From the NCBI GenBank assembly GCA_044892525.1, contig CM097885.1, positions 107,880,001 to 107,944,000 on the forward strand: 64,000 bases of DNA. Direction: 5' to 3'. This document shows, one piece after another, positions 1-64,000 of this stretch. How positions within the stretch are numbered: the first letter of the stretch is position 1; every line of letters starts with the position of its first letter. The notes under the pieces are model-generated. The model was not told the origin of the DNA. It ran no database searches and saw only the letters and a list, made by a program, of their open reading frames with translations. This DNA comes from Schmidtea polychroa (Eukaryota). The position numbers and the translations under genes were made by a program.

Positions 1-1786
1 AATTACAGTGAATTAATAATTCATAACAATTGCAGGTTAATTATAAATCGGTATTCGGGTCTTGATTATGTTAAATACATTTATAATAATAATAATAATA
101 AGATGCAATGTATTCAAGTATTCAGAATAGATTTTACCAACCTTTGTACAAAAATATACATTTTGTCTTCCTATAGATGTAAGTTTCCCAAAAAACAATT
201 GTCGTTTTTCTCTGGTTAATTCTGCAAATTGTATGTATATTGAAGTTGAATATTATTATATTTACTGTATTTTCAAAGAGAATATGTTTTGTAAAAATAT
301 TTTTTGAAAAATATATAGATTTATTCACATCTTGATAAGGAAAAGTTTAATTTTAAAAATTTGTTTGAATTGTTATATTTTTGAAAGATATAAAATAAAA
401 CGAAACTGAAAAGAAAGATTGAATTAGAGTGGAAAAGAGAGAGAGAGAGAGAGAGAAATTGCTTAATTTTGTATCGGAATGACTAAAATTTAAAAGGTAA
501 AATATTTCATTTTACACTGTGGAATCTTATTATCTTATTACCTATTTATTTATTTTATTGTCATTATTGTTTTTCTCACAGTCTGACTGTTTTCATCGTA
601 TATATTTTGTAATGTTTTATATATTTTTCAATTTATTCGCAGAAATACTTTTCACATTTACTTTGATCTCTAATTTTAATTCATCGATTCCTTTTATTAT
701 GAAATTTCCGTGAATTTTTCTCAATTAACCAATCAAATTGCGAGTTGTATATTGCAGTTTCGGTAACTTTAAAATATTTTTATTTTTTACTTCCCTTAAA
801 TGTTCAATGAATCGGTTTAAACCATAATTTTGACAGAATGCAAACATAATTAACAAACATTTTAAAAGTACTACAAGTCACTTTTTGAGGAAAATGGGTT
901 AAAGATGTCTACTATTACAAAAACATTATACTTGACTTATGCCATTTTTATAATAGACGGCTCGATTGAAGATTTTAATGAGCTTTTTTTTAAATAAATT
1001 GCGAATTAATCTACACAACACTTGGTCGGTGTAAAATGTTACATCAGAAATGTCCTCTCTCAATTACAGCAGAAAAAATTATTAAATTATAAAAAATTTA
1101 GTATTTCAAATATATGCAAATTTCAGTTTTTTTTTCGTTTCTTTTATGCTAAACATTTTGTACAGTTTTTAAAGTTAAATAAAATCTCAACCAACGAAAT
1201 GTAAAGGGATTTGAAATTTATATACAAAAAAATAAAACCCTTTCGGGAAGCAGTTAGCATTGCTAGTTTCCTAACAATATTTATACAATCCAAACAAATT
1301 AATTCATAGCTTTTTCATATTTAATATATTTAAAAAATTGCATAATTATTTTTTATTATTTTGGAAATGAATTTGGTTTAATATTATCTTATTATGAAAT
1401 TTTTGGATTTTATCAGTCACAATTGTACAGGATATTTATACAACTAAAATCATATATCATTTTTATCAAAATTTTAAAATAAATATTTATTTATTTGATA
1501 AATATTTTTAAAAAATATATCAGAATTTATCTCTACATTTTTATGGTCTCAATCGAGATAAAGAACAGATTTTCTAAAACTAGGAGACAAAACTTTCAAT
1601 AACTTATTTTTTTAGTAATTAAAATATTATCGATAATTAAAAGTTTTTAAAAATTCATTTATTTTATTTTCATTTTTATAATAATAATTAATATAATATA
1701 TTATAAATACTTTTACAAATGGTTTTTGCGTTTATTCTTATTGGCATCGTTGATGATGGCTTTCAGTCAAACACGATCATGAAAGG

Positions 1787-2208
1787 CAGTGTTTCTTAAC
1801 CTATTCGGTGTAATGGACCCATTTTATAATTTATTAAATGCAAATATTCAAAACAAAAGAATTTTAAAATAGCAATTATTACAAAATATTTCATAAACAT
1901 CAACTATTTATTTATGTGAAGGTTGTTGCAATTATTATCTGCCTGACACCCTTTTACAGAAAGCACTTCTTCCAAAATTTAAAAATTTACATAAAAAATT
2001 AATTTAAAAAAATATTTTATTATTTTATTTTTTCAATCGAAATAAAATTCAAATATTATTTTTTTGCTAATGCAGTGTGAAAAAAACCTATTTTGATTTG
2101 AAAAAATTACTTTGGTTTAATTTTCTTGTTGTACTTAAACTTTTAAAAATTAAATCGTATTCGGCGGACCCCCTACGGGCTCCATTGACCCCAGGTTAAG
2201 AAACCATG
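1787..2208. mobile_element. hAT-type non-autonomous DNA transposon (MITE)
   Basis: Imperfect TIRs CAGTGTTTCTTAACCT ... AGGTTAAGAAACCATG (14/16 match), subterminal GACCCC motifs and a decayed 8-bp TSD (atgaaagg/gtgtaaga). Confidence 0.7.
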
Positions 2209-2424
2209 GTGTAAGAGATGTATGCAATAGTACTAAATTTACTAATAACACTTTTAGGATAAAATCAACATATTTCGAGAAGTAAATTGAAAATTTATGG
2301 CAGTTGAAAAAAGAAAAATGTAAAACTACTAATAAATAAATTAATTAAAAATTGAATATCTCATCAGACATCTTAAAATAGAAAGTAAAATTCATCTTTT
2401 GACATAAAAGGATCTGTATGGGTT

Positions 2425-2560
2425 TTGTAGAGCTTATCGAATGCCTAAATAGAATTCTACGAAAAATATATGATGCATGACTAAAGTTTGCACCGTAGAA
2501 ATATCAACTTATGATGGAGAAGTAAAGTTTTTGGGGCACATAATTAATGAGGATAAAGGT
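2425..2560 (+). pseudogene. Ty3/gypsy reverse transcriptase fragment (decayed)
   Basis: Manual translation ELIECLNRILRKIYDA*LKFAP*KYQLMM/EVKFLGHII matches the gypsy RT C-terminal L...KC....V.FLGH.I motif; contains stops and a frameshift. Confidence 0.65.
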
Positions 2561-4989
2561 CAGTATTGAGACAATATTATCTATTAGCTCAAATTAACGG
2601 ATGTCTCTGATATATATTCACAATTTAATTATTTTATGAAAATAATTTCAATGTTTTAATATTTTTTAATAATTTACGTGTTGTCAATAATTCGTAATTT
2701 ATATTTCATCTTCTTTTGATACAATTATTAATACTTTGGCGGTTAACATTAATTATAAATTTCTAGGTTGATTTTTATATTTGCAGCTGGGTATATAATT
2801 TATCTTGCCTCATTCATGTCAATAAAAAATAACCAATAAATGTTTAAAAAATTTGTTTTTATGTTAGTTAACATATTTTAATTAAAACTTAAAACATTAT
2901 AAGATTTATGTAGTACTTATTTTCCATTTACAAAAACTACATAAAGATGACTGATATATAAGTTACTCATTAATCATAGGATTCTTCAATTTCCTCCAGT
3001 CGATTAAAAGCTTTTTCTTTTACTCCATAATTATGTTTTTCCTGAACATATTCAAACGATATTCAATTATCACATGTAGTTTGCATGCAATGTACATTTC
3101 ATTCAATTTTGAATACTTTATTCTTTATTGAAAATTTATCAGAAATATNNNNNNNNNNNNNNNNNNNNNNNNNNNNNNNNNNNNNNNNNNNNNNNNNNNN
3201 NNNNNNNNNNNNNNNNNNNNNNNNNNNNNNNNNNNNNNNNNNNNNNNNNNNNNNNNNNNNNNNNNNNNNNNNNNNNNNNNNNNNNNNNNNNNNNNNNNNN
3301 NNNNNNNNNNNNNNNNNNNNNNNNNNNNNNNNNNNNNNNNNNNNNNNNNNNNNNNNNNNNNNNNNNNNNNTCTATAACAATAGTATTTTATTTTAACAAT
3401 TTTTATTTTATTTTTTGCCTAATATTCATGGATCATCTTGTTTTGTTTATTTAAGATATAAAACATATAAAACATTCAATTGAAACTTTTGATTTTTTAT
3501 AAATTTAATTTTTTTATAAATTTATAAGTCTTATTTAAACGCATAATTTCCAATATTTACTACTAAATTTGCATTGGTTTAATTTTCCATGTGGTTTGTT
3601 ATTTTTTTACTCTTAACCGATTATTTTGGACATTGTAAAAAACACAGTAAAGTAGTGCTTTTTAGTATTTCTATTTTTTGTCTGAAATATGAAATATATT
3701 TAATGTAAATTATATGATTTTATAATTTGGAAATTTACAGACACAAATTAAATATTTTATTTTTCGTATTGCTCTTTACAATATCCATTAAATTCTATTT
3801 TCTCAAATCATGGACGTACAATGCTTAATTTTTAAATGCTTCGGAAAAATATTAGCAAATAATTCTTTGCAGAATGTTTCCCAAAGAATAAATATTGTAT
3901 AAAACTGGTTGAGATGGAATCATTTTTAATTTACACCAATTAAAAGAAAATGAGATGAAAACAGATTATAAAGAAAATATTAGAAAAAATAATATCATGA
4001 ACTGCAATTTATTTTCAAGCCGTTTTAATTTATTCTTTCTTTAAATTCAACAAAAATCATGAAATATTTTCTCACTCTTTAACATTTAAGATAATAAAAT
4101 TGATTTTCTACAATTTATTTTATTTAAAAATTATTTTAAAATTTATTTCAAACAATACATATTTAATTTTAGTTTTCCTTTTCAATTGATTTTTTAATTT
4201 ATGAAAGTTAATTATTTGCAAAAGGCATTGAGAAAGAGAAAATTAAAACAACTAAATGTCGAAAAAGAGATTACAAAATAAAATGCAAATGTTAATTAAC
4301 AAGTGGAATGATTTTTGCATTTTAAATTAAAACATTTAATTTATTTAAAGACAGTCTGCCAAGATTGGCATTTGAATTCGTTCTATTACACTTCCTAAAT
4401 TTATGACAGAATCGATTTCAATAAAAAGATTTTTCCACAAGCATGAAATTCGAAAATAGATTTATAATGAAAAAAGGAAATATTTCCAACATAAAATTAA
4501 ATTTTTTTTTTATTTTAAGATTCAAAGATTTGAATTAATAATTGCCAAGAGAAAAGTAATTAGAATTCAAATATTTTTATATAAATTTTTATTTTTAGTA
4601 AATAATTTATTTAAAAGTATTAGTAAGTAAAGTTTGTTTGAATTATTGCCAGGAATAAAATGGTTACCTAGAAATATGTGAATTTAATACATGATGTATT
4701 TTAGCTTAAGGTTAATCAGAATAAAATAAGAATAATAATACATTTTGCTAAATAAAATATTTTTTCCATATTAATATCAAGGATATCATCACTTATTCAT
4801 TGATTTCTTTAGACACAATGTTTGAGGTCTATCAAACATGATTAATAACATTTTTATGGTGACATAATATTAGCACCCCAAGTTCTTATGTTCAAAGAAT
4901 GTCAAAAGGCTTGAAGCACAAAGATTTTTAAAGGGTTAAATATCATTAGAACGAAACTGATACTATAAAATCAAGATTTAAAAAGCGTA

Positions 4990-6545
4990 TAACGAGAAGA
5001 ATAATAAAAGAAACGATTTATTTTTAGGTTGCTTATTATGGAATGAAAACATCTCTAAACATCATCTTTTGTATGGTAGGTTTTTCATGTACTTCTTTAG
5101 TTTGGAACTTAAATGGTTAATTTTCTTTATAATAATTATTTATGAAGTTTTAGTGGATTCTTTTATAGCACCAACGATGGCTTCAATAATTTTGACAAAT
5201 TTAGAAAAGAAAACAGCACTTTTCTATTTGAGAAACCTGTGATATACAAACGGTAGGTGGATGACATTTTCTTTTTAGAAAATTACAGATATTGCTTTTT
5301 TTGCATTATATGAATAGTTTGCATAAACTAATTACATTTATTATTATAAGAACTTTTATTTCTTCCAATTTCACCACTGATTATTTTTTCCATTGAATTT
5401 ATTAAAAAGAGAGTTTGAAGACTATAAATCAGTAATATATCGATGTTTGTTGATACTCACAAATTTTCGGCACTGCCTTTTTCAAGTGAATTTCACTTGA
5501 AAAAGGCAGTGCCGAAAATTCGTGAGTATCAACAAACATCGATATATTACTGATTTATAGTCTTCAAACTCTCTTTTTAATTACATTTACTTGTGAAGCG
5601 GAGAGAAAATCATTTAATCCTGCATAAATGGTTAACATTATGAGACTGAAATGTATGGAAAACTAATTATAAGTTGTCATTATACTTCTACTGAAAGATT
5701 TTGTGAAATTGAAAATAAAAGAAATATGGTGAAAGAATGGCTTTAGTCAGAAAAAATGTGATAATAAATTTTTTAAGTTGTTGATGAAGAATGGATATTC
5801 AAAATATTTTTAATTAGTGGTGTTGAAGAGTATTTTAGATAAGAATTCTAATAATCCTAATGATCTATTCATGAATATGTATATTTATGATTTGAGTAGT
5901 ATGCCTACAGTGAATGATGTTGTAAAGAACAATAGTCTTTTTTTGGGGGCATGGTAAGCCTAAATCTTTGCTGGTATTGAATTACTCAGGCGGTAAAAAA
6001 AGATTATAAAAGATATATAGGCAATTTGGTAATCTAAATTATAGAATTTTTTCTAATTAGTACAAGTGACACGATTTAATTTTTATTACAAAGTGGCTGT
6101 CCAAAATAAGCGAGAACATTAAAAGCTGTATGAGTAAAATAAGTATGTTTGATTTTTAAAGTCCAGTGAAAACTTTTGTTTTGAATGTTTTAAATAAGTA
6201 CGGTGCTAAATTGAGGGAATGTAAATTTTTGTTGTTTTCAAAAGTATCAAATGGTTAATTTATTATGTTAAATAGATTATTATTTAAAATTTATGTAAAG
6301 TTTATGGATTGATGATTAATATTAAAACTATTTTGAGTGTATTTTAAATATATGAATTTTAAAAATTAAAATATTTTTTTTAATTTGACATTTTTTTTTA
6401 AAAATAAATAATTATTTATGTTGTCAATAAAAATTTTAAAAATATTAAAAATAATCTAATAATTAGTTTGACGAAATTATATTATCTATAGTTTTTTCTT
6501 CCGACTTTATGATGACAGTAAGACGGTCGAAATACATCGTAAAGG
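4990..6545 (+). mobile_element. Decayed Penelope-like retroelement
   Basis: RT motifs IAPTMASIILTNLEKK ... YKR*VDDIF at 5165-5275 (PLE-type SP..ANI.M..LE / RYVDDIF). A degenerate hammerhead-like 3' motif (TGATGAC...GTCGAAA) lies at about 6505-6538. Boundaries approximate. Confidence 0.55.
5401..5581. repeat. Near-perfect 181-bp palindrome (90-bp arms, 1-nt spacer, 1 mismatch)
   Basis: Centre ...TTTTTCAAGTGAA-T-TTCACTTGAAAAA... at 5491; the arms read as reverse complements out to 5401 and 5581. Confidence 0.95.
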
Positions 6546-9500
6546 GATAATTGTGTAGCTGTTTTTAATAATTTATTTATTTCCATGGTTGTTTCATTAT
6601 ATTTTTATTAAAAGAAATAAAGATATATATATATTGGTTTCCAAGAAATTACTTAAATTGCTTCAATCTTTTTTTGTTTCCCTAATCTAACCATTATTGA
6701 AAGTTCTTGTGGAATATTATCTATGAGATTTTATAATGAAAGGAAAGTAAATGACTAAATAAAAAGATCAAAAAATTAAATGGTTGTAAACCGAGATGTC
6801 AAACCTTTGCAGATCCTTCAATAAAACATTATCTGAAGTAACACAAATGAAAAGTTGTGTTTTTAACGCTTGCATTGCTCATTTAAAAGTCTTGTTATTA
6901 AATTATATGTTTTACTGTATAATATTACTGTTAATTATTATTTTTACTGCAAAGATTTTAATTTATTTATTACCAACCGATAAGGTTTGAATCAACACTA
7001 AAATGACTATTGAATATATTAGTATTTTATAGTATATATTTTTATAGTATAAATATTTAATACAATAAAGCTTAAAGTAAGACTATGTAAATTGCAAATA
7101 ATTATTCGTTTTATTATAACATTTTATTTTTCTTTATATGAATTTTCGTCATTTTTTCTTACAAAATCGTTTTGAAATTTTATATAAATAATATTTGTAA
7201 CATTTTAATATGACAATTATTATTTCAAACACATGCAAAAATACATTTGTTTCCCATACTAATTTATATCTTTTGAATTTAAAGTAATTAATTTTTTAGG
7301 GAAATGTTTCAAAATTACCCAGTAATTCTGACTAATAAAGCAGTGAAATAATTAATATGAAAGTCAACTAGAAAAACAAAAATACAATTGTTATTATTGC
7401 TTCAGATGGATAAATCTCATATCTCAATAACATTTTAGTAGTTTTAGAAAAGAATATTAGTTAAATTTGAAAACAAAAGTTATAAAAAGATTTTGTGGAG
7501 ATTTTGTAATGAAAATAATTTTAAGCATCTTTAGATATTATTTATAATTTATAAGAGTTTTCTTCAATAACAAATTATTACCTCTATTTGTGATTTAAAC
7601 AATAAATAAAATTCCCGATTGAGTAAATTTTAGAAATTTTGTATTGATGGAAAAGATTATTTTATAAAATTGAAGAAAAATAAAAGTAAATTTCAATGAG
7701 ATTATGAAAATTTTAATTTTAACAAAGAAGCATAATAAAATGAATTTAGAATTCACAGAATGATTTGATGTAATCCATCTTTCGACTTCTTAATGTAAAT
7801 GTTATAATTATTTAAATAAAATTAGTTTATNNNNNNNNNNNNNNNNNNNNNNNNNNNNNNNNNNNNNNNNNNNNNNNNNNNNNNNNNNNNNNNNNNNNNN
7901 NNNNNNNNNNNNNNNNNNNNNNNNNNNNNNNNNNNNNNNNNNNNNNNNNNNNNNNNNNNNNNNNNNNNNNNNNNNNNNNNNNNNNNNNNNNNNNNNNNNN
8001 NNNNNNNNNNNNNNNNNNNNNNNTATTAAATGTAAATTTTTATAATGAACTGAAAAGAATATTTTGAATTGGTTGCTTCACATATTAGTTTTGATTGAAA
8101 ATGTTCAGAAAAAAAACAATTTTAAGCGGTAAAAATGAAGAGAAAATCAATTTTTTGCACTGATAATTAAATTTTAGTCTGATTTTATTTAGAAATTGTT
8201 TATTTATATTAATAGAAATAAAATATTTATTATTTTCTTTTGATATTTTTATAACTGAATAATTTGATATTTCTAATTTGATTATTTGATAATTATGAGA
8301 ATAGATATTTTTTATTATTAAAAATTGATATTCATACCTGTTTGAAATTTGATACATTTTAGTATTTTTATGGTAATAATAATAATAATAAATTCAAATG
8401 CTTTTTTGTTTTTTTTTATTACTAGACCCAAGAATCTGAGCACTTCATATAATAAAATGTTTATAAAATACATTTAATATCTTACAAACGAAGCATATGA
8501 GAAATTCATATCATCCTTGTGTCATCAAATAGGTTTGAACACAATTAAAGTTTTTAGTGGCATCCCATTGTGATAAGAAGTTGAAACTGCTATATGCAAA
8601 TACAGTTTGAGTTACAATTGATGTCATATTTTAGATATGTAAGGTTTGCCAGCTAGATTGCATGGATGTAAATTAAAGTATGTTTTTAAAATCAGCTTTG
8701 ACTTTATGTTTTTGACTGCCTGTTACTAATGTGTATAGGGACATTTTTGTGCTTATAACAGATATAATTTCGAAATGGTTATTTTTATTTATGATCAACA
8801 ACAAGAAGGATTTTTCAGTTTTATTTTTCTTAAAATTTACAATTTAATAATAATAATATACAAAAAATCTTTCTAATCTTTATACATAATTCAAATATTT
8901 TAAATTTTATAATAAAAATTCATTTTAATTTTAATTTACAATTTACAATTTTATGAGTTATTGTGTCAGTATTTGGGATAATATTAATGTTTTCATTTCG
9001 CTTTTTATCAATAAATTCATTAATTGTTTAATAAATTTTGACCATAAACGACTCGTTTGGATTCAAATTCCAATGTCTGTTTTCATTTCTAAAATAAGAA
9101 GCCAAATAAAATATTTGAATGTTTTGAAATTTCTTGTGGAAAAGAAAGTGAAAATTTTTAACACTGTTTTTTTTATTTAATTAGGTAGGGTAGATAGAAT
9201 TTCCTGAACAGACAGGCAGATACTATTTTACAGTCAAGCAGTTTCGACAATGTTTATTTAGACAGAGACCTTTTTTTTAAGTTTAAAGAATTCTGCTATT
9301 TATTCTCTTACAACATTTTTTAAGATAATAATTTGCATGATACCTAAATTTTAAAATTTAATGGAAACTTATAAAAACAAATAATGATATTTATTAATTA
9401 ATTTTAAATTAATTTTAAAAGTTGAAATAGTAAATTTTTATTTGCCATTTTCCATTGAAGCCAGTTTTCTGGATCAAATTAAGAATTTCTTTTTTTAAGT

Positions 9501-12500
9501 TAGTATAAATCTTTCTGAAAATGGTCGACTGTCAATGAAGAGTAAGAATTCTTTTGTGGGTATTGAAAGAGGATAAGAACATTACCATTGTAATAGATAT
9601 TTATTGGTTTTATTGTTAATTAATAAGTAATTTAATTTAATTTAAGCTAAGTAATCTAAATGCAAATTTTGAATAAGTTGTTTTTTATAATTAATATTTT
9701 TTCAATTATTTGTTTTAAACTTTAACAGTTTTAGCGTTATATTTGCATTTGAAATGAGCACCAGAACTGGAAAGTTGAGAAGTTTTGATTTTACCAATTA
9801 ACATAGTTTCATATAAAACTCACAAAAGAATTTCGTTAGATGGTAGTAAAATGTAAATTATGGCATAACAAAAATATTTTTGATGAAAGCAAAACATAAA
9901 AAACATCGTTTCTCAAATGGAAACAAGATTCAAGGGGAAAAGAATGATTCATGGCAGCCCTTGGGCAATTAAAATCTAAATTTCGAAATGTAATACTTGA
10001 ACTAATTTGAAATATTTCTACGACATTCTGCTAGTTTTATAATGAAATCGGTTTTTATATTATTATAACAAAAAAATGATTTTTAAAATAATTTTTTTTC
10101 TTTAATTGAAAAGTTAAAATAAATAGATATAAAGTTTATGGAACTTTAAGGAACTTTTAGGAAAGTAACAAAAATAAATTTTCAACAGCAACCTCTATTT
10201 AATGGTTAGTTTTTATTTTTAGCTAAACTAATCTAAATTGCTATTGTTGATCCGGAATAGTAAGAAACAATTAATTTTTTAATTACTAATTTAATTAAAG
10301 TATCTTGATACATTGGGCGTTAATGTGTCGAAAAATGAATGCGTTTAAAATTTTGTGATTTTTACTGCAAAATTTTAACTTTAAAAATTTTAATTTAAAA
10401 AAATGGTTCTTAAATAATTAATTAAATTTAATACAATTAATTAATTTAAGGAAATTAATGTTGAAAGCTTTGAAATTAAAAATACTTCAAAATTTAAATG
10501 TTGTGAATTTTCCTGATAAACTATTTCTTTTTCTGGCAAGAATTAACTACAAATTAAAAATAATAATAACTTTAATAATGGCTATAACTCGAATTTTAAA
10601 GCGAGAAACTCGCTATTATTATTTTGACATGGTAATGAAATTAAAAAGCACTCTGGAAGTAATGTAATTTGGAATTACTAAATCAAAATGTTAATGAGGA
10701 AACACAATTAAAAATATTATATAAAAATATTATATAAATATTATATAATCTCAGATAAATGGTAATATTTTTATTCTTCAGTCTGATGACTCGTTTTCAG
10801 TAGTTTTTATTACTACTTCCATAGTCTTAGTGTTTTTCAGTGTATGTTTAAAAATTTGACAAATAAACAAACAATTCCTGATGATTAAAATGGCTCGAAA
10901 ATAGTCTTTTAACCAACATAACATATCATATTTATTAAAAATTGTACATTTATATCATGTAGAAGTCAGCCTCATTTTGTTCGAAAAGTCGTTCATTTTA
11001 AATAATTACTTTAAAAAAATTTAATTTTTTAATTTTTATTTTTTTATTAAATCATATTAAATTAAATAAAATATCAATAAAATCAATCGCTTTCTCTTAA
11101 AAATTGTTAATTTAACAAAATTAATTTTTCCTATCTCTGTCTTTATATCTCTGTCTTAAATATCTTTAGTATTAAAAAATGGCCATTTTACCTAAAGTTA
11201 TTTTTTTCTTTAATTTCTTAATTGTGCAATTTAAACTTATTGAAAATATTAATAATAATATTAATAATAAAATTTTCTAAAAATATAAATAAAAATAATT
11301 TTATTTAGAAATATTTTTAAAATGCTTTTTGTGAACGAAAATTGTAAAAATACTGAAACATTTTTGGTAAAATGGAAATAGGTAGCTTTATTATTAGGAA
11401 TCAAAAAGCGCATAAGACCTTTGTATATGAGAAAACAAATTGATTTAAAAAATTCAAATATTTTTAAAATAATAGATAGTGAGAAAAATAATTAAGAATA
11501 TAAATTTATTGTCAAAAAAATTGATTGAGTAAAATAAAAATAAAAATTGATCAATGATGAAAAATATAAAAGATTTATTATTAAGAATAAAAAGTTATCC
11601 AATCAGAATTAAGGGAATTTTAATTCATTATTGCAATGATCAGATAAACTTATTAATCCCATAAATTTTATTTTAGAAATGACAAGATTTATTTATTTAA
11701 TATTAAAATAATTATCCAAATGCTTGGTTTATTAAAATGAATTTTTTGCAACATGTATGTATAAATGTATCAAATTATAACACAACTCTCTCACGCATCA
11801 AATACAATCCTCTATTCAGGGAGATTTAATAATAAGATTCGTTAATTTTTGATTTATTTCTCATGATTTCAAACAAAACTCTTTTCTATTCTATAAAGCA
11901 TCAATTTTCTTATACGAAGAATGAATTTCACTGAATTTGAAACAAAATTTATAATAATCATATACTCTATGGGTCCTAGAGAGTTCATGGATATGGTTTG
12001 TTTCAATTGAAATTTATTAATGTTTAATAAATATATTAATCGAAAATTTTAAATTAGTAAAAAATTTATCTTTTTTACCATTCGTCGATTTTTGTTTGAA
12101 TTGTTTTTAATATTTATAAATATTTATATATTACTTCTTTAATGTTTATTATATTTTTATTTTTAAATAAATATTAATTGAAAATATATTATTTAAATGA
12201 ATATTTGTTAGTGTTTAAAATTAGAAACTATAATAAAGCTATTTAAATTAAATATAATTTTAATACTTTTAATTGAATATATTTTTGTTTTAATTCTGAA
12301 CTGTGAAATGCAGTTCATTTTAGAAAGAAAATTCATATGCAAACAATAATTTTAAATATCAGTGGATTTTTTTCCGATAAGCCATTTTACTTGAAAAGCA
12401 TAATTAAATAATTCTTAATTTGTATATTTTAATTTCATTTTAAATAATCTTAGGTAACACATTTTTATATCTATTATAAATTACTCAAAAAAATGTTCTA

Positions 12501-13272
12501 AAACAAATAAAAAAGTAAATTTCGAATGAGTTCAAGATCACATTTTATTAATATTGAAAGGGAAATGATCAAAGAAAAATATAGATAATTCTAGTCAGTA
12601 AAACAAAATCTAAGTAAAATATTTAGGCTTTTATTTTTCTCTTGGAAATGACATCAGATATTCTTTCCTAATGAGTCTTGATTTATTTTCTCCCATCAAT
12701 TATTTATTGTCGTTCCCTATTGAATTGGACACATGAATATAAATAGTAAATCCATTGATAATTTCAAAAGATGACATGAAATATTTTTGGATATTTACGA
12801 ATTTAAATATATTTGTCAGATATGGGGGATGAAAAGAAAAACTTAATAGTTTTTTTTTCAGAAATAGCGCATAATATATATTATAGATGTTATCAAAGTT
12901 TTGGATACTACTATAAACTATTTATACAGGTTTAAAAAACATTTTTATTAGATTTTCTGACCGATATCAATTAACAATCTTGCTTTTTTTATCATTCAAA
13001 AGGAGTAAACGAATGGTTTTCCTCCCATTTTTCAATTCTGATCAAGCAAATGGACAAATGTTTAAAATGTAAGCACAAGCAGTTTTTTCTACTGCTTTTA
13101 TTTAAATAACTTTTCCAACTCTTATGAAATTGAATGAAAATAATTAATAGATTTTGTTATTTAACTTCTTGTGATTTATTTTATTATAACATCCTAATTT
13201 ATCCATTATCTTTATTTTCATAAAACAGAAACATCATGTAGATCACTGGTAATTGTTAAAATAATACAACTA

Positions 13273-14612
13273 CAGTCAACTCTCCTACAACGCGATTAAT
13301 ACGTACTGAATTATATGGAAACCGTGTTATAAGAAAGATTATCAAAAGGATGCATTTTCTGTTGATCGCGTTATGAGAAACATAGAAATAAAACAAATCA
13401 TATTAAATTACATCGCATTATAGGTAAAACGCGTTATAAGAAACTGAGAACGAAATTGAAAGAATTCGTACCGAGTTGTATGGAATCTTAGAAATAAGTA
13501 AATTATACACAAATAAGCCTATATAAAAAACTGCATCCTCAAAATGCATTATCAGGTTGTAATTAACCACTTGCGCTATGATTTAATTTTCGGTAGCTGA
13601 GCCGCCCTCTACTATATAAAGTATTGTAAGGCATCGACGCCTCACCGTGTCAGCAAGCTCAGAGGTTTGACCAGTGCTTAGCGCGAAGGTAGGGTCTTAC
13701 ATAAAAGATTTACACGAATATAAATAATTATTCACAACAACAATAAATTTTATTAATCAATAGTCTACTTTTCTTTTTGTTTTTGCGACAAATACTATCG
13801 ACGTGGTATACACGTCACTTGCAGTTCTGAAAAAAATCATCAAGACGTGCCTGGCACGTCAATATAGCGCAAGTGGTTAAAAGGGCTCATAAAGGAATGT
13901 TATAAAATGACAAAGAATATATAATTTATTTAGATATTTTAATCTAAATTTATTCCATATAATTCATAATTCATAAAAGTAAAAAATATTTATTTCCAAA
14001 AAAAATTAAAATGTTGTCTTGTAAATTTTGTGATATTATTCATCATCAACGTCAAATATTAGCCTTCCAAATTTTTTTTCTAATTAGCAGAAAAATTCTC
14101 CTCACTTTTCGAATTTCCTTCTTGGTTTTCAAATGTAGTTTTATTTTGTAGTGCTTCCAAAACCTCTTTATATAGAGCCAAACAATTTTGAAATTCTCTT
14201 TTAAATTTGTCACTGCGTATGGTTAAAGAGTGATTTTTGGGTTAATTGACATTCTAATTGTTTAGTTAAATCTTGTTCTATTTTTAAAATCATAACTGAA
14301 GTTTGAAACGAATTTGTTATTAGTCTCTTCCTGCACAAATGCATTGGAGGTAGACTCATCAAGTAATTGAATTTGAGAAAAATGGAAATTCCTTCTAAAT
14401 ACCTACTATTTACAGACAAACATATAAATTCAAAACATTGAATAAGTATTGCCGTAGATTACTTTTTACGAAATTTCAGTCGCTTGAAAGTCCTTGTATG
14501 AAAACGTGCTATAAGGAGATCCTGTCAAGTCAAAGGATAACAGTCTCAATTTTCACTGCTCGTTATATGGAAATTGCGTTAAAATAATACCGTGTTATAG
14601 GAAAGTTGACTG
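13273..14612 (-). mobile_element. Tigger/pogo-like DNA transposon, internally deleted
   Basis: TIRs CAGTCAACTCTCCTACAACGCG / CCGTGTTATAGGAAAGTTGACTG with TA on both sides; decayed coding remnants on the minus strand at about 14.05-14.4 kb. Confidence 0.8.
13567..13876. mobile_element. piggyBac-type MITE nested in the Tigger-like element
   Basis: Perfect 13-bp TIR CCACTTGCGCTAT / ATAGCGCAAGTGG with TTAA duplicated on both sides (13563-13566, 13877-13880). Confidence 0.9.
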
Positions 14613-15069
14613 TATTATCAAAGGTTTTTGCATATATATATATATATATATATATATAGCAAAATTTACCCAATATCGAGTTTATTCGAGGCACGGGTAA
14701 AACGACCATCTTATATACACAAATGAACTTGTCTAATAGCATTTCCAATAGAAGTAAGATTTGCTTTATAATAAGAACTTCTCACTTACTAATATGAAAT
14801 TGATTCGCTTATTAGCAAGATTAAATATTTACAGTCAAGCAGTTTCTACTGTTTCTACTCTCCATTTTCACTCATCGCCTTACACACACATAGGAAGATT
14901 TATGAATCCACATACTCATAATCCGCGTCTTCTTACAGTATTAGGTAGCAAAAATAGGGCACCATTAGAACCATTGTAATTGTAACATTATGTGTGTGTT
15001 TGGTTGGACGTATTCACTTGCACTTTTTAGTGTAGTATTGATTCTGATTACAACATGATTACTAAACGT

Positions 15070-15480
15070 TCAGAAAATGACCTTCAAATAAAGCAGAATC
15101 ATCACTTGGTTAAACTTTTACAAAGTGAATGTGGCGTGACTGAATCGGCAGTCTCAAGATTGAATAAGCAGAAGGTAGAAATTGTACAATAAGTCATTTG
15201 TCCTAAAGAAGGTTAAACAATTCTTTAGGAGTGATCCACAACATTTGCTTCGGCAGACTGGAATATCTGGAGGCGTGCTTCAAGAGCAAATAGAGCAAGC
15301 TTAAGTAAAGGAGACCGACATCAATCGGATTAATCGCTTCAAAACACGGCATTCCATTGTTGTAAAAAATTTAATAGCGAAACAGCAGATCTTCTTTAAG
15401 CAATATTGCATCAATTTCCACTTAGTGATATTTCCAACGTTGATGAAATAAGGTTATTCTTGCGACTTCTAACAAACTTT
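15070..15480 (+). pseudogene. Tigger/pogo transposase fragment
   Basis: RINRFKTRHSI (CENP-B HTH, GWL.RFK.RH motif) and FPLSDISNVDEIRLF (start of the DDE_1 domain, DIFN.DE.GLF); frameshifted. Confidence 0.7.
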
Positions 15481-15679
15481 CAACATTCAGTGGAAAAAAT
15501 AAATCTAATGACCGAATTATGGTTTTATGTGGAACAAATTAGTTGAACGTTTATGCATGATTTGTGTTTTTTGATACAAAGAGTTTCTGTGGCTAATCTT
15601 TCTAATGTATTTTGTGTTTTGTAGTATTTGGCGTTTTGTTTCGTGTAAAAGTGATGCTTGCTTTTTCCCAGTGTTTGTG

Positions 15680-15800
15680 ATAATTACTGTTTTAATTTTT
15701 GATCTGTTCATTGACCCGTATTCAGAATGTTCAATGGGTTTTCTCTATGTACATTGTATCGCATCTTATGCAAGTGATTTGATATAAAATGTCTTTCGAA
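15680..15800 (-). pseudogene. Penelope GIY-YIG endonuclease fragment
   Basis: Minus-strand YQITCIRCDTMYIEKTH*TF*IRVNEQ matches the PLE Y.I.C..C...YIG.T.R.L..R..EH motif. Confidence 0.7.
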
Positions 15801-17027
15801 AATCAAAAACATTTGGTTGAGGAGTGGCAGAGACAACGGCTAATGTTGCAGATTTTTCAGTTTTTCGAAGTTATAATTTCAAAGGTGTAGTAGTGGTGAA
15901 GGTCTGGTAAATTTGTATTGCGGATGAAAGATCTGATTATATTACATATCTCATTGTGTAAAAAAAGAGAAGCGTAGATATATTAATGGTTTGTTGACTT
16001 GTTTTTTTTATGTTTTTTAGCAGCNNNNNNNNNNNNNNNNNNNNNNNNNNNNNNNNNNNNNNNNNNNNNNNNNNNNNNNNNNNNNNNNNNNNNNNNNNNN
16101 NNNNNNNNNNNNNNNNNNNNNNNNNNNNNNNNNNNNNNNNNNNNNNNNNNNNNNNNNNNNNNNNNNNNNNNNNNNNNNNNNNNNNNNNNNNNNNNNNNNN
16201 NNNNNNNNNNNNNNNNNNNNNNNNNNNNNNNNNNNNNNNNNNNNNNNNNNNNNNNNNNNNNNNNNNNNNNNNNNNNNNNNNNNNNNNNNNNNNNNNNNNN
16301 NNNNNNNNNNNNNNNNNNNNNNNNNNNNNNNAATATGCAATTGAATAAATAATTAAATAAAGTAATAAATGAAATTAATACTTTTTAGAAATAAATTTTA
16401 TTAAATTTAAAAGTAAATACTTTTTATATTAAAAATTATCAATAGTTTGTTTTGAATAATTGCTTTTAATTTTTGTGTTAGAATTATATCAATGTTTTTC
16501 TGTTATATAATTTTTTATTTATAATTTTAGGATTTTTAGAATGAATTTTAATTCAATGAAATTGCACTGATAAAACAATTGTATTCAAATAAAGACTTTA
16601 AAGAATTTTTAAACAAAAATTTTAAATTATAAAAACCAATAAGAGAAGATAAAAATGGCAAACATCTAAAATGCTGTAAATAAATGTAAATGATAAATAA
16701 GTCTACCAGTTTACCTTTATTTTAACGGCAAAAAATCTCATGATGATTGACATTGTTTCCCTTTCTACGCAATGTATATTTCAGATTTTCTCCATAATCC
16801 CCAGAATTTCCTGGCTTAGTTGTTAGATTAAATTATATTTTCGTTAATGAATCTAGCAGAATGGATGAATTAATCTAATGAATTTGTTACGTATAACTAA
16901 ATGGATTTCATACAAACATATACATTTTAATAGATTTCTTTATATTTTACGCAAATAATAATTTTCATTCGATTTACTATAAATATGTGGAATTTAAATT
17001 ATTATAATTGTTTAAAATTTAATCCAA

Positions 17028-17030
<3 letters not shown>

Positions 17031-17104
<74 letters not shown>
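17031..17104. repeat. (ATT)n microsatellite
   Basis: Pure ATT run; similar runs occur at about 21256-21334, 23316-23369, 57602-57670 and 62932-63000. Confidence 0.95.
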
Positions 17105-17105
<1 letters not shown>

Positions 17106-20100
17106 GTCTGAGTGTGTGCAAGGCCTCAGACGTTTCTAAAACTTAGGCGCTTTGTAGAACCATTTTTAGAACCCTCGGTTGTAATGAAATGTCTAAATCT
17201 TATTTGTACTTATCATGATTTTTAAGATAATTTCAAAAGAAACGAACATGATTTGAAAAGGCGTAGAGAATACAATCCAACAAGAACTTGGATCTTCAAT
17301 AAACATTTAACTAACACAAAACAGGTATTTGTGCTCATGATTTTCAGTTAATTCCGGATTTAGGGGTTTTATATAAATGAAATACAGTAACGACAAAATC
17401 TTACGTGAAAGATTTAGTTTCCAATTAAAAGGGTGTTTAGCCAACGATGGAAGGATTACAAAAGCAGTGAAACTAATTATTACGTTTTTTTAATAACTCA
17501 GATCTTGAGAAGTCACATTTTGGTAAATACAAGTGGACAAAATCTGTGATTGGGCATATGAATACTTCCATGTTGCAAACATATTATATTTGTTAATAAA
17601 TAAATGTTTTATATTTTAATTGGAAATACTTTTAGGCTATTTAATATTCGTAGGTTCAATACATTGTGCTAGGGTACCTTATGGATGCAACAACAATGCA
17701 TATGAGTAATGTTTCTCTGTATTTCGGGAATCCCTGCCATTCTATTCTTACACAACTATATGTCCATGTATAACACACTTAATTTATTACAGCCAAATAA
17801 GGACACTGTTACAATCTTTTATCGTTTGTGCCTTTGATCATTTTTCATTTTAATTGTTGTTTATCTTCATTCCAAACTATAGATCAAAATTTTTATTTTT
17901 TAACTGTAATTTTTGGCACACACTTTTTTCATAAATATTTGAAAAACCTGTATTAAAAGTTCATGTTAAATAAATAAAAATATTGATTTATAACCTCGAA
18001 ATAAAACAAAGGACACTTTTATAATTATATTATATTTAAATCCTTTTATAACAGTTTTTAATGAAAATATTTATTTTAGAATTTATTAGTCCTTCTTATA
18101 TGCCATTTATTAGTGGAAAAGTATCATTTTTGACAGATTTTATGTCAAATCTCTTCCACGCAAATTTCAATCAAAATTTCAACAGTTTATTTCAAATATT
18201 CATAATTTTTGGTAAATTATTTATAATAAATATATATAAATTAAAAATATTAAATAATAAAAATTATTATGATAATAATTTAGAAGAGATAACTATTGTC
18301 GAACTAAGTAAAATTAATAAAGACAATAAAAATCTAAAAATACAAACTTTTGTTAAGATAAAATTAAATTTTCTGTATTATATGTTCATTAATATTCTCC
18401 CAATTTTTTAACATTAATTGGTACCCCCAAAAGTTGAAGAATTATTTTATTTTTTATGAAATTCTTAAATGGGAATTTTTAAATTCAAATTATTTTTAAG
18501 AAAATAACTCAAAAAATTAATTTAGTGAAAAATAATAATTTAACCTAAATATCAAGCGTATTTTTTGAATTGCAAGTATTCGACAATTTTAGAGAATAAA
18601 CGAAAACGAATCGAAATTCAGTTGTCCAAAAGAAATTTTGTTTTAATACATGTCAATAAGCTAATTATTGCATAATACAAAATATATCAGTGAGTCACTA
18701 TTCTGCTAGAAAGGAAATCATTTAATTTGATTATAAGACAAAATAAACAACAACACGACGAAAATAAACATCGAATATTGTATATATACCTGACATATTG
18801 TCCTTTGAAATTGTTTTCGTAGCTCGATTCGCTGTATGCTGAATCAGGGACATTGTCTCTATTTTCCAGTAACTTTTGGTTACATTCTGGTGAATCTGTG
18901 TGACAAAAGAAAATTAAGATTTAGATATGATCTTTTATCGAATATTATTTCCAACAAATACACATATTATATATTGTACAGAATTTATTTCAAATTATGC
19001 TTCATATTTTTATTTTTTAAATATTTATTTCTTTAATATTTAATGTAGTAAGCTTTGAATCAAAAAGCAAAAATTATTCCTAAATATTCTCAGAGGAAAA
19101 TCCCACAGCAATGTTATATTGAAAATGATAAATAAATAATTATAATACAAATAAATTTGTATTATTCAGATATTGCCGACAAAAATAATTATATATTATT
19201 TTCTGAAACTGTAATTTTATTTTTTCTAATGTTTACTATTATTATTATAAATTGAAATAATGTAACTAATTAAACAATAAATAATTTTAAAAATTAATTT
19301 AAAAATTATTAAAAAAATTAAAATGTAACCAAAAAAAGTAGTTAATAAAACAAAGAAATAAATTAATCAATATTTGATTTTAGTGAATGTTTATAATTAA
19401 AATCATTCATAACAGCTGTCGAATTCATTTCATAAATTTTGTTTAAAATTCAATGTAATTTTCAGAATTTGTTTTAATATTCAAAACTTTTTTTTCCAAA
19501 CTGATTTGCATAATGAAAATAATATTTTATTTAGTTGATAAAAATGTCATAAATAACAAAATTATATTAAAATGCATTCCGTGAATATATATAGATTTTG
19601 ATTATTTTTAACGTGTTCAAATTGCAACGGACTTCTTGTGATGCATGACAATAAGGGTCTCAAAAAATTATTTTATTTTACTTTTCATTTAAAGAAAAAA
19701 CAATTCATTATTTTTTCATTATTTGTTTTATTTCTAATTATATCACGTAAATTTACAAAGATTATATTTTCAACTTTTATGTGAGTGGCTTTACCCTGTT
19801 CTATGACATAATGTATTAACATTTCATTTTCATTACTGAAACCTTTATTAAATATTATATAAATCAGTTTGGCCAAACTTTATAAAATTGATAATATCTT
19901 GATAATATCTCTCTGCAAATTAATTATTTACTTTCGATAATTTAACATCTAAAAAATGTCATAAATGACATTCTAAATGACAACAAGTTGCAACCATTTT
20001 CTTTTCCAATTCCTGCTATCTTGATATTTTTTCATATTATAAATGTATATTTGAAAAAATAATGTGCTTAAAATTCGTGTTAAATCAAAAAAATATACAA

Positions 20101-21249
20101 ATAATTGGTCGATAGTCTAAAAAAAATGAAGATATAGGAAATTTAAAATGAATACAAATTAATGACGAAAATGATAAAACATATGTTGTAAATTTCATTA
20201 AAAATGATATATTGTTACAAAATAATTATAAATGCAAGTGGAGTAAAACAAATAATAAAACTACTTTTAAGATGAGAATTAAAAATATTTTTTATTTTCC
20301 TTTTATGTTCTTTCATTAATTACAATGATATGTTTAACATTTTCCCAAATATGCAAATCAACTCTATTAGTTCTTGTGTTAATTGTGACTTCATTATTAC
20401 CATATTTTTATTTTTAAATAAATAAATTTATTAGGCAATTGTTTTAATAAATAAAAATAAGGAGGAAATTTAAATAGTTGTTTCTAAAGATATTTGCCAC
20501 CAATTTTTGGAATTAATGTTTATTTTAAAATTAATAAGTTGCAAATAAATTAAAAGAAGGTATTTAATATTTATTTCAATACTAAGTAAAATGTTTTATA
20601 TGTTATATTGGAATGAGCTATTTACATAATTATTGTATATTATGTCTGTCGGAGTGTACGCTTTATAAAAATACTTCTATGAAATTATTTAATCAGAGAA
20701 TCTAACTTATTTTAGTTTATTGTTTCACTGATATTAATATGTGTTTATTAACACTACAATTGCATTCGTAAATAGACAAATATCTCAGAATGCAACATTA
20801 AATAATTACGATGTATAAATAATATAAAAATAAAAAATATTTTACATTTAATATTTATTTTAACATTTATTTTTGTCCGGCTCGCATGCTTTCAAAAAAT
20901 GCCTTGTAATCCATGTGCTGCAAAAGATGAACCACGTCTGATTTTAATAATAATTATTATTTATTGTAATAGACAATTTAATGCATTAATATAATAAAAT
21001 TAAATTTCTTTCACTACGCAGTTGAATAAAAAGTGATAATAATTTATTTCATAAAATTTTCAAGAACTTTAAAACATCTGCTACAATATAAATTCACTAA
21101 AAGTAAAATAAGAGACCACCTTTATAATAAAGCCAATTTAATAACATATTTTTAATTAAATGGAATTAAGATTTTTATTCATATTCCCAATTTAGAAAAT
21201 AATTTTATAAAATGGTTTTTGTTGAATTTTGACTATAATAATACCAAAG

Positions 21250-21335
<86 letters not shown>

Positions 21336-23313
21336 TAAAACAATAAAATGATAATTTAAGCCTCTTGCTGCAAATAATGTATTTAATGAAAGAATTTTCG
21401 ACTATAAGATAGTCCTTATCAATCTCCTTCACAATAATATTATTATTATTATTATAAAATGAAATATATTACTTAAAATTATAATTAAATATATAACAAA
21501 TATTTTTCTGCAGCTGATTTGGAAAATGAATTTGAATAAGCTTTTTTTAAATGTTACAAAGTCTGAAAATTTTAACGACAATTATTTTGAAGAATGTTTT
21601 TTTAGAATTTCATATTGACCAAAATTTATTTAATGTTTGTTGTGAATTCATTTTTTAGTATAAAATTGATTGGTTTCACATGGATAAATATTTTGATCGT
21701 AAAATCAGATAATTATTTTATTATGTCATTGAAATCAAAAAGAATTTACCGATGATTTATAGACAAAAAATGTCCAAGATGTCACAAATGACAAAATGGT
21801 CAAAATGTCACAAATATCGATTTATTTAACAATCAACGAACTGGGTACTAATAAATAAAGATTAAGTTAATAATTATAATTTTCCAATTAATCTTGTCCA
21901 TTTTACATTATTAAAACAAAATTTTGAAATCTTTGAATTTTCAATCTATTGTTAGATTATTTATAGTTTTCTTTAATTTTTTTGTAACTACTTATTTTCT
22001 CTATATTTTCTTTTTTTATAAATTATACTTTTATAAATTATACTTTTAATTTCTTTTGACTATGAAAATGTCTCAATGTGTCGATAAATACTTCCAAATG
22101 ATATTGTTAAAAAGTTGAAATTTTTAAACGGTATGTTTTAATTTTTCTATCTCATTCTTTTTGGCGTAAAAATAACAATTCTTACTTAGAAATGCGACAG
22201 ATGTCAATAGAGGTGATAATAAATCTTATTCATTATTATGTTAAAATTAATTGACTGTACACTTTTGTTTTTTAGTCATATATAATTTGTTTAGAAATCG
22301 AAAAATTTAAAAGGCGCTACAAATTTTTTAGGTTTAGAAGGAAACAACTCTAAGCAAGAGNNNNNNNNNNNNNNNNNNNNNNNNNNNNNNNNNNNNNNNN
22401 NNNNNNNNNNNNNNNNNNNNNNNNNNNNNNNNNNNNNNNNNNNNNNNNNNNNNNNNNNNNNNNNNNNNNNNNNNNNNNNNNNNNNNNNNNNNNNNNNNNN
22501 NNNNNNNNNNNNNNNNNNNNNNNNNNNNNNNNNNNNNNNNNNNNNNNNNNNNNNNNNNNNNNNNNNNNNNGACGATGCACACAAATTAGCTTTTATATAA
22601 ACGAAGAGTTAGTTTATACAATAGAAATAGTGTTTACCATGGTTTTGCTGTAACTATTTCAGGGAAATATTTCTCTAAATTCTACTGAGAGATCGAAATA
22701 TAACACGATTGAACAGTATTGTTGATTTTTCCCTATTGCTAATGCCAAAATGCATATGAGATATTATGCAAAACCCACGAAACAAAAGCAGGAACAAAAT
22801 AGTTTTGCATAGTAAAAAATAAAAATATATTTCAAATTTAAGAGAGGAATAACTTTTGTTTACATGGTGATAGATGCAAACAACCTGTACTTTGATTAGG
22901 GAAAATTTGTATTGTAAGTCAAGTTTATATTGACAGTGAAACATGATAATAAATTGTTTCCATTTCTCATTTAGATAATATACTCCTCATAATTTGTCGT
23001 AACGAATTATCCCATTTTGTATGTTTATCATAAAGTAGATAGTCAGTGTGATTGTTTCAATTGAAGAAACTTTTTAAAAAACTCCACGTTTTTAATGAAA
23101 AATATTAATTAAGGAAGCACTAGAAATTAATATTTTAATTATATATTTTGTATTGAATAAAATATTTCACAGTTGGTTTATTTCTGAAAATATAATTATT
23201 TCGCATAAATAATTTTAAATAAAAAAAATATTAAACATAGAATTTTAGGTATTTATTTGAATTCGGCGATACCCGAGAATTATTTTTATAATTACAATGA
23301 TTTTATTATTTTT

Positions 23314-23369
<56 letters not shown>

Positions 23370-23790
23370 CAGGGCCGTAACAAGGGTGGTGCGAGCGGTG
23401 CAGTCGCACAGAGCGCACATCTAAAAGGGGCGCAAAATTGGAATGAAACATTTTTTTAATGTTACCGAAAAATAACAAAATATAAATAAAAGAAATTATC
23501 AAATGGCCTACAAAACGACGCCCTAGCTAGCCTGTCTTTAACATTTTTGATTAGACTTGTCCATTAGCGTGCCTTCGTAGGTGTGTATTTTGTAAAATGT
23601 TAGTCCACAAAATGGGTTCCTGTCATTTTTTCAATTACCAATAGAATTTTAAGAGCATTACTACCTATTATAATAGCTGGAGATGAATAAATAGTTTACA
23701 ATCTTAACATGAATATTATAATTATTATAGTAGGCTGTTTTAAATTCGGGTTTTAGGGGCGCCAGATATATGAACCGTGCGGGGCGCAAT
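23370..23790 (+). mobile_element. hAT-like element inserted next to an ATT microsatellite; right end lost in an assembly gap
   Basis: Left end CAGGGCCGTAAC... with GC-rich GGGGCGC subterminal motifs, which recur at 23755-23790 just before the N gap. Confidence 0.55.
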
Positions 23791-26342
23791 ANNNNNNNNN
23801 NNNNNNNNNNNNNNNNNNNNNNNNNNNNNNNNNNNNNNNNNNNNNNNNNNNNNNNNNNNNNNNNNNNNNNNNNNNNNNNNNNNNNNNNNNNNNNNNNNNN
23901 NNNNNNNNNNNNNNNNNNNNNNNNNNNNNNNNNNNNGTATTATATAAATAAAAATGTAAATTATTATTATGTATGTAATAAATTTAAAGCGCAGTAATTG
24001 AAATCATTAAAGACATAATGTAAATATTTCTAAATTAAATATCATGATTAATACTGAAACATTAATTGATATATGTAAAAAATAATAATTTATTTAATTC
24101 CACAAAAATAAAAACTGTTGAACAATTTTATCTACGAAATCACCTCATTCATAAAAGTCAGTCACTGTAAAGAAAGTAAGGGAAAGTTGCATTGTTTTTC
24201 ACTTGGGTAATCAACTTTCTACAAGTGCCAATTTTAAATTAAATTGTATGGTAATTTGTACAATTTAAGTTAGCATCGGTTTCTTCAGGAATTATGCATT
24301 TAATCTAAAATATTTAAATTGTTAATTTATTTTTTATTTATAATTTTGAAACTGCTTTTCGTTATTATTATAATTATGCAATAGAGATTGAATTTTAAAT
24401 TAGTTTAGGAAATTTTATCCATTTTAGTATTAAATGGCAATGAACCAATTATATTCTTACGGATAATGCCTAATTTTCGAGTTTACACTCGATTAAGATT
24501 TTCCACAGAACTTTTTGACTTATTGCCAGTTAACAATAAAACATTTTGTAGTAATCGACTATTTTAAAAATTGTATAAATTAGAATTATATAAAAATTAA
24601 AGTTACTGAAATTTGTATATGTGAATGTAAAGTAATTTTGTTTAAATGTCACATTTTTTAATAATTCAAAATTTGAACCACATCTTTATTTCATTCTTAG
24701 TTTTTATTTAATATTGGTCATATATATGTAAAGTTTTCCTTATTCTATTCACCCAGATGTTTATCAAGTTTACCAACATTTTGAGTTGCAATGTTTCAGT
24801 CTTGATGCCTATTTTATTGACGACCTGCATACCAATCCTCGATATTCATAAACTCTTGATTCATGAAACTGAAAATAACATGATCTTTATTCTGTTCAAT
24901 GTATCAGTGAAGACATTCAATATGCAACGCAAGAACTAAGCAAGATTAAATACCTAAAACAGTGGTTTGATCACCATTTAGTCAATGAAAAGCATCAACT
25001 CAAGAAAGGCATTAATGAAATCACTAACCATATAATTTACAATCATTGGTGAGAGTATAAAATAAAGATATTCCTGAAAGTATAGCTTTTATATTGTAAA
25101 TAAAGTTGACAAAACCGAGAAAACTATTTATTGAAAATATCATTTATACAAAGGTAAAACTGATTTGTTAAGATTTGTTAATTATAACAAAAATGTTAGC
25201 AATATATAATGGTATGGTTTCGAATTCAATTTCTCTGTCACAATTAATTAATATAAATTTAAAGGTTGCTTTATAAAATAAACATTAATTATAACAAAAT
25301 TTACACTATTTTTTTAATTAACAAATTTACAAGATACCTTTTACTTTAAACATGTGGTTTCTTCATTTTGATTTTTATGTGGTTTATGACATATTTATAG
25401 ATGAAACTTTTTGATTGAAAATAATTTAAGATATTTTTAAATTATATTAATTTCATTTTTGATTGCGTATTTCAATAGTTATTAATTAGATATAAAATAA
25501 GGAAATACATCCTCTTTATTAAGAGTTGATAGAATTTGATATATTAAATACAATTATCAGAGATTTTTAAAATTTAGTGATATTGTTTAAATTTATTAAC
25601 ATTTCCCAAAGAAATCAGGTTTTTAAATAACAAAAAAAACAGTATATTTCGAATACCTAATTAATATAACAGATAAATTACTTATTCAAATAAATTTCCC
25701 AAAACTTACATGGAGAAGATTTGACTTTAATGAGGACAACAATAGATATATATAATAATCCCAATTGATACATCGCAAGCATAATTAGGTATAAATCACA
25801 GATGAATTATTTCCATTGATAATAATGATAGTTTTATCAAAAATAATTATAAATAAGAAATTATAGAAATTTAATTTATGAATATATATCATTTTTCTCA
25901 TAGGTGGATTTTTAGTACTCCAGTATGATTGGCTGCCGATTCTTTCTTTTACCAATCTTTAAATAAATGTAATTTTTCTCAAAAAAAATAACGAAATTAT
26001 TACATTGATAAAATATCTTAATAAATTTTTTTAAAAATTCCTATTAATATGGTTAAGTTATTTATCAAATAATCAAAAACTTTGCTTCAGATTTAAAAAA
26101 ATTAATTACTGTAACATAAACTGATTCATGTAATTAAAATATTTAAAATTATATTCTTAATAAGAATGTAATTTTTTTAATATTAGGTCATTTTTTCAGT
26201 ATTATAAGCGCAAATAAATTTTTTTATGAAATTTTCAATAGTTTATACTTATTTATACATTGTTTAAATAATTAGTTTTATTTACAAGGGCATTATTATA
26301 CAAATCAAATATTTATATTTAATTAATATTAAATTCCTTAAA

Positions 26343-27359
26343 ATGGTTTTATTACTTAATGGCAAAGTTGTAGAATTTAATCCTGATGAGTTAAGAGCTC
26401 TGTTGCGTGATCATCCATGCTCATTGGAGGCATATAAATTCCAAAATAAACCAGTTCAGGTCGTTGAAAATAATAAAAATTTATTATTTCTGCATCAAAG
26501 AGAAATGGGAATAATTACACAACAAGATCCAGCAGTTTGTTTCATTGGTACAGATGATGCGACAACTTGCCATTTCATAATATTAGATTGCATTAATGCC
26601 GGTTTGATTGGTGGAGCTCATCTTGATGGTTGTGGAACTGATTTATTCTTTGATACTTTCATATATCATGTGCGAAAAGCTTGTGAAAAATATAATTATT
26701 TAAGAAAATTGTCTACTTCTAAGAATCATTTAGCTGACAAAGAAACTACTGATATAACGGTGCAAAGTCAATTTGAAATTTCAGTTTTTGTTGTTGGTGG
26801 ATTTATCGATGATGATGGAACTTCAGAAAAGCTATCTAAAGATATTCTGTTGATTATGTCAGACAAATATTCAGATATAAATTTTCGATTAGAATTGTTT
26901 TGTGTAACAGATTTGAATAATCGGGTTAAAAGTGGTTATAATTATCCTATATTTTACGGTGGACTTTATAATACAAGAATTCATAAAATTTACCCTGCTT
27001 GCTTTGCAAAAAATGCCAAAGAACCTCAGCATATTTTACGTTCAACGAGATTTTGTTGCTCACCGACTATTTACAATGTTTATAATCCAGATGAATGCTT
27101 CCTACAACTAAACGATTTTGATTACAAAGGCTATGAAAATAGAGGTTATTATTTACAATTATCACAAGCTCCTGATAGTCGACTCCGAAAGTTTTCAACA
27201 TCTCCTAAACAAGAGAGAGAAGGGTATGAGGCTTCATTGAGGAATGTTTTCAGATTTATGTATGACAACCCTGAACCAAAACTTTCAATGTATGACGGTG
27301 ATTATGGAATGCGATATAAATGTGATAATAAAACAGGAGATTGGTTAATATATAAATGA
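26343..27359 (+). CDS. NTAN1: Protein N-terminal asparagine amidohydrolase (Nt-amidase of the Arg/N-degron pathway), 338 aa, intronless
   Basis: QREMG, GTDDATTCH (catalytic Cys region), HLDG, VGGFIDD, CVTDLN, YPIFYG and STSP motifs are collinear with metazoan NTAN1 over the full length. Confidence 0.95.
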   Translation: MVLLLNGKVVEFNPDELRALLRDHPCSLEAYKFQNKPVQVVENNKNLLFLHQREMGIITQQDPAVCFIGTDDATTCHFIILDCINAGLIGGAHLDGCGTDLFFDTFIYHVRKACEKYNYLRKLSTSKNHLADKETTDITVQSQFEISVFVVGGFIDDDGTSEKLSKDILLIMSDKYSDINFRLELFCVTDLNNRVKSGYNYPIFYGGLYNTRIHKIYPACFAKNAKEPQHILRSTRFCCSPTIYNVYNPDECFLQLNDFDYKGYENRGYYLQLSQAPDSRLRKFSTSPKQEREGYEASLRNVFRFMYDNPEPKLSMYDGDYGMRYKCDNKTGDWLIYK

Positions 27360-28999
27360 TGTTCCTTTTTTTATTTATGAGTTCCCCGGATTTTCATTTG
27401 TATTCAATTTTAGTTTCTATTATGCTTTCATTTATTGTTTTACGGAAATTATTTTCAATAAATTTTTGTTATTTAGGTTTTTTATAGAAAAATTAAAGTT
27501 ATTCTGTGGAAATTGCTTGTGATTGGCTGTAAAAATTTAATTCAATGGCATTTGCATTCTAATTGCAATGTTCCATAATTCTAAGCCTTTTATTAGATGA
27601 TATTTTAAAATAGAATGTGAAAACAAATACAAATGTATGCAAATTGTTAAATGCTGTAATTAAAAATTCATGTATAGCGGTGAAGAACAATCTATTCATT
27701 CAATTGCCGAATCGGATTAGTGAGCCACTTACAGTTTTTAATAATCCTCCTAGCTCCCAATTTTTAAAAAAAATTTGGTGATTTTTTTTTAACTCTAGTT
27801 GGAAATAGTTAATGTTCATTAAATAACACCCAATGTGTTCTTGGCAATTACATTTTTAAGTTGAACATAAAAGAAAACAAATCTTTGCCTACCTAAAAGT
27901 AGAGTAACAGGTACTGTGACACACGAACTGAGATGTGTATGCTGAAGCGGGCAAGAGCAAATAATTTAAAGTTTATTAACTGTTGTTTTTATACTTTTCA
28001 GAATGTTGTTCATGGTAATGGTAGCACTTCATTTTCCATGCGTACATACTTCATAAAAAGAACTTATACAAATGAGGGTTGACCTGTGCAAAGCGATCGT
28101 AACACCAGAGAGTTAAAGCCATTTCAGCCCAACAAAAATAAAGGTTCAGGCATTATTTGAAATTTATTAAAATTACTGAAAACTTTTTATCTTCATCCTA
28201 AAAATATTTTTGATTGAATATACAGTGAAAAAAATTAATATATAGTTGAAACAAAGTTTTTCTTAACGGTAAGCTAACAGAAAGCTTGCTTATTTTATAA
28301 GTATTTTTTATATTGAGTTGAGGTCTCGATAAAAAGAATTGAGATTCTCAACATTGCACTGGTGTTATCTATTTATATTGGTTCGTGTTATGTTTGCTAT
28401 AATGCGTGCGAGTTTTTGAACTGTTTTGTCCTGTCTGTTCAAGTTTTATGTTATGTAATGATTTACCTTTCAAAACTACAAGCAGATTAAAAATTTGGGC
28501 TATTAAACTGATTTTGCAACGCGTATACATACCATTTTTTCTAGCTATAAAAATACTATTTTCATTATCATAAGTAGTTTTATTATGTTATAAAATTTTA
28601 ATATATTATTTCAGTTATATTTTTATACCCTTTGTGGTCTTATTACGATAGAATTATTATATTAACACCATATGCTTCATTTTACTTGCTATGATTTTAC
28701 AAACTATTGATTTTATTTACCCGCTGATAATGTTGGAAAATAATATTTTTAATTATAATATTCCCTGTTAAAATTTAAACATATTGAATAATATACAGAA
28801 TATCCAACCCCATATGTACAATAAATTAAATATAAATTGTCCAATACAAATTATTACAGTAAAAAGGTTAACATTTCATATAAAATGTTCAATATAAATT
28901 ATTAAAGTAAAAAATAAAGTGTTAATACACATGAATCAAATTAAGTTAAGTGAGATTGTCTAAATTTGATTATGGGATTGTCGGCATTTGAATCTGATT

Positions 29000-30669
29000 T
29001 CGGGCTTTTTAAATATTGATATGGCTTCTTTTCTACTTTTTTTCGCATATATGTTCACGAGGTACTTAATTAGGTTCATTCTATAATATTTGATCAGCTC
29101 GAAGTTGTCAATGACCCGTCCTCTGTCGTCTAACATGTATGTCGTGAGGGAGCTACCCTACCAGAAAGCTGATAATCGGAAAATTATGAGAATAATAAAA
29201 TCCACATCGAATAAGAATTTGTTATTAAAATTCTGTTGTAAGTTAATTTTTGAAAATGTTGCTCCTGCTGATAATATTACCATCTTGTTTTTTGCTTGGT
29301 TTTAAAATAATCTGCTTTTGTTCTTCCTTCTTTTCTTCTTCAGCATTTGTGAAAATTTCTTCTATCTTGTATTATCGTTATTCAAACAAACTTAAAAAAT
29401 ATTTAATTAATTATAAAATAATTAAACTAAATATAATATAATGTAATGCCAAGGCACTACCATGTGTATGAAAATGTGTAAGTACTTTTGTTGTAAAATT
29501 AAGACTAAGAAATTTGAATAATTAAAATTTATTTATATAAGTTACAATTTCTTCACAAATCATAATACAAATAACAATTAACAAATAAAGTATATTTAAA
29601 TATTTATATAATCCAACGTGTCCTTTTATTATTAAAACCACTATAATTAATAAACATTAATTATTAAACATCACTCTCATCCTCTTCATTTGTTTTTGCA
29701 TCTCTTCAGTCATTCAGTTCTTCTTGATTTGATTAAGTTTGGAAATTGTAATTCAACTTGTCTTGGTGATAAGAATTTTAAAATTTTGTAAGGTCCCTCA
29801 TATTGAATTCCCTCCTTCTTTCGTCTATGTGGTTCCAAACGAACTAATACTTAAATACTTAAAAATTTAAAATGTCTTTTGCCTGTTTAGGTAAAGATAC
29901 CCATCTTTCTATTCAGATTTCTTATCACTACTCGAATCGGCTCGATTTTCTTGGCGTGGTCGCCAGTTGCAATTTCTTCACAAATCATAATACAAATAAC
30001 AATTAACAAATAGAGTATTTAAATATTTGATGAAAAATTTTCAACTATGATGTTAAAGGCAATCTAAGTTAAGTTAAATTTATAGTTTATATTTTAGAAC
30101 TGATATAATTTTATAATTTATACTTTTAAGTTTATAATTTATATTTGGTGAAGTTCAATTTATAGTTTATATTCCTAAAGCTAATATAATTTTATAATTT
30201 GTATTTTTAAGTTTATAATTTATATTTTTATGAAGTTAATTTTATGGTTTATATTTTAAAGCTAATATAATTTTATAATTTATACTTTTAAGTTTATAAT
30301 TTATATTTGGTGAAGTTCAATTTATAGTTTATATTTCTAAAGTTAATATAAATTATTCCACATGGGTCTTGAGGGGAAGATTATGGTATTTGTTATTTTC
30401 TAAATCTATATATACATACACACATCCACATATATATACGTATACACATACACCCACACATATATACATATATGGATATAATTTAAATTAATAATATTGA
30501 TGCCGTTTTCCGGGGGGGGGGGGTGTTACTAAAAATAGATTTTAGTGATTTTCCGTAATTTTATTGGAAGATAGGGCCATTGAAACTAAATTTAGAGATA
30601 GGGGAATCCCAATTTCAATAATTTGTTATATAATTTTATTTTTATGAAATAAAGATAATTATTTTAATA

Positions 30670-30700
<31 letters not shown>

Positions 30701-33700
30701 AGTAATAATAATAGTAAGAGTNNNNNNNNNNNNNNNNNNNNNNNNNNNNNNNNNNNNNNNNNNNNNNNNNNNNNNNNNNNNNNNNNNNNNNNNNNNNNNN
30801 NNNNNNNNNNNNNNNNNNNNNNNNNNNNNNNNNNNNNNNNNNNNNNNNNNNNNNNNNNNNNNNNNNNNNNNNNNNNNNNNNNNNNNNNNNAACATTACTA
30901 CATATGGGGGGATCATTTTCGAAAATTTATGGAATTATTATTATTTTTTTTTTGGTTTGAAATACAATTTGACTCTACGAAGATGATACAATTCAGTATA
31001 CCTAAGGAATAGTTAATGGCTACATGATTTGAAGGGGGTTCATTTATGAAAATTTTCAATTTATATTTTAAAATATAATATAAGTTAAATATATATTAAG
31101 ATAAGCTAATTTAGTATATTTAGGTGGTAGTTGATGACTATATGGTTTATGGGGGGTCTTTGATGAAAAATTTTCAACTATGATGTTAAAGGCAATCTAA
31201 GTTAAGTTAAATTTATAGTTTATATTTTAAAGCTAATATAATTTTATAATTTATATTTTTATGAAGTTAAATTTATAGTTTATATTTTAGAACTGATATA
31301 ATTTTATAATTTATACTTTTAAGTTTATAATTTATATTTGGTGAAGTTCAATTTATAGTTTATATTCCTAAAGCTAATATAATTTTATAATTTGTATTTT
31401 TAAGTTTATAATTTATATTTTTATGAAGTTAAATTTATGGTTTATATTTTAAAGCTAATATAATTTTATAATTTATACTTTTAAGTTTATAATTTATATT
31501 TGGTGAAGTTCAATTTATAGTTTATATTTCTAAAGTTAATATAATTTTATAATTTATATTGTTAAGTTTATAATTTATATTTTTATGAAGTTAAATTTAT
31601 GGTTTATATTTTAAAGCTAATATAATTTTATAATTTATATTTTGATGAAGTTAAGTTTATAATTTATATTTTTAAAACTAATATAACTTTATAATTTATA
31701 CTTTTAAGTTTATAATTTATATTTTTATGAGGTTAAGTTAAATTTATAGTTTATGTTCTAAGACTAATATAATTTTATGATTTATACTTTTAAGATCATG
31801 ATTTATATTTTGAAGAAATTAAGATTATAATTTATACTTTTACAATCAACTTAGAGTTATAATTTATAATTTATAGTCAATGTAAATTTGTAATTTATAT
31901 TTTTAGGAAATTAAATTTATAATTTATACTTCTATAACTAATTATAATTTATATTTTTATGAAATTAGTATTATAATTTATACTTTTACAATCAACTTAG
32001 AGTTATAATTTATAATTTTTCAGTCAATATAAATTTGTAATTTATATTCTTAGGAAATTAAATTTATAATTTATACTTTTATAACTAATCATAATTTATA
32101 TTTTGAAGAAATTAAATCTATAAGTATAATTCATATTTTTATGAAATTGAGAGGATAATTTATACTTTTATGGGTTTACGATTTGTATTTTTATAGTTAG
32201 TTTAGAGTCTATTCAATTTAGTGTAGAATAATGTGAAGATGTTGCCCGAACTTATAAGTTATAGATATAATATTAGTAGTTTATAGATAAAGAGACTTTA
32301 TCAATATGTCTACGGGAATTTGCGCATACCAAGACCATTACGATAGAGAAATTTAGTTTGCATCAAAATAGGTTATTTTGTGGGCATCTATAGATATTAG
32401 TTCGCTTACCAGTGCGATTGAGATTATATCATCTTAGGTCCTACTCATCGCATGAACTTTAGGTTGCAGTATTCTTACAGGGAATGGTTCAAAATTTTTA
32501 AGTCTTTAATTGCCTTAAAAAAATTTTGCGCAGGGATCTCCTTGTTATTTTGAGTTAATTAGTTTCTTAGGTTCACATTGAATTTATAGTTTAAGAGGGA
32601 TTCGTTTAGAAATAACCAGCTACACTATCATGTTGTATTGTGTGAAATTTGAGTCAGGGGATATTCCCCGTTTATCAGTTCCTAATGTTGTGTGCAAAAT
32701 AGTATAATTTAAGTGTTAATTTAGGTATGTAAGTTAACGAAAAGGTCGATTTAATTAAAATTTACCTACTTTCCCGACTACACTGAGTACGGTACGATAG
32801 GCCCTATTGTAATATGTATCCACAATTAGTTTCCCATAATTATTTCGTCCGCATAGTCCCTGTGACTATGCCAACTACCAAGAAGGATTTATACGCCCTA
32901 CTCATGGTTAAACACCAATAGTTCGTGGCGACCTCTGGTTAAGATTATGATTTTAGTGCATGTAGGGTCGATGACCCGAAATCATTATGAACTGTGCATT
33001 CATAAATGATAAAGTGCATAGGTGCAGGTTTGGCTGGGATCTCGCTTCAAAATCATTGATAACCGACGATCTCATTCAAATCTACACCTCTATAATTAAA
33101 TAGAAATAATGAAAACAAGGTTTCAATAATAATAATTTATAATTCACAATGAAATCGTCCTTACTTACAATCTCAGAAAAATCAAAATCAAAAATTTGGC
33201 ATAAGAGTAAAAATATTCATTTTCATTTTTTTCCTTGCTTAAAAAGTGACGAAATGTGTTAGTTTATATAGCCTCTGTTTGACGTGTAAGTATACATGCG
33301 TGCATTGATGCAGTAAAACAAATTCAGATTATTTTAAATCTCGAACATTCGATTTTTAATTTTTATCGATTTTGATGGCAATTTTTCAGTAAGAATTTTT
33401 GTTTTTATTTTTGAAATTTTATTTTCGAATTATTTTTTATTAAATTTGCCTCCATGATGGATTTCAGCATTTCCAGAACAGTCCATGCTAAATTCAATCT
33501 ATTTCTTATTTTTAAATTGTTTTTTATGATTTCTTTTCTAAAATATTTATTTTTTAAACTAAAATATTTATTTTTTATAAATTTTATTGGGTCGTTTGGC
33601 CGTCATGGTGGATTTCGCCATTTTTATGAATTGTTCTGGATTTTTATTCAAAATATCGATATAATTTTCTTTACGTAAGATTTTATGAAGATTTTCTTTA

Positions 33701-33990
33701 ATTTTCTTTTTTAATTTTTACTAATCGCCTTTATTCGAATTTGTTTTTTGTTGTTTTATGTCTTTCGGTTATATTTGAGTAAGTTTTCGTGTAATACTTC
33801 TTGCTCGTGTTTTATTTTATTTTTAATTCAGATGTTTTATTTTTGGGTATATTATCTCTCTATTACCATTGTTTACTTGGTGTTTTATATATTTTTATTT
33901 AAGTAAACTTAATGCTGGGTATGCGTGTTGTGTACTGACACATTTCGTCCCATTCCCAACTTTGGGTCTAGAAATCAGTTCTAGCCCAAC
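29000..33990 (-). repeat. Modular ~5 kb unit C (inverted relative to units A and B), with decayed cargo ORFs
   Basis: 33195-33990 is the reverse complement of the 41304/46304 head segment; 32600-33100 matches 47160-47600; 30360-30660 matches 43650-43950. Stop-interrupted minus-strand coding remnants at 29.0-30.0 kb. Left boundary approximate. Confidence 0.75.
30040..32200. repeat. AT-rich minisatellite built on TTTATAATTTATATTTT-like units, with a local duplication
   Basis: Tandem degenerate repeats; 30027-30355 duplicates sequence within 31160-31540. Confidence 0.8.
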
Positions 33991-34049
33991 AATATTACTG
34001 TTCTTATATTGAATACTTTCACCAATTTTCAAGGGTGGATTAGTGAAAG

Positions 34050-34420
34050 ATTTTATTTTTCTTCCCATTAACCTTCAGCAGGCAAGTTATTGACTGTGTC
34101 AGCGAATACTTTGTGATTATAAAATTTTTTGAGAAGGTATGAATCGAACGATATGTTAAGATTCTTTATACTTCATATTTTTATCGTTGACTTTACGTTC
34201 TTTCTGCCATTCCATTCAAAGACTGATGATATATTAGTGAGTATAAAACATTGCATCCTTTTGCTTCAAGTCATATTTTTATTGATTTAAACTCTGGAGC
34301 ATTATCCATTACGACTGAGTTATGTGGTCCGAATGTGCAACACTTCCACCAGTCGAAACACGTCCTCCCGATCAGATCGCATACCCTCTAATAACTTCAA
34401 CAGTAGAGTTAAATATAAAT
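34050..34420 (-). pseudogene. Ty3/gypsy integrase fragment
   Basis: Minus-strand PHNSVVMDNAPEFKS...LEAKGCNVLYSLIYHQSLNGMAER matches the D-NG-EF and YHPQSNG.AER motifs; contains stops. Confidence 0.7.
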
Positions 34421-34759
34421 GCACTTCAACATCACGTCACAGAAGTGAGTTATGAAATTTTTAACAAGGAGCTCGTTCTTTTTTCCCCTCGAGAATCGTA
34501 TGAACTAGTACCCTAGTAATGTGTCACTGCGACTATGTTGGAAAAGCCTCCAGAACACGTCACGCGCTTCGTGCTTTATCGTGAGTATTCGAGTGATTGT
34601 ACATTCAAGTTCAAAAAATTTAGTTGCGCCACGTGATATTCCAAATTTAATCGTCATTGTTTGATGGGCATGACTTCGTCGCTTTACAAATTTATGTAAT
34701 GAAAATGATTTCAAGGTATTATATTTTCTTTCTGAAAAAATAGTTATCAAGAAGAACAA

Positions 34760-34844
34760 AGGGCTCGCAGGACATGGAATAATTTAACAAAGGGCTCGCG
34801 CGTGCCCCCGCGAGCCCCCGCAAGCCTTCTATAGCTTACCACTG
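34760..34844 (-). mobile_element. Isolated hAT-like transposon terminus
   Basis: Minus strand begins CAGTGGTAAGC..., followed by GC-rich GGGCTCGC/GCGAGCCC subterminal repeats; partner end not found. Confidence 0.45.
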
Positions 34845-35569
34845 CCTATAAATCATGCACAATGACTCATATTTCGTTAAATTTCTATCATTATCGATTC
34901 TGTCCGAGATGTTATTTTATTAATTTAAAAGCAATTCTTTTTATATACAACCCCTTCATGCCTATGAGACTCGTGGATTCGGATAGAGAAATGGCTTGAT
35001 CGTTATTCGTAAGTTGGAAGTGAATTATATATTTGCTTCTATTAAATCAATTAATATAGGTTAAAATAAGTTAATTATCCCTGTAATTTAATGTAATTTA
35101 TTCATGTCTGATGCATTTCAAATTTGAGCAGGTATTCACCTTTATTGTATTCGTTTATTTCCTAATCTCAACTTAAAATTAACTTTCAAAAGTTTAGCCG
35201 GGATCTGTTCTCATTTTATTTGCCGGATTCCTTGAAAGTAAAGTTGAAGTTGACTTTTGAAATTTTGACAGGATCCATCCTTATTTTATTCATGTATTTC
35301 CTTAAATTTAAGATTATTATTGACTTTTGAAAATTTTTGTTCATTTAAGGACAATGATCTGACTTATAACTTCGACGTACATTTTCGGTACCACTCTTAT
35401 ATTTCTTTTATTTTTTGTTAGGAATTTGAGTCTAAAATATATGAAATACTCGTTACCAATAACCCACTGGACATTTAGGGAACGAACTCTTAGTGTCATA
35501 TGACATAATGATATGATGTATATGGACATTTTAGATTATTTTCTGTTATTGTCGTTTGTTTTAGTGCCT

Positions 35570-36560
35570 AGTTCTTATTTTCTTTTAATTCTTAGATTAT
35601 TTCTTTTTACTTTTTGCTATTTTAATTATTGAATTTTGATTTTTCGTTAACTTTGTTACATCATTTGGCGTCCATGATGAATTTCGCTATTTTTAATGGA
35701 TTTTTTAGTTTTACGGTTATAGTTGTTATCCCTCAGATATTTTTTCGATGCTAAATCTTTCTAATTTCTGTTCATATCCCTTTCCATTGCTATTTAATTC
35801 AAATTTGCTTACTGCTATATGTTGCGTTTGAGATAATTTTATGTGATACTTCTTGCTTTAGTCTCATTTAATTTATTTTTGGGGTTTATTAATTTGATGT
35901 CATGTGAATTATGTTAAGTGTTTATTTGGTTTTTGGATGGGTTTGAGTTTGACTCGACTTGATGTTATACATGCTTGCTGTGTGCCAACGCCTCTCAGTC
36001 ACAATTTAATCACTTGGGTTTAATGCTAGTTCTAGCTCAATAAAACATAAAAATAAATAAAATTAAACAACAAGACCAACAAGTATTTCACGAAATAAAC
36101 ATAAATATAACATAGAAAAATAACATGATAGACTCAAATTTGAATTCATGGAGATAAGAGAAAATATATACTAGAAATAAAAGAATTTCACTGAAAATAA
36201 CAGATAAAATAATTTACAAATACAATTCATATAAAAAAAGATTGAAATCACTAGAATATTCTATTTTTGGCCAAAAAGTGATTTTGAGCTCACGCAGATA
36301 TAGTATCATTTGAATGCGTTGGAAAATAACACGTGAACACAACATTAAGTGAAGTTAAACTCAAAACACGTTAAAACATCAATTTAACACAATTAAAAGA
36401 ACCTACATAACACCAAAATGATAAACAAAAAAGTAAAATAAAATGAAACAAAAAGCAAGAAGTATTGCACGAAACGAACTAAAACATAACGTAGACAGAT
36501 AACAAAAGTAAAAAAATTTAAATAATGGCGAGATAAGAAAAGTAGGAATAAAAAAAGTAG
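35570..36560. repeat. Partial, back-to-back copies of the modular-unit head segment (unit D)
   Basis: A minus-strand head motif (...GAGCTAGAACTAG...AGTGATTAAATTGTGACTG) and CCATGATG at 35570-36040 abut plus-strand AAGCAAGAAGTATT-type fragments at 36040-36560. Confidence 0.55.
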
Positions 36561-37399
36561 GAATGGTACGACCAAACTAAAAATCTTGGCACGGCATTGG
36601 ATCTTGCTAATTAAAATTGATCTTATTGGTGGAGTCACAAATATACATGGCTTACCGGTTGTGTGCATGATAATTTTACACGAGAGCTCACCAGAAGAGG
36701 ACTTAGTCGGAGCGTTAGGAGGTCCCACCTTCCATTCGCCTAGGTCCCACTTCAGTAGAGGAATTTAAAGAATTAACTGCAATGACAGATAGACTACCCC
36801 AATCTATTTTATTTTAATTTTAAATGAATGTTTTGGCTGTTGGCCAGAAAATTTGATTGTGCATTTCTCAATAAAAAAGATGATCATGCGAAACATTAAA
36901 ATAAAGATAAAAACAAAAATTAATAAAATTAAACAAGTGCATATGACATTACATGATGACTGCAAAATGTAAAACCATTTATACTCACTTCTAAACAATT
37001 TGAATTATTGCAAAATTTGTAAGGGCATAAAGAATTTTTAAAAGTCGTACTTTCAGTAAAGCATTTATTTATATTTTATTCATGCGAAGTTTTACCTATT
37101 CACCACAACGTACAATTAAAAGCTGAATAAGCCTTTTGAAAGAGATTAATATTAGACTTTAAATATAATATTTAAAATTATCCATATATATACTTCTTTC
37201 GTTCCTTTGGTAGGGAAATGTGTAAAACAAGTCTCCATAACTTCATATTTAAAAATTCCCACTTGAAAATTACGGTTTTCGAAGCGAATAGGGTTAATTA
37301 CCATTTAAATACTGAATGAGCACCCGCAATGTAATTATTATGTTTAAATAAATATTAAATGAACTAAATTTAATAGTAATATTATTGTGAAAATGATTT

Positions 37400-39061
37400 T
37401 CAATTTAATTTAATTTTTTTTCTTTCGGAAAACAAATTGTCTCCTTTATTAAATAAATCCACCAATCCAACCAAATTGAATGGCGGCCCGTTTTTTAGGC
37501 ATTGAATTTTTGTTTCGTAAAATATTAGCTCCTTAATTTTAATCCATTCGTCTGGCGTACAACTTTTCAAACTATTTTTAATTGAATTTTCATATTTTAA
37601 CTCTTTTCTCATGACTATTTTTTTAGCAAAAAGAAGATTTTTAAAATAGACTTGATAATTGATTTCTGCCATTTTAGATTTGTAGATTTTCGAGCAAAAT
37701 TGACAGCTTTTAATAAGATAAATGTGGCATTTTTTGCACAATTTAATGTGATCTCTTAATCCACCAATATCATGAATAGGTTTACAGATTTTATTACACA
37801 GAGAGTAAATGTTTGTGTTTTTATGTGGTACCATTAACAGAGAAATGTGAACAAAAAACATGAATTGGCATCGATAAAGTCTATGAAATACGTAATTTTC
37901 GTGATTTTCAAACCTGGCTGTACAAACACAAACATGCTCTTCGGGTTTTAATCTTCGACATATATGGTGAAGCCCATTGGACATATTTATACATCCTTTA
38001 TGTCTATGCAAACATTTTTGGCATAGTTCTGGAAACTCGGTGAAGAACTTAAATAATTGCTGTTGTCTGTGATTATAAAATTTTGTTTCAAGTCTTCGGA
38101 TTTCAGTAGAATCGGAAATATTTTTCAAATATTTATTCAGTTCGAACCGAAAAATATTCTCAAATCCAATCAGAGACATAATTTCATCTGTTGAAACGTT
38201 GTGGTTTTGCTTGTAATTTACAAAAAATTTTGTCAAAGAACGAAGATTAACGTCAGAAAATTTCAATCGTTCTACTGATCTAAAAATGGAATTGAGTTTT
38301 GGAAATTCATTTTCAACTAAACTATCCATTACATCTGAGCAAATCTGGCACATCAACATTTCATTTTTGATACATTTCGAATAATCAATTATCCATGTTA
38401 TAAAATTACTGTAGTGTTTCTTACAATAATGACAAAACACATTCATTTTCGAATATTTTTTATCGCAGGCTAAATCGATCCAAGTAATCAACCAATGAAA
38501 TCCAGCCAATGAGCATTTAGGAAACGGTATTGGACATTTTTCTTTAGAAAAATATTTAATATTCAACGGTTGAATATGATCAAGATATTGTTGATGGTCA
38601 TCAAATATTTCACCACAAGGACATCCATGAGTGATGAGTTTCATCTCACGGCATTGATGATGGATTTCAGTTTGCTCTTTTAATCTCAGTCCACAAGTCA
38701 AACAACAAATAGGCTTTTCATTCAAGTACTTTTCGCATGCTTTCAGCCACTTGTCACAGTGATTTAACAATGAATTTATTGGAGATTCATATTCTTTGAG
38801 ATTTCTAGATAAATTTTCATTTCGGTTTTCTAACACAATATGCTCAACGATAGAAATTGATAAATATCTTTCCAAAATGGGAAATGAGGTATGATTGGAA
38901 TTTAATTTCGTATTTAAACGTAAATTTGAACATGCAAATTCATTAAACATAGATCCGCATTCGTTATTGCTTTCGTCAATATTTCTCAAAATTACTCTTT
39001 CAACATTAAAAGAACTTCTTAAATTTTTAATTTTATCTAAATATTTTAAAGAAAGCGTCAT
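37400..39061 (-). CDS. Orphan 553-aa Cys/His-rich multi-zinc-finger protein, intronless, with an internal duplication
   Basis: Longest ORF in the window. Two copies of HHxCRx6HxCxCx3Fx2Hx2Yx2H, each preceded and followed by CxxC pairs; basic C-terminal RKKIK (NLS-like). Confidence 0.8.
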   Translation of the reverse strand: MTLSLKYLDKIKNLRSSFNVERVILRNIDESNNECGSMFNEFACSNLRLNTKLNSNHTSFPILERYLSISIVEHIVLENRNENLSRNLKEYESPINSLLNHCDKWLKACEKYLNEKPICCLTCGLRLKEQTEIHHQCREMKLITHGCPCGEIFDDHQQYLDHIQPLNIKYFSKEKCPIPFPKCSLAGFHWLITWIDLACDKKYSKMNVFCHYCKKHYSNFITWIIDYSKCIKNEMLMCQICSDVMDSLVENEFPKLNSIFRSVERLKFSDVNLRSLTKFFVNYKQNHNVSTDEIMSLIGFENIFRFELNKYLKNISDSTEIRRLETKFYNHRQQQLFKFFTEFPELCQKCLHRHKGCINMSNGLHHICRRLKPEEHVCVCTARFENHENYVFHRLYRCQFMFFVHISLLMVPHKNTNIYSLCNKICKPIHDIGGLRDHIKLCKKCHIYLIKSCQFCSKIYKSKMAEINYQVYFKNLLFAKKIVMRKELKYENSIKNSLKSCTPDEWIKIKELIFYETKIQCLKNGPPFNLVGLVDLFNKGDNLFSERKKIKLN

Positions 39062-39460
39062 CTTTTATAATTCCTATTATATGCAATTTATTGATTTATT
39101 TAATAAATTTTTTTACTATTATCAATTAATTCATTAATTATCTAGATTTTTTCAAATAACTTTGAAATTGAGCGTCTAACCATACCAGGACAATTGTGAT
39201 CAACCAACGTGAATAGAGTGTTAGTAGGAATATGACCCATGGGATATTTGGCTTGAAAAAATTTAGGGTGGAGAGGTTTTTAATTTTTTCTTGTTTAAAA
39301 ACATTAAAATTTATTCTTAAATGAAAAAGTTCTCATAAAAATTTATATTAAAAATTATCTTTGTAAATTTCCATTAAAAACTATTTCATACAAATTTGTA
39401 TTAAAAATTTCATTATATTAAATTATTTCTCAAATGTAGGTGTTTTTGGAATATATAATA

Positions 39461-40465
39461 GGGTAAACTCGGCTTTCTGCGTGACACGGCTAAATTCGTG
39501 ATAACAAAGTAAAAATGCACCATTGAGTTTCACATGCGGTTTTGTGTAAATGTTTGTCCGTGAAACTATTAGATTAAACTATTCCGCAGCCAAAGGGACT
39601 ATCTGGTGCCATTTATATATAAATACCAGTTCAGTTGAATTTGCTAAAGTAAACTAACCATCAAATTCTTATTTGTGGAGCTCGTAAGAGAAAAAGTGCT
39701 GCTCAAAGAGCAAGAGTGTTTAACATTTCAAAAAGCAAAGAAAATCAGCCTTCCACATCGACATGTCTACAGCTGCCATCCACATCAACCTCTCTACAAA
39801 TACCCAGCACTTCAAAAAACAACAAGAAAAAAAACGACGAAGAAAATTGCACAGTGTGTGATCGTAGATTCCAGAACTATCTATGGGGAGAAGAATGGAT
39901 TCAGTGCAATATCTGTGAAAATGGTTTCACTTTCTTTGTATCGACTTGCATGAATATGATCCTGATTTCATCTGCTTTAGTTGTGAAGATTTTTTTTTAT
40001 ATCCTGTTGCATGTTTAATTTTTCTGTTTATAATGATATGATATGTTTTTTTTGTTAATATAGTTAGTTTGAATTAATATTATTTGTAATAAAACATTGA
40101 TTTTATTTTTAACATCAAAATTTATTGCATTTTAAATAATATAACGGTACCAGTTACACAAAAAGGTTACCTTCTGATTAATAATTTAGGAATTCCGATA
40201 AAAATGTTATCACGAAATTAGACCTTCTTTGTCACGAAATTAGCCATAGCATCACGAAGCTACACAAAAAGAACATGGTTGGTTTGAACGTATATAAGTT
40301 TAAACTCTAATAACAAATTTCAAAATTTTAAATGATAGATTAGTAGACGAATCATGTACCGGGACATTACATAGTTTTTTTATATCTATAATTATTGGAT
40401 AGATATGCTTTCTTTTAAAATATTAAGAATATTCCTTAGTATCACGAAGTTTGCCGAGTTTGCCC
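39461..40465 (+). mobile_element. pogo-like (Tc1/mariner superfamily) deletion derivative nested in the MULE-like element
   Basis: TIRs GGGTAAACTCGGC / GCCGAGTTTGCCC with TA on both sides; retains a C-terminal PHD-like fragment. Confidence 0.8.
39716..40018 (+). pseudogene. Transposase C-terminal remnant with a degenerate PHD finger
   Basis: CTVCDRRF...GEEWIQCNICE matches the PHD C-x2-C ... WIQC-x2-C motif; the downstream H/C ligands are lost. Confidence 0.65.
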
Positions 40466-42850
40466 TACATTAAATACATTCATTTTTAAAATTATTACTT
40501 TAACTTACTTAAGTTAAATTTTTACTTTACTTTTTTTTAAATTATTACATATTTACTTTAATTTCCCAAGCGACAATGTTTCTTCAAAATAAAGTTACAT
40601 TAATATACCTTTTAAAATTGCATAAACCTAATTTAAAGAACATTACCTTAATTTACTTTTTTAATTAATGTAAACTTTATTTCTCAGTTAATAGCACTTC
40701 TTAAAAATCTACTGCTTATTTAAAATATTACTTTAATTTTAAATACTTTATCGCTTCTAAAAATAACTTACCATAAATTACTGTACAAAATACTCCCTTA
40801 CTATAGTGCTTCACATTGACATAAAAAACATGTCGGACACGGCAGCAAAGGCTATTTTAACTGTATTTTATAAATTTATTTTTATTGTGAAAAAATTAGC
40901 TAGAGTTTTTTAATTAATGAAAAAATGTTTCATTAAAAAATTAGGCTTATTGTTTAAATAAAATATTTATTCATGAAAAAAAATTTATTTTAAGTTTTTC
41001 AAAAATTAAAAAAATTTTTTTTCATTTAAATATAAATTTTAATGTTTTTATTCAAGAAAAAATATTTAGAGTTTTTTCATTGAAAATTTATTTTTATGCT
41101 TTTCAAGGAGAAGTGGGACTTCAAAAAATATCTTCAAGCCAAATATCCCACGAGTCATAGTCTTACTAATACTTACTAATACTCTACTAACGTGATGCCA
41201 TTACGTACTAGACAGCTTGAAAAAAAATATTGATTTTCCATTGTTATATTTTAATTAATTTTTCACTTCAATTTATTTTTTGAATTATGTTGTATTTGTT
41301 TTGTTGGGCTAGAACTGATTTCTAGACCCAAACTTCTAATTATGACTGAAATGTGTAGGTACACAACATGCAAAAAGCAAAAAGTATAGCTAAATATTAA
41401 AAACTACACCAAATAAACAATATTAATTAAAGGAGAAAATAACAAAAAAATAAACACAGAAATTAAATAAAATTATACAAAAGCAAGAAGTTATGCAAAA
41501 TAGAACTCAAAAATAACCAAATAAACACAGAGTTACAAAAAACAGACTCGAATAACTTAAAAACGGTAAAAACAGTATAAAATTCCAGAAAAACCCAGAA
41601 CATTCCATAAAAATGGCGATGACCATCACAAAAGCCATCTAGAACAACAAAAGTTAGAGAAAATAAATAAATTAGTATTAAAAATAAAAAATCTTAAAAA
41701 GAAATTCATAAAACATCAGTTAAAATAAAAATAAAATTAAAATTAACATGGAATGTTCTGGAACCGTTCCAAATCCATCATGGACGTCAAATTAACGAAA
41801 AATAATTAAAAAATAAAAACAAAAATTATGGCACAAAAATTGCCATTAAAAATAGCAAAATCGCAAAATAGAAAATTCTGAAATAAAAAGAATTCGAGTT
41901 TGTTTTACTGAATCAATACATACACGTGTACAAAATAGGTATATATACCGACACGTTTCGGTCATAATTTAATCACTTTTATGCCAATTTTTGAGCGAAA
42001 TCTTGTCAACACAAATAGTGAGTATTGATGATTTATTTTTCATTTTTATTGTATCGATGATTTATTGAGGTTAAAATTAAAGTGATTTTATAATTTTTCT
42101 GTTGAAATTATTTTTAAGTGATGTACGAATGTTCAACGGCGTACCGGTATTCCTGCGTCGTTGTTCGGTCCTGCATCCAATTTATTAAAATTTATAGGAC
42201 ATGCAGACATGCATTATTAATATTATAATGATCGCATATTATATGAATCTTTTTGTTCGGGTCCTTCGGAGGTCGAACTACTTCATGGTCCGGCCATGGA
42301 GTTGGGTCGAGGAAACCCTCCGTCTGACTCTTCGTATCTATTAAAGGTCAGCCGTAAATGGTTGACTTAATATACAACAGTAAGGTTTGTTGAAGTGGTC
42401 ACAGTGGGGCTGCGGAGGCAATAACTCTTCCCGACTTTTATTTAATACACATGTAAAATCAACATTCAAAATCATGAACAACGTCTCTACACTAAGGTCC
42501 TAATTTGAGTAGAACTCATACCTAAATTTACACAATTCTGCAATCACATCAATGTAGCTGGTTGATCAATAATAGTAATTTCAAGTATACTTAGACAGAT
42601 GCCGAACTAGATTTTGTAATAGGAGTTTATTGTAAAGTAATGGAAATGAGAAAGATAGTCGGCATATGCATAAGTATGACTTAATCTAGATAGGCTAATT
42701 CAAAGTAAATGTAGGTATTCTAAATCCAATTCCCACTTTAAAATATGCACAAATGTATGAATACTTAGTTACCATTTTACAATTATTTGTAAGATCTTAG
42801 AGATAATGATATTGAGGTAGATCATTAATGGAAAATCCCGATTAGAAGTT

Positions 42851-43103
42851 ATAGATTTCATGTATAGGAATTTTTATAACTAATTATACAACTTCAGGAA
42901 TATAGTTTATGAATAGCTACCAATAAACTTGAAAATAGATTTTATGTATAGGAATTTTTATAACTAATTATACAACTTCAGGAATATAGTTTATGAATAG
43001 CTACCAATAAACTTGAAAATAGATTTTATGTATAGGAATTTTTATAACTAATTATACAACTTCAGGAATATAGTTTATGAATAGCTACCAATAAACTTGA
43101 AAA
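42851..43103. repeat. Three tandem copies of an 84-bp unit
   Basis: ATAGATTT(C/T)ATGTATAGGAATTTTTATAAC... starts at 42851, 42935 and 43019. Confidence 0.9.
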
Positions 43104-45052
43104 CATTTTGGAAAACTATGATGATCTCACCAAAGTAAACCATCAAAAGTCATGTAAGCTGACTAGAAGTCCAGAAATTGTAAAGTATATAATTATAAAA
43201 TTATAAAATTATATAAAAAAATTATATAAATTATATAAAATAATATAAAGTTATATAAAATTATATAATTATAAATCCTAAAGTATAAAAACCTAAAATC
43301 GTGAATTATTGTAAACTTCAAAATATATAATTATAAATTAGAAGACCTAAATCCCTAAATGGTAAAACATAAAATTATACTACCATTATTATTATTATTA
43401 ACACTATTATTATTATTATTGTCACTAAGGTTATCATCATTATTACTATTATTATTAGTATTGCTGTTANNNNNNNNNNNNNNNNNNNNNNNNNNNNNNN
43501 NNNNNNNNNNNNNNNNNNNNNNNNNNNNNNNNNNNNNNNNNNNNNNNNNNNNNNNNNNNNNNNNNNNNNNNNNNNNNNNNNNNNNNNNNNNNNNNNNNNN
43601 NNNNNNNNNNNNNNNNNNNNNNNNNNNNNNNNNNNNNNNNNNNAATTATTAATCTTATTTCATAAAAATAAAATTATAAAACAAATTATTGATTTTGGGA
43701 TTCCCCTATCTCTAAATTTAGTTTTAATGGCCCTATCTTCCAATAAAATTACAGAAAATCAAAAAAAAATCTATTTTTAGTAACACCGCCCCTGCAAACG
43801 ACATCAATATTATTAATTTAAATTATATCCATATATGTATGCAGGTGTGGGTGTATATGTATATATATGTGAATGTGTGTATGTATATCCAGATTTATAA
43901 AACAACCTTACAATAATACGATAACCTCCAAGACCCATGTTATATAATGGCCACAACCCCTTTAAGGTAATAGCATGAAGAAAAATAATTTACTAAAGCA
44001 ATTTATTAAAATAATTTATTAAAATTATTAGATTTATTTTCAACTCAAATCAAAAAGAGACTAAATTTATTAATTTCAATCACTAAATTTCTGACAAAAT
44101 TAGGTTCAAATCAAATCAAAAGACGAGACTCAATTGTAAACTAAGTTTATTAATTTCAATCACCAAATTTATTTACATCATGGTTTCTTTGAATCATATT
44201 CATGCCAAAGTCCTTCGAGTACAGTTGATGGACCAGCCCAATGAAATACATCTCCTGGGGTTGGAAAGCTTTTGGGTGATTCCTTACTTTCCCCTTCAGG
44301 TCTTTTCTTTTCTTGGTTCAATGACTTGCATATTGCTTTGATGTAATAATGTTAGATGGTCAACTATATTCCTTGCATCTCTTTTGAGTGGTCATTGTCA
44401 GGTAATTCCGCCAGGAAAATTAGTTGGTGGAACTGACCTTGGGGCAACCAAGTCTTCATACCTCATCGAATTGTTATAAACCCGACTACTAAGGAAATCT
44501 CTGAATTTTCTCGTTGATGTTGTCGGCGATCTTTGCTCATCAGGGGTGTCATGATACGTTGTTGGTCAAAGGTGATTGTTTCGGGAGTTCGGCCGACTAC
44601 TGATATTACTGAAATATTATTAAAAAGTTTATGATATAAATATTTAATATTTTAATTTATTTACATTATTATATCGAAATTAACTAAAAATTATATACTT
44701 ATTCGAAATTTACTATTTACCATTAATTGTAATTACAATAATAAAACAACGAAAATTTAAATAATGTTAAATGACTTTGACAAAACCAAAAGTGATAATG
44801 AAATCAAAATTCCATTACTCTATTTAAATTATTAGTTACCAACTTTTTCTATTGGATAAAATTCCTTCTAATTTAATTAATTAAAAATCATATCGGTAAA
44901 TTAAATCGAAAAATTCATGTTAAAAGTATTCATATTAATTTTAGTAAAATTAGTAGTTAAAGTATTATTTATTTTTCTTGGTATATTTTATCATAACGTC
45001 AATTTGTAAGCCACATTGGCGATGCGCGGGTCTTAATATTTATAATACAGGC

Positions 45053-45417
45053 ATGTCCCAATCAGACGATTACAGTGATGAAGAAACCCACCGGCAAATG
45101 ATGACCCGGATCCGTACGCGGTATATTTGGTACCGCATCCACGACTGGAATCGTGGATTGGACCTTGACAACTTTGGCCCGTTATCAGAAGTGGCCCGGA
45201 ACCGGATGCCCCGGCATGGGTGAAGACGGAGCCGGAGAACAACACACTCCGAGAGGCCCGGGATCAAGCAGCCAGTGATGTGGAAGCCGCTCAGATCCGG
45301 CTGAAGCAAATAGAATTGCAAATTTGAGCCAAGAGAGAGGGAGTATCCCTGGAAGAACTCGAGGAGGCCGAGACAACTCCACGAAAGAGAGGAAGGCCCC
45401 GCAAGCATGCCGTGTGA
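45053..45417 (+). pseudogene. Cargo ORF-A1 (paralogue of 50551-51033): coiled coil plus C-terminal AT-hook, disrupted
   Basis: The N-half WYRIHDW matches WYKIHDW. After a frameshift near 45170 it reads KTEPENNTLREARDQAASDVEAAQIRLKQIE (matches KVEPYLNHAS...DAIDRLHRLE), then a premature TGA at 45325, then TPRKRGRPRK. Confidence 0.7.
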
Positions 45418-45684
45418 TTATGGGATGACAATTTACTTGACTATTTTATTTGTATATGAACTAAATAATAGAAGTTGTCGGTGTTTAATTCATTTTCATT
45501 TGTACATTAGTTAAATATGAGTAGTCGTCGGGTGTTTATTCTCGAGTAAAATATCTTCCTTTTGTTCTGTAAATCACTTGATAGATGGAGGAGTTGTAGA
45601 GATGCCCTAGTAGAAAGCGTTACTATTAATTCATTAATTTTACTACTTATTTGTTTAAATTTTCCTTGAGCGTAATCGGTACTA

Positions 45685-46170
45685 ATGAAATTCCTTTTAG
45701 TGTACAAATTAATGGAGAATCTACGTAAAGATCGGGAGCAGGCCCAACAACAAGCCGACGAACTCCGAGTCCGAGGGAATAAGTTGAAAAGGAAATGTCG
45801 GGAGCTCGGGGGGACCTGGTTTAGTCCCGAGGCAATGAAAAAGAAAACAGCTCAGATTCTCCAACTGCAGACACAAGCAAATCAAGACCAAATGGAGATC
45901 CGCGCCCTGAAATTGCAGGTGCGGGCACTCGAAACCGAGCGTAATGAACAATTTATCCAGGAAGCCGTGGCACGACAAATACGGCCGCTGACCGTTGAAC
46001 TCGCAACAATATATCCTCCAGCCGCGGAAGGTAAACCCAAACGAAAGCGGCTTGGACGGAACATTCGGGAGAAGTTAAAAAAGGCCAGATTGGCCGAGTT
46101 CGAACGGCAAGCAAATTCATCGCAAGCGTCTACGACGGGGTTGGCCAGCTCTACCAACAAGCCGATTTGA
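45685..46170 (+). CDS. Cargo ORF-B1: coiled-coil protein with a basic C-terminal patch, unknown function
   Basis: GC-rich ORF homologous over its whole length to 51450-51914 (DREQAQ, CR..xTWF, QLQ, QDQ.E.RAL, IRPL). Homology starts right after a shared TTTAG/TG acceptor, so the true 5' end may be spliced. Confidence 0.75.
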   Translation: MKFLLVYKLMENLRKDREQAQQQADELRVRGNKLKRKCRELGGTWFSPEAMKKKTAQILQLQTQANQDQMEIRALKLQVRALETERNEQFIQEAVARQIRPLTVELATIYPPAAEGKPKRKRLGRNIREKLKKARLAEFERQANSSQASTTGLASSTNKPI

Positions 46171-49100
46171 ACCTGTATTCTGTTTTATATATTTCTGTAG
46201 TATGCCTTGTATATTTGTGTAGCATTAAAATAATAAATATTCTTGTGGTGTTAAAATAGTAATTTTTAGTATCAAATAATGTCTGATATATTTTATGATT
46301 GTGTTGGGCTAGAACTGATTTCTAGACCCAAACTTCTAATTGTGACTGGAATGCGTAGGTACACAGCATGCAAAAAGCAAAAAGTATAGTTAAATATTAA
46401 AAACTACACCAAATAACCAATGTAATTAAAGGAAAAAAACAACAAAAACCTAAAACACAGAAATTAAATAAAATTATACAAAAACAAGAAGTTATGCAAA
46501 ATCTAACTCAAAATAGCCAAATAAACACAGAGTTACAAAAAACAAACTCGAATAACTTAAAAGATGGTAAAAGTAGCAAAAAATTCCAGAAAAACCCAGA
46601 ACATTCCATAAAAATGGCGATGACCATCATAAAAGCTACCTTAAACAATAAAATTTAGAAAAATAAATAAATTAGTATTAAAAATAAAATTTCTTAAAAA
46701 GAAATTCGTAAAATATCAGTTAAAAATAAAAATTGAATTAAAAGTAATATGGAATGTTCTGGAACCGTTCCAAATCCATCATGGAGGAAAAATTAGCAAA
46801 AAATATTTAGGAAATAAAATTTTAAAAATAAAAATAAAAATTATGACGCAAAAATCGCCATTAAAAATATCAAAATTACAAAATAGAAACTTCTGGAATA
46901 AAAAGAATTCGAGTTTGTTTTAATGCATCAATACATACACGTGTACAAAATAGGTATATATACCGACGCATTTTGGTCACAATTTAATCTTTTTATGCCA
47001 AAATTTTTCTTGAAAAATTCGGAACCCACTAATAGTAAGGACGATTGATTAATTTTATCATGATTGTTATTTAATTTATAATTGTTATTTTATTATTTGT
47101 GATTTCATTTCATTATATTGATTAACTTTTTGTTTTTTTTGTTTAATCTTACTATTACGAAATAAGAGTGAACAGCATTGTGAACGGGTTATAGTCACTA
47201 TACTGGTCAGCCTTGTTTCCAATTTAAAGACTACATGCACCATTTTTGGGTCTACGACCCCACATGCATGAAATATAAACCCCTTTTATTAACCGGAGGT
47301 CGCCACGAACTAATGGTTCTAACCAGGAGTAGGGCGGTAAACCCATACCGGTAGTTGGCATAGTCATAGGGACTATGCGGACGAAATAAACTTCGGGAAA
47401 GTAATCGCGGGAAACATACTACAATAAGGCCTATCGTACCGTATCCAGTTGGGTCGGGAAAGTAGGAAAATTTTAATTAATTTGACTTTTCAGTAAACAA
47501 CATACCAAAAATCAACACTTAATTCTGATATAGGAAACAGACCACTAGGATCATCTAAACGGGAAATATCCCAGACTCAAATTAATATAGGGACTTTCGG
47601 TAGTCGGCTAATTGCTTAAACTCATATCTGATATTAACTAAATTTAGTATTGTTATTCATAATTTTGTTTAATGTATTTTGGTTCACGATCAATAAATAT
47701 TTTATAAATCCCTCAACAATTTTTATTGCCTTTATGCATATCGAAATGTAAATGATATAAAATCTTCAAAGAAAATTTTGAGTCCTAATAATACTATCCA
47801 TTTGGGTGCCCTTACTACTATCATGCTTGGTTTTCTAACATTACCTTAGTTAAGGGTATATCCTTGCCATATAATGGCATATATAAGTATATTAAACTTT
47901 CTTAATACATATTTACCTTATGTTTAGAAAAGGATAAATTATAGATTTTCTCAAATGACCCCGGCATATATATATACCACCCAAATGTCCTAAAGGAACC
48001 TATTTTAATGTATAGTTTTAGATAGTGATATGTTCAAATGATAATTTAGCAATTCCCATCCTTAGGATCCTTATTATTATTAATTATTATTATTAATTTC
48101 CAAAAATGTATTATCTTATGGAAGTATATAGGAGTATACAGTTCCCTTAAAGTATATTTAACTTATATTAGGTTCAGAGAAAGCTAAATCACAACTTTCT
48201 TAAATGACCCCCCCCCCCCGAAATATACCTTCATTAACCGTTGTGCCCTATTATTATTATTATTATCATCTCCATCATTCTTACTAATATTATTGTTACA
48301 ACGAGCATTATTATTAATATATTTCGTGTTAGTATTATTACTATTAATTTAATATTGCTATTACAATGAGTATTATTATTATTACTATTAATTTAATATT
48401 GTTATTACAATGGGTATTATTGTAAAAATATNNNNNNNNNNNNNNNNNNNNNNNNNNNNNNNNNNNNNNNNNNNNNNNNNNNNNNNNNNNNNNNNNNNNN
48501 NNNNNNNNNNNNNNNNNNNNNNNNNNNNNNNNNNNNNNNNNNNNNNNNNNNNNNNNNNNNNNNNNNNNNNNNTTATGGTTATTCTTATTAANNNNNNNNN
48601 NNNNNNNNNNNNNNNNNNNNNNNNNNNNNNNNNNNNNNNNNNNNNNNNNNNNNNNNNNNNNNNNNNNNNNNNNNNNNNNNNNNNNNNNNNNNNNNNNNNN
48701 NNNNNNNNNNNNNNNNNNNNNNNNNNNNNNNTTATCCTTATCATTAGTATTCTTATAATAATTATCATTATTATTACTGTTAGGATTATTATTGTAGTTA
48801 CTATCACTGTTGTCATTATTATTATTATTAGGATGATCATTATTAATGTTCTTGATATTACTGTTTTAGTGCTATTACCATTAACACTTCCACTCTTATC
48901 ATTGCCACTATTATTATCACTACCCTTGTCATTGCGTTGTTAATTAATTATTACAAATTTTTTTAATTAGCAATTTGGGATCCCCCTATGGCTGAAATTA
49001 ATCGCAAGAACCCTACCTTGTTACTATATAACCTACTTCAACAAATATACTGATTTCCCTAATGTTACTAAAAATAGAACCGATATTATCGATTTCCTGT

Positions 49101-49599
49101 TCCTTATATAAAATGCAGCCAATAAAACTGATCCTATTTATGGAAACAACCCTGCAAATTAAGGGAACCCTCGCCGAGTCTACCCTAACCATCTAAATAG
49201 ACGAGACATACATACTCATAGACGAGCCAATCAACATCAGCTAAGACAGCAGGAACTCTAACCTTCATGTAAAACCCATGACACCCCAGCAGATTTAACC
49301 CTGGTACCCCAGAAGTAGATCCCATACATACCAGAAAGGACAAGGGATATTTTCCCCAAGAGCGACTGCTTAAGCTGGAATGTATACCCGGTACAACTAT
49401 AAACTAAGAATAATGAGGAGCATATATTATAGTTATAACTGCTAATTACTTAAAATGAAAAACAGAAAAAACTAACAACATTGTTTAATAACTATTCCTT
49501 TACGCAAAATAAATTATTTACTTAAATACAACAAAAGCGAAATATCATTTAATGAAATCAAACATTTATTTAATAAATCATTTTAGCCATTATAAAGTC

Positions 49600-49999
49600 T
49601 CACTGATGATGTGGAAGGGTGAATGGAAGGAGAGCCACTCTTAATTCCTTCAAGTGCAAAATTTTTTTTTTCTTAAATTCCCACGGCCTAGCTCCAAATT
49701 TGAAATGAAAAATTTCCATCTGAACTCCTCATAAATTGAGCATGTCGGCATATATTGGGCCACTGCCAAATAATATTATATCGCATACATTATCCGAGGG
49801 AAACGTCATGCCCAAAACGGAGGTTTTGGGAAATCCAGATCTGAAATAAACGAACTTAACAAGATCTAAATTTGATTTACCCATTAATTAGCAGTAGATG
49901 ATTTAGCCACCTACAACCACTATGGTCAAGGATTGTGAGGAGCCGAAATAAATTCGGACAGTTAACAATGCCGTTTTCCATAGTGGGTCTTAGTAGCAT
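49600..49999 (-). pseudogene. Possible spliced minus-strand cargo gene (40-nt intron 49841-49880, one internal TGA)
   Basis: Removing GTAAAT...TTTCAG joins MLLRPTMENG...LLING to SGFPKTSVLG...; the frame stays open past a single TGA at 49729-49731 to 49600. No recognisable family. Confidence 0.35.
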
Positions 50000-50550
50000 A
50001 ATTTTGATTGAAAAGGAAATTTTTTTTTTAAAAAAGGAAATTATTATGGAATAATAAATTAACCTTTTAATTGAGATAAACAAACTCATTCGAATAGGTA
50101 ATTCTAATTTAATTTACGAAATTCAAATTTTTCAGTTAATTGATTCATATCAAATATTTATTTTAATTCAACTTATGCAATTTTATTCAAATATCAAATA
50201 TTTATTTTAATTTAATTTATGCAATTTCTTTCAAATATTTACTTTAATGCGAAATTGTCTACCTTAATTTTGCCCTACCCCCCTTAAGTTGATAACCTAA
50301 GTCACCAATCTGAAATGTAGGAACTTGATTTAATTTAGCAATCTGGAACCAATTTATTGAATTGGGTATATGGACCAAATATAGAAATAAATTTATAAAC
50401 TAATTTACGTTGCCTAGAAATCATGGTCTGTTGAATTGGTTGTGTGTCATGCGTGTACATAAATTGTAACGAGGTATTTGGATGTTTTGGAGTGATCAAA
50501 CGTAACAGAAGTGTAAGGATTTGTTCTAATATTTTGGTTATATTACAGTC

Positions 50551-51033
50551 ATGCCCAACACCAGGTCAAGGAATATGCAGGCCGGCCCCTCATCAGTCGA
50601 TTCGAGCCTAGAAATTACCGGCGAGGAAGCAGACGAAGCCGTCCGATTGAGAGAGGACGCAGAAATCGCCCGGCTACGGTCCAGGTGGGTCTGGTACAAG
50701 ATCCATGATTGGACTTACCAGAACGTGATCCCCGTAATTCCGAAGGTGGAGCCTTACCTCAACCACGCGTCGTTAGCCTTGATCGACGCTTTTGACGAAG
50801 TGACGGATGCGATAGACCGATTACACCGGCTCGAGAAAGCGACTCTGGCTGGCGAGGTAGAAGACTGCGACGGCTACGCTCGAGCCCAATGTCACCCGAA
50901 ACGGACCGCGGCTCTTCAGCGTGGATTAAAATACCCAAGACGGCCTCAACGAGGACCAGGACGACCAAGGACACGCGGACACACGCGAACGTCCACCCGC
51001 TCGACCAAGGAGAGCGCGGGATTTGGAGAGTAG
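50551..51033 (+). CDS. Cargo ORF-A2: 160 aa, acidic N-terminus, coiled coil, basic tail with a GRPR (AT-hook-like) motif
   Basis: Intact GC-rich ORF. Its ATG follows a TACAG acceptor plus 2 nt, exactly as in ORF-A1. Confidence 0.75.
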   Translation: MPNTRSRNMQAGPSSVDSSLEITGEEADEAVRLREDAEIARLRSRWVWYKIHDWTYQNVIPVIPKVEPYLNHASLALIDAFDEVTDAIDRLHRLEKATLAGEVEDCDGYARAQCHPKRTAALQRGLKYPRRPQRGPGRPRTRGHTRTSTRSTKESAGFGE

Positions 51034-51449
51034 GCGGAAAACTCGGGATCAAAACTAATCATTTTGTGCTGACCTCAGTGTCGGGTGTATTAGGTGATAT
51101 TATGTACTGGATTAAACCTCTTTAATCCAGGATTGAATAAAATATGTTAGGCCTTAACAGTTCATCATAATTATTTAATGTTTGTTTGTGTCTTGATGGT
51201 CGGTGACAACTTAATGGGGTGGATTGTTTGAATTTTTGCAATGTCCATGACGTGGAATATCGTCATTGTTGACTACACATTTCTATAGCGACAACAACCC
51301 TATAGGTTGAGTAAGATAAATAGGTCTCGGTCTTGGGGCGCGCGTAGCGAAGGACTACGACGAGGGGATTACTTTCTTTTAGCCTTAATGCCCATAATAA
51401 TGTTCGACCCTCGATGTCGATGTAAAATCATTGATCTTACCTTTGTTTA

Positions 51450-51914
51450 GTGCAGAAACTCTTGGAAGAGATGCGAGCTGATAGGGAACAGGCACAACGA
51501 CAGGTAGACGAATACCGGACCAAGTTGACCCGAGTCAAGACCCACTGTCGGAACTTCGAGTGCACCTGGTTCCCACCAGCGGAGATGAAGAAGAGGATGA
51601 AGTTGATCACCCAACTGCAACTTCAGAATGCTCAAGACCAGATTGAGTTGCGGGCCCTCCGCTTAAGGGTGAGGGAACTGGAAGCCAAGGTGCATCAACA
51701 GGAGCTGGAGCGAGAGGTCATTGCCAAGATCCGGCCTTTAGATGAGTTGCTCCATCGACCAAAAGAACCTGCCCCCACAATAGTAACCCCAAGGAAGAAG
51801 ATTCGGCCGGGAAAAGCGGCACGAGCGAGGATGAGGCAGGCCAGCCAGGCCCAATTAGCTCTCCATGCTACTGAATCAGAGGCTACGCCAAGAGAACCGA
51901 CCAGCACACGATAA
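51450..51914 (+). CDS. Cargo ORF-B2: coiled-coil protein with a basic C-terminal patch, unknown function
   Basis: Paralogue of 45685-46170 with amino acids conserved despite many synonymous differences; begins at a TTTAG/TG acceptor. Confidence 0.75.
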   Translation: MQKLLEEMRADREQAQRQVDEYRTKLTRVKTHCRNFECTWFPPAEMKKRMKLITQLQLQNAQDQIELRALRLRVRELEAKVHQQELEREVIAKIRPLDELLHRPKEPAPTIVTPRKKIRPGKAARARMRQASQAQLALHATESEATPREPTSTR

Positions 51915-52027
51915 GCGATTCATGTTGTCAAAATAAATCTTCACAGTGCGTCCATAGCGGGCATTTTGATTTCCTTTTATTATAATGTTAATTGTTGTAA
52001 CGGGGACGAAAAGAAATCGGAAATAGG

Positions 52028-52235
52028 CCTTCTAACGGCAGTCCGTGAACCCCAGTGGGTGCTAGACAATTATAGTATGTTAAGCATGCTCACTTTTTGC
52101 TAGTGCCCAAACCCTTGATACAGTACCAACGTTGATTGCTCAACGGGTATCAAGTGGTCAGCTATAAATTGTATCCTGGGTTACGCTGGAAACAGCATGA
52201 GGAGGTAAAAAGATTTACAGTACCTGTAACCCACC
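52028..52235 (+). ncRNA. Candidate multi-helix structured RNA, copy 1
   Basis: Helices GGGTGCTAG/CTAGTGCCC, CTTGATAC/GTATCAAG, CGTTGA/TCAACG, GGGTTAC/GTAACCC and GCTG-GAAA-CAGC; compensatory changes relative to the other copies. Confidence 0.6.
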
Positions 52236-52313
52236 AATTGCCTGAGAAATGAGAGTTTGTGCGTAAGGTTGGGGAAACAATTTAGATAAGGGACCTGAGA
52301 AATCGGACACACA

Positions 52314-52515
52314 CCTTCTAACGGTAGTCCGTGAACCCATAGAGTACTCGACAATTATAGTGCCTTGATGCGCTCACTTTTTGCGAGTACTCAAACCTTG
52401 GTACAGTACCAACGTTGATTTCTCAACGGGTGCCAAGCGGAACAACAATGTTGTATCCTGGGTTACGCTGATAACAGCATAAAATCGTAATTAATCGACC
52501 ACCAGTAACCCACCA
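52314..52515 (+). ncRNA. Candidate multi-helix structured RNA, copy 2
   Basis: Same architecture with GAGTACTCG/CGAGTACTC, CTTGGTAC/GTGCCAAG and GCTG-ATAA-CAGC. Confidence 0.6.
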
Positions 52516-52599
52516 GTTTTCTATGTGTTGTACACAATTTTTTGTTCACTTTATTTTTATTAGTACTTCCTTGCCTAATAAAATATAATTGAAGAATTA

Positions 52600-54600
52600 A
52601 AATTAAAACTAAATAAAATATGATAGACTAAGTTACGTAAATTTTTGAAATATTGGTTTTAGTTAATTATTTAGGATTTTTCTGATATACAAAGGTTATT
52701 TATGTGATTAATGGCTTTTTGGTATTCTTTATCCAAAGGTTTTATTGGGTAGATTTCAACGAAAATCTAAAAATGAAGATAATTGATTTCATTGCATATA
52801 TTTCACATTAATGATGCTATCATGATAATAAGATCCACTTTGTTAGTATAAGTCATACTTTTATTTAAAATTTTCCAAGTATTTTTTAACATAGAAAAAT
52901 AATTTTGAACTCTAACTTAGCCTCCCCTTCCCTCCGGCCATTTAGGATTTTTCAAAAATTCGGCTGTCCTTTTAACAAAGAACTTTTATAGATTTTTCGT
53001 TTTAAAGGAATTTTTTTTATTTTATGATCATAATAGGGTCGTGTGTACTCTACATTATGGTTCTATTCGATGGTTCAACCAAGGTAGGTGAGTCAAAACT
53101 TTCAAATGGTAAAAAATTTTGATTTTCTTAAACATGATTTAAAGATCGACACCATCATGGAGAACATGTTGGATCATAACTTACAAGGTTTCAAAAACGT
53201 TGACATTTATTAAATTAATTAAAAGTAAATAAAATATAAAAATCATAAAATAAAATAAATGATAAATTATAAAAATTCGCCTTCATATGTGATAAAAGTT
53301 AAAATTCACAATTAAAAATAAGTGTCCAATTAAATTAAAATAATTCAAATTTTCTTTACTGAATCAGTGCACGCACACATATTCACACACCAAAATGAAA
53401 CAATATATAATCCAACGCATTTCAGTTATAATTTAATGCTGAAATTTTGGGTAAACCAAATTTTTCAATTAGCACTCGTGAAAATCGAAATTATGTATGG
53501 AAGTAAGGAATTTTTCTTTGTATGTCATGTTATGATTCAATTATATAACGAAATTATAGATTCTGGTTTTTGTTTTCACTTTTTATTAAAATGAAATCAC
53601 TTTCAATGGTTAAAATCAAACACCTTTTTCGCCCCACAGTTACTAGATGAAACTGCAAGTCAGTAAAATGAAAGCATATCTTGACCTACGATGAGGGAGG
53701 CATTTCTACTGTACTGTTAATCGGTAACTTCTTGTAATGGGTAACCCTAACCCTAACGCCCCGGTGTCTACAACTGGAAAGATCGTGCGTGTCCGTACCA
53801 TGCTCACTAAAGGGAAAATGAGTAACCACGTAACGTCAACCGCCAAGGTCAATTTATATAGGAGATCGGGAATTAAGTCGAGCTTTATAGTTCGGTAGTG
53901 ATTCTGTTGAGGTTATAAAATAATTAAAAGTAAAATTAAATTATATTTGTAATTGAATGAATGAGAGAAGTATAAAACTGGTCAGGGAGTGAATTGAAAA
54001 CGCGAAGAAATAAAATAGGTAGAAAGGCCCGAGAAGGTACATTAAAGGGCACGTGGAGTCAGAGGTCACTGATTTGAATTAATAAATCCCAACTTTTCTA
54101 AAGGTCTTAATACATAACACTAAGTGCTCGTCACACTATTGTCCAGTGGGCCGTGTGGGACAGGCAACTTTTTTTTATTGTTATAATAATCGACTCATAG
54201 AGCACTTAGGCAACAAACCTAAATTCAGCATTTAAACTACAGTATTTTTATCTGTTAAAAGACACTAAGAGCACATTCTCCTAATATCTTGTGAGCTATG
54301 GGTAAGTAGTATCTAAACTATTATTGAATTAAACTTCTGACAAATTGCAATGAGAAATGAGCGAGAAAAATAAAATCCATCAATAATGTTAGTCAATCGA
54401 ATAGTACAAATTAAAATCATTTGTGTCAAATCATTGTGCGAAAAAAGGGCAGATCCCTGCTCAAAATTCTTGAGAGATAGTTTTAAATAACGATTATATC
54501 GGAAAAGAGTAAATAAAAATAAGGGCGGTCCATGCTCAAATTTTAATTAACGTTGAAACTTAGAACTAAACTTGCAAAAGGGCGAAATAAAGGCGGATTC
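52600..54600 (+). repeat. Strongly diverged further copy of the unit scaffold (unit E)
   Basis: CCATCATGGAG at about 53153; TTTACTGAATCAGTGCACGCA at about 53355 (head-segment tail); CGTACC...GGGAAA at about 53795; AGATCCCTGCTCAAAATT at about 54450 (matches the reverse complement of about 32520-32540). Boundaries approximate. Confidence 0.45.
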
Positions 54601-54618
54601 CCTTAAGTTGGACACAGG

Positions 54619-54805
54619 TCTTCTAACAGTAGTCCCACGCTTGGATTCTCGGCGACTAAAGTGTACCGGAGTAAGCTCACTTTTTGCGAGTATTCACCCA
54701 TTCGATACAATTCCTAATGGCTATCGAGAGGTAAAGCAATGTTGAATTCAGGATTACGCTGGAAACAGCACTGAGAGGTATAGTTTGATTACTTGTAACT
54801 TACCT
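54619..54805 (+). ncRNA. Candidate multi-helix structured RNA, copy 3 (more diverged)
   Basis: CTTCTAAC...GCTCACTTTTTGCGAGTA...TCGATA/TATCGA...GGATTAC-GCTG-GAAA-CAGC...AGGTA/TACTT-GTAAC. Confidence 0.5.
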
Positions 54806-55503
54806 AGTTTACCTAGAACTCTTCTATTTTCACTTGAAAATTTTGGAGTAGACTTAGAGTATCGAAAAGGACAAGGATATGATGAAGCTCCAGTTAACAC
54901 CGTGAAAATAGAAGGAGTACAGGCTTACGCCAGAAAGATACCTTACAGTTGCTTTAATTTCAAAATTATAATTTTTTTCCTGAATCAAAATTTTAAAATT
55001 ATTCCCGGGAAATTTTTTTCTTAATTTCCGGTTTATTGGGAACAGAAAGAACCCTGCAAAAGATACCCTCTAATTTTATTGTCTTTAATACAGAAACCAA
55101 ATTTCTTGATCTCGTTATTATCAATAGAAAAAGTATTTGATTATACATTGCCAATATGTAAATATTTGCAGTCCGAAAATGTAGATTTTAGTATGGCCAT
55201 TCAACATGTAAAACATGTTGAATCGGTGCTTAGTAATATTCGTATAAATTCAGAATAGGAATTTAACATCATTTATGAAAAGGCCAAAAGTATAATTATT
55301 AAGATCTTTAATAATACATCTGTTGAGGTTCCTAATATCTCAACTTGATGGTTCTTATTTAAATAAAAACAAGTCATTTATTTTTAATAATATATTTAAA
55401 TAATGATCAAATGATTTTAATGATTTTAACTAAATTATTTCACTGTTAATGTTGAAAAATTATTTCAAATTAAAATTCTACTAGTTATGTTTTTGTTGCC
55501 ACA

Positions 55504-55626
55504 TAGGGTTGCCACATGTTGAGGGGCTCAAAGTAGGACAAATAAATAACATACTACAGTCGTACGTAGGACAAATATCCGAATTGTATGACTGTCCTAC
55601 CGAAAGTAGGACGTGTGGCAACTCTA
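55504..55626. mobile_element. Short hAT-like MITE
   Basis: TIR TAGGGTTGCCACA / TGTGGCAACTCTA with repeated GTAGGAC subterminal motifs; no clear TSD. Confidence 0.6.
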
Positions 55627-56399
55627 ATAGAACATGTCTCACAGTATTTAATTAAGATATAAATATGAAGGAAATGCGAGGTTAAATATAACGGAAATGA
55701 CATACAATGCTACTTTAATTTCTTGGATTGTTTATTAGAAAAGAAGTTCCATTTTGCATTTTTGCCACAGAAACAATATAATTTCAATAATTATGAAACA
55801 TTAAAAATAAATTTGTCATTAATTTGCCATTAATTTTGTCATTAGTTTATCTGTAATTTCAGCAGGAAAATAAATTACTATTATTGTTATATGAATTTTT
55901 GTTATTATTGTGCTTTGTTAGTATAGGACCTACCGTCAATAATATTATATTTTTTTTAATCAGCCCATAAAGGTCATTATTAATTAATTACAATAAATAT
56001 CTATGAGGGATATTCATTTTTATTTAAATTTATTTCTATCAACATATCAACCCTAACATTAAAAACAAATCACAAAAATATAAAAATATGACAAGACAAA
56101 TAATAAGTTCTATAAATATTTTCAAGTCTGTATTAAATGTCATTACACAACAAAAATTAAAATTAAATGGTCATTGTCATTGTCATTGTCATTATTATCA
56201 TCACAAAGATCGGAATCATAAAAGTCATCCTAAGTTAATTGCCCATATTTGTGAGCATATTAACGGGGTCACAACAAATAGTCATGCTTTAAACTCACCG
56301 ACTACATGAATTCAAATGGCTCCAAGATATATGTCATCCTGAAGCATATGCGGCGATGAAACTAATATTATCGAAATACGTTCGGCCACGAATGCAGGC

Positions 56400-56675
56400 G
56401 TAAATTCGAAATTGGTGCAAAACTATCAAAAATGAAAATAGTTAGTCACACCAAGTAAGGACTTGAAAGTCAGCACACAGTGTCATATCGTTCCCAATGA
56501 AATGGAAAAGGTGAAAGGTTCCATAGAATTCTTTAAGCAGTCATGCCATATTCATATAACGCCACCAGAAGTTGGCAAAATGAGCTTCCAACAATTTTAC
56601 TTGGACTTCGCAATGTCATCTATGATGAAATAAATTTGACACCAAGTCAAAGTGTTTTTGGAATTAATGGACGTC
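56400..56675 (+). pseudogene. Ty3/gypsy integrase fragment, truncated by the Polinton insertion
   Basis: SYRSQ*NGKGERFHRIL*...WQNELPTILLGLRNV...LTPSQSVFG is a classic gypsy integrase C-terminal core; the similarity stops abruptly at 56675. Confidence 0.8.
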
Positions 56676-56786
56676 AGTAGATGGATTGGGCACCGCTGGC
56701 ACAGGGCACCGCTAGCACAGTACCCCCCCTCCCCCCCCGTCGGTAAGATTTTCAAAAATATTCTAAGTCTAAAAGTACATTTTTTT

Positions 56787-57446
56787 TTCAAGGTCAAATT
56801 TAAACAAAGACATATGACTCATCAAGGTCATTGAAACAAAGACCATGAGTCATCCTATGACTCATAAAATTTTTCAAGGTCATTTAAACAAAGACCATGA
56901 CTCATCCGATGACTCATCAAGGGCATTTTCAAGGTCATATGACTCATAGTATGACTCAGATGACCTTGAAAATTTTTTTCAAGGTGATATGACTCATCCT
57001 ATAACTCATCAAGGTCATTTTCAAGGTCATATGACTCATAGTATGACTCATCTGACCTTGAAAAATTTTTTTTCAAGGTCATATGACTCATCCTATGACT
57101 CATCAAGGTCATTGAAACAAAGACCATGACTCATAGTGTGACTCACCAAGGTCATTTTCAAGGTCATATGACTCATCAAGGTCATTTTCAAGGTCATATG
57201 ACTCATAGTATGACTCATTTGACCTTGGAAATTTTTTTTTCAAGGTCATATGACTCATCCTATGACTCGTCAAGGTCATTCTCAAGGTCATATGACTCAT
57301 CCGATGACTCATCAAAATTTTCAAGGTCATTTTCAAGGTCATCTGAGTCATCCTATGACTCATCAAGGTCATTTTCAAGGTCACATGACTCATCCAAGGT
57401 CATTCCCAAGGTCATATGAGTCATCGCGATGACTCATCAAGGTCAT
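56787..57446. repeat. Polinton subterminal tandem/inverted repeat array built from TGA(C/G)TCA and (T/C)CAAGGTCA
   Basis: About 25 copies of each motif by manual count, some inverted to form hairpins (TGACCTTGAAAAA..TTTTCAAGGTCA). Confidence 0.9.
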
Positions 57447-57601
57447 ATTATTATTTTTAAAAAATATTATTATTTTTATTATTATTTTTAAAAATATTAT
57501 TATTTTATTTTTAATTTTTTCAAAGTTCCCGCCAACGAAAATTAATAATCGATAGCTCATTTTAAAGCTCAATCCAAGACCTTTCGAATGAGCCATATAT
57601 C

Positions 57602-57670
<69 letters not shown>

Positions 57671-57795
57671 GTATTAATCTATATACACCGAGTCTATATA
57701 CTCTGAGTCTATCCGACAAAATATTTTGTCCCCCTATGGGTAATGCTCACAAGGGTACTGGTCACGCTCAACAAATCAACAAAACATACATTTAT

Positions 57796-58296
57796 TTAAA
57801 CAATAAAATAATGTAAAATTAACAAAGGTAAACTAAATATTGATGCACTTCTATTCGCAGCATTATTGTTAGAAATTGGTAACGTTGAATTGATTTTCAG
57901 ATATTCTATTGATCCTTTGATTGTTTGAATTTCTCTTAATAATAATTCAATCTTTTTTAACAAATAATCATGCTTCTTATCAATAATCTTCATATTCTTT
58001 TTATTTTCAGTAATAGAGTTATTGAAAACCTCAATATGATCAATCAATTTAATTTTTATATTTTGTATATATTCAAATGTTAGTTCATAACTGTTTTCTA
58101 AATTCTCCAATCTTTGAGATATTCTTTTTCCTGGATGCTTTGACCATTTTGGTTTATCGAGAATATATAAAATATCCATCAACTTGGCTGTATTCGGACA
58201 AACACATATTGATTTATTAAAAGACTCCACCGTTATTGTTGTATTGTGTGAGCACACACTCGTTATAATAATTAGCAATATGAATAGAGTTTTCAT
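57796..58296 (-). CDS. Polinton accessory protein: signal peptide, coiled coil, C-terminal hydrophobic (GPI-signal-like) tail, 166 aa
   Basis: MKTLFILLIIITSVCS signal peptide; five N-x-S/T sequons; heptad-rich middle; NNNAANRSASIFSLPLLILHYFIV end; TATAAAT upstream. Confidence 0.7.
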   Translation of the reverse strand: MKTLFILLIIITSVCSHNTTITVESFNKSICVCPNTAKLMDILYILDKPKWSKHPGKRISQRLENLENSYELTFEYIQNIKIKLIDHIEVFNNSITENKKNMKIIDKKHDYLLKKIELLLREIQTIKGSIEYLKINSTLPISNNNAANRSASIFSLPLLILHYFIV

Positions 58297-58321
58297 GGTG
58301 TATCAAATCAAAACCTTTCTT

Positions 58322-58375
58322 TTACATTTATAGTCTATCAACCAATCAAAATCATCCGGTATTAGTATAAATAAA
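58322..58375. promoter_or_regulatory. Divergent promoter with two TATA-like boxes around a CCAAT box
   Basis: TATAAAT on the minus strand at about 58326-58332, AACCAATCA at about 58340 and TATAAATA at about 58367, between the ATGs at 58296 and 58402. Confidence 0.5.
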
Positions 58376-58401
58376 ACATCATATTTTAAATTATTGTAAA
58401 A

Positions 58402-58922
58402 ATGTCTCAATTTATGGAAAATCTTTTAAGAGAACTCGTCAACAGGAATATTATGGAAAGCCTATGTTTCCTGGTCGATCGGACCGAAAAGATTATAGAA
58501 GGTAATCACATTGATTATGACGATGTGATCAATTCTGATTGTCTCGAAACCAAAAAATTCTATTTTAATAGAATTTTTAACTGTCTATGCGACGATCAGA
58601 TGAAGTGGACCCGAATACTAGTAGGGTTCGCTTATATGAAAATAATAATCCAAAGAAGTCTATGGGACTCAGAGCACTATTATCAGTGGTCTCAAGAAGT
58701 AATACTTTTATAATTTATATTTTATTAATATTTATTTTCTAGATAATCAAGTCAAAGTTTCAACCATGGATTGAAGCCAATGGCGGATGGGGAGTACTCA
58801 ATCAACTCGCCAGAAATGCAAAAGAAATAGACGATCAGAAAAGAAAATTTAAAAACTATGTAAAACTTGCAACAGGTGTTGCTATTTTGTATATTTTAAC
58901 CAGATTTTTAAATAAAAATTAA
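58402..58922 (+). CDS. Bcl-2 family protein, 158 aa, two exons (58402-58698, 58743-58922; 44-nt intron)
   Basis: BH1-like LCDDQMKWTRILVGFAY. Splicing GTAATA...TTCTAG (phase 0) gives WSQEIIKSKFQPWIEANGGW, aligning without gaps to Bcl-xL WMATYLNDHLEPWIQENGGW. C-terminal tail anchor LATGVAILYILTRFLNKN. Confidence 0.88.
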
Positions 58923-59005
58923 TATAGTTATTTTTGTTTGATTTTTAAATAAATTTTTAAATAACATTTTAAATAAATTTACAAACACTAATTAACTAAG
59001 ATTTA

Positions 59006-59383
59006 TTAATTAACACATTCGCAGTCGTCATCTCCACATTTCATTATATTTTCAACGACATGATCAATACAATCATTCGTAATATTATCTTTAGATTCAT
59101 CTTTAGGTTCCTCTATAGGTTCCTCTATAGGTTCATAGATTTCCTCTTGAGTTTCTTCCTCATCAATTTCTTGAGTTTCTTCCTCATCATCAAATCCTGT
59201 ATCTTGACTCTCAACTAACCAGCCGATATTTAAGGCATTTGTAATAGATAATATATCCTCCATTTTCACACCAGATATTTCTGCTAACTTTTCCAACAAA
59301 AAGTTGATTAAAAATTCTAAATAATAAATAATTCGGTAATTAATTAATTAATCATGTTAACCTTTTTCTACAGTCATTTTCAT
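59006..59383 (-). CDS. Small acidic Polinton protein, probably two exons (45-nt intron 59317-59361)
   Basis: The ORF lacks an ATG until GTTAAC...TTTAG is spliced, giving MKMTVEKEFLINFLLEKLAEISG...; Glu/Asp-rich repeats; Cys-containing C-terminus. Confidence 0.55.
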
Positions 59384-59511
59384 CACTTTAAAACTAAATT
59401 ATAAGTTTGTTTATAGATTTTCTTTGTTAAATTTGCATGTCATTTGCATTTATGTTGCAATTAATAAAGAGAAAAAAACAAATCTGACTAATACATTTAT
59501 TAAATATAACA

Positions 59512-59922
59512 TTAAAATATTTGTGAAAGTCTAGCAGACATAATTTTCCAAATAGGAGAATATACATCATTATTATCAACTTTATATCCCTGGATTGCAA
59601 TTGTTATATACCAATTTTCATTTTCTTTGAAAGCGATTTCATCAAAGGAATCATAAAATCTTGCATATTTATTGTTGAACCATGCATGTTGATTACACGA
59701 TAGATTCGAATCTATCCGTTTAAAAACATCATCAATAGTTTTGACATCAATCATTGAAAGCGTGCCGGATAAGAATTCAAATTTAGTTGGAATTAGCTTG
59801 ACTGGTGCAACCAATTTCATATTGATTTCTTCTTTCAAAAAATACATTTTGTAGTTGTGGAACATTTGAACTGGTTGTACCATTTCTTTAGGTTTTTCGG
59901 TGCTTGAAATTTTCTTGGTCAT
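59512..59922 (-). CDS. Polinton hypothetical protein, 136 aa (beta-rich C-terminus)
   Basis: ATG-initiated ORF with TATAAAAA about 40 nt upstream and CCAAT at about 59983; no confident family. Confidence 0.65.
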   Translation of the reverse strand: MTKKISSTEKPKEMVQPVQMFHNYKMYFLKEEINMKLVAPVKLIPTKFEFLSGTLSMIDVKTIDDVFKRIDSNLSCNQHAWFNNKYARFYDSFDEIAFKENENWYITIAIQGYKVDNNDVYSPIWKIMSARLSQIF

Positions 59923-60276
59923 CGTGAATAATGAATAAATTTAAATGTTACAGGGTTTTTATACCTTTGACTCATGCCTATCAACCAATCAGATTATAGC
60001 ATGTCTTTGTTTAAATTGCATTCAAAATGCATTGATGTTGCATTGTCACATGTTCTATTTACAGATTTATTATTAATGTTTAAATTATTACATGTTTTGA
60101 TATATGTACAGATTTATTATTAATATGTTTCATTATTATTAATGTTTTTACTATTATTACTATTCATATTTCTATTACTATTATTATTACTATTATTATT
60201 ATTACTATTATTATTTCAAATATAAAACACAATAAAACACAATAAAAAAGATAAAACACAATAAAAAATACATTTA

Positions 60277-60692
60277 TTAATAACCCAAATCTACAATCTG
60301 GGAGTAGTGAAACCTTCTCAGAGTTTTCACTAACTCCCATTCGACATATCGCCGATATCGATCGGCGCAACATGAGCATCCGATGATGCACTGGTACTCT
60401 GGCTCCATTTGTTTGATGGTTCTGTTAATCTTTATATCCCACAGAAACTGGTGAAATACATCCATGATTCGAATTTGAGTCGCATAGAATATCAGATCTG
60501 GAATGATCTCAGGTTCGCGATCCTTGATAATTTCAATAATTTGAGGATAATAATATTTTATCCTTTTTATCATAACTTCTAAATATTTCTCTAAAATAAT
60601 AAATAGTAAATAATGTGAAAAAAAAAAATTTTAAATTTACCGGAATCGTCGATATCTTTCATGAGGGTTGCAGAGCTTGGTAATTTGTACAT
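60277..60692 (-). CDS. Polinton hypothetical protein, 121 aa, two exons (50-nt intron 60591-60640), with a CxxGCSCC cluster
   Basis: Splicing GTAAAT...TTTTAG joins MYKLPSSATLMKDIDDS in frame to EKYLEVMIKRIKYY... Confidence 0.6.
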
Positions 60693-60765
60693 AGTGTTGA
60701 AAAAATGAATTCTAAACAAAAACCGTTTGTTTAAATCAATCAATAACCAATTAGAAATTAACCAA

Positions 60766-61203
60766 TTAGAAATCGACCAATGAAATTATCTCATTTCGAA
60801 CATTGTCAACAAATTCTCTATACTCCAAATTTCTCAACCCCAACATGACAACCTTTCCACTAGCAAACACGTTGACACATATAGGGTTATATTTTAATAG
60901 TCTTAGTGCCGGAAACAATTCCGGTTCAAACATACAATCACATTTTTTCGACATGTTATATAGATTGATACTATGTCCCATATCCATAGTAACGGTAATT
61001 GATTGGATTTTAATATTATTTATTCGATATTGTAATTTATTAATATCCAAAGGTTTCTTACATCCCATGATTCTGCATTTACCAGTCTTGAAAAATATTA
61101 TCGGATATTTCCCACTTCTATCGATAATTTGCTGGGGTTTCCCTGGTGGGAACCTCATATTCGATACATCAAAATTTCCTCGATAATTTATATTTGCTAA
61201 CAT
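60766..61203 (-). CDS. Compact TATA-binding-protein-like protein, 145 aa
   Basis: Both TBP repeats are recognisable: LANINYRGNF...IIFFKTGKCRIMG and IQSITVTMD...FEPELFPALRL...VNVFASGKVVMLG. Confidence 0.85.
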   Translation of the reverse strand: MLANINYRGNFDVSNMRFPPGKPQQIIDRSGKYPIIFFKTGKCRIMGCKKPLDINKLQYRINNIKIQSITVTMDMGHSINLYNMSKKCDCMFEPELFPALRLLKYNPICVNVFASGKVVMLGLRNLEYREFVDNVRNEIISLVDF

Positions 61204-61302
61204 TATTAAATCATTTATGAAAATTAGTCTTTATATACAAATTGAGCACGAGTTCATTAAATCATCGAATATAAACAAATACACATTTATAAAATATTTG
61301 AA

Positions 61303-61929
61303 ATGGAATTAAGAAATGATGCTGTATACCAAATCGTTGGTCCGAGTGGTAGTGGAAAAACATTATTTGTTTGTAAATTACTAAAATCCAATTTATTCAA
61401 ATCAAAATTCAACAGGATTTATTGGCATAGGGGTGCTGATGAAGAACATGGATTAACTCAATCAAGTTTCTGTAAATTAAAAAACATGAAAATAGTAAAG
61501 GGATTCGATAAAAACTGGTCCAGCCGATTAAAGAAAGGCGATGTCATTATTATCGATGATTTGTATCAAGAAGCTAATAAAGAAAAAGATTTTAATAATT
61601 TATTTACAAAGATTAGCAGACATGTCGGTGTAACAGTTATTTTCATAACTCAAAATCTATTTCATCAAGGTGGGGCACATCGAACACGTAATTTAAATGT
61701 ACAATATTTAGTCATTTTCAAGAATCCTAGAGATGCAACAGTGATTGATTTTCTTGCACGTCAAGCATACCCTAACAATCGTAATTTTCTTATCAGTGCA
61801 TTTCAAGATGCTACAAAAATACCTCATGGATATATATTTCTTGATTTCACACAACAATGTCCCGATGATTTACGTGTAAAAACAGATATTTTCAACCCAA
61901 AAGGTGCCATGGTTTATAAACAAAGTTGA
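61303..61929 (+). CDS. Polinton packaging ATPase (A32/FtsK-HerA-like), 208 aa
   Basis: Walker A GPSGSGKT, Walker B VIIIDD, and SRH, ITQ and FKNPRD motifs typical of Polinton ATPases. Confidence 0.92.
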   Translation: MELRNDAVYQIVGPSGSGKTLFVCKLLKSNLFKSKFNRIYWHRGADEEHGLTQSSFCKLKNMKIVKGFDKNWSSRLKKGDVIIIDDLYQEANKEKDFNNLFTKISRHVGVTVIFITQNLFHQGGAHRTRNLNVQYLVIFKNPRDATVIDFLARQAYPNNRNFLISAFQDATKIPHGYIFLDFTQQCPDDLRVKTDIFNPKGAMVYKQS

Positions 61930-61947
61930 AAACCTCTATGAATAATA

Positions 61948-62481
61948 ATGTTTCTAAAAGCAAGGGTGAAAAATATTAGGAAATTAAGAAAAGGTATTAG
62001 AAAGACTATTAAAGTTCCAAAGGTTCCACCAACAACTAGTTATACACCATCTAAAAAACTTGTAACTGAAAATTTCTCTGCAATGAATCTTATTTCGAAA
62101 AATCCTAAACCTAAACGTAAAACCCGTAAAACCCGTAAAACCGGTAAAAAAGTAGTTAAAAATCATCGCAGTTTTCCATTTTTTAATGCATTGTTAAAGG
62201 CTCCGAGTATGAAAAGAATGAATATATTGCAATCATTCCCAAATTTTGTTGTCGATGATTTACTCAATATTATACTTAAAGTAGTCAAAGGCAAAATTAA
62301 AATCAGTAAATCAAAAAAGCATTTATTGAGCAAACATAGGAAACCTTTATTATCTTTAGTAAATAATAAAAATCGTAAGCAAATGAGGAAAATTATATAT
62401 AAACAACAAGGTGGATTTATTGGTGCCTTGATACCTCTGGCATTATCATTATTAGGTGGAGTTGTAGGAAATCAATCATAA
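61948..62481 (+). CDS. Basic putative virion core protein with an adenovirus pX-like C-terminus, 177 aa
   Basis: Very Lys/Arg-rich; ends QQGG-FIGALIPLALSLLGG, resembling adenovirus pX MRGG-ILPLLIPLIAAAIG (protease site plus hydrophobic peptide). Confidence 0.7.
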   Translation: MFLKARVKNIRKLRKGIRKTIKVPKVPPTTSYTPSKKLVTENFSAMNLISKNPKPKRKTRKTRKTGKKVVKNHRSFPFFNALLKAPSMKRMNILQSFPNFVVDDLLNIILKVVKGKIKISKSKKHLLSKHRKPLLSLVNNKNRKQMRKIIYKQQGGFIGALIPLALSLLGGVVGNQS

Positions 62482-62484
62482 ACA

Positions 62485-62712
62485 ATGGGTGCTAATCCTT
62501 CATTGCCCGACATTAAATTTAATTTTAAATCTTCTTGTTGTAATGGAGAAGATTTGGACGAACCCAGAAGACGAAGCCGGTTTCGGTGGAGTGGCAAAAT
62601 TAAACAAAAGAGTTCCGAATTCGAAAAAAGAAACCCAGAAGTGGTTATCAGATCAGCTTGCGTACAGTTTGAACAAACCAATGCGGAAAAGATTTCCAAC
62701 AAGAGCGTATAA
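62485..62712 (+). CDS. Candidate small ORF with an N-myristoylation signal, overlapping the integrase start in another frame, 75 aa
   Basis: ACAATGG start context; MGANPS (MGxxxS), a CC pair and a basic cluster; fills the gap between the core-protein stop and the integrase ATG. Confidence 0.45.
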   Translation: MGANPSLPDIKFNFKSSCCNGEDLDEPRRRSRFRWSGKIKQKSSEFEKRNPEVVIRSACVQFEQTNAEKISNKSV

Positions 62713-62930
62713 AACATTTGGTATTGACGATTTATGGCAAATGGATTTGATGGAGATGATACCATATTCGAAAATTAACAATGGGAATAAATATATTTTA
62801 ACATGTATTAATGTATACAGCAGGTTTGCACGAGCAATACCAGTCAAGGCAAAATCTGCAGAAGAAATGTCCAAGGCAATTAATATTTTATTTAAAGATG
62901 GACATCCTAATAATTTGCAAACAGATTTAG

Positions 62931-63001
<71 letters not shown>

Positions 63002-63631
63002 TTAGGTAAAGAATTCTACAATAGCAAAGTTAAGCAAATCCTCGATAAACTGAAAATAAATCACTACTCGGTACATTCTCAATACAAAGCTGCCCATGTT
63101 GAAAGATTTAATCGAACATTGAGAGATAGATTAAAGAAATTGTTCGTGCATCAAGGTAATAAAAAATGGGTAAATGCTTTACCGAAAATAATAACAAGTT
63201 ATAATCATTCATCACATCGAGGACTGAATGGATTGAGACCGGTTGATATTACATCAAAAACACCATTATCTAAAAAATCTGTAAAAATTGCAAAACCTAA
63301 ATATAAAGTCGGTGACCATGTTAGAATTAGTAAAATTAGTGCATCACCATTTATTAAAAATTTTGATACAAATTGGAGTGATGAAGTCTTTGTAATTTCA
63401 AAAATAAATACTAAACAGAATCCTGTAATGTATGTCATCAAAGACAATGATAATAATATTGTACAGGGGAAATTTTATGAGCAGAAATTACAAGTCATTC
63501 CTCCCCCAAAAGTATTTAGAATTCAAAAAATATTGAAAACTAAAAAGGTCGGTAAGGATAAACAATACTATATCAAATGGCACGGTTATCAAAACCCGTC
63601 ATGGATATCGTCAAAAGACCTAGTAAAATGA
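62543..63631 (+). CDS. Polinton retroviral-type DDE integrase with a C-terminal chromodomain; 337 aa after removing the 75-nt intron 62931-63005
   Basis: WQMD, QTDLG/KEF and VERFNRTL catalytic motifs; chromo-like FRIQKIL...YYIKWHGY...SW. Likely start ATG is 62543 (MEKIW). Confidence 0.92.
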
Positions 63632-64000
63632 ATTTTTATATTATTTTACCTAGCAATAGCTGTCCACTTATTCATCCAGATAATAAAGCCAGCAAATTCA
63701 GGGTCAATCTTCAAAATCCGATATATTTGGATAATAGCTGGGAAGTTGCTCTGTTGGATTTTACATTTGTATACCAAGCCTTTCCATTTTATAGTAAGGC
63801 TAAAATTGGATACAAAAAGAATGAGTGGCCGGATAGATTATTGTCTATGATCATTGATAATGCAGATGATGAAGTTCGGTTGTCTAACTCAACTGATCCA
63901 GCTGTGAAAATGTATATTAACCATTCATATATAGTAGTTGAATGTAAACATTATCCTTTTACTGTAAAATTTGATAGTTTGGAAATGGCAAAACGATTGG
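63628..64000 (+). CDS. Polinton minor capsid protein (penton), N-terminal part; runs off the window
   Basis: ATGA overlap with the integrase stop; MNFYIILPSNS...HPDN..SKFRVNL..PIYL..SWEVAL is the typical Polinton penton N-terminus; frame open to the window end. Confidence 0.85.
   Translation, partial: MNFYIILPSNSCPLIHPDNKASKFRVNLQNPIYLDNSWEVALLDFTFVYQAFPFYSKAKIGYKKNEWPDRLLSMIIDNADDEVRLSNSTDPAVKMYINHSYIVVECKHYPFTVKFDSLEMAKRL

Follow-up and report, generated by a model that had tools for sequence, protein, structure and literature searches.

A decayed nest of probable large-LTR-retroelement copies with predicted antisense genes in Schmidtea polychroa

What kind of element left a series of diverged units of about 5 kb, alike in the order of their parts and carrying no enzyme gene, in a 64-kb stretch of Schmidtea polychroa DNA (hereafter the window)? 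An earlier note on this DNA considered a giant LTR retroelement, an endogenous multipartite virus and an undescribed non-autonomous element. We favor, with a probability of roughly 0.55, a nest of five or more decayed copies that belong to a single large-LTR-retroelement family, made up of 3'-LTR-type units with two antisense genes, A and B. Three heads, at 41302(+), 46302(+) and 33991(-), start with the same 31 nt and agree with the shared head of ~690 bp described earlier; the two plus-strand heads are spaced exactly 5000 bp apart and are 88% identical over ~700 bp, and the inverted head is 67–69% identical to them. A terminal hairpin can be seen within those 31 nt. The order reported earlier also holds, as a GC-richer structured block, a tandem or TTA tract and a GGGAT(T)CCC block follow the head in all three copies, and the two further partial copies are present at 35600–36900 and 53150–54815 in more diverged form. 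The scrambled remains around the former comprise a head at 36042(-), two plus-strand head pieces and a leader/block piece at 36568–36899(-). Three near-complete units had been counted. Those starting at 41302 and 46302 (units 1 and 2) carry the same A/B gene pair, but the inverted unit (unit 3) is not near-complete: tblastn detected neither A nor B in it, and a second copy of part of its tandem array cuts it off at ~30353.

Two other expectations, that the cargo varies in kind and that a conserved head is followed by far more diverged cargo, had to be given up. The B copies of units 1 and 2 are homologous (41% amino acid identity) and a motif is common to the two A copies (9 of 17 residues, E 1e-7), and conservation is a mosaic that follows no such simple rule. 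The structured block is 78% identical between units 2 and 3, with only a weak match in unit 1 (E 0.002); in the GGGAT block, units 1 and 3 are 84% identical and unit 2 can hardly be aligned; and the 88% identity of the adjacent LTRs 1 and 2 is confined to the head, falling to 46–60% beyond it. Flanks beyond the head end are unrelated among copies.

All three full copies have TGTT..AACA termini 2.5–3.5 kb apart (Table 1). Compared with the integrase att consensus TGTTRNR..YNYAACA, as given in an excerpt of PMC3601003, the head end agrees at 7/7 positions and the other end at 6, 6 and 5 of 7; the terminal 31 nt are identical, whereas the remaining head agrees at ~20/31. A G-rich tract adjoins the far TGTT in every copy, with 12 (unit 3), 8 (unit 1) and 7 (unit 2) purines of 12. 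A TGTT with an equally G-rich 10-mer upstream occurs seven times on both strands of the 64 kb, units 1 and 3 included and unit 2 not. In units 1 and 2, tract and boundary show conservation (p ~0.005, shuffles), although the candidate polypurine tract (PPT) of unit 2 is short and interrupted by pyrimidines, and the candidates of units 1 and 3, being 84% identical there, are not independent. A 16-mer at the LTR start of unit 1 recurs inverted in unit 2 and so may be a protein-binding site.

Because the TGTT..AACA span and the G-rich tract fit a long LTR with its PPT, oriented opposite to the head, the earlier note probably read the unit from the wrong end. Each unit would then consist of a 3' LTR of 2.5–3.5 kb and 2.5–2.9 kb of adjoining internal sequence, and we infer both a replication sense opposite to the head and a former link to gag-pol, now missing. 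The sense strand would run from the G-rich PPT through TGTT, a U3 with the TTA tract and tandem repeats, the structured block and a T-rich stretch of ~600 nt to CCCAACA. Neither a 5' LTR nor a matching LTR pair with a consistent target-site duplication (TSD) was found in the window, the latter fitting truncation; TSD candidates were isolated AT-rich matches and were rejected. No TGG-type tRNA primer-binding site (PBS) follows either LTR end, as would be the case for units that retain 3' LTRs alone, and no consistent complement to the element's own 5' RNA, by splice-junction or self-priming, was detected in either polarity. A conserved sense-strand TATA/AATAAA pair was not found in the LTR; on the head strand, AATAAA lies 44, 28 and 42 nt before AACA in the three copies. 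We also rejected the head as a 700-bp LTR, with unit 1 lying between an 88% identical LTR pair: there is no PPT before 46302 and no PBS after the head, and homology runs past the head.

Table 1. Positions of features in the window (strand as given; a dot marks features without strand)
Feature	Position	Strand	Basis and remarks
Candidate PPT of LTR 3, run of 12 G	30512..30523	+	abuts LTR 3
LTR 3, 3468 bp, with 81-bp tandem array	30524..33991	+	boundary comparison
Unit 3 TATA box and leader exon	33169..33270	-	ATG 33202 to donor, 34 nt, phase 1; in-frame stop
Scrambled remains of a diverged subfamily	35100..36900	.	sequence similarity
LTR 1, 2484 bp, TGTT...AACA	41302..43785	- (inferred retroelement sense)	boundary comparison
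Unit 1 TATA box (41940) and leader exon	41940..42017	+	ATG 41981 to donor 42018, 37 nt, phase 1
84-bp tandem repeat, three copies, inside LTR 1	42851..43103	.	
Candidate PPT of LTR 1, G-rich, 8/12 purines	43786..43797	-	abuts LTR 1
Decayed, frameshifted copy of NDUFA7 (Complex I B14.5a)	44166..44666	-	Pfam PF07347, E 1.1e-7, above cut-off
Predicted exon A1	45051..45420	+	phase-1 acceptor; broken (frameshift and internal stop); RGRP at end
Predicted exon B1	45701..46170	+	phase-1 acceptor; coiled coil and basic motif; AATAAA at 46232
LTR 2, 2847 bp	46302..49148	-	inner boundary equals that of LTR 1 at 21/28 columns; 5/1000 shuffles reach the score
Unit 2 TATA box (46955) and leader exon	46955..47034	+	ATG 46995 to donor 47035, 40 nt, phase 1
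Conserved structured block inside LTR	47244..47583	+	homologues at 32646-32981(-), 78%, and ~42250-42540(+), weak
Candidate PPT of unit 2, short	49149..49158	-	7 purines among the 12 nt next to the LTR
Predicted exon A2	50549..51033	+	phase-1 acceptor; 160 aa open; RGPGRPR tail
Predicted exon B2	51451..51914	+	phase-1 acceptor; AATAAA at 51932
C1 and C2, tandem copies of the 230-nt covarying structured element	52005..52524	+	
Diverged partial head with TATA box (53404) and leader	53150..53503	+	ATG 53436 to donor, 67 nt, phase 1
C3, third copy of the 230-nt structured element	54598..54815	+	~1.2 kb 3' of the TATA box of the diverged partial unit

Pfam scans of the 23 ORFs of the region and of all 161 stop-free segments of 28.3–56.8 kb (149 + 12, in two scans) returned no reverse transcriptase (RT), gag, integrase or transposase match, in line with the earlier observation that no intact RT or transposase is present. 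Likewise, the linked gag-pol that had been proposed as a check was not found in the window, and the hammerhead ribozyme, a mark of Penelope-like elements and retrozymes, was not found in Rfam scans of 26–64 kb and of both blocks. A giant LTR retroelement is nevertheless the best supported of the three origins first considered, with the termini and the G-rich tract at the PPT position in its favor and the absence of gag-pol against it. The family is most likely of Ty3/gypsy type, the units holding no gag-pol Pfam match by which gypsy would be separated from BEL/Pao.

On the strand opposite to the inferred retroelement sense, a TATA box within the LTR precedes a leader whose length is 3n + 1 in all four copies (37, 40, 34 and 67 nt); the closest acceptor ahead of each A and B exon is in phase 1, four times out of four. 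Together these predict alternatively spliced antisense accessory genes, although the agreement in phase does not amount to eight independent trials, the copies being homologous. In units 1–3 the AT skew reverses its sign at the TATA box, the pattern that a divergent promoter would produce, and we count this in favor. The conserved signals and phases thus predict a spliced antisense mRNA with its first coding exon in the 3' LTR: a promoter ~640 nt from the LTR end would fire against the replication sense, exon 1 (ATG plus 11–22 codons, phase 1) would be spliced across the LTR to terminal exon A, encoding a small AT-hook-like protein, or to terminal exon B, encoding a coiled-coil protein with an Arg/Lys motif, and the RNA would terminate at the poly(A) signal 3' of B. 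Against this prediction, the leader of unit 3 contains in-frame stops, the A exons carry an ATG of their own, and B2 offers another AG, this one in phase 0.

The RGRP end of A1 is a motif that we take to be AT-hook-like. Differences between B1 and B2 are distributed 42/33/56 over the three codon positions, and 26 of their 49 identical residues are encoded by different codons. Relatives of B2 occur in public data, P0006 being 74% identical and P0008 32% over the C-terminus; the L-V pair located where the acceptor of B lies is kept in P0006 and P0007, and similarity to P0008 starts at the same position. Neither A nor B matched a Pfam family at E<=0.1, and in the ESM Atlas B had no match at 0.9 or more and A had none. 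None of 598 and 238 pattern matches was confirmed as a locus by a B profile, a weak search for a longer fused form of B gave none among 8000 candidates, no homologue of A2 was detected among 198 candidates, and neither metagenome nor viral contigs matched the head motif. The model that AlphaFold gives for B comprises four helices (pLDDT 78.5, pTM 0.33). At E<=0.001 it matched no viral fold, and the HDAg-like protein that ranked 38th (E 2.8) was rejected.

The 230-nt C element covaries across its three copies and has no Rfam match; its covariance model found its three training copies alone, the next match having E 0.1. Folding is better on the head strand for both the C element (-48.2 vs -34.5) and the structured block (-62.4 vs -54.5). 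The scans found no ribozyme, snRNA or tRNA, and matches to mir-297 were of low complexity, far under the gathering score, and were discarded. The sequence TAACCCTAACCCTAAC at ~53744 is absent from the homologue and was taken as chance.

These strand preferences bear on a reading that keeps the LTR boundaries and reverses the polarity, the head becoming the U3 of a 5' LTR with TG, a TATA box at +640, a long intron-containing R, AATAAA and AACA, and A and B becoming accessory genes in sense orientation that once preceded a gag-pol now lost (cf. the upstream ORFs of Ogre and Burro), with priming by something other than a tRNA 3' end. The head strand does show the canonical TG-TATA-AATAAA-CA order in all three copies, both RNA structures favor it, and upstream accessory ORFs occur in Burro-like elements. 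However, the sequence after AACA is C-rich, has no TGG and varies in run length; in none of the three copies does the LTR hold a complement of at least 8 nt, unspliced or across any GT..AG joint; R would span 1.8–2.8 kb; and the poly(A) signal of B would fall upstream of gag-pol. We consider this polarity unlikely. It is rather unlikely, too, that the 5-kb module of LTR and A/B cassette is itself the mobile unit, non-autonomous, LARD-like or circle-derived, forming head-to-tail arrays and never associated with gag-pol. In its favor, units 1 and 2 are flush, both cargo units stop 60–70 bp past the B poly(A) signal, directly at TG, a shared end that random truncation does not explain, and at least five diverged copies lie within 25 kb with no enzyme gene present; yet LTRs 1 and 2, alike in the head only, are not an LTR pair, neither a PBS nor a self-priming complement follows the LTR end (the best candidates span 8–11 nt of AT-rich sequence), and the sequence downstream of unit 2 is not a head.

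The mosaic of similarity and the ordinary transposon debris nearby would also suit a nest of repeats that are not related to one another and owe their common order to accident or to an old local duplication, but the same order recurs in copies just 67–69% alike, the splice phase is maintained across blocks and relatives of B exist in other public data, leaving this quite improbable. Integrated segments of a multipartite DNA virus, sharing a common region and carrying different genes, would account for the terminal hairpin, the shared promoter region and the single poly(A) signal per unit. This origin, raised by the earlier note, found no support and is highly improbable: both cargo units hold the same, homologous gene pair, the termini are LTR-like, and neither a DNA pattern nor the protein matched any viral contig, with viral folds giving none at E<=0.001.

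Among the known systems nearest to a large LTR retroelement of this build is Burro (GYPSM1), the giant gypsy element of Schmidtea, for which an excerpt of PMC6431247 gives a total of more than 30 kb and up to 25 kb of internal sequence, from which LTRs of at least 2.5 kb each are deduced, along with accessory ORFs, upstream ones included, in Burro-like elements. Kilobase LTRs (here 2484, 2847 and 3468 bp), tandem repeats, accessory ORFs and an AT-rich, flatworm-like host are common to both. Burro is marked by a polyprotein of ~4900 aa that combines gag, MATH, BIR, BCL2, env-like and pol domains, whereas the units here have neither a polyprotein nor a Burro domain (BIR, MATH, BCL2, env), and antisense spliced genes are not described for Burro in the cited portion of PMC6431247, the comparison being one by description. 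Plant gypsy elements are known to carry antisense ORFs in the interval from pol to the 3' LTR, and a portion of PMC7264820 urges a search for antisense and spliced transcripts there. Retand, Grande and RIRE2 resemble the present family in antisense ORFs of unknown origin beside the 3' LTR, products that are coiled-coil (Smc-like) or bind DNA, tandem arrays and several kilobases of extra 3' sequence (excerpts of PMC7264820 and PMC11963269). In contrast, the host here is an animal, the antisense ORFs have no TRP28 (Transposase_28) Pfam match, and the LTR itself contains the predicted promoter and first coding exon, which two alternative terminal exons would follow, whereas the promoter of Grande gene23 is placed in its upstream region in those excerpts.

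A similar layout is that of HBZ of HTLV-1, which begins in a first exon in the 3' LTR; an antisense transcript from the 3' LTR, translated from an exon 1 within that LTR, alternatively spliced and ending at its own poly(A) signal (PMC1459196, in part) would recur here, as would a basic coiled-coil product, HBZ being a bZIP protein according to abstracts. By contrast, neither sequence nor Pfam links A or B to bZIP, the family does not belong to the deltaretroviruses, it has a TATA box, and SP1 and SP2 are variants of one gene, compared with one leader and two different 3' exons here. By analogy with HBZ, A and B are probably nuclear regulators of the element. With LARDs and TRIMs, such as the ta-TRIM of cestodes, the units share the lack of gag-pol, TG..CA termini, a PPT (here a candidate) beside the LTR and occasional tandem copies (excerpt of PMC4558846), but they have no matching LTR pair, PBS or TSD, and compared with that excerpt their LTRs are more than 10 times longer and a protein-coding cassette is present.

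We tentatively suggest, as a possibility that we do not favor, that an invertebrate LTR family independently evolved an antisense unit in the style of complex retroviruses, with a divergent promoter in the 2.5–3.5-kb LTR and one coding leader spliced to an exon for either an AT-hook protein that binds DNA or a coiled-coil, Arg-rich protein that binds RNA or DNA; the coiled-coil protein may act on the element's own 230-nt RNA in a Rev/RRE-like manner, and modules of LTR and cassette may also move non-autonomously. Antisense accessory genes have been described for deltaretroviruses and plant gypsy elements, and a two-gene spliced antisense cassette in an animal retrotransposon would, if real, be a case of convergence on the HBZ layout; two protein families unmatched in Pfam and one RNA structure unmatched in Rfam would be open to test. 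Literature searches bearing on flatworm elements showed no account of the A/B cassette; Repbase, Dfam or Grohme 2018 with its supplements may already annotate it.

The surrounding sequence is ordinary transposon debris, including a small gypsy remnant, inverted-repeat elements and a Polinton. The NDUFA7 copy occurs in unit 1 only and is flanked by a 13-bp direct repeat; its orientation is that of the inferred retroelement sense, which it weakly favors.

The repeated units are real, and on sequence grounds they are best read as the 3' ends of large LTR retroelements bearing a predicted, spliced, antisense cassette of two genes, A and B. Self-comparison of the window (GC ~25%) confirmed the three heads, the shared unit starts of ~690–700 bp described in the earlier note, and also the block order proposed there, since in 3/3 units the head is followed by the structured block, the tandem/TTA tract and the GGGAT(T)CCC block. 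The first 31 nt are identical in all three heads; overall identity is 88% between units 1 and 2 and 67%–69% for unit 3 against these. Similarity between units is otherwise a mosaic (78% in the structured block of units 2 and 3, 84% in the GGGAT region of units 1 and 3, weak in the remaining pairings). Two partial units had also been claimed, and scrambled, more diverged pieces were found for both; many diverged copies cluster in this stretch. The claim of near-complete units with cargo held for units 1 and 2; unit 3 lacks cargo and breaks off 170 bp beyond the GGGAT block, where a duplicated stretch of its tandem array intervenes. The reported absence of enzyme genes stood, with no RT, gag, integrase or transposase family match within the units.

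Features discussed, in window positions
Feature	Position	Strand	Remarks
Head, unit 1	41302	+	
Head, unit 2	46302	+	
Head, unit 3	33991	-	
LTR 1	41302..43785		
LTR 2	46302..49148		
LTR 3	30524..33991		
Partial units	35.1-36.9 kb; 53.1-54.8 kb		
TATA box, units 1-3		head strand	~640-720 nt from LTR end
TATA box, partial unit	53404	head strand	
C element	52005; 52291; 54598		three copies, 230 nt
Decayed NDUFA7 copy		inferred sense strand	unit 1, between PPT and A; PF07347, E 1.1e-7
Unit 2 end	51993-52004		TGTAAC, then GGGG
Palindrome	5401-5581		181 bp, near-perfect (98%)
NTAN1	26268-27359		PF14736, E 2.7e-51
Gypsy remnant	29540-30028	-	PF24626, E 0.026
Presumed integrase-core-like motifs	34000-34500	-	adjoining LTR 3
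554-aa ORF	37400-39064		
Nested inverted repeats	39217-41173		39217-39264 with 41126-41173; ~39459-39497 with 40429-40467
Presumed hAT-like fragments	54746-55300		
C-run	~56723		ahead of palindromic array
Palindromic array	56779-57448		just left of Polinton-like genes
Polinton/adintovirus-like genes	57796-63631		

In each copy, AACA and a C-rich tract lie ~85–170 nt beyond the GGGAT motif, reading on the opposite strand as a G-rich tract (12 G in unit 3, GCAGGGGCGG in unit 1, GCAGGGT in unit 2) and then TGTT. The PPT of a 3' LTR is a G-rich tract directly adjoining TG. The resulting TGTT..CCCAACA segments (n = 3) measure 2484, 2847 and 3468 bp, and their ends agree with the animal Metaviridae integrase att consensus (PMC3601003). 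When units 1 and 2 are compared at this G-rich/TGTT boundary, 21 of 28 columns match, which 5 of 1000 local shuffles achieve, and the surrounding region is otherwise unalignable. Because flanks are unrelated outside the head end and homologous outside the other, each segment would be an LTR that adjoins internal sequence at just one of its ends. Neither a tRNA-type PBS after either end nor a self-complement or junction-complement primer site was found for these segments, nor a TSD or partner LTR within the 64-kb window. A 16-mer from the LTR start of unit 1 recurs inverted in unit 2, ~90 nt inside the LTR.

Downstream of the TATA box on the head strand lie a conserved stretch, then an ATG and a GT(A/G)AG donor, with ATG-to-donor lengths of 37, 40, 34 and 67 nt, 3n+1 in all four copies; the leader frame is open in three and stops in unit 3. 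The nearest AG upstream of A1, A2, B1 and B2 (genes numbered by unit) is in phase 1 in every case, although B2 has a second AG in phase 0. Each A exon also carries an ATG of its own, two bases from where it starts, and AATAAA follows B in units 1 and 2, 60–70 nt short of the unit end. The TGTAAC and GGGG that close unit 2 may represent a further LTR terminus or simply belong to the C repeat unit. The predicted splicing layout resembles that of HTLV-1 HBZ, (PMC1459196), and the region would work like the Retand/Grande-type 3' region with antisense ORFs (PMC7264820, PMC11963269).

Heads are strongly A-rich on their own strand (skew +0.33 to +0.41; window SD 0.10) and the sign flips at the TATA box in units 1–3. 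This pattern is compatible with divergent transcription in which the PPT strand carries a T-rich R/U5; Inr-like CAGT/CATT motifs lie on that strand at variable spacing, 35–55 nt from the TATA box. We favor, at a probability of roughly 0.55, a retroelement whose A/B cassette is antisense to its replication sense. A cassette on the sense strand is unlikely, even though head-strand AATAAA lies 28–44 nt ahead of AACA in 3/3 copies, no conserved AATAAA was found on the inferred sense strand, and the C element and LTR block both fold better on the head strand. Slightly less probable again is a non-autonomous 5-kb module, which would fit with both cargo units stopping after B at nearly the same point, each at TG. 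For the favored retroelement, LTR size is compatible with Burro (PMC6431247), and passages of PMC8532177 and PMC11410931 hold nothing further on Burro structure; since the units contain no pol, neither Burro membership nor gypsy over BEL/Pao can be claimed.

B1 and B2 are 41% identical, with changes mostly at third codon positions. The B search gave only 2 matches among 1.84 billion representatives; public relatives are P0006 and P0007 (short contigs, 73%–74%) and the C-terminus of P0008 (32%). P0008 carries a calponin-homology domain towards its N-terminus, and we read it as a putative chimeric gene model with an acquired B exon. The predicted structure of B has long helices and a C-terminal basic helix of K-x-R-P-G-x-A-A-R type, and a fold search with this model returned no significant match. 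A1 is broken. It shares with A2 the motif R-x-R-x-x-W-Y-x-I-H-D-W; their RGRP and RGPGRP tails resemble an AT-hook, and Pfam had no match for A.

The C element, a structured RNA element without an Rfam match, has folding z-scores of -3.1, -4.2 and +0.15 and an alignment energy of -48.2 (column-shuffle null -16.2 ± 2.8). Double-sided changes at 11/55 predicted pairs (0/500 shuffles equal this; slid controls 1–2) are suggestive covariation rather than proof, because the structure was derived from those same three sequences. In the diverged subfamily, C directly follows a motif that unit 3 carries within its LTR, and so it probably belongs to the LTR of this subfamily. The structured block of the LTRs has folding energy under the null on both strands and just 4 double changes in two sequences. 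A 13-bp AT-rich direct repeat flanks the NDUFA7 copy, which unit 2 lacks; the copy could have arisen by transduction or as a later retrocopy.

Adjoining the repeat nest is an intact, single-exon, host-type NTAN1. The small gypsy remnant is internally deleted, with two LTR pieces 94% identical, a primer-site-like TGGCGACC motif and an integrase C-terminal SH3 fragment. Pfam supported neither the decayed motifs beside LTR 3 nor the hAT-transposase-like fragments, both of which we assign by eye. The Cys/His-rich, single-exon 554-aa ORF contains internal repeats; no Pfam family fits it convincingly, and it has no exact match in the protein collection. The nested inverted repeats, probably DNA-transposon remains, enclose an ORF remnant that we take to be PHD-finger-like. 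The Polinton-like set comprises an rve integrase with chromodomain, an A32 ATPase head-to-head with a short TBP, and a weak Bcl-2-like ORF; the integrase ORF contains an in-frame (TAT)n tract, probably intronic. The neighboring palindromic array, with its many TGACTCA/TCAAGGTCA motifs, is possibly the terminal region of this element.

Follow-up and report, generated by a model that had tools for sequence, protein, structure and literature searches.

A conserved RNA structure at the LTR ends of a giant Burro-type retroelement in Schmidtea polychroa, likely located in U5

Structured U5/primer-binding site (PBS) domains have been characterized in detail for HIV-1, avian retroviruses, and Ty1, whereas those of animal gypsy elements have received very little attention. 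In avian retroviruses, a stem at the LTR end lies beside the PBS and a further helix joins U5 to the leader. The avian U5-IR is named in one source (PMC3601003), and a contact between U5 and the primer T loop is described in another (PMC3185550). In HIV-1, a primer activation signal (PAS) that is complementary to the primer T arm is part of a structured PBS segment (PMC11181671, PMC3185550, PMC11251516), and the RNA of Ty1 contacts the T and D arms of its primer beyond the core PBS (PMC4974528). Two primer sites are reported for Drosophila Gypsy (PMC1635307), and the MLV nucleocapsid protein remodels tRNA-Pro as well as its PBS segment (PMC7793103). In planarians, the Burro retroelement has an architecture of Gag, MATH, fusion-protein homology, protease, RT, RNase H, integrase, ankyrin, and BIR (PMC6431247); Burro accounts for a large share of planarian genomes and is targeted by PIWI (PMC8532177). 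The Burro passages of two reports (PMC8532177, PMC11410931) make no mention of an RNA structure in the LTR, and no description of one was found in the literature searched, which covered few subscription papers.

The DNA analyzed here, referred to as the window, is a 64-kb stretch of the S. polychroa genome. A sequence-only reading of this window had proposed that a structured RNA is triplicated between positions 52028 and 54805. The stems quoted in support of the proposal, GGGTGCTAG/CTAGTGCCC, GAGTACTCG/CGAGTACTC, CTTGATAC/GTATCAAG, and CTTGGTAC/GTGCCAAG, are all exact in the sequence. Three homologous copies are indeed present, at about 52000-52236 (copy 1), 52285-52515 (copy 2), and 54603-54805 (copy 3), with a mean column identity of 78% in the three-copy alignment, and a profile built from them did not find a fourth copy in the 64-kb window. 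The extent needed correction, since the domain begins ∼25 nt 5′ of 52028 and includes an extra hairpin with compensatory changes. Each copy makes up the final ∼240 nt of an LTR, and the three are the ends of three separate insertions. There is no triplication unit, and a tandem triplication was rejected on these grounds.

The arrangement of the three LTRs is given in Table 1. Solo LTR B (46302-52236) is nested inside solo LTR A (41302-52515), and copies 1 and 2 adjoin because LTR B inserted into LTR A 279 nt before the end of the latter. Both LTRs, like most of the loci found in the genome, start with TGTTGGG and end with CCCACCA (TG...CA with a short inverted repeat). Target duplications of 4 bp flank both window LTRs and 15 of 19 genome loci, and none was demonstrated for copy 3. 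We also considered a SINE or a 3′ tRNA-like end with template jumping and rejected it, because both 5′ ends and the duplications identify nested solo LTRs. The DNA of LTR A and LTR B can be aligned only over the first 700 and the last 190 nt. A search of the organism's own genome (781 Mb) returned 3740 first-look candidates, 40 of which were scored; all of these except the window's own match only 280 nt around copy 2. A second, young LTR family ends in copy 1, and the common end point recurs in 23 of 24 other family-B loci. When longer flanks were compared, fixed 5′ ends were also seen for both LTR families. Copy 3 is the end of a decayed remnant of an older LTR family (53212-54805), and its upstream block and the domain co-occur at four other loci. 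A full-length form of this older family was not seen, as no PBS was found behind six of its ends.

Table 1. Features of the window, with positions counted from its first nucleotide.
Feature	Position	Strand	Remarks
Solo LTR A, 5′ part	41302..46301	+	Starts TGTTGGG; target duplication GTTT at 41298-41301
Solo LTR B, 5.9 kb, young, inside LTR A	46302..52236	+	TG...CA; ATTG at 46298-46301 and 52237-52240
LTR-borne ORF 1 (stop to stop)	50530..51033	+	No Pfam match at E 0.1
LTR-borne ORF 2 (stop to stop)	51435..51914	+	No Pfam match at E 0.1
AATAAA, predicted poly(A) signal	51932..51937	+	305 nt upstream of LTR end
GGGAC motif	52003..52007	+	Complements tRNA-Pro variable loop/T-stem start; pairing predicted
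Hairpin P1, 7-nt UUCUAWC loop	52018..52045	+	Compensatory changes in inner stem
TGAACCC motif	52046..52052	+	Complements tRNA-Pro T-stem/T-loop; pairing predicted
Hairpin P2, conserved internal loop	52057..52108	+	7/17 pairs compensatory
Hairpin P3, contains palindrome CAACGTTG	52114..52154	+	4/13 evaluable pairs compensatory
TTGTAT	52169..52174	+	Predicted partner: pre-PBS spacer across LTR end, 5′ LTRs only
Stem P4 and variable segment P6	52177..52233	+	Predicted; P4 without compensatory change
Hairpin P5, GNAA, within P4	52185-52196	+	Predicted; without compensatory change
CCCACCA, 3′ end of LTR B	52230..52236	+	Integrase attachment end, inferred
LTR A 3′ end, including copy 2	52237..52515	+	GTTT duplicated at 52516-52519
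P0 long-range helix, 5′ strand in LTR A	52269-52283	+	Partner strand exists only in full-length elements
Older LTR remnant, decayed, 5′-truncated	53212..54805	+	∼200 nt deleted directly before copy 3 (54603-54805)

Exact junctions consisting of the LTR end, a spacer, and the PBS occur 393 times in the own genome, and the reversed control gave 0. In these 5′ LTRs, the PBS is 18 nt long and begins 8 nt behind the LTR end. Compared to the 3′ end of the genome's tRNA-Pro(TGG), the 18-nt PBS is an exact complement at 77 of 91 ends and has one mismatch at the remaining 14. Two family-B LTRs were found 30.8 kb apart with the duplication TCTA common to their outer ends, and the element spans about 36 kb. 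Three pieces of the internal region behind one such LTR end matched Pfam models above the cut-offs for Gag, MATH, fusion glycoprotein, RT, RNase H, integrase zinc finger, ankyrin, BIR, and RING, and they also encode zinc knuckles, protease, integrase, and a TRAF zinc finger. Judged by the architecture of the one element examined, the host is a Burro-type giant gypsy LTR retroelement. The polyprotein of the examined element is split over several frames. A polypurine tract before the 3′ LTR was searched for with one guessed pattern, which gave 0 matches, and in one 301-nt stretch, which missed the LTR start.

Within the LTR, AATAAA clusters 280-339 nt upstream of the LTR end (76 hits in this bin among the 176 copies with enough upstream sequence) and falls shortly after an LTR-borne ORF. 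Many family-A copies, in which AATAAA is missing, have ATTAAA or neither signal. The termini and the AATAAA of these elements fit the general LTR pattern (PMC3601003), and LTR-borne ORFs have precedents in HIV nef and MMTV sag (PMC12789967). Based on its position after the poly(A) signal, the folded domain is likely the U5 part of the LTR, between the poly(A) site and the PBS, and would occur in the genomic RNA solely within the 5′ leader. The predicted poly(A) signal, the probable U5, the tRNA-Pro PBS, and the 8-nt spacer are the first landmarks inside the 5-6 kb Burro LTR.

The fold was evaluated with an alignment of 137 distinct full-length copies, obtained from 195 profile hits (177 full-length). 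The set includes 60 loci from the first 100 of the 393 junctions, all on one contig, and 50 loci found via a pattern requiring the GAAA hairpin, 20 of which were hand-picked for diversity; as a consequence of this pattern, the conservation of P4 and P5 is inflated. Fifty evaluable pairs were drawn from complementarity, and a pair was scored as compensatory if both sides had changed in at least three copies. The analysis revealed 13 compensatory pairs among the 50, against 5.0 ± 2.1 under a tree-based null, with 0 of 500 simulations reaching 13. Cells of the proposed pairs are canonical in 97% of cases across the 137 copies vs 78% in tree-based simulations. All 13 compensatory pairs fall in P1, P2, and P3, and no compensatory change was found in the GGGTTAC stem (P4) or the GNRA hairpin (P5) among the 137 copies. 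The GAAA junction named in the sequence-only reading is the part of the domain that lacks compensatory change. When all column pairs were scanned blind, with 60 tree-based simulations as the null, no single pair was significant, and the two best pairs (E 1.4 and 1.9) are predicted pairs. The covariation expected from a larger alignment is present in the aggregate but not at the level of single pairs in the blind scan. Among the 55 copies below 93% identity, both sides have changed at 19 of 51 pairs, and pairing is retained in 94.7% of cells vs 29-39% for slid controls; the shuffle control for this set ignores kinship. RNAalifold returned 18 pairs only from the 55-copy alignment, within parts of P1, P2, and P5.

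Shared G-U is seen at 24 pairs vs A-C at 11. In 128 of 131 copies, the P5 loop reads GNAA, and its second base (the N of GNRA) varies. Both observations favor a plus-strand RNA, as had been read from the window. The GAAA loop itself is found in copies 1 and 3, but copy 2 reads ATAA, which is not GNRA. The proposed three-way junction is not general, since canonical pairing in the third helix reaches only 70% across copies and its segment is shortened to a small stretch in some subfamilies. The predicted probability of P4 exceeds 0.5 in 62 of 64 folds and, if the leader is included, in 22-25 of 26. The folding z relative to shuffles is −2.8 for copy 1, −5.0 for copy 2, and +0.5 for copy 3, whose closing stem is broken and whose fold is no better than shuffles; copy 3 is decayed. 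Folding z is by itself not specific to the domain, as other LTR windows reach z down to −2.7 on the plus strand and −4.7 on the minus strand. Unpaired loops in P2 and P3 evolve slowly, and the CCCACCA end is found in 124 of 137 copies. The palindrome CAACGTTG is present in 115 of 137 copies and mostly paired in the predicted fold; the subfamily of loci L105 and L130 has lost it and has kept the P3 stem via compensatory change. An alternative helix, AACCC/GGGTT, is 92% canonical and was rejected, with 0 compensatory changes and a probability near 0.

Searches against Rfam 15 gave no match to ribozyme, IRES, xrRNA, tRNA-like, or other families at the gathering level over the 64-kb window and, up to E 10 over 51900-54900, only one unrelated chance hit (E 9.9). 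For tRNA, ARAGORN reported 0 in one locus, and no T arm was found inside P4. Taken together, the comparisons support a conserved cis-acting plus-strand RNA structure in the LTR ends. The suggestion of a new cis-acting RNA holds with respect to the conserved structure but not to free-standing novelty, as the domain is the probable U5 end of a known giant retroelement and is not a new class of free-standing RNA.

Immediately 5′ of the domain, PBS-bearing copies have a stretch that complements the leader 115-135 nt beyond the LTR end; we term the predicted helix P0. The best P0 helix has at least 10 bp in 52 of 77 PBS-bearing copies, reaches up to 21 bp, and is nearly always in one register. It beats all 25 shuffles in 40 of the 77 copies, and compensatory and wobble variants are found between subfamilies. 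When matched and crossed subfamily pairs were compared over 20 clusters, the matched pairs were more stable (P 0.012). Taken over the whole of the compared segments, the duplex z has a median of −1.35, and only 11-12 of 26 full folds give P0 a probability above 0.4. The subfamily to which copy 1 belongs has a P0 helix of 8-9 bp that is no better than shuffles. In addition, the conserved TTGTAT upstream of P4 could pair across the LTR end with ATACAA. Of 71 copies parsed (75 examined), 64 have this helix intact, and no compensatory change is seen; it is broken in 7, and a shared variant breaks it in 5. Since both helices need a following leader, a role in the 5′ copy is indicated. An alternative pairing of the P4 strand with the leader was rejected, as it appeared in 0 of 26 folds.

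The domain is also complementary to the primer outside of the PBS. The only 6-mers that complement tRNA-Pro nt 1-57 and are present in at least 60% of copies tile nt 44-56. GGGACC is found in 89 of 137 copies and TGAACCC in 110, or in 122 if the wobble variant TG(A/G)ACCC is counted, including 61 of 62 PBS-bearing copies. Relative to 5000 shuffled tRNAs, the complementary run has a P of 0.007 with 6-mers and 0.069 with 5-mers, the thresholds being post hoc. The two motifs flank hairpin P1 in an order reversed relative to the tRNA. The P1 loop reads UUCUAWC in 122 of 137 copies and resembles the tRNA T loop except for one position. With the PBS blocked, the predicted net binding to tRNA-Pro has medians of −8.7 and −4.8 kcal/mol (13 of 16 sampled copies), and both motifs also have possible partners within the domain. 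No masking of the T-arm motif in a stem was seen in 64 copies, where its pairing probability with the P4 strand is near 0, and the motif is 40-60% unpaired in the folds.

Our best explanation, to which we assign roughly even chances, is that the domain is a U5/primer-binding domain of the genomic RNA that helps to hold tRNA-Pro and to start reverse transcription. The explanation builds on the observed position in the LTR and the compensatory change in P1-P3. For a 5′ LTR transcript, the prediction is that P0 links the beginning of U5 with the leader 115-135 nt beyond the LTR end and that P4, lengthened by six pairs across that end, leaves the PBS directly next to it. Annealing of the 3′ 18 nt of the primer to the PBS would open the T arm, and the two motifs flanking P1 could then pair with the variable loop and T arm of the primer, comparable to the HIV-1 PAS and the Ty1 boxes. 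The domain would in this manner present the PBS, capture the opened T arm, and license initiation. The copies in the window would be inert in this role because no PBS follows them. Most of the domain (P2, P3, and the conserved loops) is left unexplained by priming.

A more specific form of the explanation, which is tentative and on balance unlikely, combines a tRNA clamp with a P0 closing helix that also shuts down the 5′ LTR poly(A) site. The two reversed motifs around P1 would grip 13 consecutive nt of tRNA-Pro (variable loop and T arm) from ∼200 nt away, inside a leader domain of ∼390 nt closed by P0. If true, no metavirus would be known to have a more elaborate priming domain, and the P0 switch would tell the 5′ LTR from the 3′ LTR. 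Since hundreds of natural Burro variants are available, the fold, the primer contact, and the helix specific to 5′ LTRs are testable by comparison.

From the list of functions given in the sequence-only reading, the packaging signal is the only serious rival left. As a dimerization/packaging signal, the domain would offer the internal loops of P2 and P3 to Gag, and the P3 palindrome would start dimers. The 5′ leader position, with the domain and PBS enclosed by P0, the slow evolution of the unpaired P2/P3 loops, and the wide occurrence of the palindrome suit such a role, for which palindromes proposed to mediate dimers in Ty1 set a precedent (PMC4974528). We nevertheless hold it to be improbable, as one subfamily dispenses with the palindrome and keeps the stem, and the palindrome is mostly paired in the predicted fold. 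Retroviral packaging signals are, moreover, mostly located 3′ of the PBS, unlike the domain.

Somewhat more doubtful is control of expression, in which P0 would hide a GU-rich poly(A) element in the 5′ LTR only or the domain would act as an IRES downstream of the LTR-borne ORFs. The 5′ strand of P0 does fall in GU-rich sequence ∼30-70 nt downstream of AATAAA, and only 5′ LTRs are followed by the partner strand; however, if AATAAA is in U3, suppression is unnecessary, so that the reading hinges on the transcript start site, and P0 is weak in copy 1's subfamily. Two LTR-borne ORFs end just upstream of AATAAA, and the RNA would be polycistronic if its start site preceded them. For an IRES, the first ORF at ∼740 nt and the Gag frame at ∼3.7 kb behind the LTR end (one element) are far, and the probable position in U5, directly before the PBS, makes the suggestion doubtful. 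The priming, packaging/dimerization, and expression-control readings are mutually compatible and need not exclude one another.

Retroelements need the R region for strand transfer, and cleavage or stalled decay inside U5 would remove it. For this reason, and given the position directly before the PBS, a self-cleaving ribozyme or nuclease-resistant RNA, as had been suggested, is very improbable; so is a tRNA-like 3′ end (an 8-bp stem followed by CCA), as the multi-helix fold, conserved loops, and stem with a frequent CCCACCA end are met by the lack of a relevant Rfam match, the lack of a tRNA in the locus given to ARAGORN, and the fact that CA is the ordinary LTR terminus (PMC3601003). Equally implausible is that the helices reflect shared ancestry or DNA-level signals (integrase end, promoter elements) with no RNA role, a reading that can point to few deep lineages, the lack of a single significant pair, comparable z in other LTR windows, and a P4 3′ strand conserved regardless as the LTR end, but that is opposed by aggregate covariation above the tree-aware null, the excess of G-U over A-C, a tetraloop that varies at the N of GNRA, and two LTRs that align as DNA only near their ends.

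Returning to the U5/primer-binding reading, both the element and the type of domain are already known, whereas the fold, the long-range helix, and the split T-arm complement appear to be undescribed. Burro (GYPSM1) of planarians, like the element described here, exceeds 30 kb and has LTRs and this domain set (PMC6431247). The HIV-1 PBS segment is likewise structured around an 18-nt PBS and includes the integrase end and a T-arm complement (PMC11181671, PMC3185550); sequence likeness is not expected. Compared to HIV-1, the Burro domain is about 240 nt with a predicted helix that encloses some 390 nt. In contrast to the HIV-1 PAS, the Burro complement is split into two motifs of reversed order, about 190 and 230 nt upstream, its motif is predicted to be mostly open rather than stem-masked, and an 8-nt spacer precedes the PBS. 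Ty1 and Ty3 have extended pairing to the T/D arms of the primer beyond the core PBS, as is proposed here (PMC4974528). However, their PBS is short and split, with extra segments in GAG or the 3′ UTR, whereas Burro has a full 18-nt PBS and its motifs are in U5. The avian retroviral U5-IR and U5-leader helices are alike in the LTR-end stem by the PBS and in the pairing of U5 with the leader, and relative to these, the Burro domain, with its predicted fold, is much larger and has three more hairpins.

Variation among the LTRs of this Burro-type group is seen in the window and in loci taken from the source genome (L-numbers). In L101, L124, L128 and L194, the folded RNA domain at the LTR end, the likely U5, has one common 3' segment joined to differing 5' halves, which suggests that recombination has occurred within U5 between subfamilies. 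Group LTRs are often nested in or adjoin each other (L040, L065, L072, L073, L090 and L226), as they do in the window. On the minus strand yet another LTR of the group begins, for which no structured 3' end was found within the window.

The nested solo LTR B and its host, solo LTR A, are 88% identical over their first 700 nt, in contrast to their middles, which do not align at the DNA level. Within the 5' 700 nt, two windows gave minus-strand folding z values of -3.5 and -4.7. Each of the two LTR families has a pair of small ORFs that end just upstream of the predicted poly(A) signal and are related between A and B (about 52%, tblastx); a Pfam search with these ORFs gave no matches. Elsewhere in the window are tandem repeats rich in the AP-1-like motif TGACTCAT and a separate repeat in which one short ORF had a weak Bcl-2 match (E 0.003, below the cut-off).

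Additional features of the window
Feature	Position	Strand	Remark
Start of another group LTR	33991	minus	TGTTGGGCTAG; similarity to A and B about 69-78%
LTR A start	41302-41992		
LTR A small ORF pair	44957-46170		
LTR B start	46302-47008		
LTR B small ORF pair	50530-51914		
Tandem repeats	56788-57425		
Separate repeat with short ORFs	57640-59940		90% match in L063

Genes for tRNA-Pro(TGG) occur in tandem with a period of 475 bp at L210 (G000:C1 near 130.9 Mb), and a 20-nt tRNA-Pro(TGG) pattern has 2215 genome-wide matches. In the solo LTRs of L036 and L059, the LTR end is followed by an 11-nt spacer and the tRNA-Pro primer binding site (PBS), the last 34 LTR bases again, and the target duplication; the repeated bases look like the result of a strand-transfer slip. 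Complementarity to the tRNA extends 1-6 nt beyond the 18th base in 44 of the 91 PBS-bearing ends. Across these ends the spacer between LTR and PBS is almost invariant at 8 nt (8604-8611 in L096), which is long by the standards of LTR elements.

Follow-up and report, generated by a model that had tools for sequence, protein, structure and literature searches.

A compact TBP-fold protein and a conserved upstream YATAAACA box suggest a two-step expression programme in a Polinton of Schmidtea polychroa

We find that a recently multiplied Polinton encodes a compact TBP-fold protein with family-wide residue changes, and that its packaging ATPase, integrase and putative capsid genes are preceded by a YATAAACA box that is conserved in position, in strand and at the codon level. 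The sequence-only reading of this DNA had proposed an element that resembles a virus and has a transcription factor of its own, and this has held up: the TBP is conserved and Polinton-borne, and a matching box stands before the packaging and putative capsid genes. The field asks by what means Polintons express packaging and capsid genes that are so tightly packed, and whether these elements have a true viral phase; with one factor named and a box of 7-8 nt defined, the question of expression becomes testable. We think it probable that the element follows a two-step programme, in which host-driven early genes include the viral TBP and this TBP then reads YATAAACA as a late box.

Results

The window is the whole 64,000-nucleotide stretch of DNA that was analysed, and the arm within it forms the left end of a Polinton that has multiplied recently. 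We recovered the full element, which runs from 56676 (AGTAGATGG) to 75489 (window numbering continued) and spans 18,814 bp. Its left terminal inverted repeat (TIR; 56676..58222, ~1.55 kb) is 88% alike, in a gapped comparison, to a right TIR of ~1.7 kb; as in other Polintons, these TIRs are long and have AG termini. The 6-bp target-site duplication at 56670..56675 recurs beyond the right terminus (75489), and 6-bp target duplications were also found in 6/6 further copies with both ends recovered. The host genome holds more than 100 near-identical copies, and an identical TBP is encoded in 111 of the 150 copies scored.

The core genes in the window all lie on the plus strand. They comprise an A32-like packaging ATPase (61303..61929; PF04665), ORF177 (61948..62481; basic, conserved in related elements, no Pfam match), a predicted 75-aa open reading frame (62485-62712), an rve integrase with a chromo-like end (62543..63631; intron 62931-63005; PF00665 at E 1e-5, below the curated cut-off) and the start of a putative minor capsid gene (63628..64000). 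Beyond the window follow putative genes for a pX-like protein, the major capsid protein, the protease and PolB; the capsid and pX labels are assigned by gene position. The adenain-type protease matches PF00770, and ORFs of 407 aa and 334 aa (putative capsid) are kept in related elements and have no Pfam match. PolB is a 1130-aa frame in whose translation PolB motifs can be read; its Pfam match is to Endonuclease_7 only. In the window copy the frame is disrupted within a poly-A run at its 5' end, and it is continuous in 5/8 other copies. PF03175 gave no match in PolB at E<=0.01, which points to the Beta class of adintoviruses by the definition in PMC8502044. No RNA polymerase gene was seen in the element, and IMG/VR scans with the ATPase, and with MCP and ATPase alignments, gave no matches. 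The element has the features shared by Polintons/Mavericks, or adintoviruses: TIRs, a 6-bp target duplication, PolB, rve integrase, packaging ATPase, adenain-type protease and putative capsid genes.

Head-to-head with the ATPase lies the gene for the compact TBP (60766..61203, minus strand; 145 aa), which represents a conserved Polinton-borne family. We collected 109 relatives at 37-97% identity; Polinton core genes are present in 37/81 related loci, and in 13/16 of those longer than 5 kb, in several gene orders. In a tree, a branch with 100/99 support separates 29 Polinton TBPs from those of the host (6) and from canonical ones (5), and on this split we reject recent capture of the host's TBP. 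The AF2 model (pLDDT 96) shows a two-repeat saddle fold that covers the whole 145-aa ORF; among the matches listed, each of the 44 that Foldseek found in the PDB at E<=0.001 is a TBP. The N-lobe of the model is without any helix of at least 4 residues, the segments concerned being, at the median, 10 and 13 residues shorter than canonical.

Three of the four intercalating Phe residues are kept and the first is apparently lost. N6, R44, R101 and N111 are near-invariant in compact TBPs, and the DNA-facing side is polar. The acids that bind TFIIB are retained in nearly every row of the alignment (E93 in 93/96, E95 in 95/96). In yeast TBP, residues I194, V203 and L205 set the altered specificity of TBPm3 (PMC1636458). 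The compact TBPs carry R (94/96 rows), C (96/96) and N (96/96) at the corresponding positions. Compared with cellular TBP and its paralogues (PF00352), the compact TBP shares the two-lobed saddle, the EPELFP stirrup and three of four Phe, but is ~35 residues shorter, lacks both N-lobe helices and has family-invariant polar substitutions; identity to solved TBPs is 21-26%. We estimated dN/dS by Nei-Gojobori with a transition weight of 3; for TBP it is near 1 in two close pairs that have only 4 and 12 differences. Complex prediction with a 304-aa host TFIIB paralogue, which is not canonical TFIIB, gave no usable model (score 0.00).

We found ATAAACA on the minus strand at 59408..59414, 31 nt before the start of the acidic ORF, and on the plus strand before the ATPase (61271..61277, 32 nt), before ORF177 within the ATPase 3' end (61916..61922, 32 nt), before the predicted 75-aa ORF (62399..62405, 86 nt), before the integrase (62478..62484, 65 nt) and before the putative minor capsid gene (63558..63564, 70 nt). 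Over the whole element, 9/10 sites sit 31-100 nt upstream of a same-strand start; one site falls inside PolB coding sequence, the protease of this copy is without a box, and the TIR contains none. Across related loci, which are kin and in which the motif was found post hoc, the box occurs in 49/56 upstream windows of ATPase, mCP, pX and MCP genes, with no antisense occurrence, and in 2/88 upstream windows of TBP and SSB. ATAAAC[A/G] precedes 26/26 ATPases, and 25 ATPases amount to 20 clusters at 90% identity, 8 at 80% and 2 at 60%. Of 50 sites within the final 130 nt of core genes at which the coding sequence permits the box, 44 use it, against 15.5 expected from codon usage; in gene bodies it is somewhat over-used (32 against 19.8 expected). 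A role as poly(A) signal or terminator was rejected, because the box also lies upstream of the head-to-head ATPase.

Box type changes with TBP type. The TBP-less controls comprise one in-genome family and two partial contigs (L207 and L208). In the family, which is 14.7 kb long, 4/4 complete copies have no TBP match, the box is missing before 8/9 genes, and the heptamer ATAAACA lies 9 nt before the ATPase start. In a second lineage, with another TBP and a TFIIB, TATTTAA precedes 3/3 ATPases and 2/2 major capsid genes. Both partial contigs contain TATTTAA with no TBP gene in view, and in L207 a single ATAAACR stands 95 nt upstream of the ATPase.

All six ORFs that had been noted between the terminus and the core ATPase are present and open. 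The small introns were also confirmed: removing 44 nt from Bcl-2, 45 nt from the acidic ORF and 50 nt from ORF121 reopens their frames, and each intron has GT..AG ends in 40/40 copies. Contigs assembled from four runs (three presumed RNA) were compared with 57700-62900; among the matches listed, none is joined across a predicted intron, and such contigs cannot show absence. TATA and/or CCAAT elements, which the sequence-only reading had noted for several genes, lie upstream of Bcl-2, ORF166, SSB, ORF121 and TBP, but not of the acidic ORF (59006..59383, minus strand; 110 aa, intron 59317-59361). This ORF has the late-type box and no canonical TATA/CCAAT, and the arm is therefore not uniformly "early".

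ORF166 (57796..58296, minus strand) is glycoprotein-like, with hydrophobic N- and C-termini, 5 N-glycosylation sequons and a predicted coiled coil; it is predicted to be secreted or GPI-anchored. Its 3' 427 of 501 nt lie within the TIR, and it is missing in 7/40 copies. This surface protein is optional and weakly constrained. In six further pairs its dN/dS is 0.39-0.62, with p of 0.005-0.06 in five and 0.49 in one. A 105-bp head-to-head spacer (58297..58401) with one CCAAT and TATAAAT 36 nt before each start is predicted to serve ORF166 and Bcl-2 as a common early promoter.

The Bcl-2-family gene (58402..58922, plus strand; exons 58402-58698 and 58743-58922) encodes 158 aa with BH1-/BH2-like motifs and a C-terminal hydrophobic tail. 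Exon 1 matches PF00452 at E 0.01, and the best PDB matches of exon 2 are to Bcl-xL, weakly (E 0.07); an intronless relative (L150) is above the Pfam cut-off, and comparison with a host Bcl-2 gave E 4e-10. Within the genome, its nearest relative is a gene that is present once and does not belong to a Polinton. By its dN/dS of 0.20-0.44 in 9 unsaturated pairs the element's gene is under purifying selection; it is likely of host origin and is a probable anti-cell-death gene. Damage was rejected as an account of 13 apparent Bcl-2 stops; in the 2 checked, the protein stops two residues earlier, past the anchor. A search with exon 1 found 1 near-identical protein, and one with ORF166 found 2.

Three small ORFs had been called orphans. 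One of them, ORF136 (59512..59922, minus strand; 136 aa), is modelled (pLDDT 90) as a T7 gp2.5/Enc34-type OB fold with a capping helix, and its relatives adjoin TBP in 21/81 related loci. Its top four structural matches are SSB-type (Z 6.9-7.2, rmsd 2.8-4.7, 101-123 aligned), the next having Z 5.4. They include T7 gp2.5, Enc34 and ASFV CP312R, with Z below 8 and identity of 4-12%. On this model it is a predicted ssDNA-binding, replication-type protein; an Atlas search with it gave no usable match. Its promoter (59957..59991, minus strand) has TATAAAA, TGAGTCA and a CCAAT box. ORF121 (60277..60692, minus strand; intron 60591-60640) contains Cys, has no Pfam match and has three CCAAT boxes upstream at 60747-60783; it is under purifying selection.

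The subterminal array in the TIR (56790..57436) holds 25 TGASTCA and 20 TCAAGGTCA motifs, which are of AP-1 type and NR5A/ERR type. The counts were made in 765 bp, for which the shuffle means are 0.17 and 0.02. The array reported earlier is present and far above chance, but the left arm does not have it alone; the right TIR is equally dense, and an enhancer of the left arm only was rejected. The array probably acts as an enhancer for host factors or as a site for binding at the terminus. Its length varies among copies.

Discussion

In the programme that we favour, the first genes to be transcribed would be those with ordinary TATA/CCAAT promoters, on which host factors would act: Bcl-2, ORF166, the predicted SSB, ORF121 and the compact TBP. 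The compact TBP would then bind YATAAACA ahead of the ATPase, integrase and putative capsid genes, its retained acidic stirrup recruiting host TFIIB and Pol II, while loss of the N-lobe helices could free it from host TBP regulators. Bcl-2 may delay death of the host cell, and the SSB would serve replication by PolB.

The sequence-only reading saw the whole arm as one stress-induced early host-manipulation module under a left-arm enhancer. Purifying selection on Bcl-2 and ORF121, the TATA/CCAAT promoters and an AP-1-type array far above chance all fit this. However, the array occurs in both TIRs with 1-43 sites per fetched copy, the acidic ORF has a late box, and ORF166, besides its absence from some copies, is found in only 10/35 more distant fragments. 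In 80 metagenome loci, which are short contigs, no match was obtained with Bcl-2, ORF121, ORF166 or the acidic ORF. Moreover, synonymous divergence differs several-fold between adjoining genes, which points to gene-by-gene swapping. We regard a single module as possible though unlikely. Host manipulation is retained for Bcl-2 alone, a gene under selection and likely of host origin; it is retained neither for the optional surface protein nor for the replication-like orphan.

The box could instead be a real late/core promoter element read by a host forkhead protein or TBP paralogue, with the viral TBP doing something else, such as competing for TFIIB and so dampening host transcription. ATAAACA is also a forkhead-type site and near a normal TATA box, and the host genome has at least 6 TBP-like loci. 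Yet the box lies strictly on one strand (49 sense, 0 antisense), no more than 3/56 windows contain GTAAACA, the form that Fox proteins prefer, the distance from box to start has a minimum of ~30 nt, and the box persists on contigs of GC 0.27-0.47 and switches with TBP type. Recognition by a host factor therefore seems to us unlikely.

Quite improbable is a role of the compact TBP in replication or packaging, in which it would bend AT-rich termini together with the SSB and the box would be unrelated. The loss of the N-lobe helices and the proximity of SSB and TBP are consistent with such a role; besides the adjoining genes above, both matched in 15/15 sampled in-genome ATPase relatives. Against it, the TFIIB-binding acids are nearly invariant, a TFIIB gene accompanies the TBP of the second lineage, and boxes stand before genes with none in the TIR.

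That the accessory genes are neutral passengers, intact merely through recent family expansion, would suit the identical TBPs and the lack of significant constraint on ORF166 and the acidic ORF in close pairs, but is very improbable given the conservation of the TBP family in many lineages, the ORF166 values in further pairs, and dN/dS well below 1 at moderate divergence for Bcl-2, ORF121, TBP and SSB, which largely refutes it for these four.

In the early-TBP/late-box scheme the compact TBP would act as the TBP mimics of herpesviruses do. KSHV ORF24, a beta/gammaherpesvirus TBP mimic, uses a TATTWAA late box (bioRxiv 10.1101/2025.08.25.672222). The two systems share a viral TBP fold, a more polar DNA face, a non-canonical TATA-like box before late or presumed late genes, and ordinary early promoters. 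ORF24, however, is multidomain, binds Pol II directly, requires five partner proteins and is without the TFIIB-binding acids. The compact TBP is a bare 145-aa core without the Pol II-binding N-terminal and extra C-terminal domains, keeps the acids, has no vTA partners in view and goes with a different box sequence. We give even odds to a broader proposal, that Polintons gained basal factors at least twice (compact TBP with YATAAACA, TBP plus TFIIB with TATTTAA), each reading a private late box; elements of 15-20 kb would thereby have a herpesvirus-like early/late switch without an RNA polymerase of their own. That switch would explain capsid-gene silence in most tissues and mark the timing of particle formation.

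The sequence-only reading knew of no description of this gene combination. Starrett et al. (2021, PMC8502044) have already reported homologues of Bcl2 and IAP from adintoviruses, but the pairing of TBP and late box was not found in the literature searched. In the parts of PMC8502044 covered, an "SSDBP" label occurs in Suppl. Fig. S2, "TBP" is a legend label only, in a figure on MELD viruses from non-animal datasets, the readable animal maps have no TBP label, and the text has no "promoter" (Suppl. Fig. S1 being outside this scope). A term look-up found no TATA/TBP terms in the searchable parts of 10.1101/2023.08.22.554363, PMC11161782, 10.64898/2026.10.13.758929, 10.64898/2026.06.19.733378 and PMC11131425. 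Repbase reports, subscription papers, preprint supplements and that Suppl. Fig. S1 lie beyond the search and may mention the gene.

If the two-step programme is correct, the compact TBP would be a minimal natural TBP with changed specificity, substituted at the same three positions as laboratory TBPm3, and an independent parallel to late transcription in herpesviruses. Box and TBP type could also help to sort Polintons into self-sufficient and dependent ones.

Large nucleocytoplasmic DNA viruses carry their own RNA polymerase. Their TBP-like proteins (BFVD matches) have the fold in common with the compact TBP, but are mostly larger and 7-20% identical. The compact-TBP alignment had no match in prokaryote genomes and found one distant giant-virus TBP in IMG/VR. 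The "Archaea" label that the Atlas gives to the nearest 144-aa cluster comes from one member and was set aside.

The Polinton and its family

The full Polinton, including the right terminal repeat missing from the sequence-only reading, was recovered at 56676..75489 (window numbering continued rightwards). It spans 18,814 bp, with inverted repeats of ~1.55 kb at one end and ~1.7 kb at the other and a 6-bp duplication on its flanks; such 6-bp duplications are also present in the six other copies recovered with both ends. To the right of the left arm (56676..61203) lie an A32-like ATPase, a basic ORF and an rve integrase, followed by putative minor capsid (mCP), pX-like and major capsid (MCP) genes, names assigned presumptively by gene position. 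An adenain-type protease, an intron-rich acidic gene and PolB complete the order. The acidic gene (L011 ~3110-4000, window numbering 67110-68000) is interrupted by several short introns; its predicted start lies 77 nt 3' of an ATAAACA box. PolB is interrupted near its 5' end within a poly-A run in the window copy and is a single continuous frame in 5/8 other copies. The family is young and large, with an identical TBP-like protein encoded in 111 of 150 scored matches (4,174 candidates in all). Right of the element, an unrelated ORF (L012 ~7424-8035, window numbering 81424-82035, minus strand) begins with a hydrophobic stretch, contains a CxC motif and finishes in a transmembrane-like segment, a layout resembling that of left-arm ORF166.

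A conserved core and exchangeable genes in the left arm

Removal of three short introns gives open frames in left-arm genes, and GT..AG ends are found at each intron in 40/40 copies, a set selected by TBP/ATPase similarity and thus biased towards intact copies. ORF166 is missing from 7/40 copies and open in 30. Selection across copies was borne out for Bcl-2 (158 aa; dN/dS 0.20-0.44 in nine unsaturated pairs with the window copy) and for ORF121 (0.08-0.53), for which Pfam returned no family. Constraint on the acidic ORF was significant in some pairs only, and was weak on ORF166, which looks secreted or GPI-anchored and lies mostly within the terminal repeat. ORF136 had been taken for an orphan, but its relatives adjoin TBP in 21/81 loci, its model has a pLDDT of 90, and the four structures that match it best, at Z ~7, are SSB-type chains from phages or ASFV.

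We searched 35 more distant fragments from the same genome (8-10 kb, chosen via SSB or ATPase) by tblastn, and found TBP in 33, SSB in 32, any Bcl-2 in 24, ORF121 in 21, the acidic ORF in 20 and ORF166 in 10. The left arm is thus not one host-manipulation module: its TBP-SSB core is stable, and the remaining genes are exchangeable. Synonymous divergence between neighbours within one pair shows a several-fold spread (Bcl-2 0.26, ORF121 0.37, TBP 0.04). Mosaic copies (L134-L137, L144) have an ATPase 96% identical to that of the window, together with a TBP that is 93% identical in one and 61-64% in others and a Bcl-2 exon 1 at 61-64%, which points to gene swaps between Polinton families. In other TBP-carrying Polintons, a conserved, putatively DEDD-like ORF without a Pfam match sits between protease and TBP (L040, L043, L045, L049, L053), or a PLA2-like ORF and a KilA-N gene adjoin TBP (L064-L089). 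Another Polinton carries a 185-aa C3HC4 RING gene 3' of PolB (L166:801-1358) that resembles the end of an IAP.

An intronless Bcl-2 adjoins SSB and TBP in a distant Polinton family. Five host Bcl-2 proteins were compared, and one of them matched the two viral forms at E 4e-10 and 9e-27. Its gene is single-copy and lies away from any Polinton gene, so capture of the Polinton gene from the host lineage is likely. Earlier work has reported Bcl2 and IAP in adintoviruses (PMC8502044) and a BCL2-like motif in planarian Burro retroelements (PMC6431247).

Motif array in the terminal repeat

The dense motif array is real, with 25 TGASTCA and 20 TCAAGGTCA sites in 765 bp compared to 0.17 and 0.02 in shuffles, but it is not specific to the left arm, because it sits within the terminal repeat and reaches equal density at the right end. 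Fetched copies contain 1 to 43 sites, a range that partly reflects sequences stopping short of the terminus. Consensus matches make it plausible that the array is an enhancer bound by AP-1 and nuclear-receptor factors; an array for terminus-binding proteins is as possible.

The compact TBP

The compact TBP (145 aa; 60766..61203, minus strand) has 109 relatives of similar length. Polinton core genes are found in 37/81 TBP-related loci and in 13/16 of those >5 kb, and the place of TBP varies: ahead of the ATPase, or following either the protease or PolB. Recent capture of a host TBP was ruled out, because in a 40-row tree (midpoint root, long branches) a 100/99 branch separates the 29 Polinton rows from the host and canonical TBPs. 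The predicted structure (pLDDT 96) retains the saddle and lacks the N-lobe helices, and the acidic TFIIB stirrup is retained in 93 and 95 of 96 rows. The alignment suggests that one phenylalanine of the four is lost, and DNA-facing positions N6, R44, R101, C109 and N111 are near-invariant. By alignment, R101, C109 and N111 map to yeast I194, V203 and L205. Those yeast residues are changed in the altered-specificity mutant TBPm3, according to PMC1636458, which also states that it is the 3' half of the box that the N-lobe touches.

The YATAAACA box

The YATAAACA box was first found by inspecting regions upstream of core genes. In the window Polinton, 9/10 ATAAACA sites lie 31-100 nt 5' of a same-strand start, intervals that make up 3.8% of strand positions; the remaining site falls in the coding region of PolB, and no box precedes the protease. 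Across related loci, whose counts are not independent trials (ATPase clusters 20, 8 and 2 at 90, 80 and 60%), the box occurs in 49/56 ATPase/mCP/pX/MCP windows with 0 antisense, compared to 2/88 TBP/SSB windows; GTAAACA occurs in only 3/56 of the former, and ATAAAC[A/G] is upstream of 26/26 ATPases. Within coding overlap (the last 130 nt of core genes), 44/50 permissive sites use the box versus 15.5 expected, as do 32/101 versus 19.8 in gene bodies, with 3 versus 4.1 in PolB. Left-arm genes have TATAAA(A/T) or TATATAA and/or CCAAT upstream; the acidic ORF is the exception and carries the box instead.

Box type and TBP type in other Polintons

A high-copy 14.7-kb family in the same genome (L173-L175; element at G000:C3 ~24,692,760-24,707,520), the one complete TBP-less family compared, has no TBP or SSB match in 4/4 complete copies and no box upstream of 8/9 genes; in the case of the ATPase, the heptamer stands 9 nt 5' of the start. 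Most of its genes begin directly after a short A-rich leader (…AAA-ATG), and one copy has inserted into a Polinton of another family, where it separates SSB from TBP (L185-L187). Two partial contigs with no TBP in view have canonical TATAWAW 39-52 nt 5' of ATPase, integrase or minor capsid. In a second lineage (L209:8684-9906, L211:13597-14797), a full-size, very different TBP adjoins a TFIIB gene, and with two relatives (L207, L208) it has TATTTAA 43-72 nt 5' of 3/3 ATPases and 2/2 major capsid genes. These contigs are filed inside bacterial MAGs. In this small sample, box type follows TBP type.

Proposed mechanism

Promoter elements suggest that host Pol II factors would transcribe the early genes. 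Judging by fold and family, SSB would help PolB replication and Bcl-2 would keep the host cell alive. The compact TBP would bind YATAAACA, recruit host TFIIB and thereby activate the packaging, integrase and capsid genes, a reading that covariation and residues make reasonably probable. Its action would parallel that of KSHV ORF24 on TATTWAA; ORF24 also has a polar DNA face (bioRxiv 10.1101/2025.08.25.672222), but the compact TBP is not a member of its family. A report that planarian Polintons are piRNA-silenced and de-silenced upon differentiation (PMC8532177) bears on this mechanism if the host is such a flatworm.

The element itself belongs to the Polintons, for which Bcl-2 is already on record (PMC8502044). 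The openly readable literature searched gave no account of a TBP family in animal Polintons or of its box. One figure legend of PMC8502044 labels a TBP, for MELD viruses that come from non-animal datasets, and some polintoviruses are known to carry VLTF3.

The host carries at least six TBP-like loci, and an intronless ~304-aa TFIIB-like gene is present in at least 13 clustered copies (L164:3572-4486, L165:4182-5096; clusters at G000:C3 38.2-39.1 Mb and C1 23.8-24.2 Mb), together an expanded set of basal factors.

Follow-up and report, generated by a model that had tools for sequence, protein, structure and literature searches.

A dense, ordered two-motif array of AP-1 and NR5-type words near the probable end of a Polinton/Maverick element, and its possible regulatory role

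How integrated Polintons come to be activated in animals is, to our knowledge, an unsettled matter. It is raised here by a tandem array in a window of 64,000 nucleotides (the whole stretch of DNA analysed), which a sequence-only reading had described as the terminal array of a Polinton, made almost entirely of sites for two families of host transcription factors. If the end of an element is made of exact sites for factors from two named host families, its activation becomes directly and cheaply testable.

The features to the right of the host part of the window are as follows.

56676..56786 (+): candidate left terminus, beginning AGTAGA; 49% GC, against 32% in the preceding 676 bp; 16-bp duplication; C-run
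56787..57446: motif array
57526..57533 (+): single TTCCCGCC, an E2F-like word, sole copy in the window
57796..58296 (-): 166-aa ORF pointing towards the array; weak coiled-coil-type Pfam matches below cut-off
58297..58401: divergent intergenic region of 105 bp with CCAAT (58342) and a TATA-like box; closest putative promoter to the array
58402..58922 (+): two-exon Bcl-2-like gene (weak match), GT-AG intron at 58699-58742
59512..59922 (-): 136-aa ORF with conserved counterparts in 6 related loci
59923..60020 (-): upstream region of the 136-aa ORF, with, in order, the ACAAAGAC module, CCAAT (59985), an AP-1 site (59968) and a TATA-like box
60766..61203 (-): TBP-like gene, PF00352 E 1.6e-15, also in 10 related loci
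61303..61929 (+): A32-type packaging ATPase, PF04665 30.3 bits (cut-off 22.8), 542 homologues
62543..63631 (+): retroviral-type integrase with chromodomain, PF00665 E 1.1e-5 and PF00385 E 0.0013, both below cut-off when scored with a (TTA)n insertion left in
63577..64000 (+): beginning of a further conserved element gene, no family match, cut off by the window edge

The combination of an A32 ATPase with an integrase-chromodomain protein resembles that of animal Polinton/Mavericks of the alpha-adintovirus-like kind, as does the conserved gene order. A metagenome scan, from which 80 of 113 confirmed ATPase relatives were kept, supplied the remainder: the closer relatives have the gene order in common, with the TBP-like gene in 10 loci and the 136-aa ORF in 6, and two of them (L009 and L020) carry ORFs of 1218 and 1089 aa with the KxxNxxYGK and GDTDS motifs of PolB, for which Pfam gave only Endonuclease_7. 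The same two loci have ORFs whose size and place fit capsid proteins and a cysteine protease, with no informative Pfam match. In L009 the integrase homologue, at 57% identity, scores 48.3 bits, above the rve cut-off. From the ATPase, the integrase-chromodomain, and the gene order and PolB motifs of the relatives, we therefore assign the element to the Polinton/Mavericks with good confidence, as the earlier reading had done.

Polintons have AG-type termini and a 6-bp target-site duplication. The AGTAGA at 56676, directly preceded by GACGTC, is a candidate end only. The array is thus described as probably terminal, about 110 bp inside the left end, with the other end outside the window. Among the genes that follow, the Bcl-2-like one scores below the cut-off (PF00452 E 0.01), and its best PDB matches are to Bcl-2-related A1 (E 0.14); according to the available part of PMC6431247, the planarian Burro element likewise has BCL-2 cargo. 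Three small ORFs lie between this gene and the TBP-like gene, which is head to head with the ATPase. The word TATAAAC is found at 61270, 61915, and 62398, before the ATPase, a 177-aa ORF, and the integrase. Within the integrase, an in-frame (TTA)n insertion at 62932-63001 is bounded by GT and AG, and relatives align across it without an insert; it is either an intron or a microsatellite insertion.

The array itself holds exactly 25 copies of TGA(C/G)TCA in its 660 bp (22 TGACTCA and 3 TGAGTCA) and exactly 25 of (T/C)CAAGGTCA (22 on the + strand, 3 on the -), which bears out the earlier estimate of about 25 of each; dinucleotide shuffles of the array (n = 1000) give means of just 0.36 (maximum 3) and 0.06 (maximum 2), respectively, and the remaining ~63 kb of the window has 5 and 2, although such counts alone say little, because any tandem array multiplies the content of its unit. 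We take TGA(C/G)TCA to be the AP-1 (TRE) consensus, best with A and T flanks, ATGA(C/G)TCAT to be the optimal bZIP site, and (T/C)CAAGGTCA to be the extended half-site of NR5A/NR5B/ERR monomers; the AP-1 and NR5/ERR labels stand for a match to consensus words. Both the A and the T flank are present in 22 of the 25 AP-1 words. There are also two one-mismatch copies of each word.

That the array consists almost entirely of such sites holds as a majority: the two exact words span 400 of the 660 bases (61%), rising to 490 (74%) once the flanking A/T and an AACAAAG module are added. The two motifs had also been said to alternate, and this they do not strictly do; sites come singly or in pairs, in the order NANAANAANAAnANNAAnNAANAANNANNAAnNANNAANNAANNANNAAN (A for AP-1 words, N for receptor words). 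Certain spacings recur: A-A 12 (11 times), N-A 11 (11 times), A-N 7 (9 times), and N-N 12 (8 times). Internal duplications are seen at offsets of 92-94 and 167, by which the array was built. Inversion of some sites into hairpins had likewise been proposed. Three receptor sites are indeed inverted (56961, 57053, and 57220), and just one of them forms a perfect hairpin:

56804..56811 (+): first copy of the ACAAAGAC module
56961..56987: receptor site in inverted orientation, opposed across an A/T run by a forward copy with one mismatch; perfect over a 10-bp core, at 56963-56985
57053..57081: two receptor sites, one inverted and one forward, together forming a perfect 13-bp inverted repeat
57220..57248: third inverted receptor site with a forward copy, an imperfect hairpin with a mismatch

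The array strand as a whole folds strongly (z -11.2, 20 shuffles), which we treat as a by-product because the array words are near-palindromic.

Unit lengths of 12, 18, 30, and 42, all multiples of three, bring to mind low-complexity coding sequence rich in His, Gln, and Gly. ORFs of 97 aa (+) and 94 aa (-) overlap the array, and in viral contigs the receptor word does encode Gln-Gly-His repeats. The A/T runs of the array, however, vary in length, and inverted units are interspersed. A coding origin is very improbable, because successive AP-1 sites shift between reading frames 8 times, and we have set it aside.

Variation among the copies is more informative as to function. In a sample of 27 + 27 copies with at most one mismatch each, distinct changes number 4 in the 378 letters at the 14 core positions, none of them shared between copies, as against 9 in 107 for fixed-length spacers (Fisher p 3e-4), while the two tolerated positions are variant in 7 of 54 copies, always with the tolerated letter, as against 4 of 378 for the core (p 7e-5); both p values overstate the case, because array copies are related by duplication and were picked at one mismatch or fewer. 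The one-mismatch rule favours clean cores, and a C-to-G change at the AP-1 centre equals inversion of the site. The N-A spacer has a fixed length of 2 bases in 14 composites, in both orientations, with five different sequences; its letters vary in 5 of 28 cases, those of the cores in 1 of 196. This pattern, read from sequence, supports the view that selection keeps the cores and spacings of the array, and not the spacer letters.

Our preferred reading, the chances of which seem to us about even, is that the array is a putative cis-regulatory cluster or enhancer for the element's own genes, one that host bZIP and NR5 (FTZ-F1/HR39) factors would read. The most serious alternative is a neutral or nearly neutral minisatellite, in which slippage and strand switching multiplied a short promoter fragment near the end, and the two motifs are matched partly by inheritance and partly by luck. 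The clear duplications at both offsets are what such a process would leave, and a genome scan inspects very many arrays. It fits less well that changes are mostly in spacers and tolerated positions, that changes which break a core are all single-copy, and that spacer length is kept while the letters change. Nor is the pairing of motifs easily had by chance: of 20,000 trials with random 30-base units, 0.6-0.7% gave a unit with two distinct words from a panel of 22 motifs of at least 7 bases, a figure under one percent that a larger panel, or many scanned arrays, would raise. We regard this origin as unlikely.

A third module links the array to promoters inside the element. There are four copies of ACAAAGAC in the array (56804, 56836, 56888, and 57117), each just 5′ of an AP-1 site, and none in the 56.7-kb host part of the window. 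The same module precedes CCAAT, an AP-1 site, and a TATA-like box upstream of the 136-aa ORF, and 17 bases of the array's first spacer are identical there. This identity with an internal promoter can be claimed for the minisatellite as well. In related elements, a composite of ACAAAGAC with a bZIP site, as AAAGAC followed by a CRE, occurs in the non-coding DNA of 2 of 20 groups, with 3 matches against 0.05 expected for a pattern that was defined only after one of the loci (L005) had been seen; L005 has two of the copies and L016 the third, and in L005 the composite, accompanied by CCAAT and TATA, precedes a TRAF-like gene. L016 also has, at about 1352-1370, a non-coding, 18-base perfect palindrome centred on a CRE; its contig may be chimeric, as the first ~380 bases look bacterial by eye.

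A de novo search for k-mers in non-coding DNA (17 of 33 close loci plus the window, 15 groups) gave modest enrichment of AP-1 words (4 groups, 1.0 expected) and of ACAAAGAC (4, against 0.5), and found CAAGGTCA in none of the 15 groups. The array words were not at the top: the strongest k-mer was TATAAACA, in 14 of 15 groups against 3.8 expected. The single TTCCCGCC to the right of the array resembles what we take to be an E2F site, and may be a chance occurrence.

Conservation of the array in relatives had been named as a check on the sequence-only reading, and it was not found: none of 84 loci has such an array (at most 4 AP-1 and 2 NR5 sites), and blastn gave no matches, which is weak evidence of absence, since the sequence upstream of the ATPase extends to 3,857 bp in only 5 of the 80 relatives. 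Nothing recognisable as an element end was seen at the 14 left ends of relatives that were read, nor were there terminal inverted repeats in the 4 long related loci checked. Some relatives have tandem arrays of their own: L026 at 1-244 (14-base units), L018 at 737-1032 (21), L008 at 1-89 (6), and L020 at 1-127 (33). The array of L026 is comparably placed, and between it and the first ORF come one AP-1 site and a TATA box; neither this array nor that of L018 matches any panel motif well. Unrelated arrays in related elements are what neutral expansion would also produce.

They are equally what would be expected if a site and the protein that binds it co-evolve, so that each related group has its own array sequence. 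As a further possibility, then, the array may consist of iterons, whose TGAC/GTCA half-sites would be bound by an element protein (the integrase, the polymerase/terminal protein, or an accessory factor) that pairs the ends or loads the replication machinery. Subterminal repeats bound by transposases are found in other DNA transposons, and here too the array lies about 110 bp from the probable end, with fixed spacings, and the N-A junction forms a palindrome, GTCATATGAC. Against this, two words, each a host-factor optimum with tolerated variants, are not expected for one element protein. The ORFs of the window, with half of the element outside it, include no sequence-specific DNA-binding domain besides the TBP-like gene. 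We consider iterons improbable.

Viral contigs were searched as well. The ATPase alone, or a 33-sequence alignment, retrieved no relatives from them; a 19-base array word gave single, unrelated matches in 4 loci, and an AP-1/AP-1/NR5 pattern gave none. A tandem NR5 pattern was met in at least 124 loci, none with more than 2 AP-1 sites among the matches listed; the richest among these, with up to 29 receptor-like words, are Gly-Gln/Gly-His repeats. Arrays of receptor-like words can thus arise for other reasons, another point that may be counted towards the minisatellite. The stretch is present, whole or in part, in 20 of the 24 sequencing runs listed, none of these on record as an RNA run; this is no evidence either way.

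Two loci among the relatives have further genes of interest. The left arm of L005 encodes a dual-specificity phosphatase, a TRAF-like protein (RING, zinc finger, and MATH), and a RING protein (190-705, 1545-2732, and 2867-3328), which we read as stress and immune signalling cargo; L009 has a gene for a ubiquitin-conjugating enzyme (222-719, - strand; PF00179 E 1.6e-12).

Clusters of host-factor sites are already known from viral and mobile elements; what is new here is a dense two-motif array at a probable Polinton end. The literature searched, which excluded most subscription journals and Repbase Reports, yielded no account of host-factor sites arrayed at the end of a Polinton. Retroviral LTRs and the enhancers of polyomaviruses and papillomaviruses have a few repeated AP-1 or hormone-receptor sites that time expression. 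The clustering is alike, but here there are about 25 of each site, in an invertebrate DNA transposon or virus.

Among the closest known systems are the homologous regions (hrs) of baculoviruses. In the available part of PMC13513840 these are non-coding repeat regions, 390-880 bp long, that contain palindromes and clusters of bZIP (TRE/CRE) sites and serve also as replication origins; over 7 hrs, enhancer strength goes with the number of CREs plus TREs (r 0.90-0.93; same source, in the part available). The units of an hr, however, are ~72 bp with a 30-bp palindrome, interspersed in a circular genome, as opposed to 12-18 bp here, and the sites of the present array are exact, with the NR5 word making up half of them, at the end of a linear, integrating element. 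Given these differences in units and element, the array is not a baculovirus hr, and may be hr-like in function.

Adenovirus inverted terminal repeats offer a second comparison. Like the array, they have host transcription-factor sites at the end of a linear genome, which is replicated by protein priming, but these (a core origin with NFI and NFIII/Oct-1 sites) are single sites within 116-209 bp, with a role in replication and for different factors (PMC6410123, available part). This suggests a further alternative, in which host factors bind the array mainly to aid replication from the end, or to keep the end free of nucleosomes, rather than to enhance transcription. The terminal position agrees with it, as do the help that NFI and Oct-1 give to protein-primed replication at adenovirus ends and the double role of hrs as origins and enhancers (as far as the parts available of PMC6410123 and PMC13513840, respectively, go), and possibly the strong folding noted above, owed though it is to near-palindromic words. 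The adenoviral sites, on the other hand, are single and within the first 90 bases, whereas 50 sites begin here at about 110 bp, and the ACAAAGAC module is shared with internal promoters. A role mainly in replication seems to us quite improbable.

To return to the putative enhancer, the array is real, unusually dense, and well ordered, and for such an array a function is plausible. The proposal is that short promoter modules were tandemly amplified and would have been kept as host proteins read them. A bZIP word and an NR5 monomer word are repeated at fixed spacings, and selection would act on cores and spacings and leave the spacer letters free. Host Jun/Fos-type dimers and FTZ-F1 or HR39 might then bind cooperatively and open the chromatin at the end of the element. 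The enhancer would act on element genes, first through the divergent promoter 0.85-1.6 kb away (the Bcl-2-like gene and the 166-aa ORF), a region whose promoter function is suggested by its CCAAT and TATA-like boxes, and would turn the element on in stressed, differentiating, or germline cells. More speculatively, the element's TBP-like protein could then drive the genes preceded by TATAAAC.

A cluster for host bZIP proteins and monomeric receptors, as first suggested, is consistent with the sparing of cores by variation and with the AP-1/CRE module that promoters in this element and in two related groups have in common, and it has tested analogues in baculovirus hr enhancers. The proposal that ERR might be a reader fares worse: ERR is reported missing in Schmidtea mediterranea, where FTZ-F1 and HR39 appear present, in a table available in flattened form (PMC8363021, in part), so that FTZ-F1 or HR39 would be the candidate readers if the host is a triclad. 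In the parts available of the respective reports, schistosome FTZ-F1 binds an SF-1 element in EMSA (PMC8673669), and in tumours of the fly Ftz-F1 works jointly with Fos, downstream of JNK (PMC4610234).

As to timing, planarian Polintons are described as targets of piRNAs, repressed by them, and desilenced or more active on differentiation (PMC8532177, available part). A JUN/FOS motif marks the chromatin of schistosome germline stem cells, with no enrichment in two other species (PMC11398382, likewise in part), and germline timing is therefore as good a guess as the wounding suggested earlier. The available part of PMC10558129, from the group of PMC8532177, reports that in planarian promoters the presence of a motif alone does not predict regulation, and that Polintons are in a repressed compartment. 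The parts available of PMC12660999 and PMC9849279 gave no AP-1 or NR5 motif content.

A bolder and more tentative version, possible but in our view doubtful, would make the end of this Polinton a two-input switch: a super-dense bZIP and NR5 enhancer of fixed grammar, together with a family-wide AAAGAC module, would link the activation of an endogenous DNA virus, one that carries TBP-like and Bcl-2-like genes of its own, to host states in which stress/JNK and FTZ-F1/HR39 coincide, for example regeneration or the germline. Each family would amplify a different host-factor code, and each insertion would plant enhancers in the genome of a regenerating animal. If the regulatory reading is right, the principle of hrs and inverted terminal repeats, that host factors are recruited by repeated terminal sites, would extend to Polintons, and Polinton ends would be candidate mobile enhancers. 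If it is wrong, the array is a useful caution: a minisatellite can take the form of a motif-perfect array.

The host part of the window has features of its own. A single-ORF host gene for an N-terminal asparagine amidohydrolase lies at 26343-27359 (+; PF14736 E 2.7e-51), and a Cys/His-rich ORF of 554 aa, with no convincing Pfam match, at 37400-39064 (-). Between about 30 and 47 kb are long, diverged inverted repeats 13-15 kb apart (30392-33645 and 43644-47498), direct repeats 5 kb apart (41299-42013 and 46299-47028), and an 81-base tandem array (30071-32123); the repeats of this region are probably nested old transposons. At 5401-5581 there is an inverted repeat of 90 bp, 99% perfect, with a 1-base loop.

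Follow-up and report, generated by a model that had tools for sequence, protein, structure and literature searches.

The window, by which we mean the whole 64,000-nucleotide stretch of Schmidtea polychroa DNA that was analysed, carries near its right end a Polinton/Maverick element of 18,814 bp with AG...CT ends. The element starts at nucleotide 56676 and ends beyond the window. It is preceded by a 6-bp TSD (56670..56675), and the identical hexamer was found after the right end (L032:1490-1495). The left TIR (56676..58222) is about 1.55 kb long (1.55-1.7 kb for the TIRs of the element) and approximately 92% identical to the right TIR, most of the differences residing in internal repeat arrays. 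Upstream of the Polinton, two repeats spaced 5 kb apart (41299-42013 and 46299-47028; 83-89% identical) and the GC-richer coiled-coil ORFs at 50551-51914 represent an unrelated mobile element.

Among the enzymes encoded by the element are a packaging ATPase (61303..61929, plus strand; Pox_A32, E-value=3.6e-7, over the cut-off) and a retroviral-type integrase with a chromodomain (62543..63631, plus strand), the latter with an rve match under the cut-off (E-value=1.1e-5) and a Chromo match with an E-value of 0.0013. The integrase ORF includes an ATT microsatellite (62930-63005) which is translated as a poly-Ile run, differs in length among copies and could be part of a short intron. The next plus-strand ORF starts at 63577 and runs past the window (63577..64000); it has no family match and is a putative minor capsid protein by position only. 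Beyond the window lie a 407-aa capsid-like ORF, a C5 protease (Peptidase_C5, over the Pfam cut-off), a 1130-aa protein-primed-type PolB and the right TIR. The 1130-aa ORF possesses the family-B polymerase motifs A, B and C; it gave no Pfam PolB match and no PDB match. The 407-aa ORF has no Pfam match either. Among its Atlas look-alikes, at 0.98, PF21738 is present in 15-24% of members, with a recognition value under the mark, and its capsid-like nature is offered as a lead only.

The element also contains several accessory genes. A 166-aa ORF (57796..58296, minus strand), situated mostly within the TIR, belongs to no confident family and is a conserved neighbour of the Bcl-2-like gene described below in several subfamilies, while a 136-aa ORF (59512..59922, minus strand) adjoins that gene in intron-bearing and intronless lineages alike. 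The minus-strand ORF at 60766..61203 specifies a miniature TATA-binding-protein-like product of 145 aa (PF00352, E-value=1.6e-15), and is probably a second host-derived gene of this Polinton; a 54% identical ORF occurs in the sister lineage D. Between the protease and PolB there is an acidic accessory gene (L031:3111-3970) with four GT-AG intron-like segments of 43-50 nt, which suggests that short introns are usual for this Polinton family. Another minus-strand accessory gene (about 59030-59385) looked spliced by eye; pattern searches returned no intron in it.

The gene of principal interest begins approximately 180 bp interior to the left TIR, on the plus strand. Its exon 1 (58402..58698; 99 codons, ATG at 58402) codes for N-terminal helices, a helix at the BH3 position (LCFLVD, residues 21-26) and BH1 (KWTR, residues 68-71, 58603-58614). 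Exon 2 (58743..58922; 59 codons and the stop at 58920-58922) codes for BH2 (PWIEANGGW, 58764-58790), a linker and a tail whose hydrophobic stretch (58860-58910) is predicted to be a membrane anchor. The two are separated by a putative phase 0 GT-AG intron of 44 nt (58699..58742; GT at 58699-58700, AG at 58741-58742). An earlier note on this DNA had remarked that the ORF track shows a 103-aa frame only, and that removal of the 44-nt segment yields a 158-aa protein with BH1, BH2 and a C-terminal membrane anchor. Each of these points was borne out: the frame without splicing is 103 aa, the predicted spliced product is 158 aa, and both motifs and the hydrophobic tail are as described. Exon 1 aligned without gaps to residues 37-126 of the Schmidtea mediterranea bcl2-1 protein (P0002; 24% identity, E-value=5e-9), and exon 2, again without gaps, to residues 127-182 (29% identity, E-value=1e-10). 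Since these alignments abut (126/127), the exon boundary is exact to the residue. When 73 frame-compatible GT-AG pairs were compared, 58699/58742 gave the top score against both host-type proteins. The tail has a 17-residue mean hydropathy of 1.62 and is aligned to the host tail (1.39).

PF00452 was the sole Pfam match of either exon searched alone (exon 1, model 12-66, E-value=0.01; exon 2, model 86-100, E-value=0.34); the two matches are collinear and under the cut-off. With a profile of our own, built from 127 cellular Bcl-2-family proteins, the two exons joined with X at the junction scored 31.6 bits, compared to 12.4 bits for the unspliced 103 aa and no more than 7.5 bits for shuffled sequences (285 of 300 shuffles reported), in agreement with the earlier assignment to the Bcl-2 family. 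PDB sequence matches for exon 2 were nearly all to Bcl-xL and weak, the best having an E-value of 0.074.

The Bcl-2-like gene is a standard component of a high-copy Polinton family that has been spreading recently, with at least 150 near-identical copies, and not a one-off fragment, a possibility that the earlier note had raised. The best 40 of 1,653 candidate matches all span the full 701 bases at 99-100%, and the best 150 of 2,376 candidates all reach 96% identity or more in exon 1, 149 of them lacking a stop; both lists hold the best-scoring matches and are thus biased to intact copies. At each of ten further loci the gene occupies the same element position, and five of these copies have matching TSDs at both ends, each a different sequence. 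Four of the ten, which had been chosen as close opposite-strand pairs, possess a mirrored left arm with the gene in both arms. Such mirrored-arm elements (G000:C2:98812001-98832000, C1:29601501-29619000, C1:625501-645500 and C1:90712501-90731000, L162-L169; also L121-L123) have inverted repeats of approximately 1.6-6.8 kb and a Bcl-2-like gene per arm; two have their own TSDs and no PolB within the fetched stretch, and so appear to be mobilised in trans. Many older copies are broken, loss of the donor site being among the defects, which suggests that genomic copies decay after insertion. A search of IMG/VR revealed no relative.

Sister lineages were collected by searching the genome with Pfam (150 of 909 matches scored) and with the host gene as query (150 of 2,340 scored). 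In lineages B, C, F, H and K, GT...AG falls between the same two codons as in the window gene, and among the intron-bearing lineages exon 1 identity to the window falls from 87% to 34-46%. The introns range from 30 to 60 nt, a single copy having one of 30 nt only; some are divisible by three and contain a stop, others are not divisible by three. Within subfamily C (L048-L050, L061, L062, L096, L110) the intron holds an ATT repeat and varies from 42 to 60 nt in steps of three. Lineages D and E are intronless, with a reading frame that continues through the intron site. Lineage D elements are about 59-61% identical to the window element in PolB and 77-78% in the capsid, the D protein is some 19-25% identical to window exon 1, and the Bcl-2-like gene lies on opposite sides of the 136-aa neighbour in lineages A and D. 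Sister copies exceed the PF00452 cut-off (31.4 bits) at 33.4-34.5 bits with the intron read through, and intronless D does so at 32.7 bits. Searches of protein databases with exon 1 and lineage D found no spliced record, and a profile search of 1.84 billion representatives added one further Polinton-type fragment (P0008) among the top matches examined (14 of 150 as sequences). Designed PPR proteins, which topped one profile search, were rejected as repeat artefacts, no single stretch of them passing.

When subfamilies are compared, each exon shows purifying selection. For exon 1, dN/dS was 0.05-0.17 in the six of nine pairs that could be estimated (three were saturated), and for exon 2 it was 0.07-0.39 in all nine pairs, with an upper bootstrap bound of at most 0.83; one within-subfamily pair gave about 0.8. 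Purifying selection on an exon without its own start argues for splicing of the 44-nt segment, and the simplest reading of the intron is that it was gained later, in one branch.

As judged by sequence comparison, the closest kin of the Polinton gene is the host bcl2-1 orthologue (G000:C1:268544056-268547579), which is likely to have been its donor. This host gene is single-copy and adjoins a cellular peptidase gene, and no Polinton gene was found within 10 kb of it. In its two exons it has 86-91% identity to P0002, the 184-aa S. mediterranea 'bcl2-like protein' (ACW83059.1 / C9WPR4). The original bcl2-1 study is said to be that of Pellettieri et al. in 2010. ACW83059.1 corresponds to FJ807655.1, which appears as 'bcl2-1' in supplement file 2 of PMC4993586, and knock-down of bcl2-1 in S. 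mediterranea is described as leading to systemic cell death and lysis (PMC6970515, PMC4993586). Out of nine host and retroelement rows, host bcl2-1 was the best match for all eight Polinton rows, at 58-89 bits versus at most 37. The Trp of BH1 and that of BH2 are 39 residues apart in the window gene, P0002 and P0010, and 38 in lineage D, as against 44 in 101 of the 127 cellular proteins and in both host paralogues measured; the Polinton genes and bcl2-1 thus have a five-residue shortening in common. These two observations support the proposal of the earlier note that the Polinton carries a captured host apoptosis regulator.

The BH1 motif reads KWTR in the window gene, RWSR in host bcl2-1, KWSQ in P0010 and CWSK in lineage D, whereas 82 of the 127 cellular proteins have NWGR. 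The departure of BH1 from NWGR to which the earlier note drew attention is therefore real; given the host RWSR, it is for the most part a legacy of the host gene and not something that the virus-like element invented. The BH3 motif follows the pattern LxxxGD. In the window sequence LCFLVD the Leu and Asp are in register and Val occupies the small-residue position, the host having LxxxVE. Elsewhere in the genome, canonical NWGR is found in a host gene of the Bcl-2 family that is present in at least seven tandem segmental copies (G000:C4:89.9-90.8 Mb; L033-L039), beside exons which by eye are rhomboid-like and cytochrome-P450-like.

Host bcl2-1 has an intron of about 3 kb directly after GGW, which is the ancestral position (PMC8998228). 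The Polinton genes are without this intron and have retained the exon of the host gene that follows it, a combination that fits capture through mRNA, and we infer that the gene was captured through RNA. Phylogenetic analysis, which the earlier note had named as a check, likewise sides with bcl2-1: in a tree of 17 rows (without Burro and one near-copy) the Polinton genes and bcl2-1 came together at 77/94, which is moderate support, and six intron-bearing rows grouped at 82/91. In another tree, of 19 rows, D and E joined host bcl2-1 at 88/87. The trees did not recover monophyly of the Polinton genes, and tests did not reject it (p-AU 0.10 and 0.40), so that both one capture and two are accommodated. 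Most host paralogues in these trees are represented by a fragment of one exon, and some members of the host set may be missing.

Structure models were made for the natural intronless lineage D protein using a 17-row alignment (pLDDT 67, pTM 0.62); the single-sequence fold, with a pLDDT of 55, was too poor for use. Every match listed for the model against the PDB was Bcl-xL or Bcl-2 (best E-value=4.7e-4, TM 0.57), and the top matches in a viral structure library were vBcl-2s. Paired with a BH3 helix taken from a Bax/Bak-like gene of the host, D scored 0.76, versus 0.08 for the best control. In the complex the BH3 leucine sits in the groove, the runs share at least 90% of contacts and the pLDDT of the partner is at least 64. 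The docking mark is one reached by 51 of 78 solved pairs and 2 of 108 mismatched pairs. The lineage D protein is thus predicted by modelling to fold like Bcl-xL and to bind a BH3 helix, and its pass may be due to resemblance to Bcl-xL:BH3 complexes of solved structure. Of all lineages, that of the window has diverged furthest from host bcl2-1 (24-29% identity), and it has Thr at the BH1 glycine; in mouse Boo, Ser at this position reportedly alters BH3 selectivity (PMC8998228).

Taken together, we regard it as fairly probable that the window gene specifies a tail-anchored pro-survival protein which holds Bax/Bak-type effectors in check where the element is active. According to this proposal, bcl2-1 mRNA would have been captured into a Polinton with loss of the host GGW intron, and a new short intron would later have been gained in one Polinton branch. 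The hydrophobic tail would direct the protein to the mitochondrial outer membrane, where its groove would bind the BH3 of Bax/Bak-type effectors and block killing, so that cells would be protected while the element replicates or integrates. Polintons of S. mediterranea are repressed piRNA targets, which weighs against the proposal; they become de-silenced during differentiation (PMC8532177), and this makes differentiating cells a plausible identity for those in which the element is active. Perhaps, and this is speculation that we hold to be doubtful, hundreds of near-identical Polinton copies supply a mimic of the essential bcl2-1, raise the death threshold in differentiating cells and may shape tissue turnover, the unrelated Polinton and Burro elements converging on the same switch.

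Several other readings must be weighed against this one. The gene could be real and selected with its fold reused for immune signalling, mitochondrial dynamics, autophagy or off-groove effector binding, and some poxviral Bcl-2-fold proteins do bind effectors outside the groove or perform other jobs. The long branch separating it from the host gene, the Thr at the BH1 glycine, the lack of an intact BH3 and the fact that the fold and docking models concern lineage D and not the window protein are all compatible with such reuse. Nevertheless, BH2, the Trp and Arg of BH1 and the tail anchor are retained, the host donor with a similar BH1 is pro-survival in vivo, and the sister protein D is predicted to hold a BH3 helix in the usual groove; we consider reuse unlikely, while giving it real weight. 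A killing role for the protein, or one directed against host bcl2-1, for example in late particle release, is much less probable. Multi-domain Bcl-2 folds do include killers and the profile matches include Bak, but the donor is pro-survival, LCFLVD is not the Gly/Ala-Asp BH3 of a killer, the lineage D structure matches are Bcl-xL and Bcl-2, and hundreds of integrated killer copies would presumably be costly.

Two further alternatives concern the history and structure of the gene. Could host bcl2-1 instead be a domesticated Polinton gene? The position of the root within the Polinton and bcl2-1 group is left undecided by the trees, and the union of D and E with the host gene in one of them would suit this direction. 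Against it, the ancestral GGW intron would have to have been regained at the same site in the host, the host gene is single-copy beside its peptidase neighbour and at least 10 kb from any Polinton gene, and orthologues exist elsewhere (P0002, P0010), all of which renders the reversed direction very improbable. We assign still less credence to the proposal that no splicing takes place, the product being the 103-aa read-through and the downstream BH2 a relic. The database entries (P0001, P0003-P0006, P0008) are indeed all unspliced gene calls, and the 30-nt intron in one copy may be too short. However, these calls are probably intron-blind predictions on short contigs, exon 2 is under purifying selection in nine of nine pairs even though it has no start, and GT...AG recurs between the same codons even where exon 1 identity is down to 34-46%, the intron lengths including multiples of three as well as other values. 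The reading of a spliced, host-derived, pro-survival gene is hence the one that we carry forward.

The likely donor is a validated essential pro-survival gene in a genus with routine RNAi and cell-death assays, and selection has maintained the Polinton-borne gene across many lineages of the element. It therefore becomes testable whether animal Polintons, as viruses do, must stop host-cell death. The locus also offers what would be a clean case of RNA capture in a virus-like element, with an intron gained afterwards, and, if the mimic reading is true, the element protects just those cells in which it is being copied.

Bcl2 cargo in adintoviruses and Polintons has already been published: homologues of Bcl2 and IAP were observed in adintoviruses (Starrett et al. 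2021, PMC8502044), and according to a 2024 preprint anti-apoptotic or oncogene-like genes appear to be present in most of the adintoviruses associated with mammals (PMC11071296). The likeness of the former to our element consists in a Bcl-2 accessory gene accompanied by PolB, integrase, ATPase, protease and capsid genes. In the part of the figure text of the PMC8502044 supplement that was covered, Bcl2 labels stand on three map rows, from fish and nematode maps, and the names Schmidtea, planarian and Dugesia were not found. The sections of PMC8502044 consulted give no donor, intron or selection analysis, unlike the present account of the window gene. The literature searched, which was mostly without subscription journals, revealed no description of a Bcl-2 gene on a planarian Polinton or of the donor of such a gene. 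New here are the tracing of the likely donor, bcl2-1, the intron history and the inheritance of BH1.

With S. mediterranea bcl2-1 the window gene has in common 146 gap-free residues, the five-residue deletion, a non-NWGR BH1 and the layout of the tail. It differs in sequence (24-29% identity), in its shorter N-terminus (158 versus 184 aa), in having no GGW intron and a new intron 15 codons upstream, and in existing as hundreds of mobile copies versus one. Burro elements, which are giant LTR retroelements of planarians, have also been described as having a BCL2-like motif (PMC6431247), so that Bcl-2-like domains occur in two classes of planarian mobile element. In contrast to the Polinton gene, the Burro domain lies within a retroelement polyprotein and has no intron; it matches the Polinton and host genes weakly (about 28-31 bits), and a shared ancestry was neither demonstrated nor rejected (p-AU 0.097). 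A preprint reportedly deals with an anti-apoptotic role of Burro1. Burro-like elements of this genome contain dozens of Bcl-2-like domains in ORFs of up to approximately 3,050 aa, which adjoin a viral fusion glycoprotein domain, e.g. at C1:113809943 (L112), L054 and L093. Finally, the Bcl-2 mimics of viruses (adenovirus E1B-19K, gammaherpesvirus vBcl-2, ASFV A179L and iridovirus Bcl-2) share, to judge from the lineage D model, the same fold and presumably the same purpose. They are, however, independent captures, whereas the Polinton gene is inherited with the host, present in hundreds of integrated copies and, as we infer, spliced.

Follow-up and report, generated by a model that had tools for sequence, protein, structure and literature searches.

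The 64,000-nucleotide stretch of DNA analysed here (the window) holds the left part of a Polinton of 18,814 bp, which runs from 56676 to 75489 in window numbering, 11.5 kb beyond the window end, and has the ends AGTAG...CTACT. The hallmarks of Polintons/Mavericks are found together in this element, namely long inverted repeats, AG...CT ends, a 6-bp duplication, an rve integrase, an A32-like ATPase, a protease and PolB (Table 1). A Polinton setting had been inferred in a preliminary description of this DNA, and it is borne out by the terminal inverted repeats, the AGTAG...CTACT ends and the GACGTC duplication. As far as Polintons, Mavericks and adintoviruses are described in the accessible parts of two sources, they share with this element the terminal inverted repeats, pPolB, integrase, ATPase, adenain-type protease and Bcl-2-like gene (PMC8502044; 10.1101/697771).

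Table 1. Features of the Polinton and its target site, in window numbering
Feature	Position	Strand	Remarks
Target-site duplication GACGTC (6 bp)	56670..56675	+	repeated after right end
Left terminal inverted repeat	56676..58222	.	~1.5 kb, starts AGTAG, 91-92% identical to right one
Bcl-2-like accessory gene	58402..58713	+	Pfam Bcl-2 E 0.01, below curated cut-off; canonical TATA at 58366
Conserved 136-aa gene	59512..59922	-	no named family; canonical TATA in front here
Mini-TBP gene, 145 aa	60766..61203	-	PF00352, AlphaFold model, yeast TBP alignment
Canonical TATA box TATATAAA	61230..61237	-	34 nt before mini-TBP start; likely early, host-TBP promoter (putative function)
TATAAACA box in head-to-head gap of 99 bp	61270..61277	+	32 nt before ATPase start; likely late promoter
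Packaging ATPase (A32-like), 208 aa	61303..61929	+	Pfam Pox_A32 E 3.6e-7
TATAAACA box in ATPase 3' end	61915..61922	+	32 nt before basic-protein start
Basic 177-aa protein, probable virion core protein	61948..62481	+	no Pfam family; putative role
CATAAACA box overlapping basic-protein stop codon	62477..62484	+	65 nt before integrase ORF start
Retroviral-type integrase with chromodomain	62543..63631	+	Pfam rve E 1.1e-5 (below curated cut-off), Chromo E 0.0013
Predicted GT-AG intron in integrase gene, 75 nt	62931..63005	+	filled with ATT repeats
Putative minor capsid gene, start	63577..64000, runs on	+	named from position and size
121-aa gene	64625-64990 (beyond window)
Putative major capsid, 407 aa	64987-66210 (beyond window)		position, size, weak profile match
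Adenovirus-type protease	66155-66622 (beyond window)		Pfam Peptidase_C5
Protein-primed PolB	69750-73142 (beyond window)

The PolB has no direct Pfam or PDB match but shows 28% identity along 354 aa (E 1e-36) with a PF03175-positive polymerase. For the putative major capsid, likewise without a Pfam or PDB match, profile comparison gave a weak similarity to a PF21738-positive capsid (E 0.0008, probability 24.5%). The predicted intron of the integrase gene is in frame and would be translated as poly-Ile if unspliced; its GT-AG borders point to transcription of the element by RNA polymerase II (Pol II). None of the element's ORFs was recognised as a gene for an RNA polymerase or for TFIIB. Among 80 metagenome loci with a relative of the 145-aa gene (kept out of 177 confirmed), the conserved 136-aa gene adjoins that relative in 20 and relatives of the basic protein occur in nine.

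The mini-TBP, its fold and its family

The open reading frame of the mini-TBP is intact. An in-frame stop lies 10 codons upstream of its ATG, with no earlier ATG, and the protein therefore lacks an N-terminal extension; its core is 30 residues shorter than that of TBP, and the shortfall falls in the first repeat. The missing extension and the shortness had been claimed in the preliminary description, together with the presence of both TBP repeats and of the motifs IIFFKTGK, ELFPAL and NVFASGK, all three of which are found. In Pfam, PF00352 matches residues 63-125 (E 1.6e-15, 57.1 bits against a curated cut-off of 22.9), so that by sequence alone only the second TBP repeat is seen, and in a PDB sequence search all 35 of 35 matches were TBPs or TBP fusions. 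The AlphaFold model, built from an alignment of 110 sequences, has a pLDDT of 95.7. In an unbiased structure search (VIA) 145/145 of its residues align to yeast TBP 66-240 (PDB 7o4i_O; Z 13.3, rmsd 2.4 A), the next unrelated fold scoring Z 6.5, and with Foldseek the top matches are TBPs throughout. The two-lobed saddle fold of the TBP family is thus predicted with both repeats, of which the second is complete in the model, while the first consists of four strands without helix H1 or H2. The claim of two repeats accordingly holds by structure and, by Pfam, for the second only; the profile search and the structure prediction, both proposed earlier as checks, each gave the TBP answer.

Positions on the saddle are given here in yeast TBP numbering, taken from our own alignments and from the residue list in Table 1 of PMC12529657. 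Residues F38, F97 and F113 of mini-TBP match yeast F116, F190 and F207, so that, as had been proposed, three of the four intercalating Phe are kept and the first is gone. No Phe is found among the common residues of the F99 column across the mini-TBP family, and by internal repeat symmetry K22 would occupy that position. Along with the three Phe and the saddle fold, mini-TBP shares with yeast TBP N69, P191 and the acidic EPELF stirrup (E186/E188/L189, here E93/E95/L96); it differs from cellular TBP in an identity of 24%, in the loss of F99, in a polar DNA face and in being encoded by a mobile element. Across the family the DNA face has changed at V71>N, V122>R, T124>M, N159>S, V161>T, I194>R, V203>C and L205>N, and these changes are near-invariant. 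At six of the positions a hydrophobic residue has been made polar (V71, V122, V161, I194, V203 and L205 to N, R, T, R, C and N). In the part of PMC1636458 consulted, the altered-specificity yeast mutant TBPm3 carries its three changes at I194, V203 and L205, and the natural changes in mini-TBP, as aligned, coincide with these engineered specificity sites. Mini-TBP is therefore a member of the TBP-fold family, yet it fails three features of a canonical TBP, namely the four Phe, the hydrophobic DNA face and the complete first repeat.

The stirrup is well kept in the family, with E186 retained in 129 and E188 in 142 of the best 150 profile matches, and the C-terminal stirrup of mini-TBP is predicted to suit contact with TFIIB. 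A distant member of 167 aa (L103) has both N-lobe helices H1 and H2 in its model, and helix loss would therefore be a later step, taken in the subgroup of this mini-TBP.

A single-sequence search gave 109 relatives at 37-97% identity, mostly of 144-165 aa, and against clusters formed at 50% identity a profile search yielded 67 matches at E up to 1e-30; among the best 150 profile matches the signature R44/M46/N111 occurs in 113 of 119 scorable rows. A Polinton core gene lies beside the mini-TBP in 39/80 of the metagenome loci, and in 14/16 of those longer than 5 kb, with major capsids 26-58% and polymerases 31-51% identical to those of this element. In searches of IMG/VR, GTDB genomes and phage records, which were pattern-limited or done with BLAST, no relative was confirmed. 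An 'Archaea' label (Atlas) on the nearest cluster was set aside, since it rests on one record, and an association of the gene with the virion module irrespective of polymerase type was considered and abandoned, since the longer polymerase proved 59% identical to this element's. In a distant subgroup (L113, L118, L103, L110 and L121) the mini-TBP adjoins a gene with a PLA2 domain (shown by Pfam for L113 and L118); L113 has a KilA-N gene too, and several members carry one or two ~150-aa genes of no Pfam family.

A phylogeny against host and viral TBPs had been proposed as a further check, and in it the mini-TBPs form a clade of their own. The tree comprised 64 rows, made up of 48 of the 83 extracted Polinton proteins (near-copies thinned), 6 host, 3 haloarchaeal and 7 viral-contig TBPs. 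The 48 mini-TBPs lie on one side of a 100/100 branch and all the others on the other side, although this branch is long and the outgroup small; the sampled viral-contig TBPs group with cellular TBPs. dN/dS of mini-TBP is 0.076-0.394 in 15 of 16 pairs, the remaining pair being saturated, and purifying selection acts on the gene. Mini-TBP is thus a stable gene of a broad Polinton clade and not a one-off, while it is missing from a second Polinton lineage of the same genome (see below). Its short length and the lost key Phe might be read as signs of a recently captured host TBP copy in decay, an outcome which the preliminary description had itself named as contrary to its view. This origin is scarcely credible, given a local identity of only 22-35% to host TBP-family genes, the separate long-branch clade, purifying selection and retention in Polintons whose major capsids are 26-58% identical, and we regard it as ruled out.

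Within the 781-Mb genome there are at least 150 copies of the mini-TBP gene (150 scored of 4174 candidates), of which 111 are identical and 39 reach 99%; no copy contains a stop, and this identity of 99-100% argues for recent spread of this Polinton family. Other Polinton families here carry mini-TBP variants that are 53-63% identical, head-to-head with the ATPase in 10/10 copies read. At loci L141-L160 and L169-L188 at least four such variants (53-63%) adjoin ATPases that are 87-97% identical, and the minor capsid genes are only ~52-66% identical in most copies; this unequal divergence of neighbours suggests module swapping at the head-to-head promoter. The host itself has a canonical, intron-containing TBP gene and, besides it, five or more divergent genes of the TBP family, of which two or three seem to lack introns (L161-L168). 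TFIIB-type open frames of ~300 aa gave 13 matches in two clusters (G000:C3:38.2-39.1 Mb; C1:23.8-24.2 Mb, L195-L197), and the three that were read are intronless TFIIB-like genes. The named relatives of host TFIIB are animal proteins, ~46-54% identical, which marks the host as an animal.

An ATAAAC box before structural genes

The gap between the mini-TBP and ATPase genes holds two kinds of box, a canonical TATA facing the former and a variant facing the latter, and the variant recurs before structural genes with the consensus (T/C)ATAAAC(A/G), that is, Y-ATAAAC-R. Its statistics were taken from 57 non-redundant loci of 81, in windows at -80..-21 of ORF starts and against 20 shuffles. ATAAAC is the top hexamer in these windows (76/217, against 9.25 in shuffles), with a distance peak of 67 sites 30-44 nt before starts, and 95 of its 321 sites lie before starts, against 4/108 for GTAAAC, 7/211 for ATAAAG, 24/585 for ATAAAA and 41/544 for ATAAAT. 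Counted gene by gene at no more than 70 nt before the start, with near-identical copies from this genome included, the box precedes the ATPase in 34/36 cases, the major capsid in 17/21, the minor capsid in 17/21, the basic protein in 11/12 and the integrase in 16/28; it is missing within that distance at 12/28 integrase and 4/21 major-capsid starts, and in the two ATPase exceptions it sits at 70-71 nt. Before mini-TBP itself the box is rare (3/83), and a canonical TATA precedes this gene in 35/83 cases, against 2/36 for the ATPase. The variant box is therefore found before late-type and not early-type genes, where early and late are assigned by gene type and the timing would follow from that assignment; at distant loci it is also found in front of non-structural genes.

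This element has 12 ATAAAC(A/G) sites, of which 11 are plus-strand sites and seven lie no more than 100 nt before virion-module or integrase starts. Across the window ATAAACA is not enriched (36 against 39.4 expected), and the bias is only in its placement before starts. The box differs from TATAWAWR at position 7, which would lie beside the site of the lost Phe. Covariation of DNA-face residue 101 (R or L) with the box was considered and rejected, since members with L still have the box, both apparent exceptions carrying it 70-71 nt upstream.

As a control, a second Polinton lineage was found in the same genome by Pfam searches, represented by seven related copies (L217-L218, at G000:C3:135.33-135.35 Mb, and six others among L214-L231 and L247-L249), with a PF21738 capsid and an integrase fused to a PLA2-like domain. 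The mini-TBP profile, which does detect cellular TBPs, found no TBP-like ORF in six of its seven 30-kb regions, and in the seventh the match comes from an adjacent Polinton of the first type. ATAAAC at -80..-21 was found before 0/50 core-gene starts of the seven copies. This joint absence of gene and box is consistent with coupling of the two, although as a single lineage it does not prove it, and the link could reflect shared ancestry alone, because loci entered the positive set through their TBP gene and all seven control copies belong to one lineage. Capsid and ATPase alignments run against IMG/VR to widen the control to further elements lacking the TBP gene yielded no confirmed relative. 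In the second lineage AA stands directly before the ATG at 50/50 core-gene starts, mostly as TAAAATG or TAAATG, which we take to recall poxvirus late promoters, and this lineage may use a different transcription route.

A candidate late-promoter factor and its alternatives

Since the box is shared by packaging and capsid-module genes and is missing in the lineage without the gene, mini-TBP likely reads it. We consider it probable that mini-TBP is the Polinton's own late-promoter factor, which would read Y-ATAAAC-R with host TFIIB and Pol II, and we infer for it DNA binding, a preference for the box, TFIIB recruitment and early-late timing. In such a scheme, host TBP would first transcribe the mini-TBP gene from its ordinary TATA promoter, mini-TBP would then bind the Y-ATAAAC-R boxes that lie 30-45 nt ahead of the genes for packaging, integrase and the capsid module, and the acidic stirrup of the bound protein would bring in host TFIIB and RNA polymerase II. 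A preference for C at position 7 would be expected (compare TATAAACA, CATAAACG and TATAAAAG). In TBP structures it is the N-lobe that recognises the 3' end of the box and that provides the contact surfaces for TFIIA, TAF1, Mot1/BTAF1 and Brf1, and helix H2 is the main site for the C-terminal part of Brf1. On these surface assignments, loss of the N-lobe Phe, of the N-lobe stirrup and, in this subgroup, of the helices would free mini-TBP from TFIIA, TAF1, Mot1/BTAF1 and Brf1, and it would act outside TFIID. The preliminary description had supposed a redirection of host Pol II to the element's TATA promoters; redirection is supported indirectly, whereas the target would be the variant box, an ordinary TATA standing before mini-TBP itself. 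The wider proposition, that a widespread Polinton clade has a TBP of 145-165 aa with a rebuilt DNA face which by itself steers TFIIB and Pol II of the host to a private box with the core ATAAAC, we regard as evenly balanced.

Factors that work in a related way have been described in viruses. In the parts of PMC12529657 consulted, the TBP mimics of beta- and gamma-herpesviruses pair with a TATTWAA box before late genes, and one of them, KSHV ORF24, resembles mini-TBP in being virus-encoded, in its polar DNA face and in its variant TATA box. ORF24 is there a multidomain protein of 752 aa which is part of a six-protein complex, binds Pol II directly, keeps all four Phe and lacks the TFIIB acidic residues (PMC12529657), whereas mini-TBP has 145 aa, has lost one Phe and has kept the TFIIB stirrup. 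The Pol II-binding N-terminal domain and the C-terminal DNA-binding extension of the ORF24 type are absent from mini-TBP, which is the saddle only, and the likeness would be one of way of working and not of sequence kinship. Large DNA viruses also encode proteins of the TBP fold (in BFVD, the HaV01 TBP and a B263R homologue), with named viral matches only 9-20% identical. In the accessible text of PMC12917281, vaccinia VITF-3 is a TBP/TFIIB pair which works with vaccinia's own RNA polymerase, and it resembles mini-TBP as a virus-encoded TBP fold for staged transcription; unlike in vaccinia, no RNA polymerase or TFIIB gene was recognised beside mini-TBP. In the text available from Starrett et al. 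(2021), 'TBP' is named once, in a figure legend for MELD viruses, with no family, range or promoter given there (PMC8502044), and its comparison with the mini-TBP family extends to that legend text. No description of the mini-TBP family or of the ATAAAC box was found in the open-licence literature.

The TFIIB stirrup is the best-kept surface of mini-TBP, and the same surface would suit a protein which antagonises the host by TFIIB titration or TATA occupancy, with the box left to host TBP, one of its paralogues or some other factor of the host. The host owns divergent TBP and TFIIB paralogues, TATAAAC may serve as a host TBP site, and ATAAACA fits the forkhead consensus RTAAAYA. Such a host-read box is nevertheless unlikely, as a near-invariant, re-engineered DNA face is needless in a decoy, GTAAAC, the core of the forkhead site, shows no enrichment ahead of starts (4/108 against 95/321 for ATAAAC), 57 of 381 sites end in G, and in the same host the lineage without the gene is also without the box. 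A dominant-negative role, which the preliminary description had offered as an option, likewise fits less well with a DNA face that is near-invariant in its new polar form and with the existence of a matching box. The head-to-head arrangement with the ATPase, across a 99-bp gap containing both box kinds, would also allow mini-TBP to be a repressor or feedback switch on its own canonical TATA promoters or on the terminal repeats, which turns early genes off instead of late genes on, and the N-lobe losses could leave its complexes unproductive; we find this improbable, since the acidic TFIIB-binding residues are retained and the variant box would be left without a reader.

Service to another polymerase is to be doubted to a similar degree. 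Factors of the TFIIB family that serve Pol III or large DNA viruses also use the C-terminal stirrup of TBP, so that the kept stirrup of mini-TBP could engage Pol III through Brf1 or Brf2, or an RNA polymerase supplied by a large DNA virus during co-infection, and TBP-fold proteins are encoded by such viruses (BFVD matches). A spliceosomal intron is however predicted in a box-led gene, helix H2 is missing from the mini-TBP model, no relative was confirmed in IMG/VR contigs and the sampled viral TBPs group with cellular ones. There is still less to be said for ATAAAC as a 3'-end signal (polyadenylation or termination) of the upstream gene, unconnected to mini-TBP. The poly(A) signal is known to occur in the variants TATAAA and CATAAA, and 37 of 381 ATAAAC sites overlap a stop codon, but for 67 of the 95 sites that are followed by a start at 25-80 nt no same-strand ORF ends nearby, an A directly precedes the box at only 97 of 381 sites, and the box occurs in the head-to-head gap, where no gene ends.

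If the wider proposition holds, mini-TBP would act in the eukaryotic nucleus much as alternative sigma factors do, and these integrated elements would run a staged early-to-late, virus-like programme. The questions addressed are how capsid genes are timed in Polintons without a polymerase of their own and whether a genuine viral phase exists in Polintons; a TBP dedicated to the element and paired with its own box would be a direct, testable answer to them and would allow virion-module genes to be marked by sequence. As regards transcription, mini-TBP would be a natural altered-specificity TBP, changed at the three TBPm3 positions, which shows what parts of the saddle are dispensable, and an orthogonal TBP-promoter pair may be of use as a tool.

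Some minor features of the element and its surroundings were also recorded. The left terminal repeat (56676-58222) contains 19 TCAAGGTCA and 22 TGACTCA words, which presumably resemble NR5A/FTZ-F1 and AP-1 sites, and this cluster is a possible enhancer array; a site scan for p53-type half-sites gave one in the element, inside PolB, and none in the left repeat. Upstream of the Polinton lie ORFs of no Pfam family at 45685-46170, 50551-51033 and 51471-51914, with a related-looking ORF ~2.4 kb beyond its right end, and these flanking ORFs probably belong to another repeat family. AT-rich tandem arrays with an 81-nt period occupy 29990-32170 of the window.

Follow-up and report, generated by a model that had tools for sequence, protein, structure and literature searches.

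A pure ATT microsatellite as a putative spliceosomal intron at the catalytic motif of a Polinton-type integrase in Schmidtea polychroa

Can a stretch of DNA that consists of little more than one repeated trinucleotide serve as a spliceosomal intron, and can such an intron sit within the active-site motif of a mobile element's integrase? The question is raised by a 64-kb stretch of Schmidtea polychroa DNA (hereafter the window, meaning the whole stretch that was analysed), near the end of which a gene for a Polinton-type, retroviral-like (rve) integrase with a C-terminal chromodomain, at 62543..63631 (features lie on the forward strand unless stated otherwise), is interrupted at 62931..63005 by GT, 23 ATT units and TTAG. 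The interruption is a putative phase-1 spliceosomal intron, splicing being predicted from the sequence, and our answer to the question is a qualified yes: we put at slightly better than even (about 0.55) the chance that it is a lineage-level U2 intron at an AG/GT proto-splice site, the body of which has been filled by a common microsatellite.

The interruption is 75 nt long and in frame, and positions 62932-63001 form a perfectly periodic run of 70 nt with a purity of 100%. The frame 62543-63631 stays open across the insert, translating it as 23 consecutive Ile, and neither a frameshift nor a stop is found within the 362 codons of this copy; any change in the number of ATT units preserves the frame. 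The putative intron splits a Gly codon two codons past the second catalytic Asp, and its two junctions lie in an 8-bp direct repeat, TTTAGGTA, of which the left copy (62926..62933) holds the putative donor G/GTATTA, a weak match to the consensus, and the right copy (63001..63008) the putative acceptor TTTTAG/G. A preliminary description of this DNA had reported a pure, stop-free, in-frame ATT insert of 75 nt with GT...AG borders, an identical sequence at both junctions, and a position beside the second catalytic Asp, and all of this holds: the repeat begins at 62926 and again at 63001, and removal of 25 codons gives the spacing of the homologs. Such a repeat-flanked pattern occurs once in the window as against 0.01 times expected from 100 shuffles, for a pattern that was picked after it had been seen.

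The enzyme is recognized by Pfam matches, by 1193 homologs and by invariant columns. Both Pfam matches (rve, E 1.3e-5; Chromo, E 0.0015) fall below the curated cut-offs, and the catalytic residues are 68, 128 and 187, numbered from the Met at 62543. All of the 120 best among the 1193 homologs conserve the second catalytic Asp and the Glu, and the spacing between these two is 33 residues in 119, 34 in one and 58 in the window copy, which is exactly 25 codons longer at the motif than those 119. The comparison with related Polintons that the preliminary description had called for thus finds the insert absent from 120 of 120 homologs, although breaks at the same codon do occur elsewhere, as discussed below. 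The motif is also uninterrupted in the DNA of 31 of 35 metagenome loci (in the remaining four the match stops at the contig end before the motif), and a natural relative, P0002, aligns across it with solved retroviral integrases.

The gene lies in an element with a putative left end, AGTAG, at 56676 and a right end beyond the window. Upstream of the integrase are a packaging ATPase of the A32-like type (61303..61929; Pox_A32, E 3.6e-7, above the cut-off), placed as in the gene order of related loci, and a basic protein (61948..62481) without a Pfam match that is conserved in the interval between ATPase and integrase in related loci and that we take to be core-protein-like. Downstream, tblastn against related loci identifies the start of a further gene (63628..64000), again with no Pfam match and presumably penton-like. 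A short TBP-like gene on the reverse strand (60766..61203; TBP, E 1.6e-15) is present too in the related loci L004, L009 and L023, and a Bcl-2-like gene (58402-58922) is encoded in two pieces. Degenerate tandem repeats follow the putative left end (56676-57425) and are rich in TGACTCA and AGGTCA words, which, we assume, resemble AP-1 and nuclear-receptor half-sites. L023 encodes an adenain-type protease (Peptidase_C5, E 1.1e-7), and the two capsid-like ORFs of L009 have no Pfam match. No protein-primed family B polymerase was found among the ORFs of the window, which ends within the element; in L009, a 1089-aa ORF (9125-12391) has an endonuclease VII (HNH-type) match, partial polymerase-like motifs and no PDB match, and may be compared with the HNH-bearing pPolB2 group described in PMC10748475.

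With its chromodomain rve integrase, A32-type ATPase and cassette order, and with the adenain-type protease of its relatives, the element resembles the animal Polintons or Mavericks (eupolintoviruses, "adintoviruses"). The layout fits and both an integrase and a packaging ATPase are present, so that an assignment to the Polinton/Maverick (adintovirus-type) elements is probable. We keep it at that strength because intronless core genes, a descriptive rather than a defining trait, are not what is seen here: intact vertebrate Mavericks are reported to have intronless core ORFs (PMC8097293), whereas the window integrase is interrupted at its catalytic motif. The family is of very high copy number, a 1-kb section of it being matched by 10,135 contigs in run X1 and by 1,571 in X5, and IMG/VR scans with P0002 and with the window integrase and ATPase returned no relatives. 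Elsewhere in the window, a single-exon host gene at 26268-27359 encodes a protein N-terminal asparagine amidohydrolase (Pfam E 2.7e-51), and two similar ORF pairs (44957-46170 and 50530-51914), each a WY.IHDW-motif ORF followed by a coiled-coil-like ORF, lie near repeats of 77-92% identity at 41.3-42.0, 46.3-47.0 and, inverted, 33.3-33.6 kb. The ORFs tested from these pairs had no Pfam match, and pairs and repeats together make up an unclassified repeated element.

What would the spliceosome find at the integrase? The GT...AG borders are collinear with the uninterrupted homologs, as expected of a U2 intron. An internal comparator is offered by the Bcl-2-like gene, whose pieces are separated by 44 nt (58699-58742) with GT-AG borders and 91% A+T, a putative host-type intron; the flanking pieces match Pfam Bcl-2 at 12-66 (E 0.01) and 86-100 (E 0.34), matches that are weak but collinear. 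The donor of the 75-nt stretch, GTATTA, is weaker than that of the comparator, and a YTRAY branch motif, of which the comparator has one, is missing from its last 40 nt. This absence lowers the case for an intron without excluding it, because the consensus may not be that of the host.

ATT tracts of this type are common in the window, in which four further pure arrays of 54-83 nt are present. Under a loose test, two of the five long pure arrays, that of the integrase included, have GT to the left and AG to the right, and borders of this kind are by themselves weak evidence because one other array also has them. The junction repeat, by comparison, is found at none of the other four. One of these, a pure (ATT)23 array at 57602..57670 without a flanking direct repeat, probably belongs to the left part of the integrase-bearing element, as judged from the putative left end about 0.9 kb away; it is nearly equal in length to the integrase tract and could be a template for it or a parallel case. 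The idea that the other arrays are retroposon tails framed by distant duplications was rejected, the search around them in the window having yielded nothing convincing, only low-complexity matches of 10-11 nt. Two ATT arrays each adjoin another feature, one (17106-17131) a short hairpin (GTCTGAG...CTCAGAC) and the other (23370-23410) a GC-rich start, CAGGGCCG, which to our mind resembles a DNA-transposon end.

The interruption at this site is apparently not private to the window copy. The sole near-identical proteins found in public assemblies, P0125 and P0149, both diverge at the same Gly. P0149 continues for 17 residues past it before unrelated sequence and a stop; this tail is Ile-rich, and its first 8 codons are at most 2 changes away from ATT repeats. 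The possibility that it is frameshifted downstream coding sequence was discarded, with 11 of 30 mismatches, much as in controls. P0125 jumps from the Gly to 63587 with GGT flanking both sides of the jump, which looks like a microhomology deletion; as a canonical splice product it was rejected on the window sequence, in which no AG precedes the landing point at 63587. Three proteins of a related clade, P0130, P0200 and P0133, end 1-4 residues past the same Gly, and the first residues that they show beyond it, K and N, would fit GTAA donors. The tail is shared by P0130 and P0200 despite 10 differences over 159 residues. When the N-terminal halves are placed in a tree (34 rows), these three form one starred clade (96/95) and the window integrase with P0125 and P0149 another (100/100); the two meet in an unresolved fork, and a constraint joining them is not rejected (p-AU 0.36), which allows one origin for both clades rather than demonstrating it.

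Chance breaks near the motif also occur, as is evident from isolated examples: P0134 and P0138 end near it while their sisters are intact, and in locus L038 (262-1009) an unrelated sequence that opens with TG splits the integrase immediately behind the catalytic Asp codon, about one base at most from where the window has its duplicated 8-mer. Among 162 truncated proteins, 25 end 0-4 residues past the Asp, whereas no other 5-residue bin holds more than 9. This excess is not counted as support because 11 of the 25 are gene models of one spider Polinton family, of which seven could be identified by name: the Trichonephila models P0225, P0226, P0234, P0239, P0252, P0259 and P0295, all of which stop at the same integrase motif. 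Several Trichonephila models run on into capsid-like, ATPase or protease sequence, and their breaks may reflect faulty gene prediction or genuine alternative splicing that uses a latent donor; we read them as no more than a hint that the surrounding codons could provide such a donor.

A search for a near-identical protein without the interruption came up empty, both in 2340 candidates of 199-634 aa (best 69%) and in 155 shorter ones, although the neighbouring ATPase occurs unchanged on 6 contigs. Because high-copy repeats assemble poorly, we treat the lack of an empty allele as suggestive. Contigs of X1, X5, X12 and X14 were compared over the right flank, 63001-64000, where a left overhang of 9 letters, compatible with either an empty or a filled site, is common to two X14 contigs (1 difference over 172 nt in one, 11 in the other). 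At 63267-63268 the window copy is 3 nt shorter than the X12 and X14 contigs that cover the place.

If the element is interrupted in its active site, has its integrase remained functional? Downstream of the site, 20 of 27 differences within the family are synonymous, compared with 33% expected for transitions (p 2e-5), the 27 being single changes within the ORF among 40 of 77 differences after 3 adjacent changes and 10 beyond the stop were dropped. The family's integrase has therefore been under purifying selection, with the proviso that the synonymous bias may stem from subfamilies that lack the interruption. Of 110 conserved columns, the window copy itself deviates in 5 (residues 90, 92, 315, 335 and 344), compared with 0-7 and a median of 3 in homologs, and the deviations at residues 90 and 92 recur in P0125 and P0149. 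At position 63485, 99.8% of X1 depth carries another letter than the window copy. Whatever happens in the lineage, this copy may be decaying.

These signs can be taken further. The ATT tract, not usefully spliced, may have disrupted the active-site loop in a single ancestral copy and left it with a dead integrase; the resulting sub-lineage would then have multiplied with the help of integrase from intact families while decaying further, as in the P0125 deletion and the P0149 rearrangement. A dead insertion of this kind would account for the weak donor and absent branch motif, for the substitutions in otherwise invariant columns, two of them in common among the three near-identical proteins, and for the near-private letters of the window copy; GT/AG borders occur in two of five ATT arrays anyway, and 96% of vertebrate Maverick loci are reported to be degraded, some by large insertions (PMC8097293). 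Against it stand the inheritance of a break at this codon by a related clade and a 362-codon frame free of frameshifts and stops, and exact GT-AG collinearity would have a prior of only about 2% under a random 8-bp duplication. On balance we consider a dead insertion unlikely, although it carries real weight.

The figure of about 2% is the chance, given 4 sites in the integrase gene, that a random 8-bp duplication there would contain AGGT, and it speaks for a splice site that was already present or was selected. How, then, did the tract arrive? The 8-bp repeat is no proof of a duplication because the D-L-G-K codons give one copy and the splice consensus supplies much of the other. Of the two origins offered by the preliminary description, a fresh duplication of the proto-splice site is accordingly not proven by the repeat, and an older intron overwritten by slippage, which fits the related clade, appears slightly better. 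Parallel gain at the site is possible; parallel intron gains at one site are described as common in Daphnia (PMC4202315). According to PMC3443670, flanking repeats of at least 5 bp are found even at 26% of conserved Drosophila introns, a further reason why the repeat proves no duplication; for gained Daphnia introns, the share flanked by direct repeats is given as 43%.

The Daphnia precedents could also be read as pointing to a recent event, in which one or a few copies received either the (TAA)n tail of a retroposon or filler from break repair, together with a target duplication, and the 8-bp duplication with its AGGT made both splice sites at once while most family members remained uninterrupted. 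The perfection of the repeat, the complete purity of the tract, the Daphnia direct repeats (PMC3443670) and parallel gains (PMC4202315), and the spider gene models that break at the same motif, consistent with a latent donor, would all suit a neo-intron. The near-identical empty allele that it predicts was not found, however, both near-identical proteins also break at the site, and neither junction repeats nor convincing distant duplications accompany the four other long arrays, so we regard a neo-intron as improbable.

Perhaps the tract, or at least its length and purity, was instead shaped during assembly, by gap filling or by the merging of high-copy repeats. The window contains 9 runs of N, its five long arrays are alike in length (54-83 nt), and the copy number is extreme (the 10,135 X1 contigs on 1 kb). 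Against this, the Ile-rich, near-ATT continuation also appears in P0149, which comes from a separate public assembly, and such an artefact could change the unit count while hardly creating the site; it seems to us a very improbable source of the interruption.

The preliminary description had gone on to propose that retention would yield an in-frame but probably inactive integrase, such that splicing efficiency or repeat length could gate mobility; as a switch, repeat length would tune splicing and through it mobility. The frame is indeed kept at any number of units, and a retained stretch would be extremely hydrophobic (19-residue Kyte-Doolittle mean of 4.5 versus 0.94 in P0002). In an AlphaFold model of the unspliced protein (mean pLDDT 87), a strand ends at the catalytic Asp and the insert forms a low-confidence loop and helix directly behind it, which makes loss of activity upon retention plausible. 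That loss is inferred, because the fold model keeps a confident core. Moreover, in-frame retention is not a trait of the group: apart from the window copy, the two clades contain five interrupted proteins, and four of these (P0149, P0130, P0200 and P0133) reach a stop after 1-17 residues of sequence foreign to the integrase, so that retention in frame looks incidental to the window copy. For new Drosophila introns, PMC2809761 reports that stop-free, in-frame cases are under-represented, which also counts against the intron reading itself. We give the regulatory switch almost no credence, and the more elaborate combination, in which a pure array without a branch point is spliced from an active-site codon, the site is filled repeatedly in relatives, and repeat number sets the amount of active integrase, is a long shot.

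The reading that we favour, a U2 intron common to the lineage, asks for less. In a high-copy Polinton lineage, the Gly codon that closely follows the second catalytic Asp would be split by a short, host-type GT-AG intron occupying a natural AG/GT proto-splice site. The host spliceosome would remove it, and therefore the integrase of the lineage can be normal. The intron body, being unconstrained and A/T-rich like the host DNA, would have been turned into pure (ATT)23 by slippage in the window copy, and other copies would have a different body or a deletion starting at the same point. The breaks in the other proteins would then be introns as well, the window stretch would be spliced, and the repeat would have overwritten an older body. 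Nothing in this picture calls for a regulatory role. The intron proposed in the preliminary description thus gains from the collinearity, the breaks at the same codon, the second GT-AG interruption in the element and the mostly synonymous variation, while splicing itself stays a prediction.

Parallels to known systems are partial. Eupolintoviral proviruses of dinoflagellates with introners (PMC12166617) likewise have host-type introns inside Polinton-like elements. Introners, however, are transposon families with many similar copies, whereas the body here is a simple repeat with no second repeat-flanked copy in the window. Also similar are the gained introns of Daphnia and Drosophila (PMC4202315, PMC2809761, PMC3443670), as described there: a short A/T-rich insertion, a repeat over both splice sites, a weak donor and possible parallel gain at one site. 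Those cases lie in host genes, while this one lies in the enzyme of a mobile element, with a pure trinucleotide body and a near-identical empty allele that was not found. Within the portions consulted, PMC10748475 and PMC6431247 make no mention of spliceosomal introns in Polinton genes, and a literature search, whose scope was mainly outside subscription journals and Repbase, returned no account of an intron at this integrase motif, nor of an element of this type with an intron made up entirely of microsatellite.

If the tract is unspliced, it is an ordinary microsatellite lesion. If it is spliced, a core enzyme of a Polinton depends on the host spliceosome, and GT, a bare run of ATT and TTAG suffice as an intron. 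Surveys based on ORFs would then count such integrases as dead, and the high-copy population would allow intron gain and repeat turnover at a single site to be tracked copy by copy.
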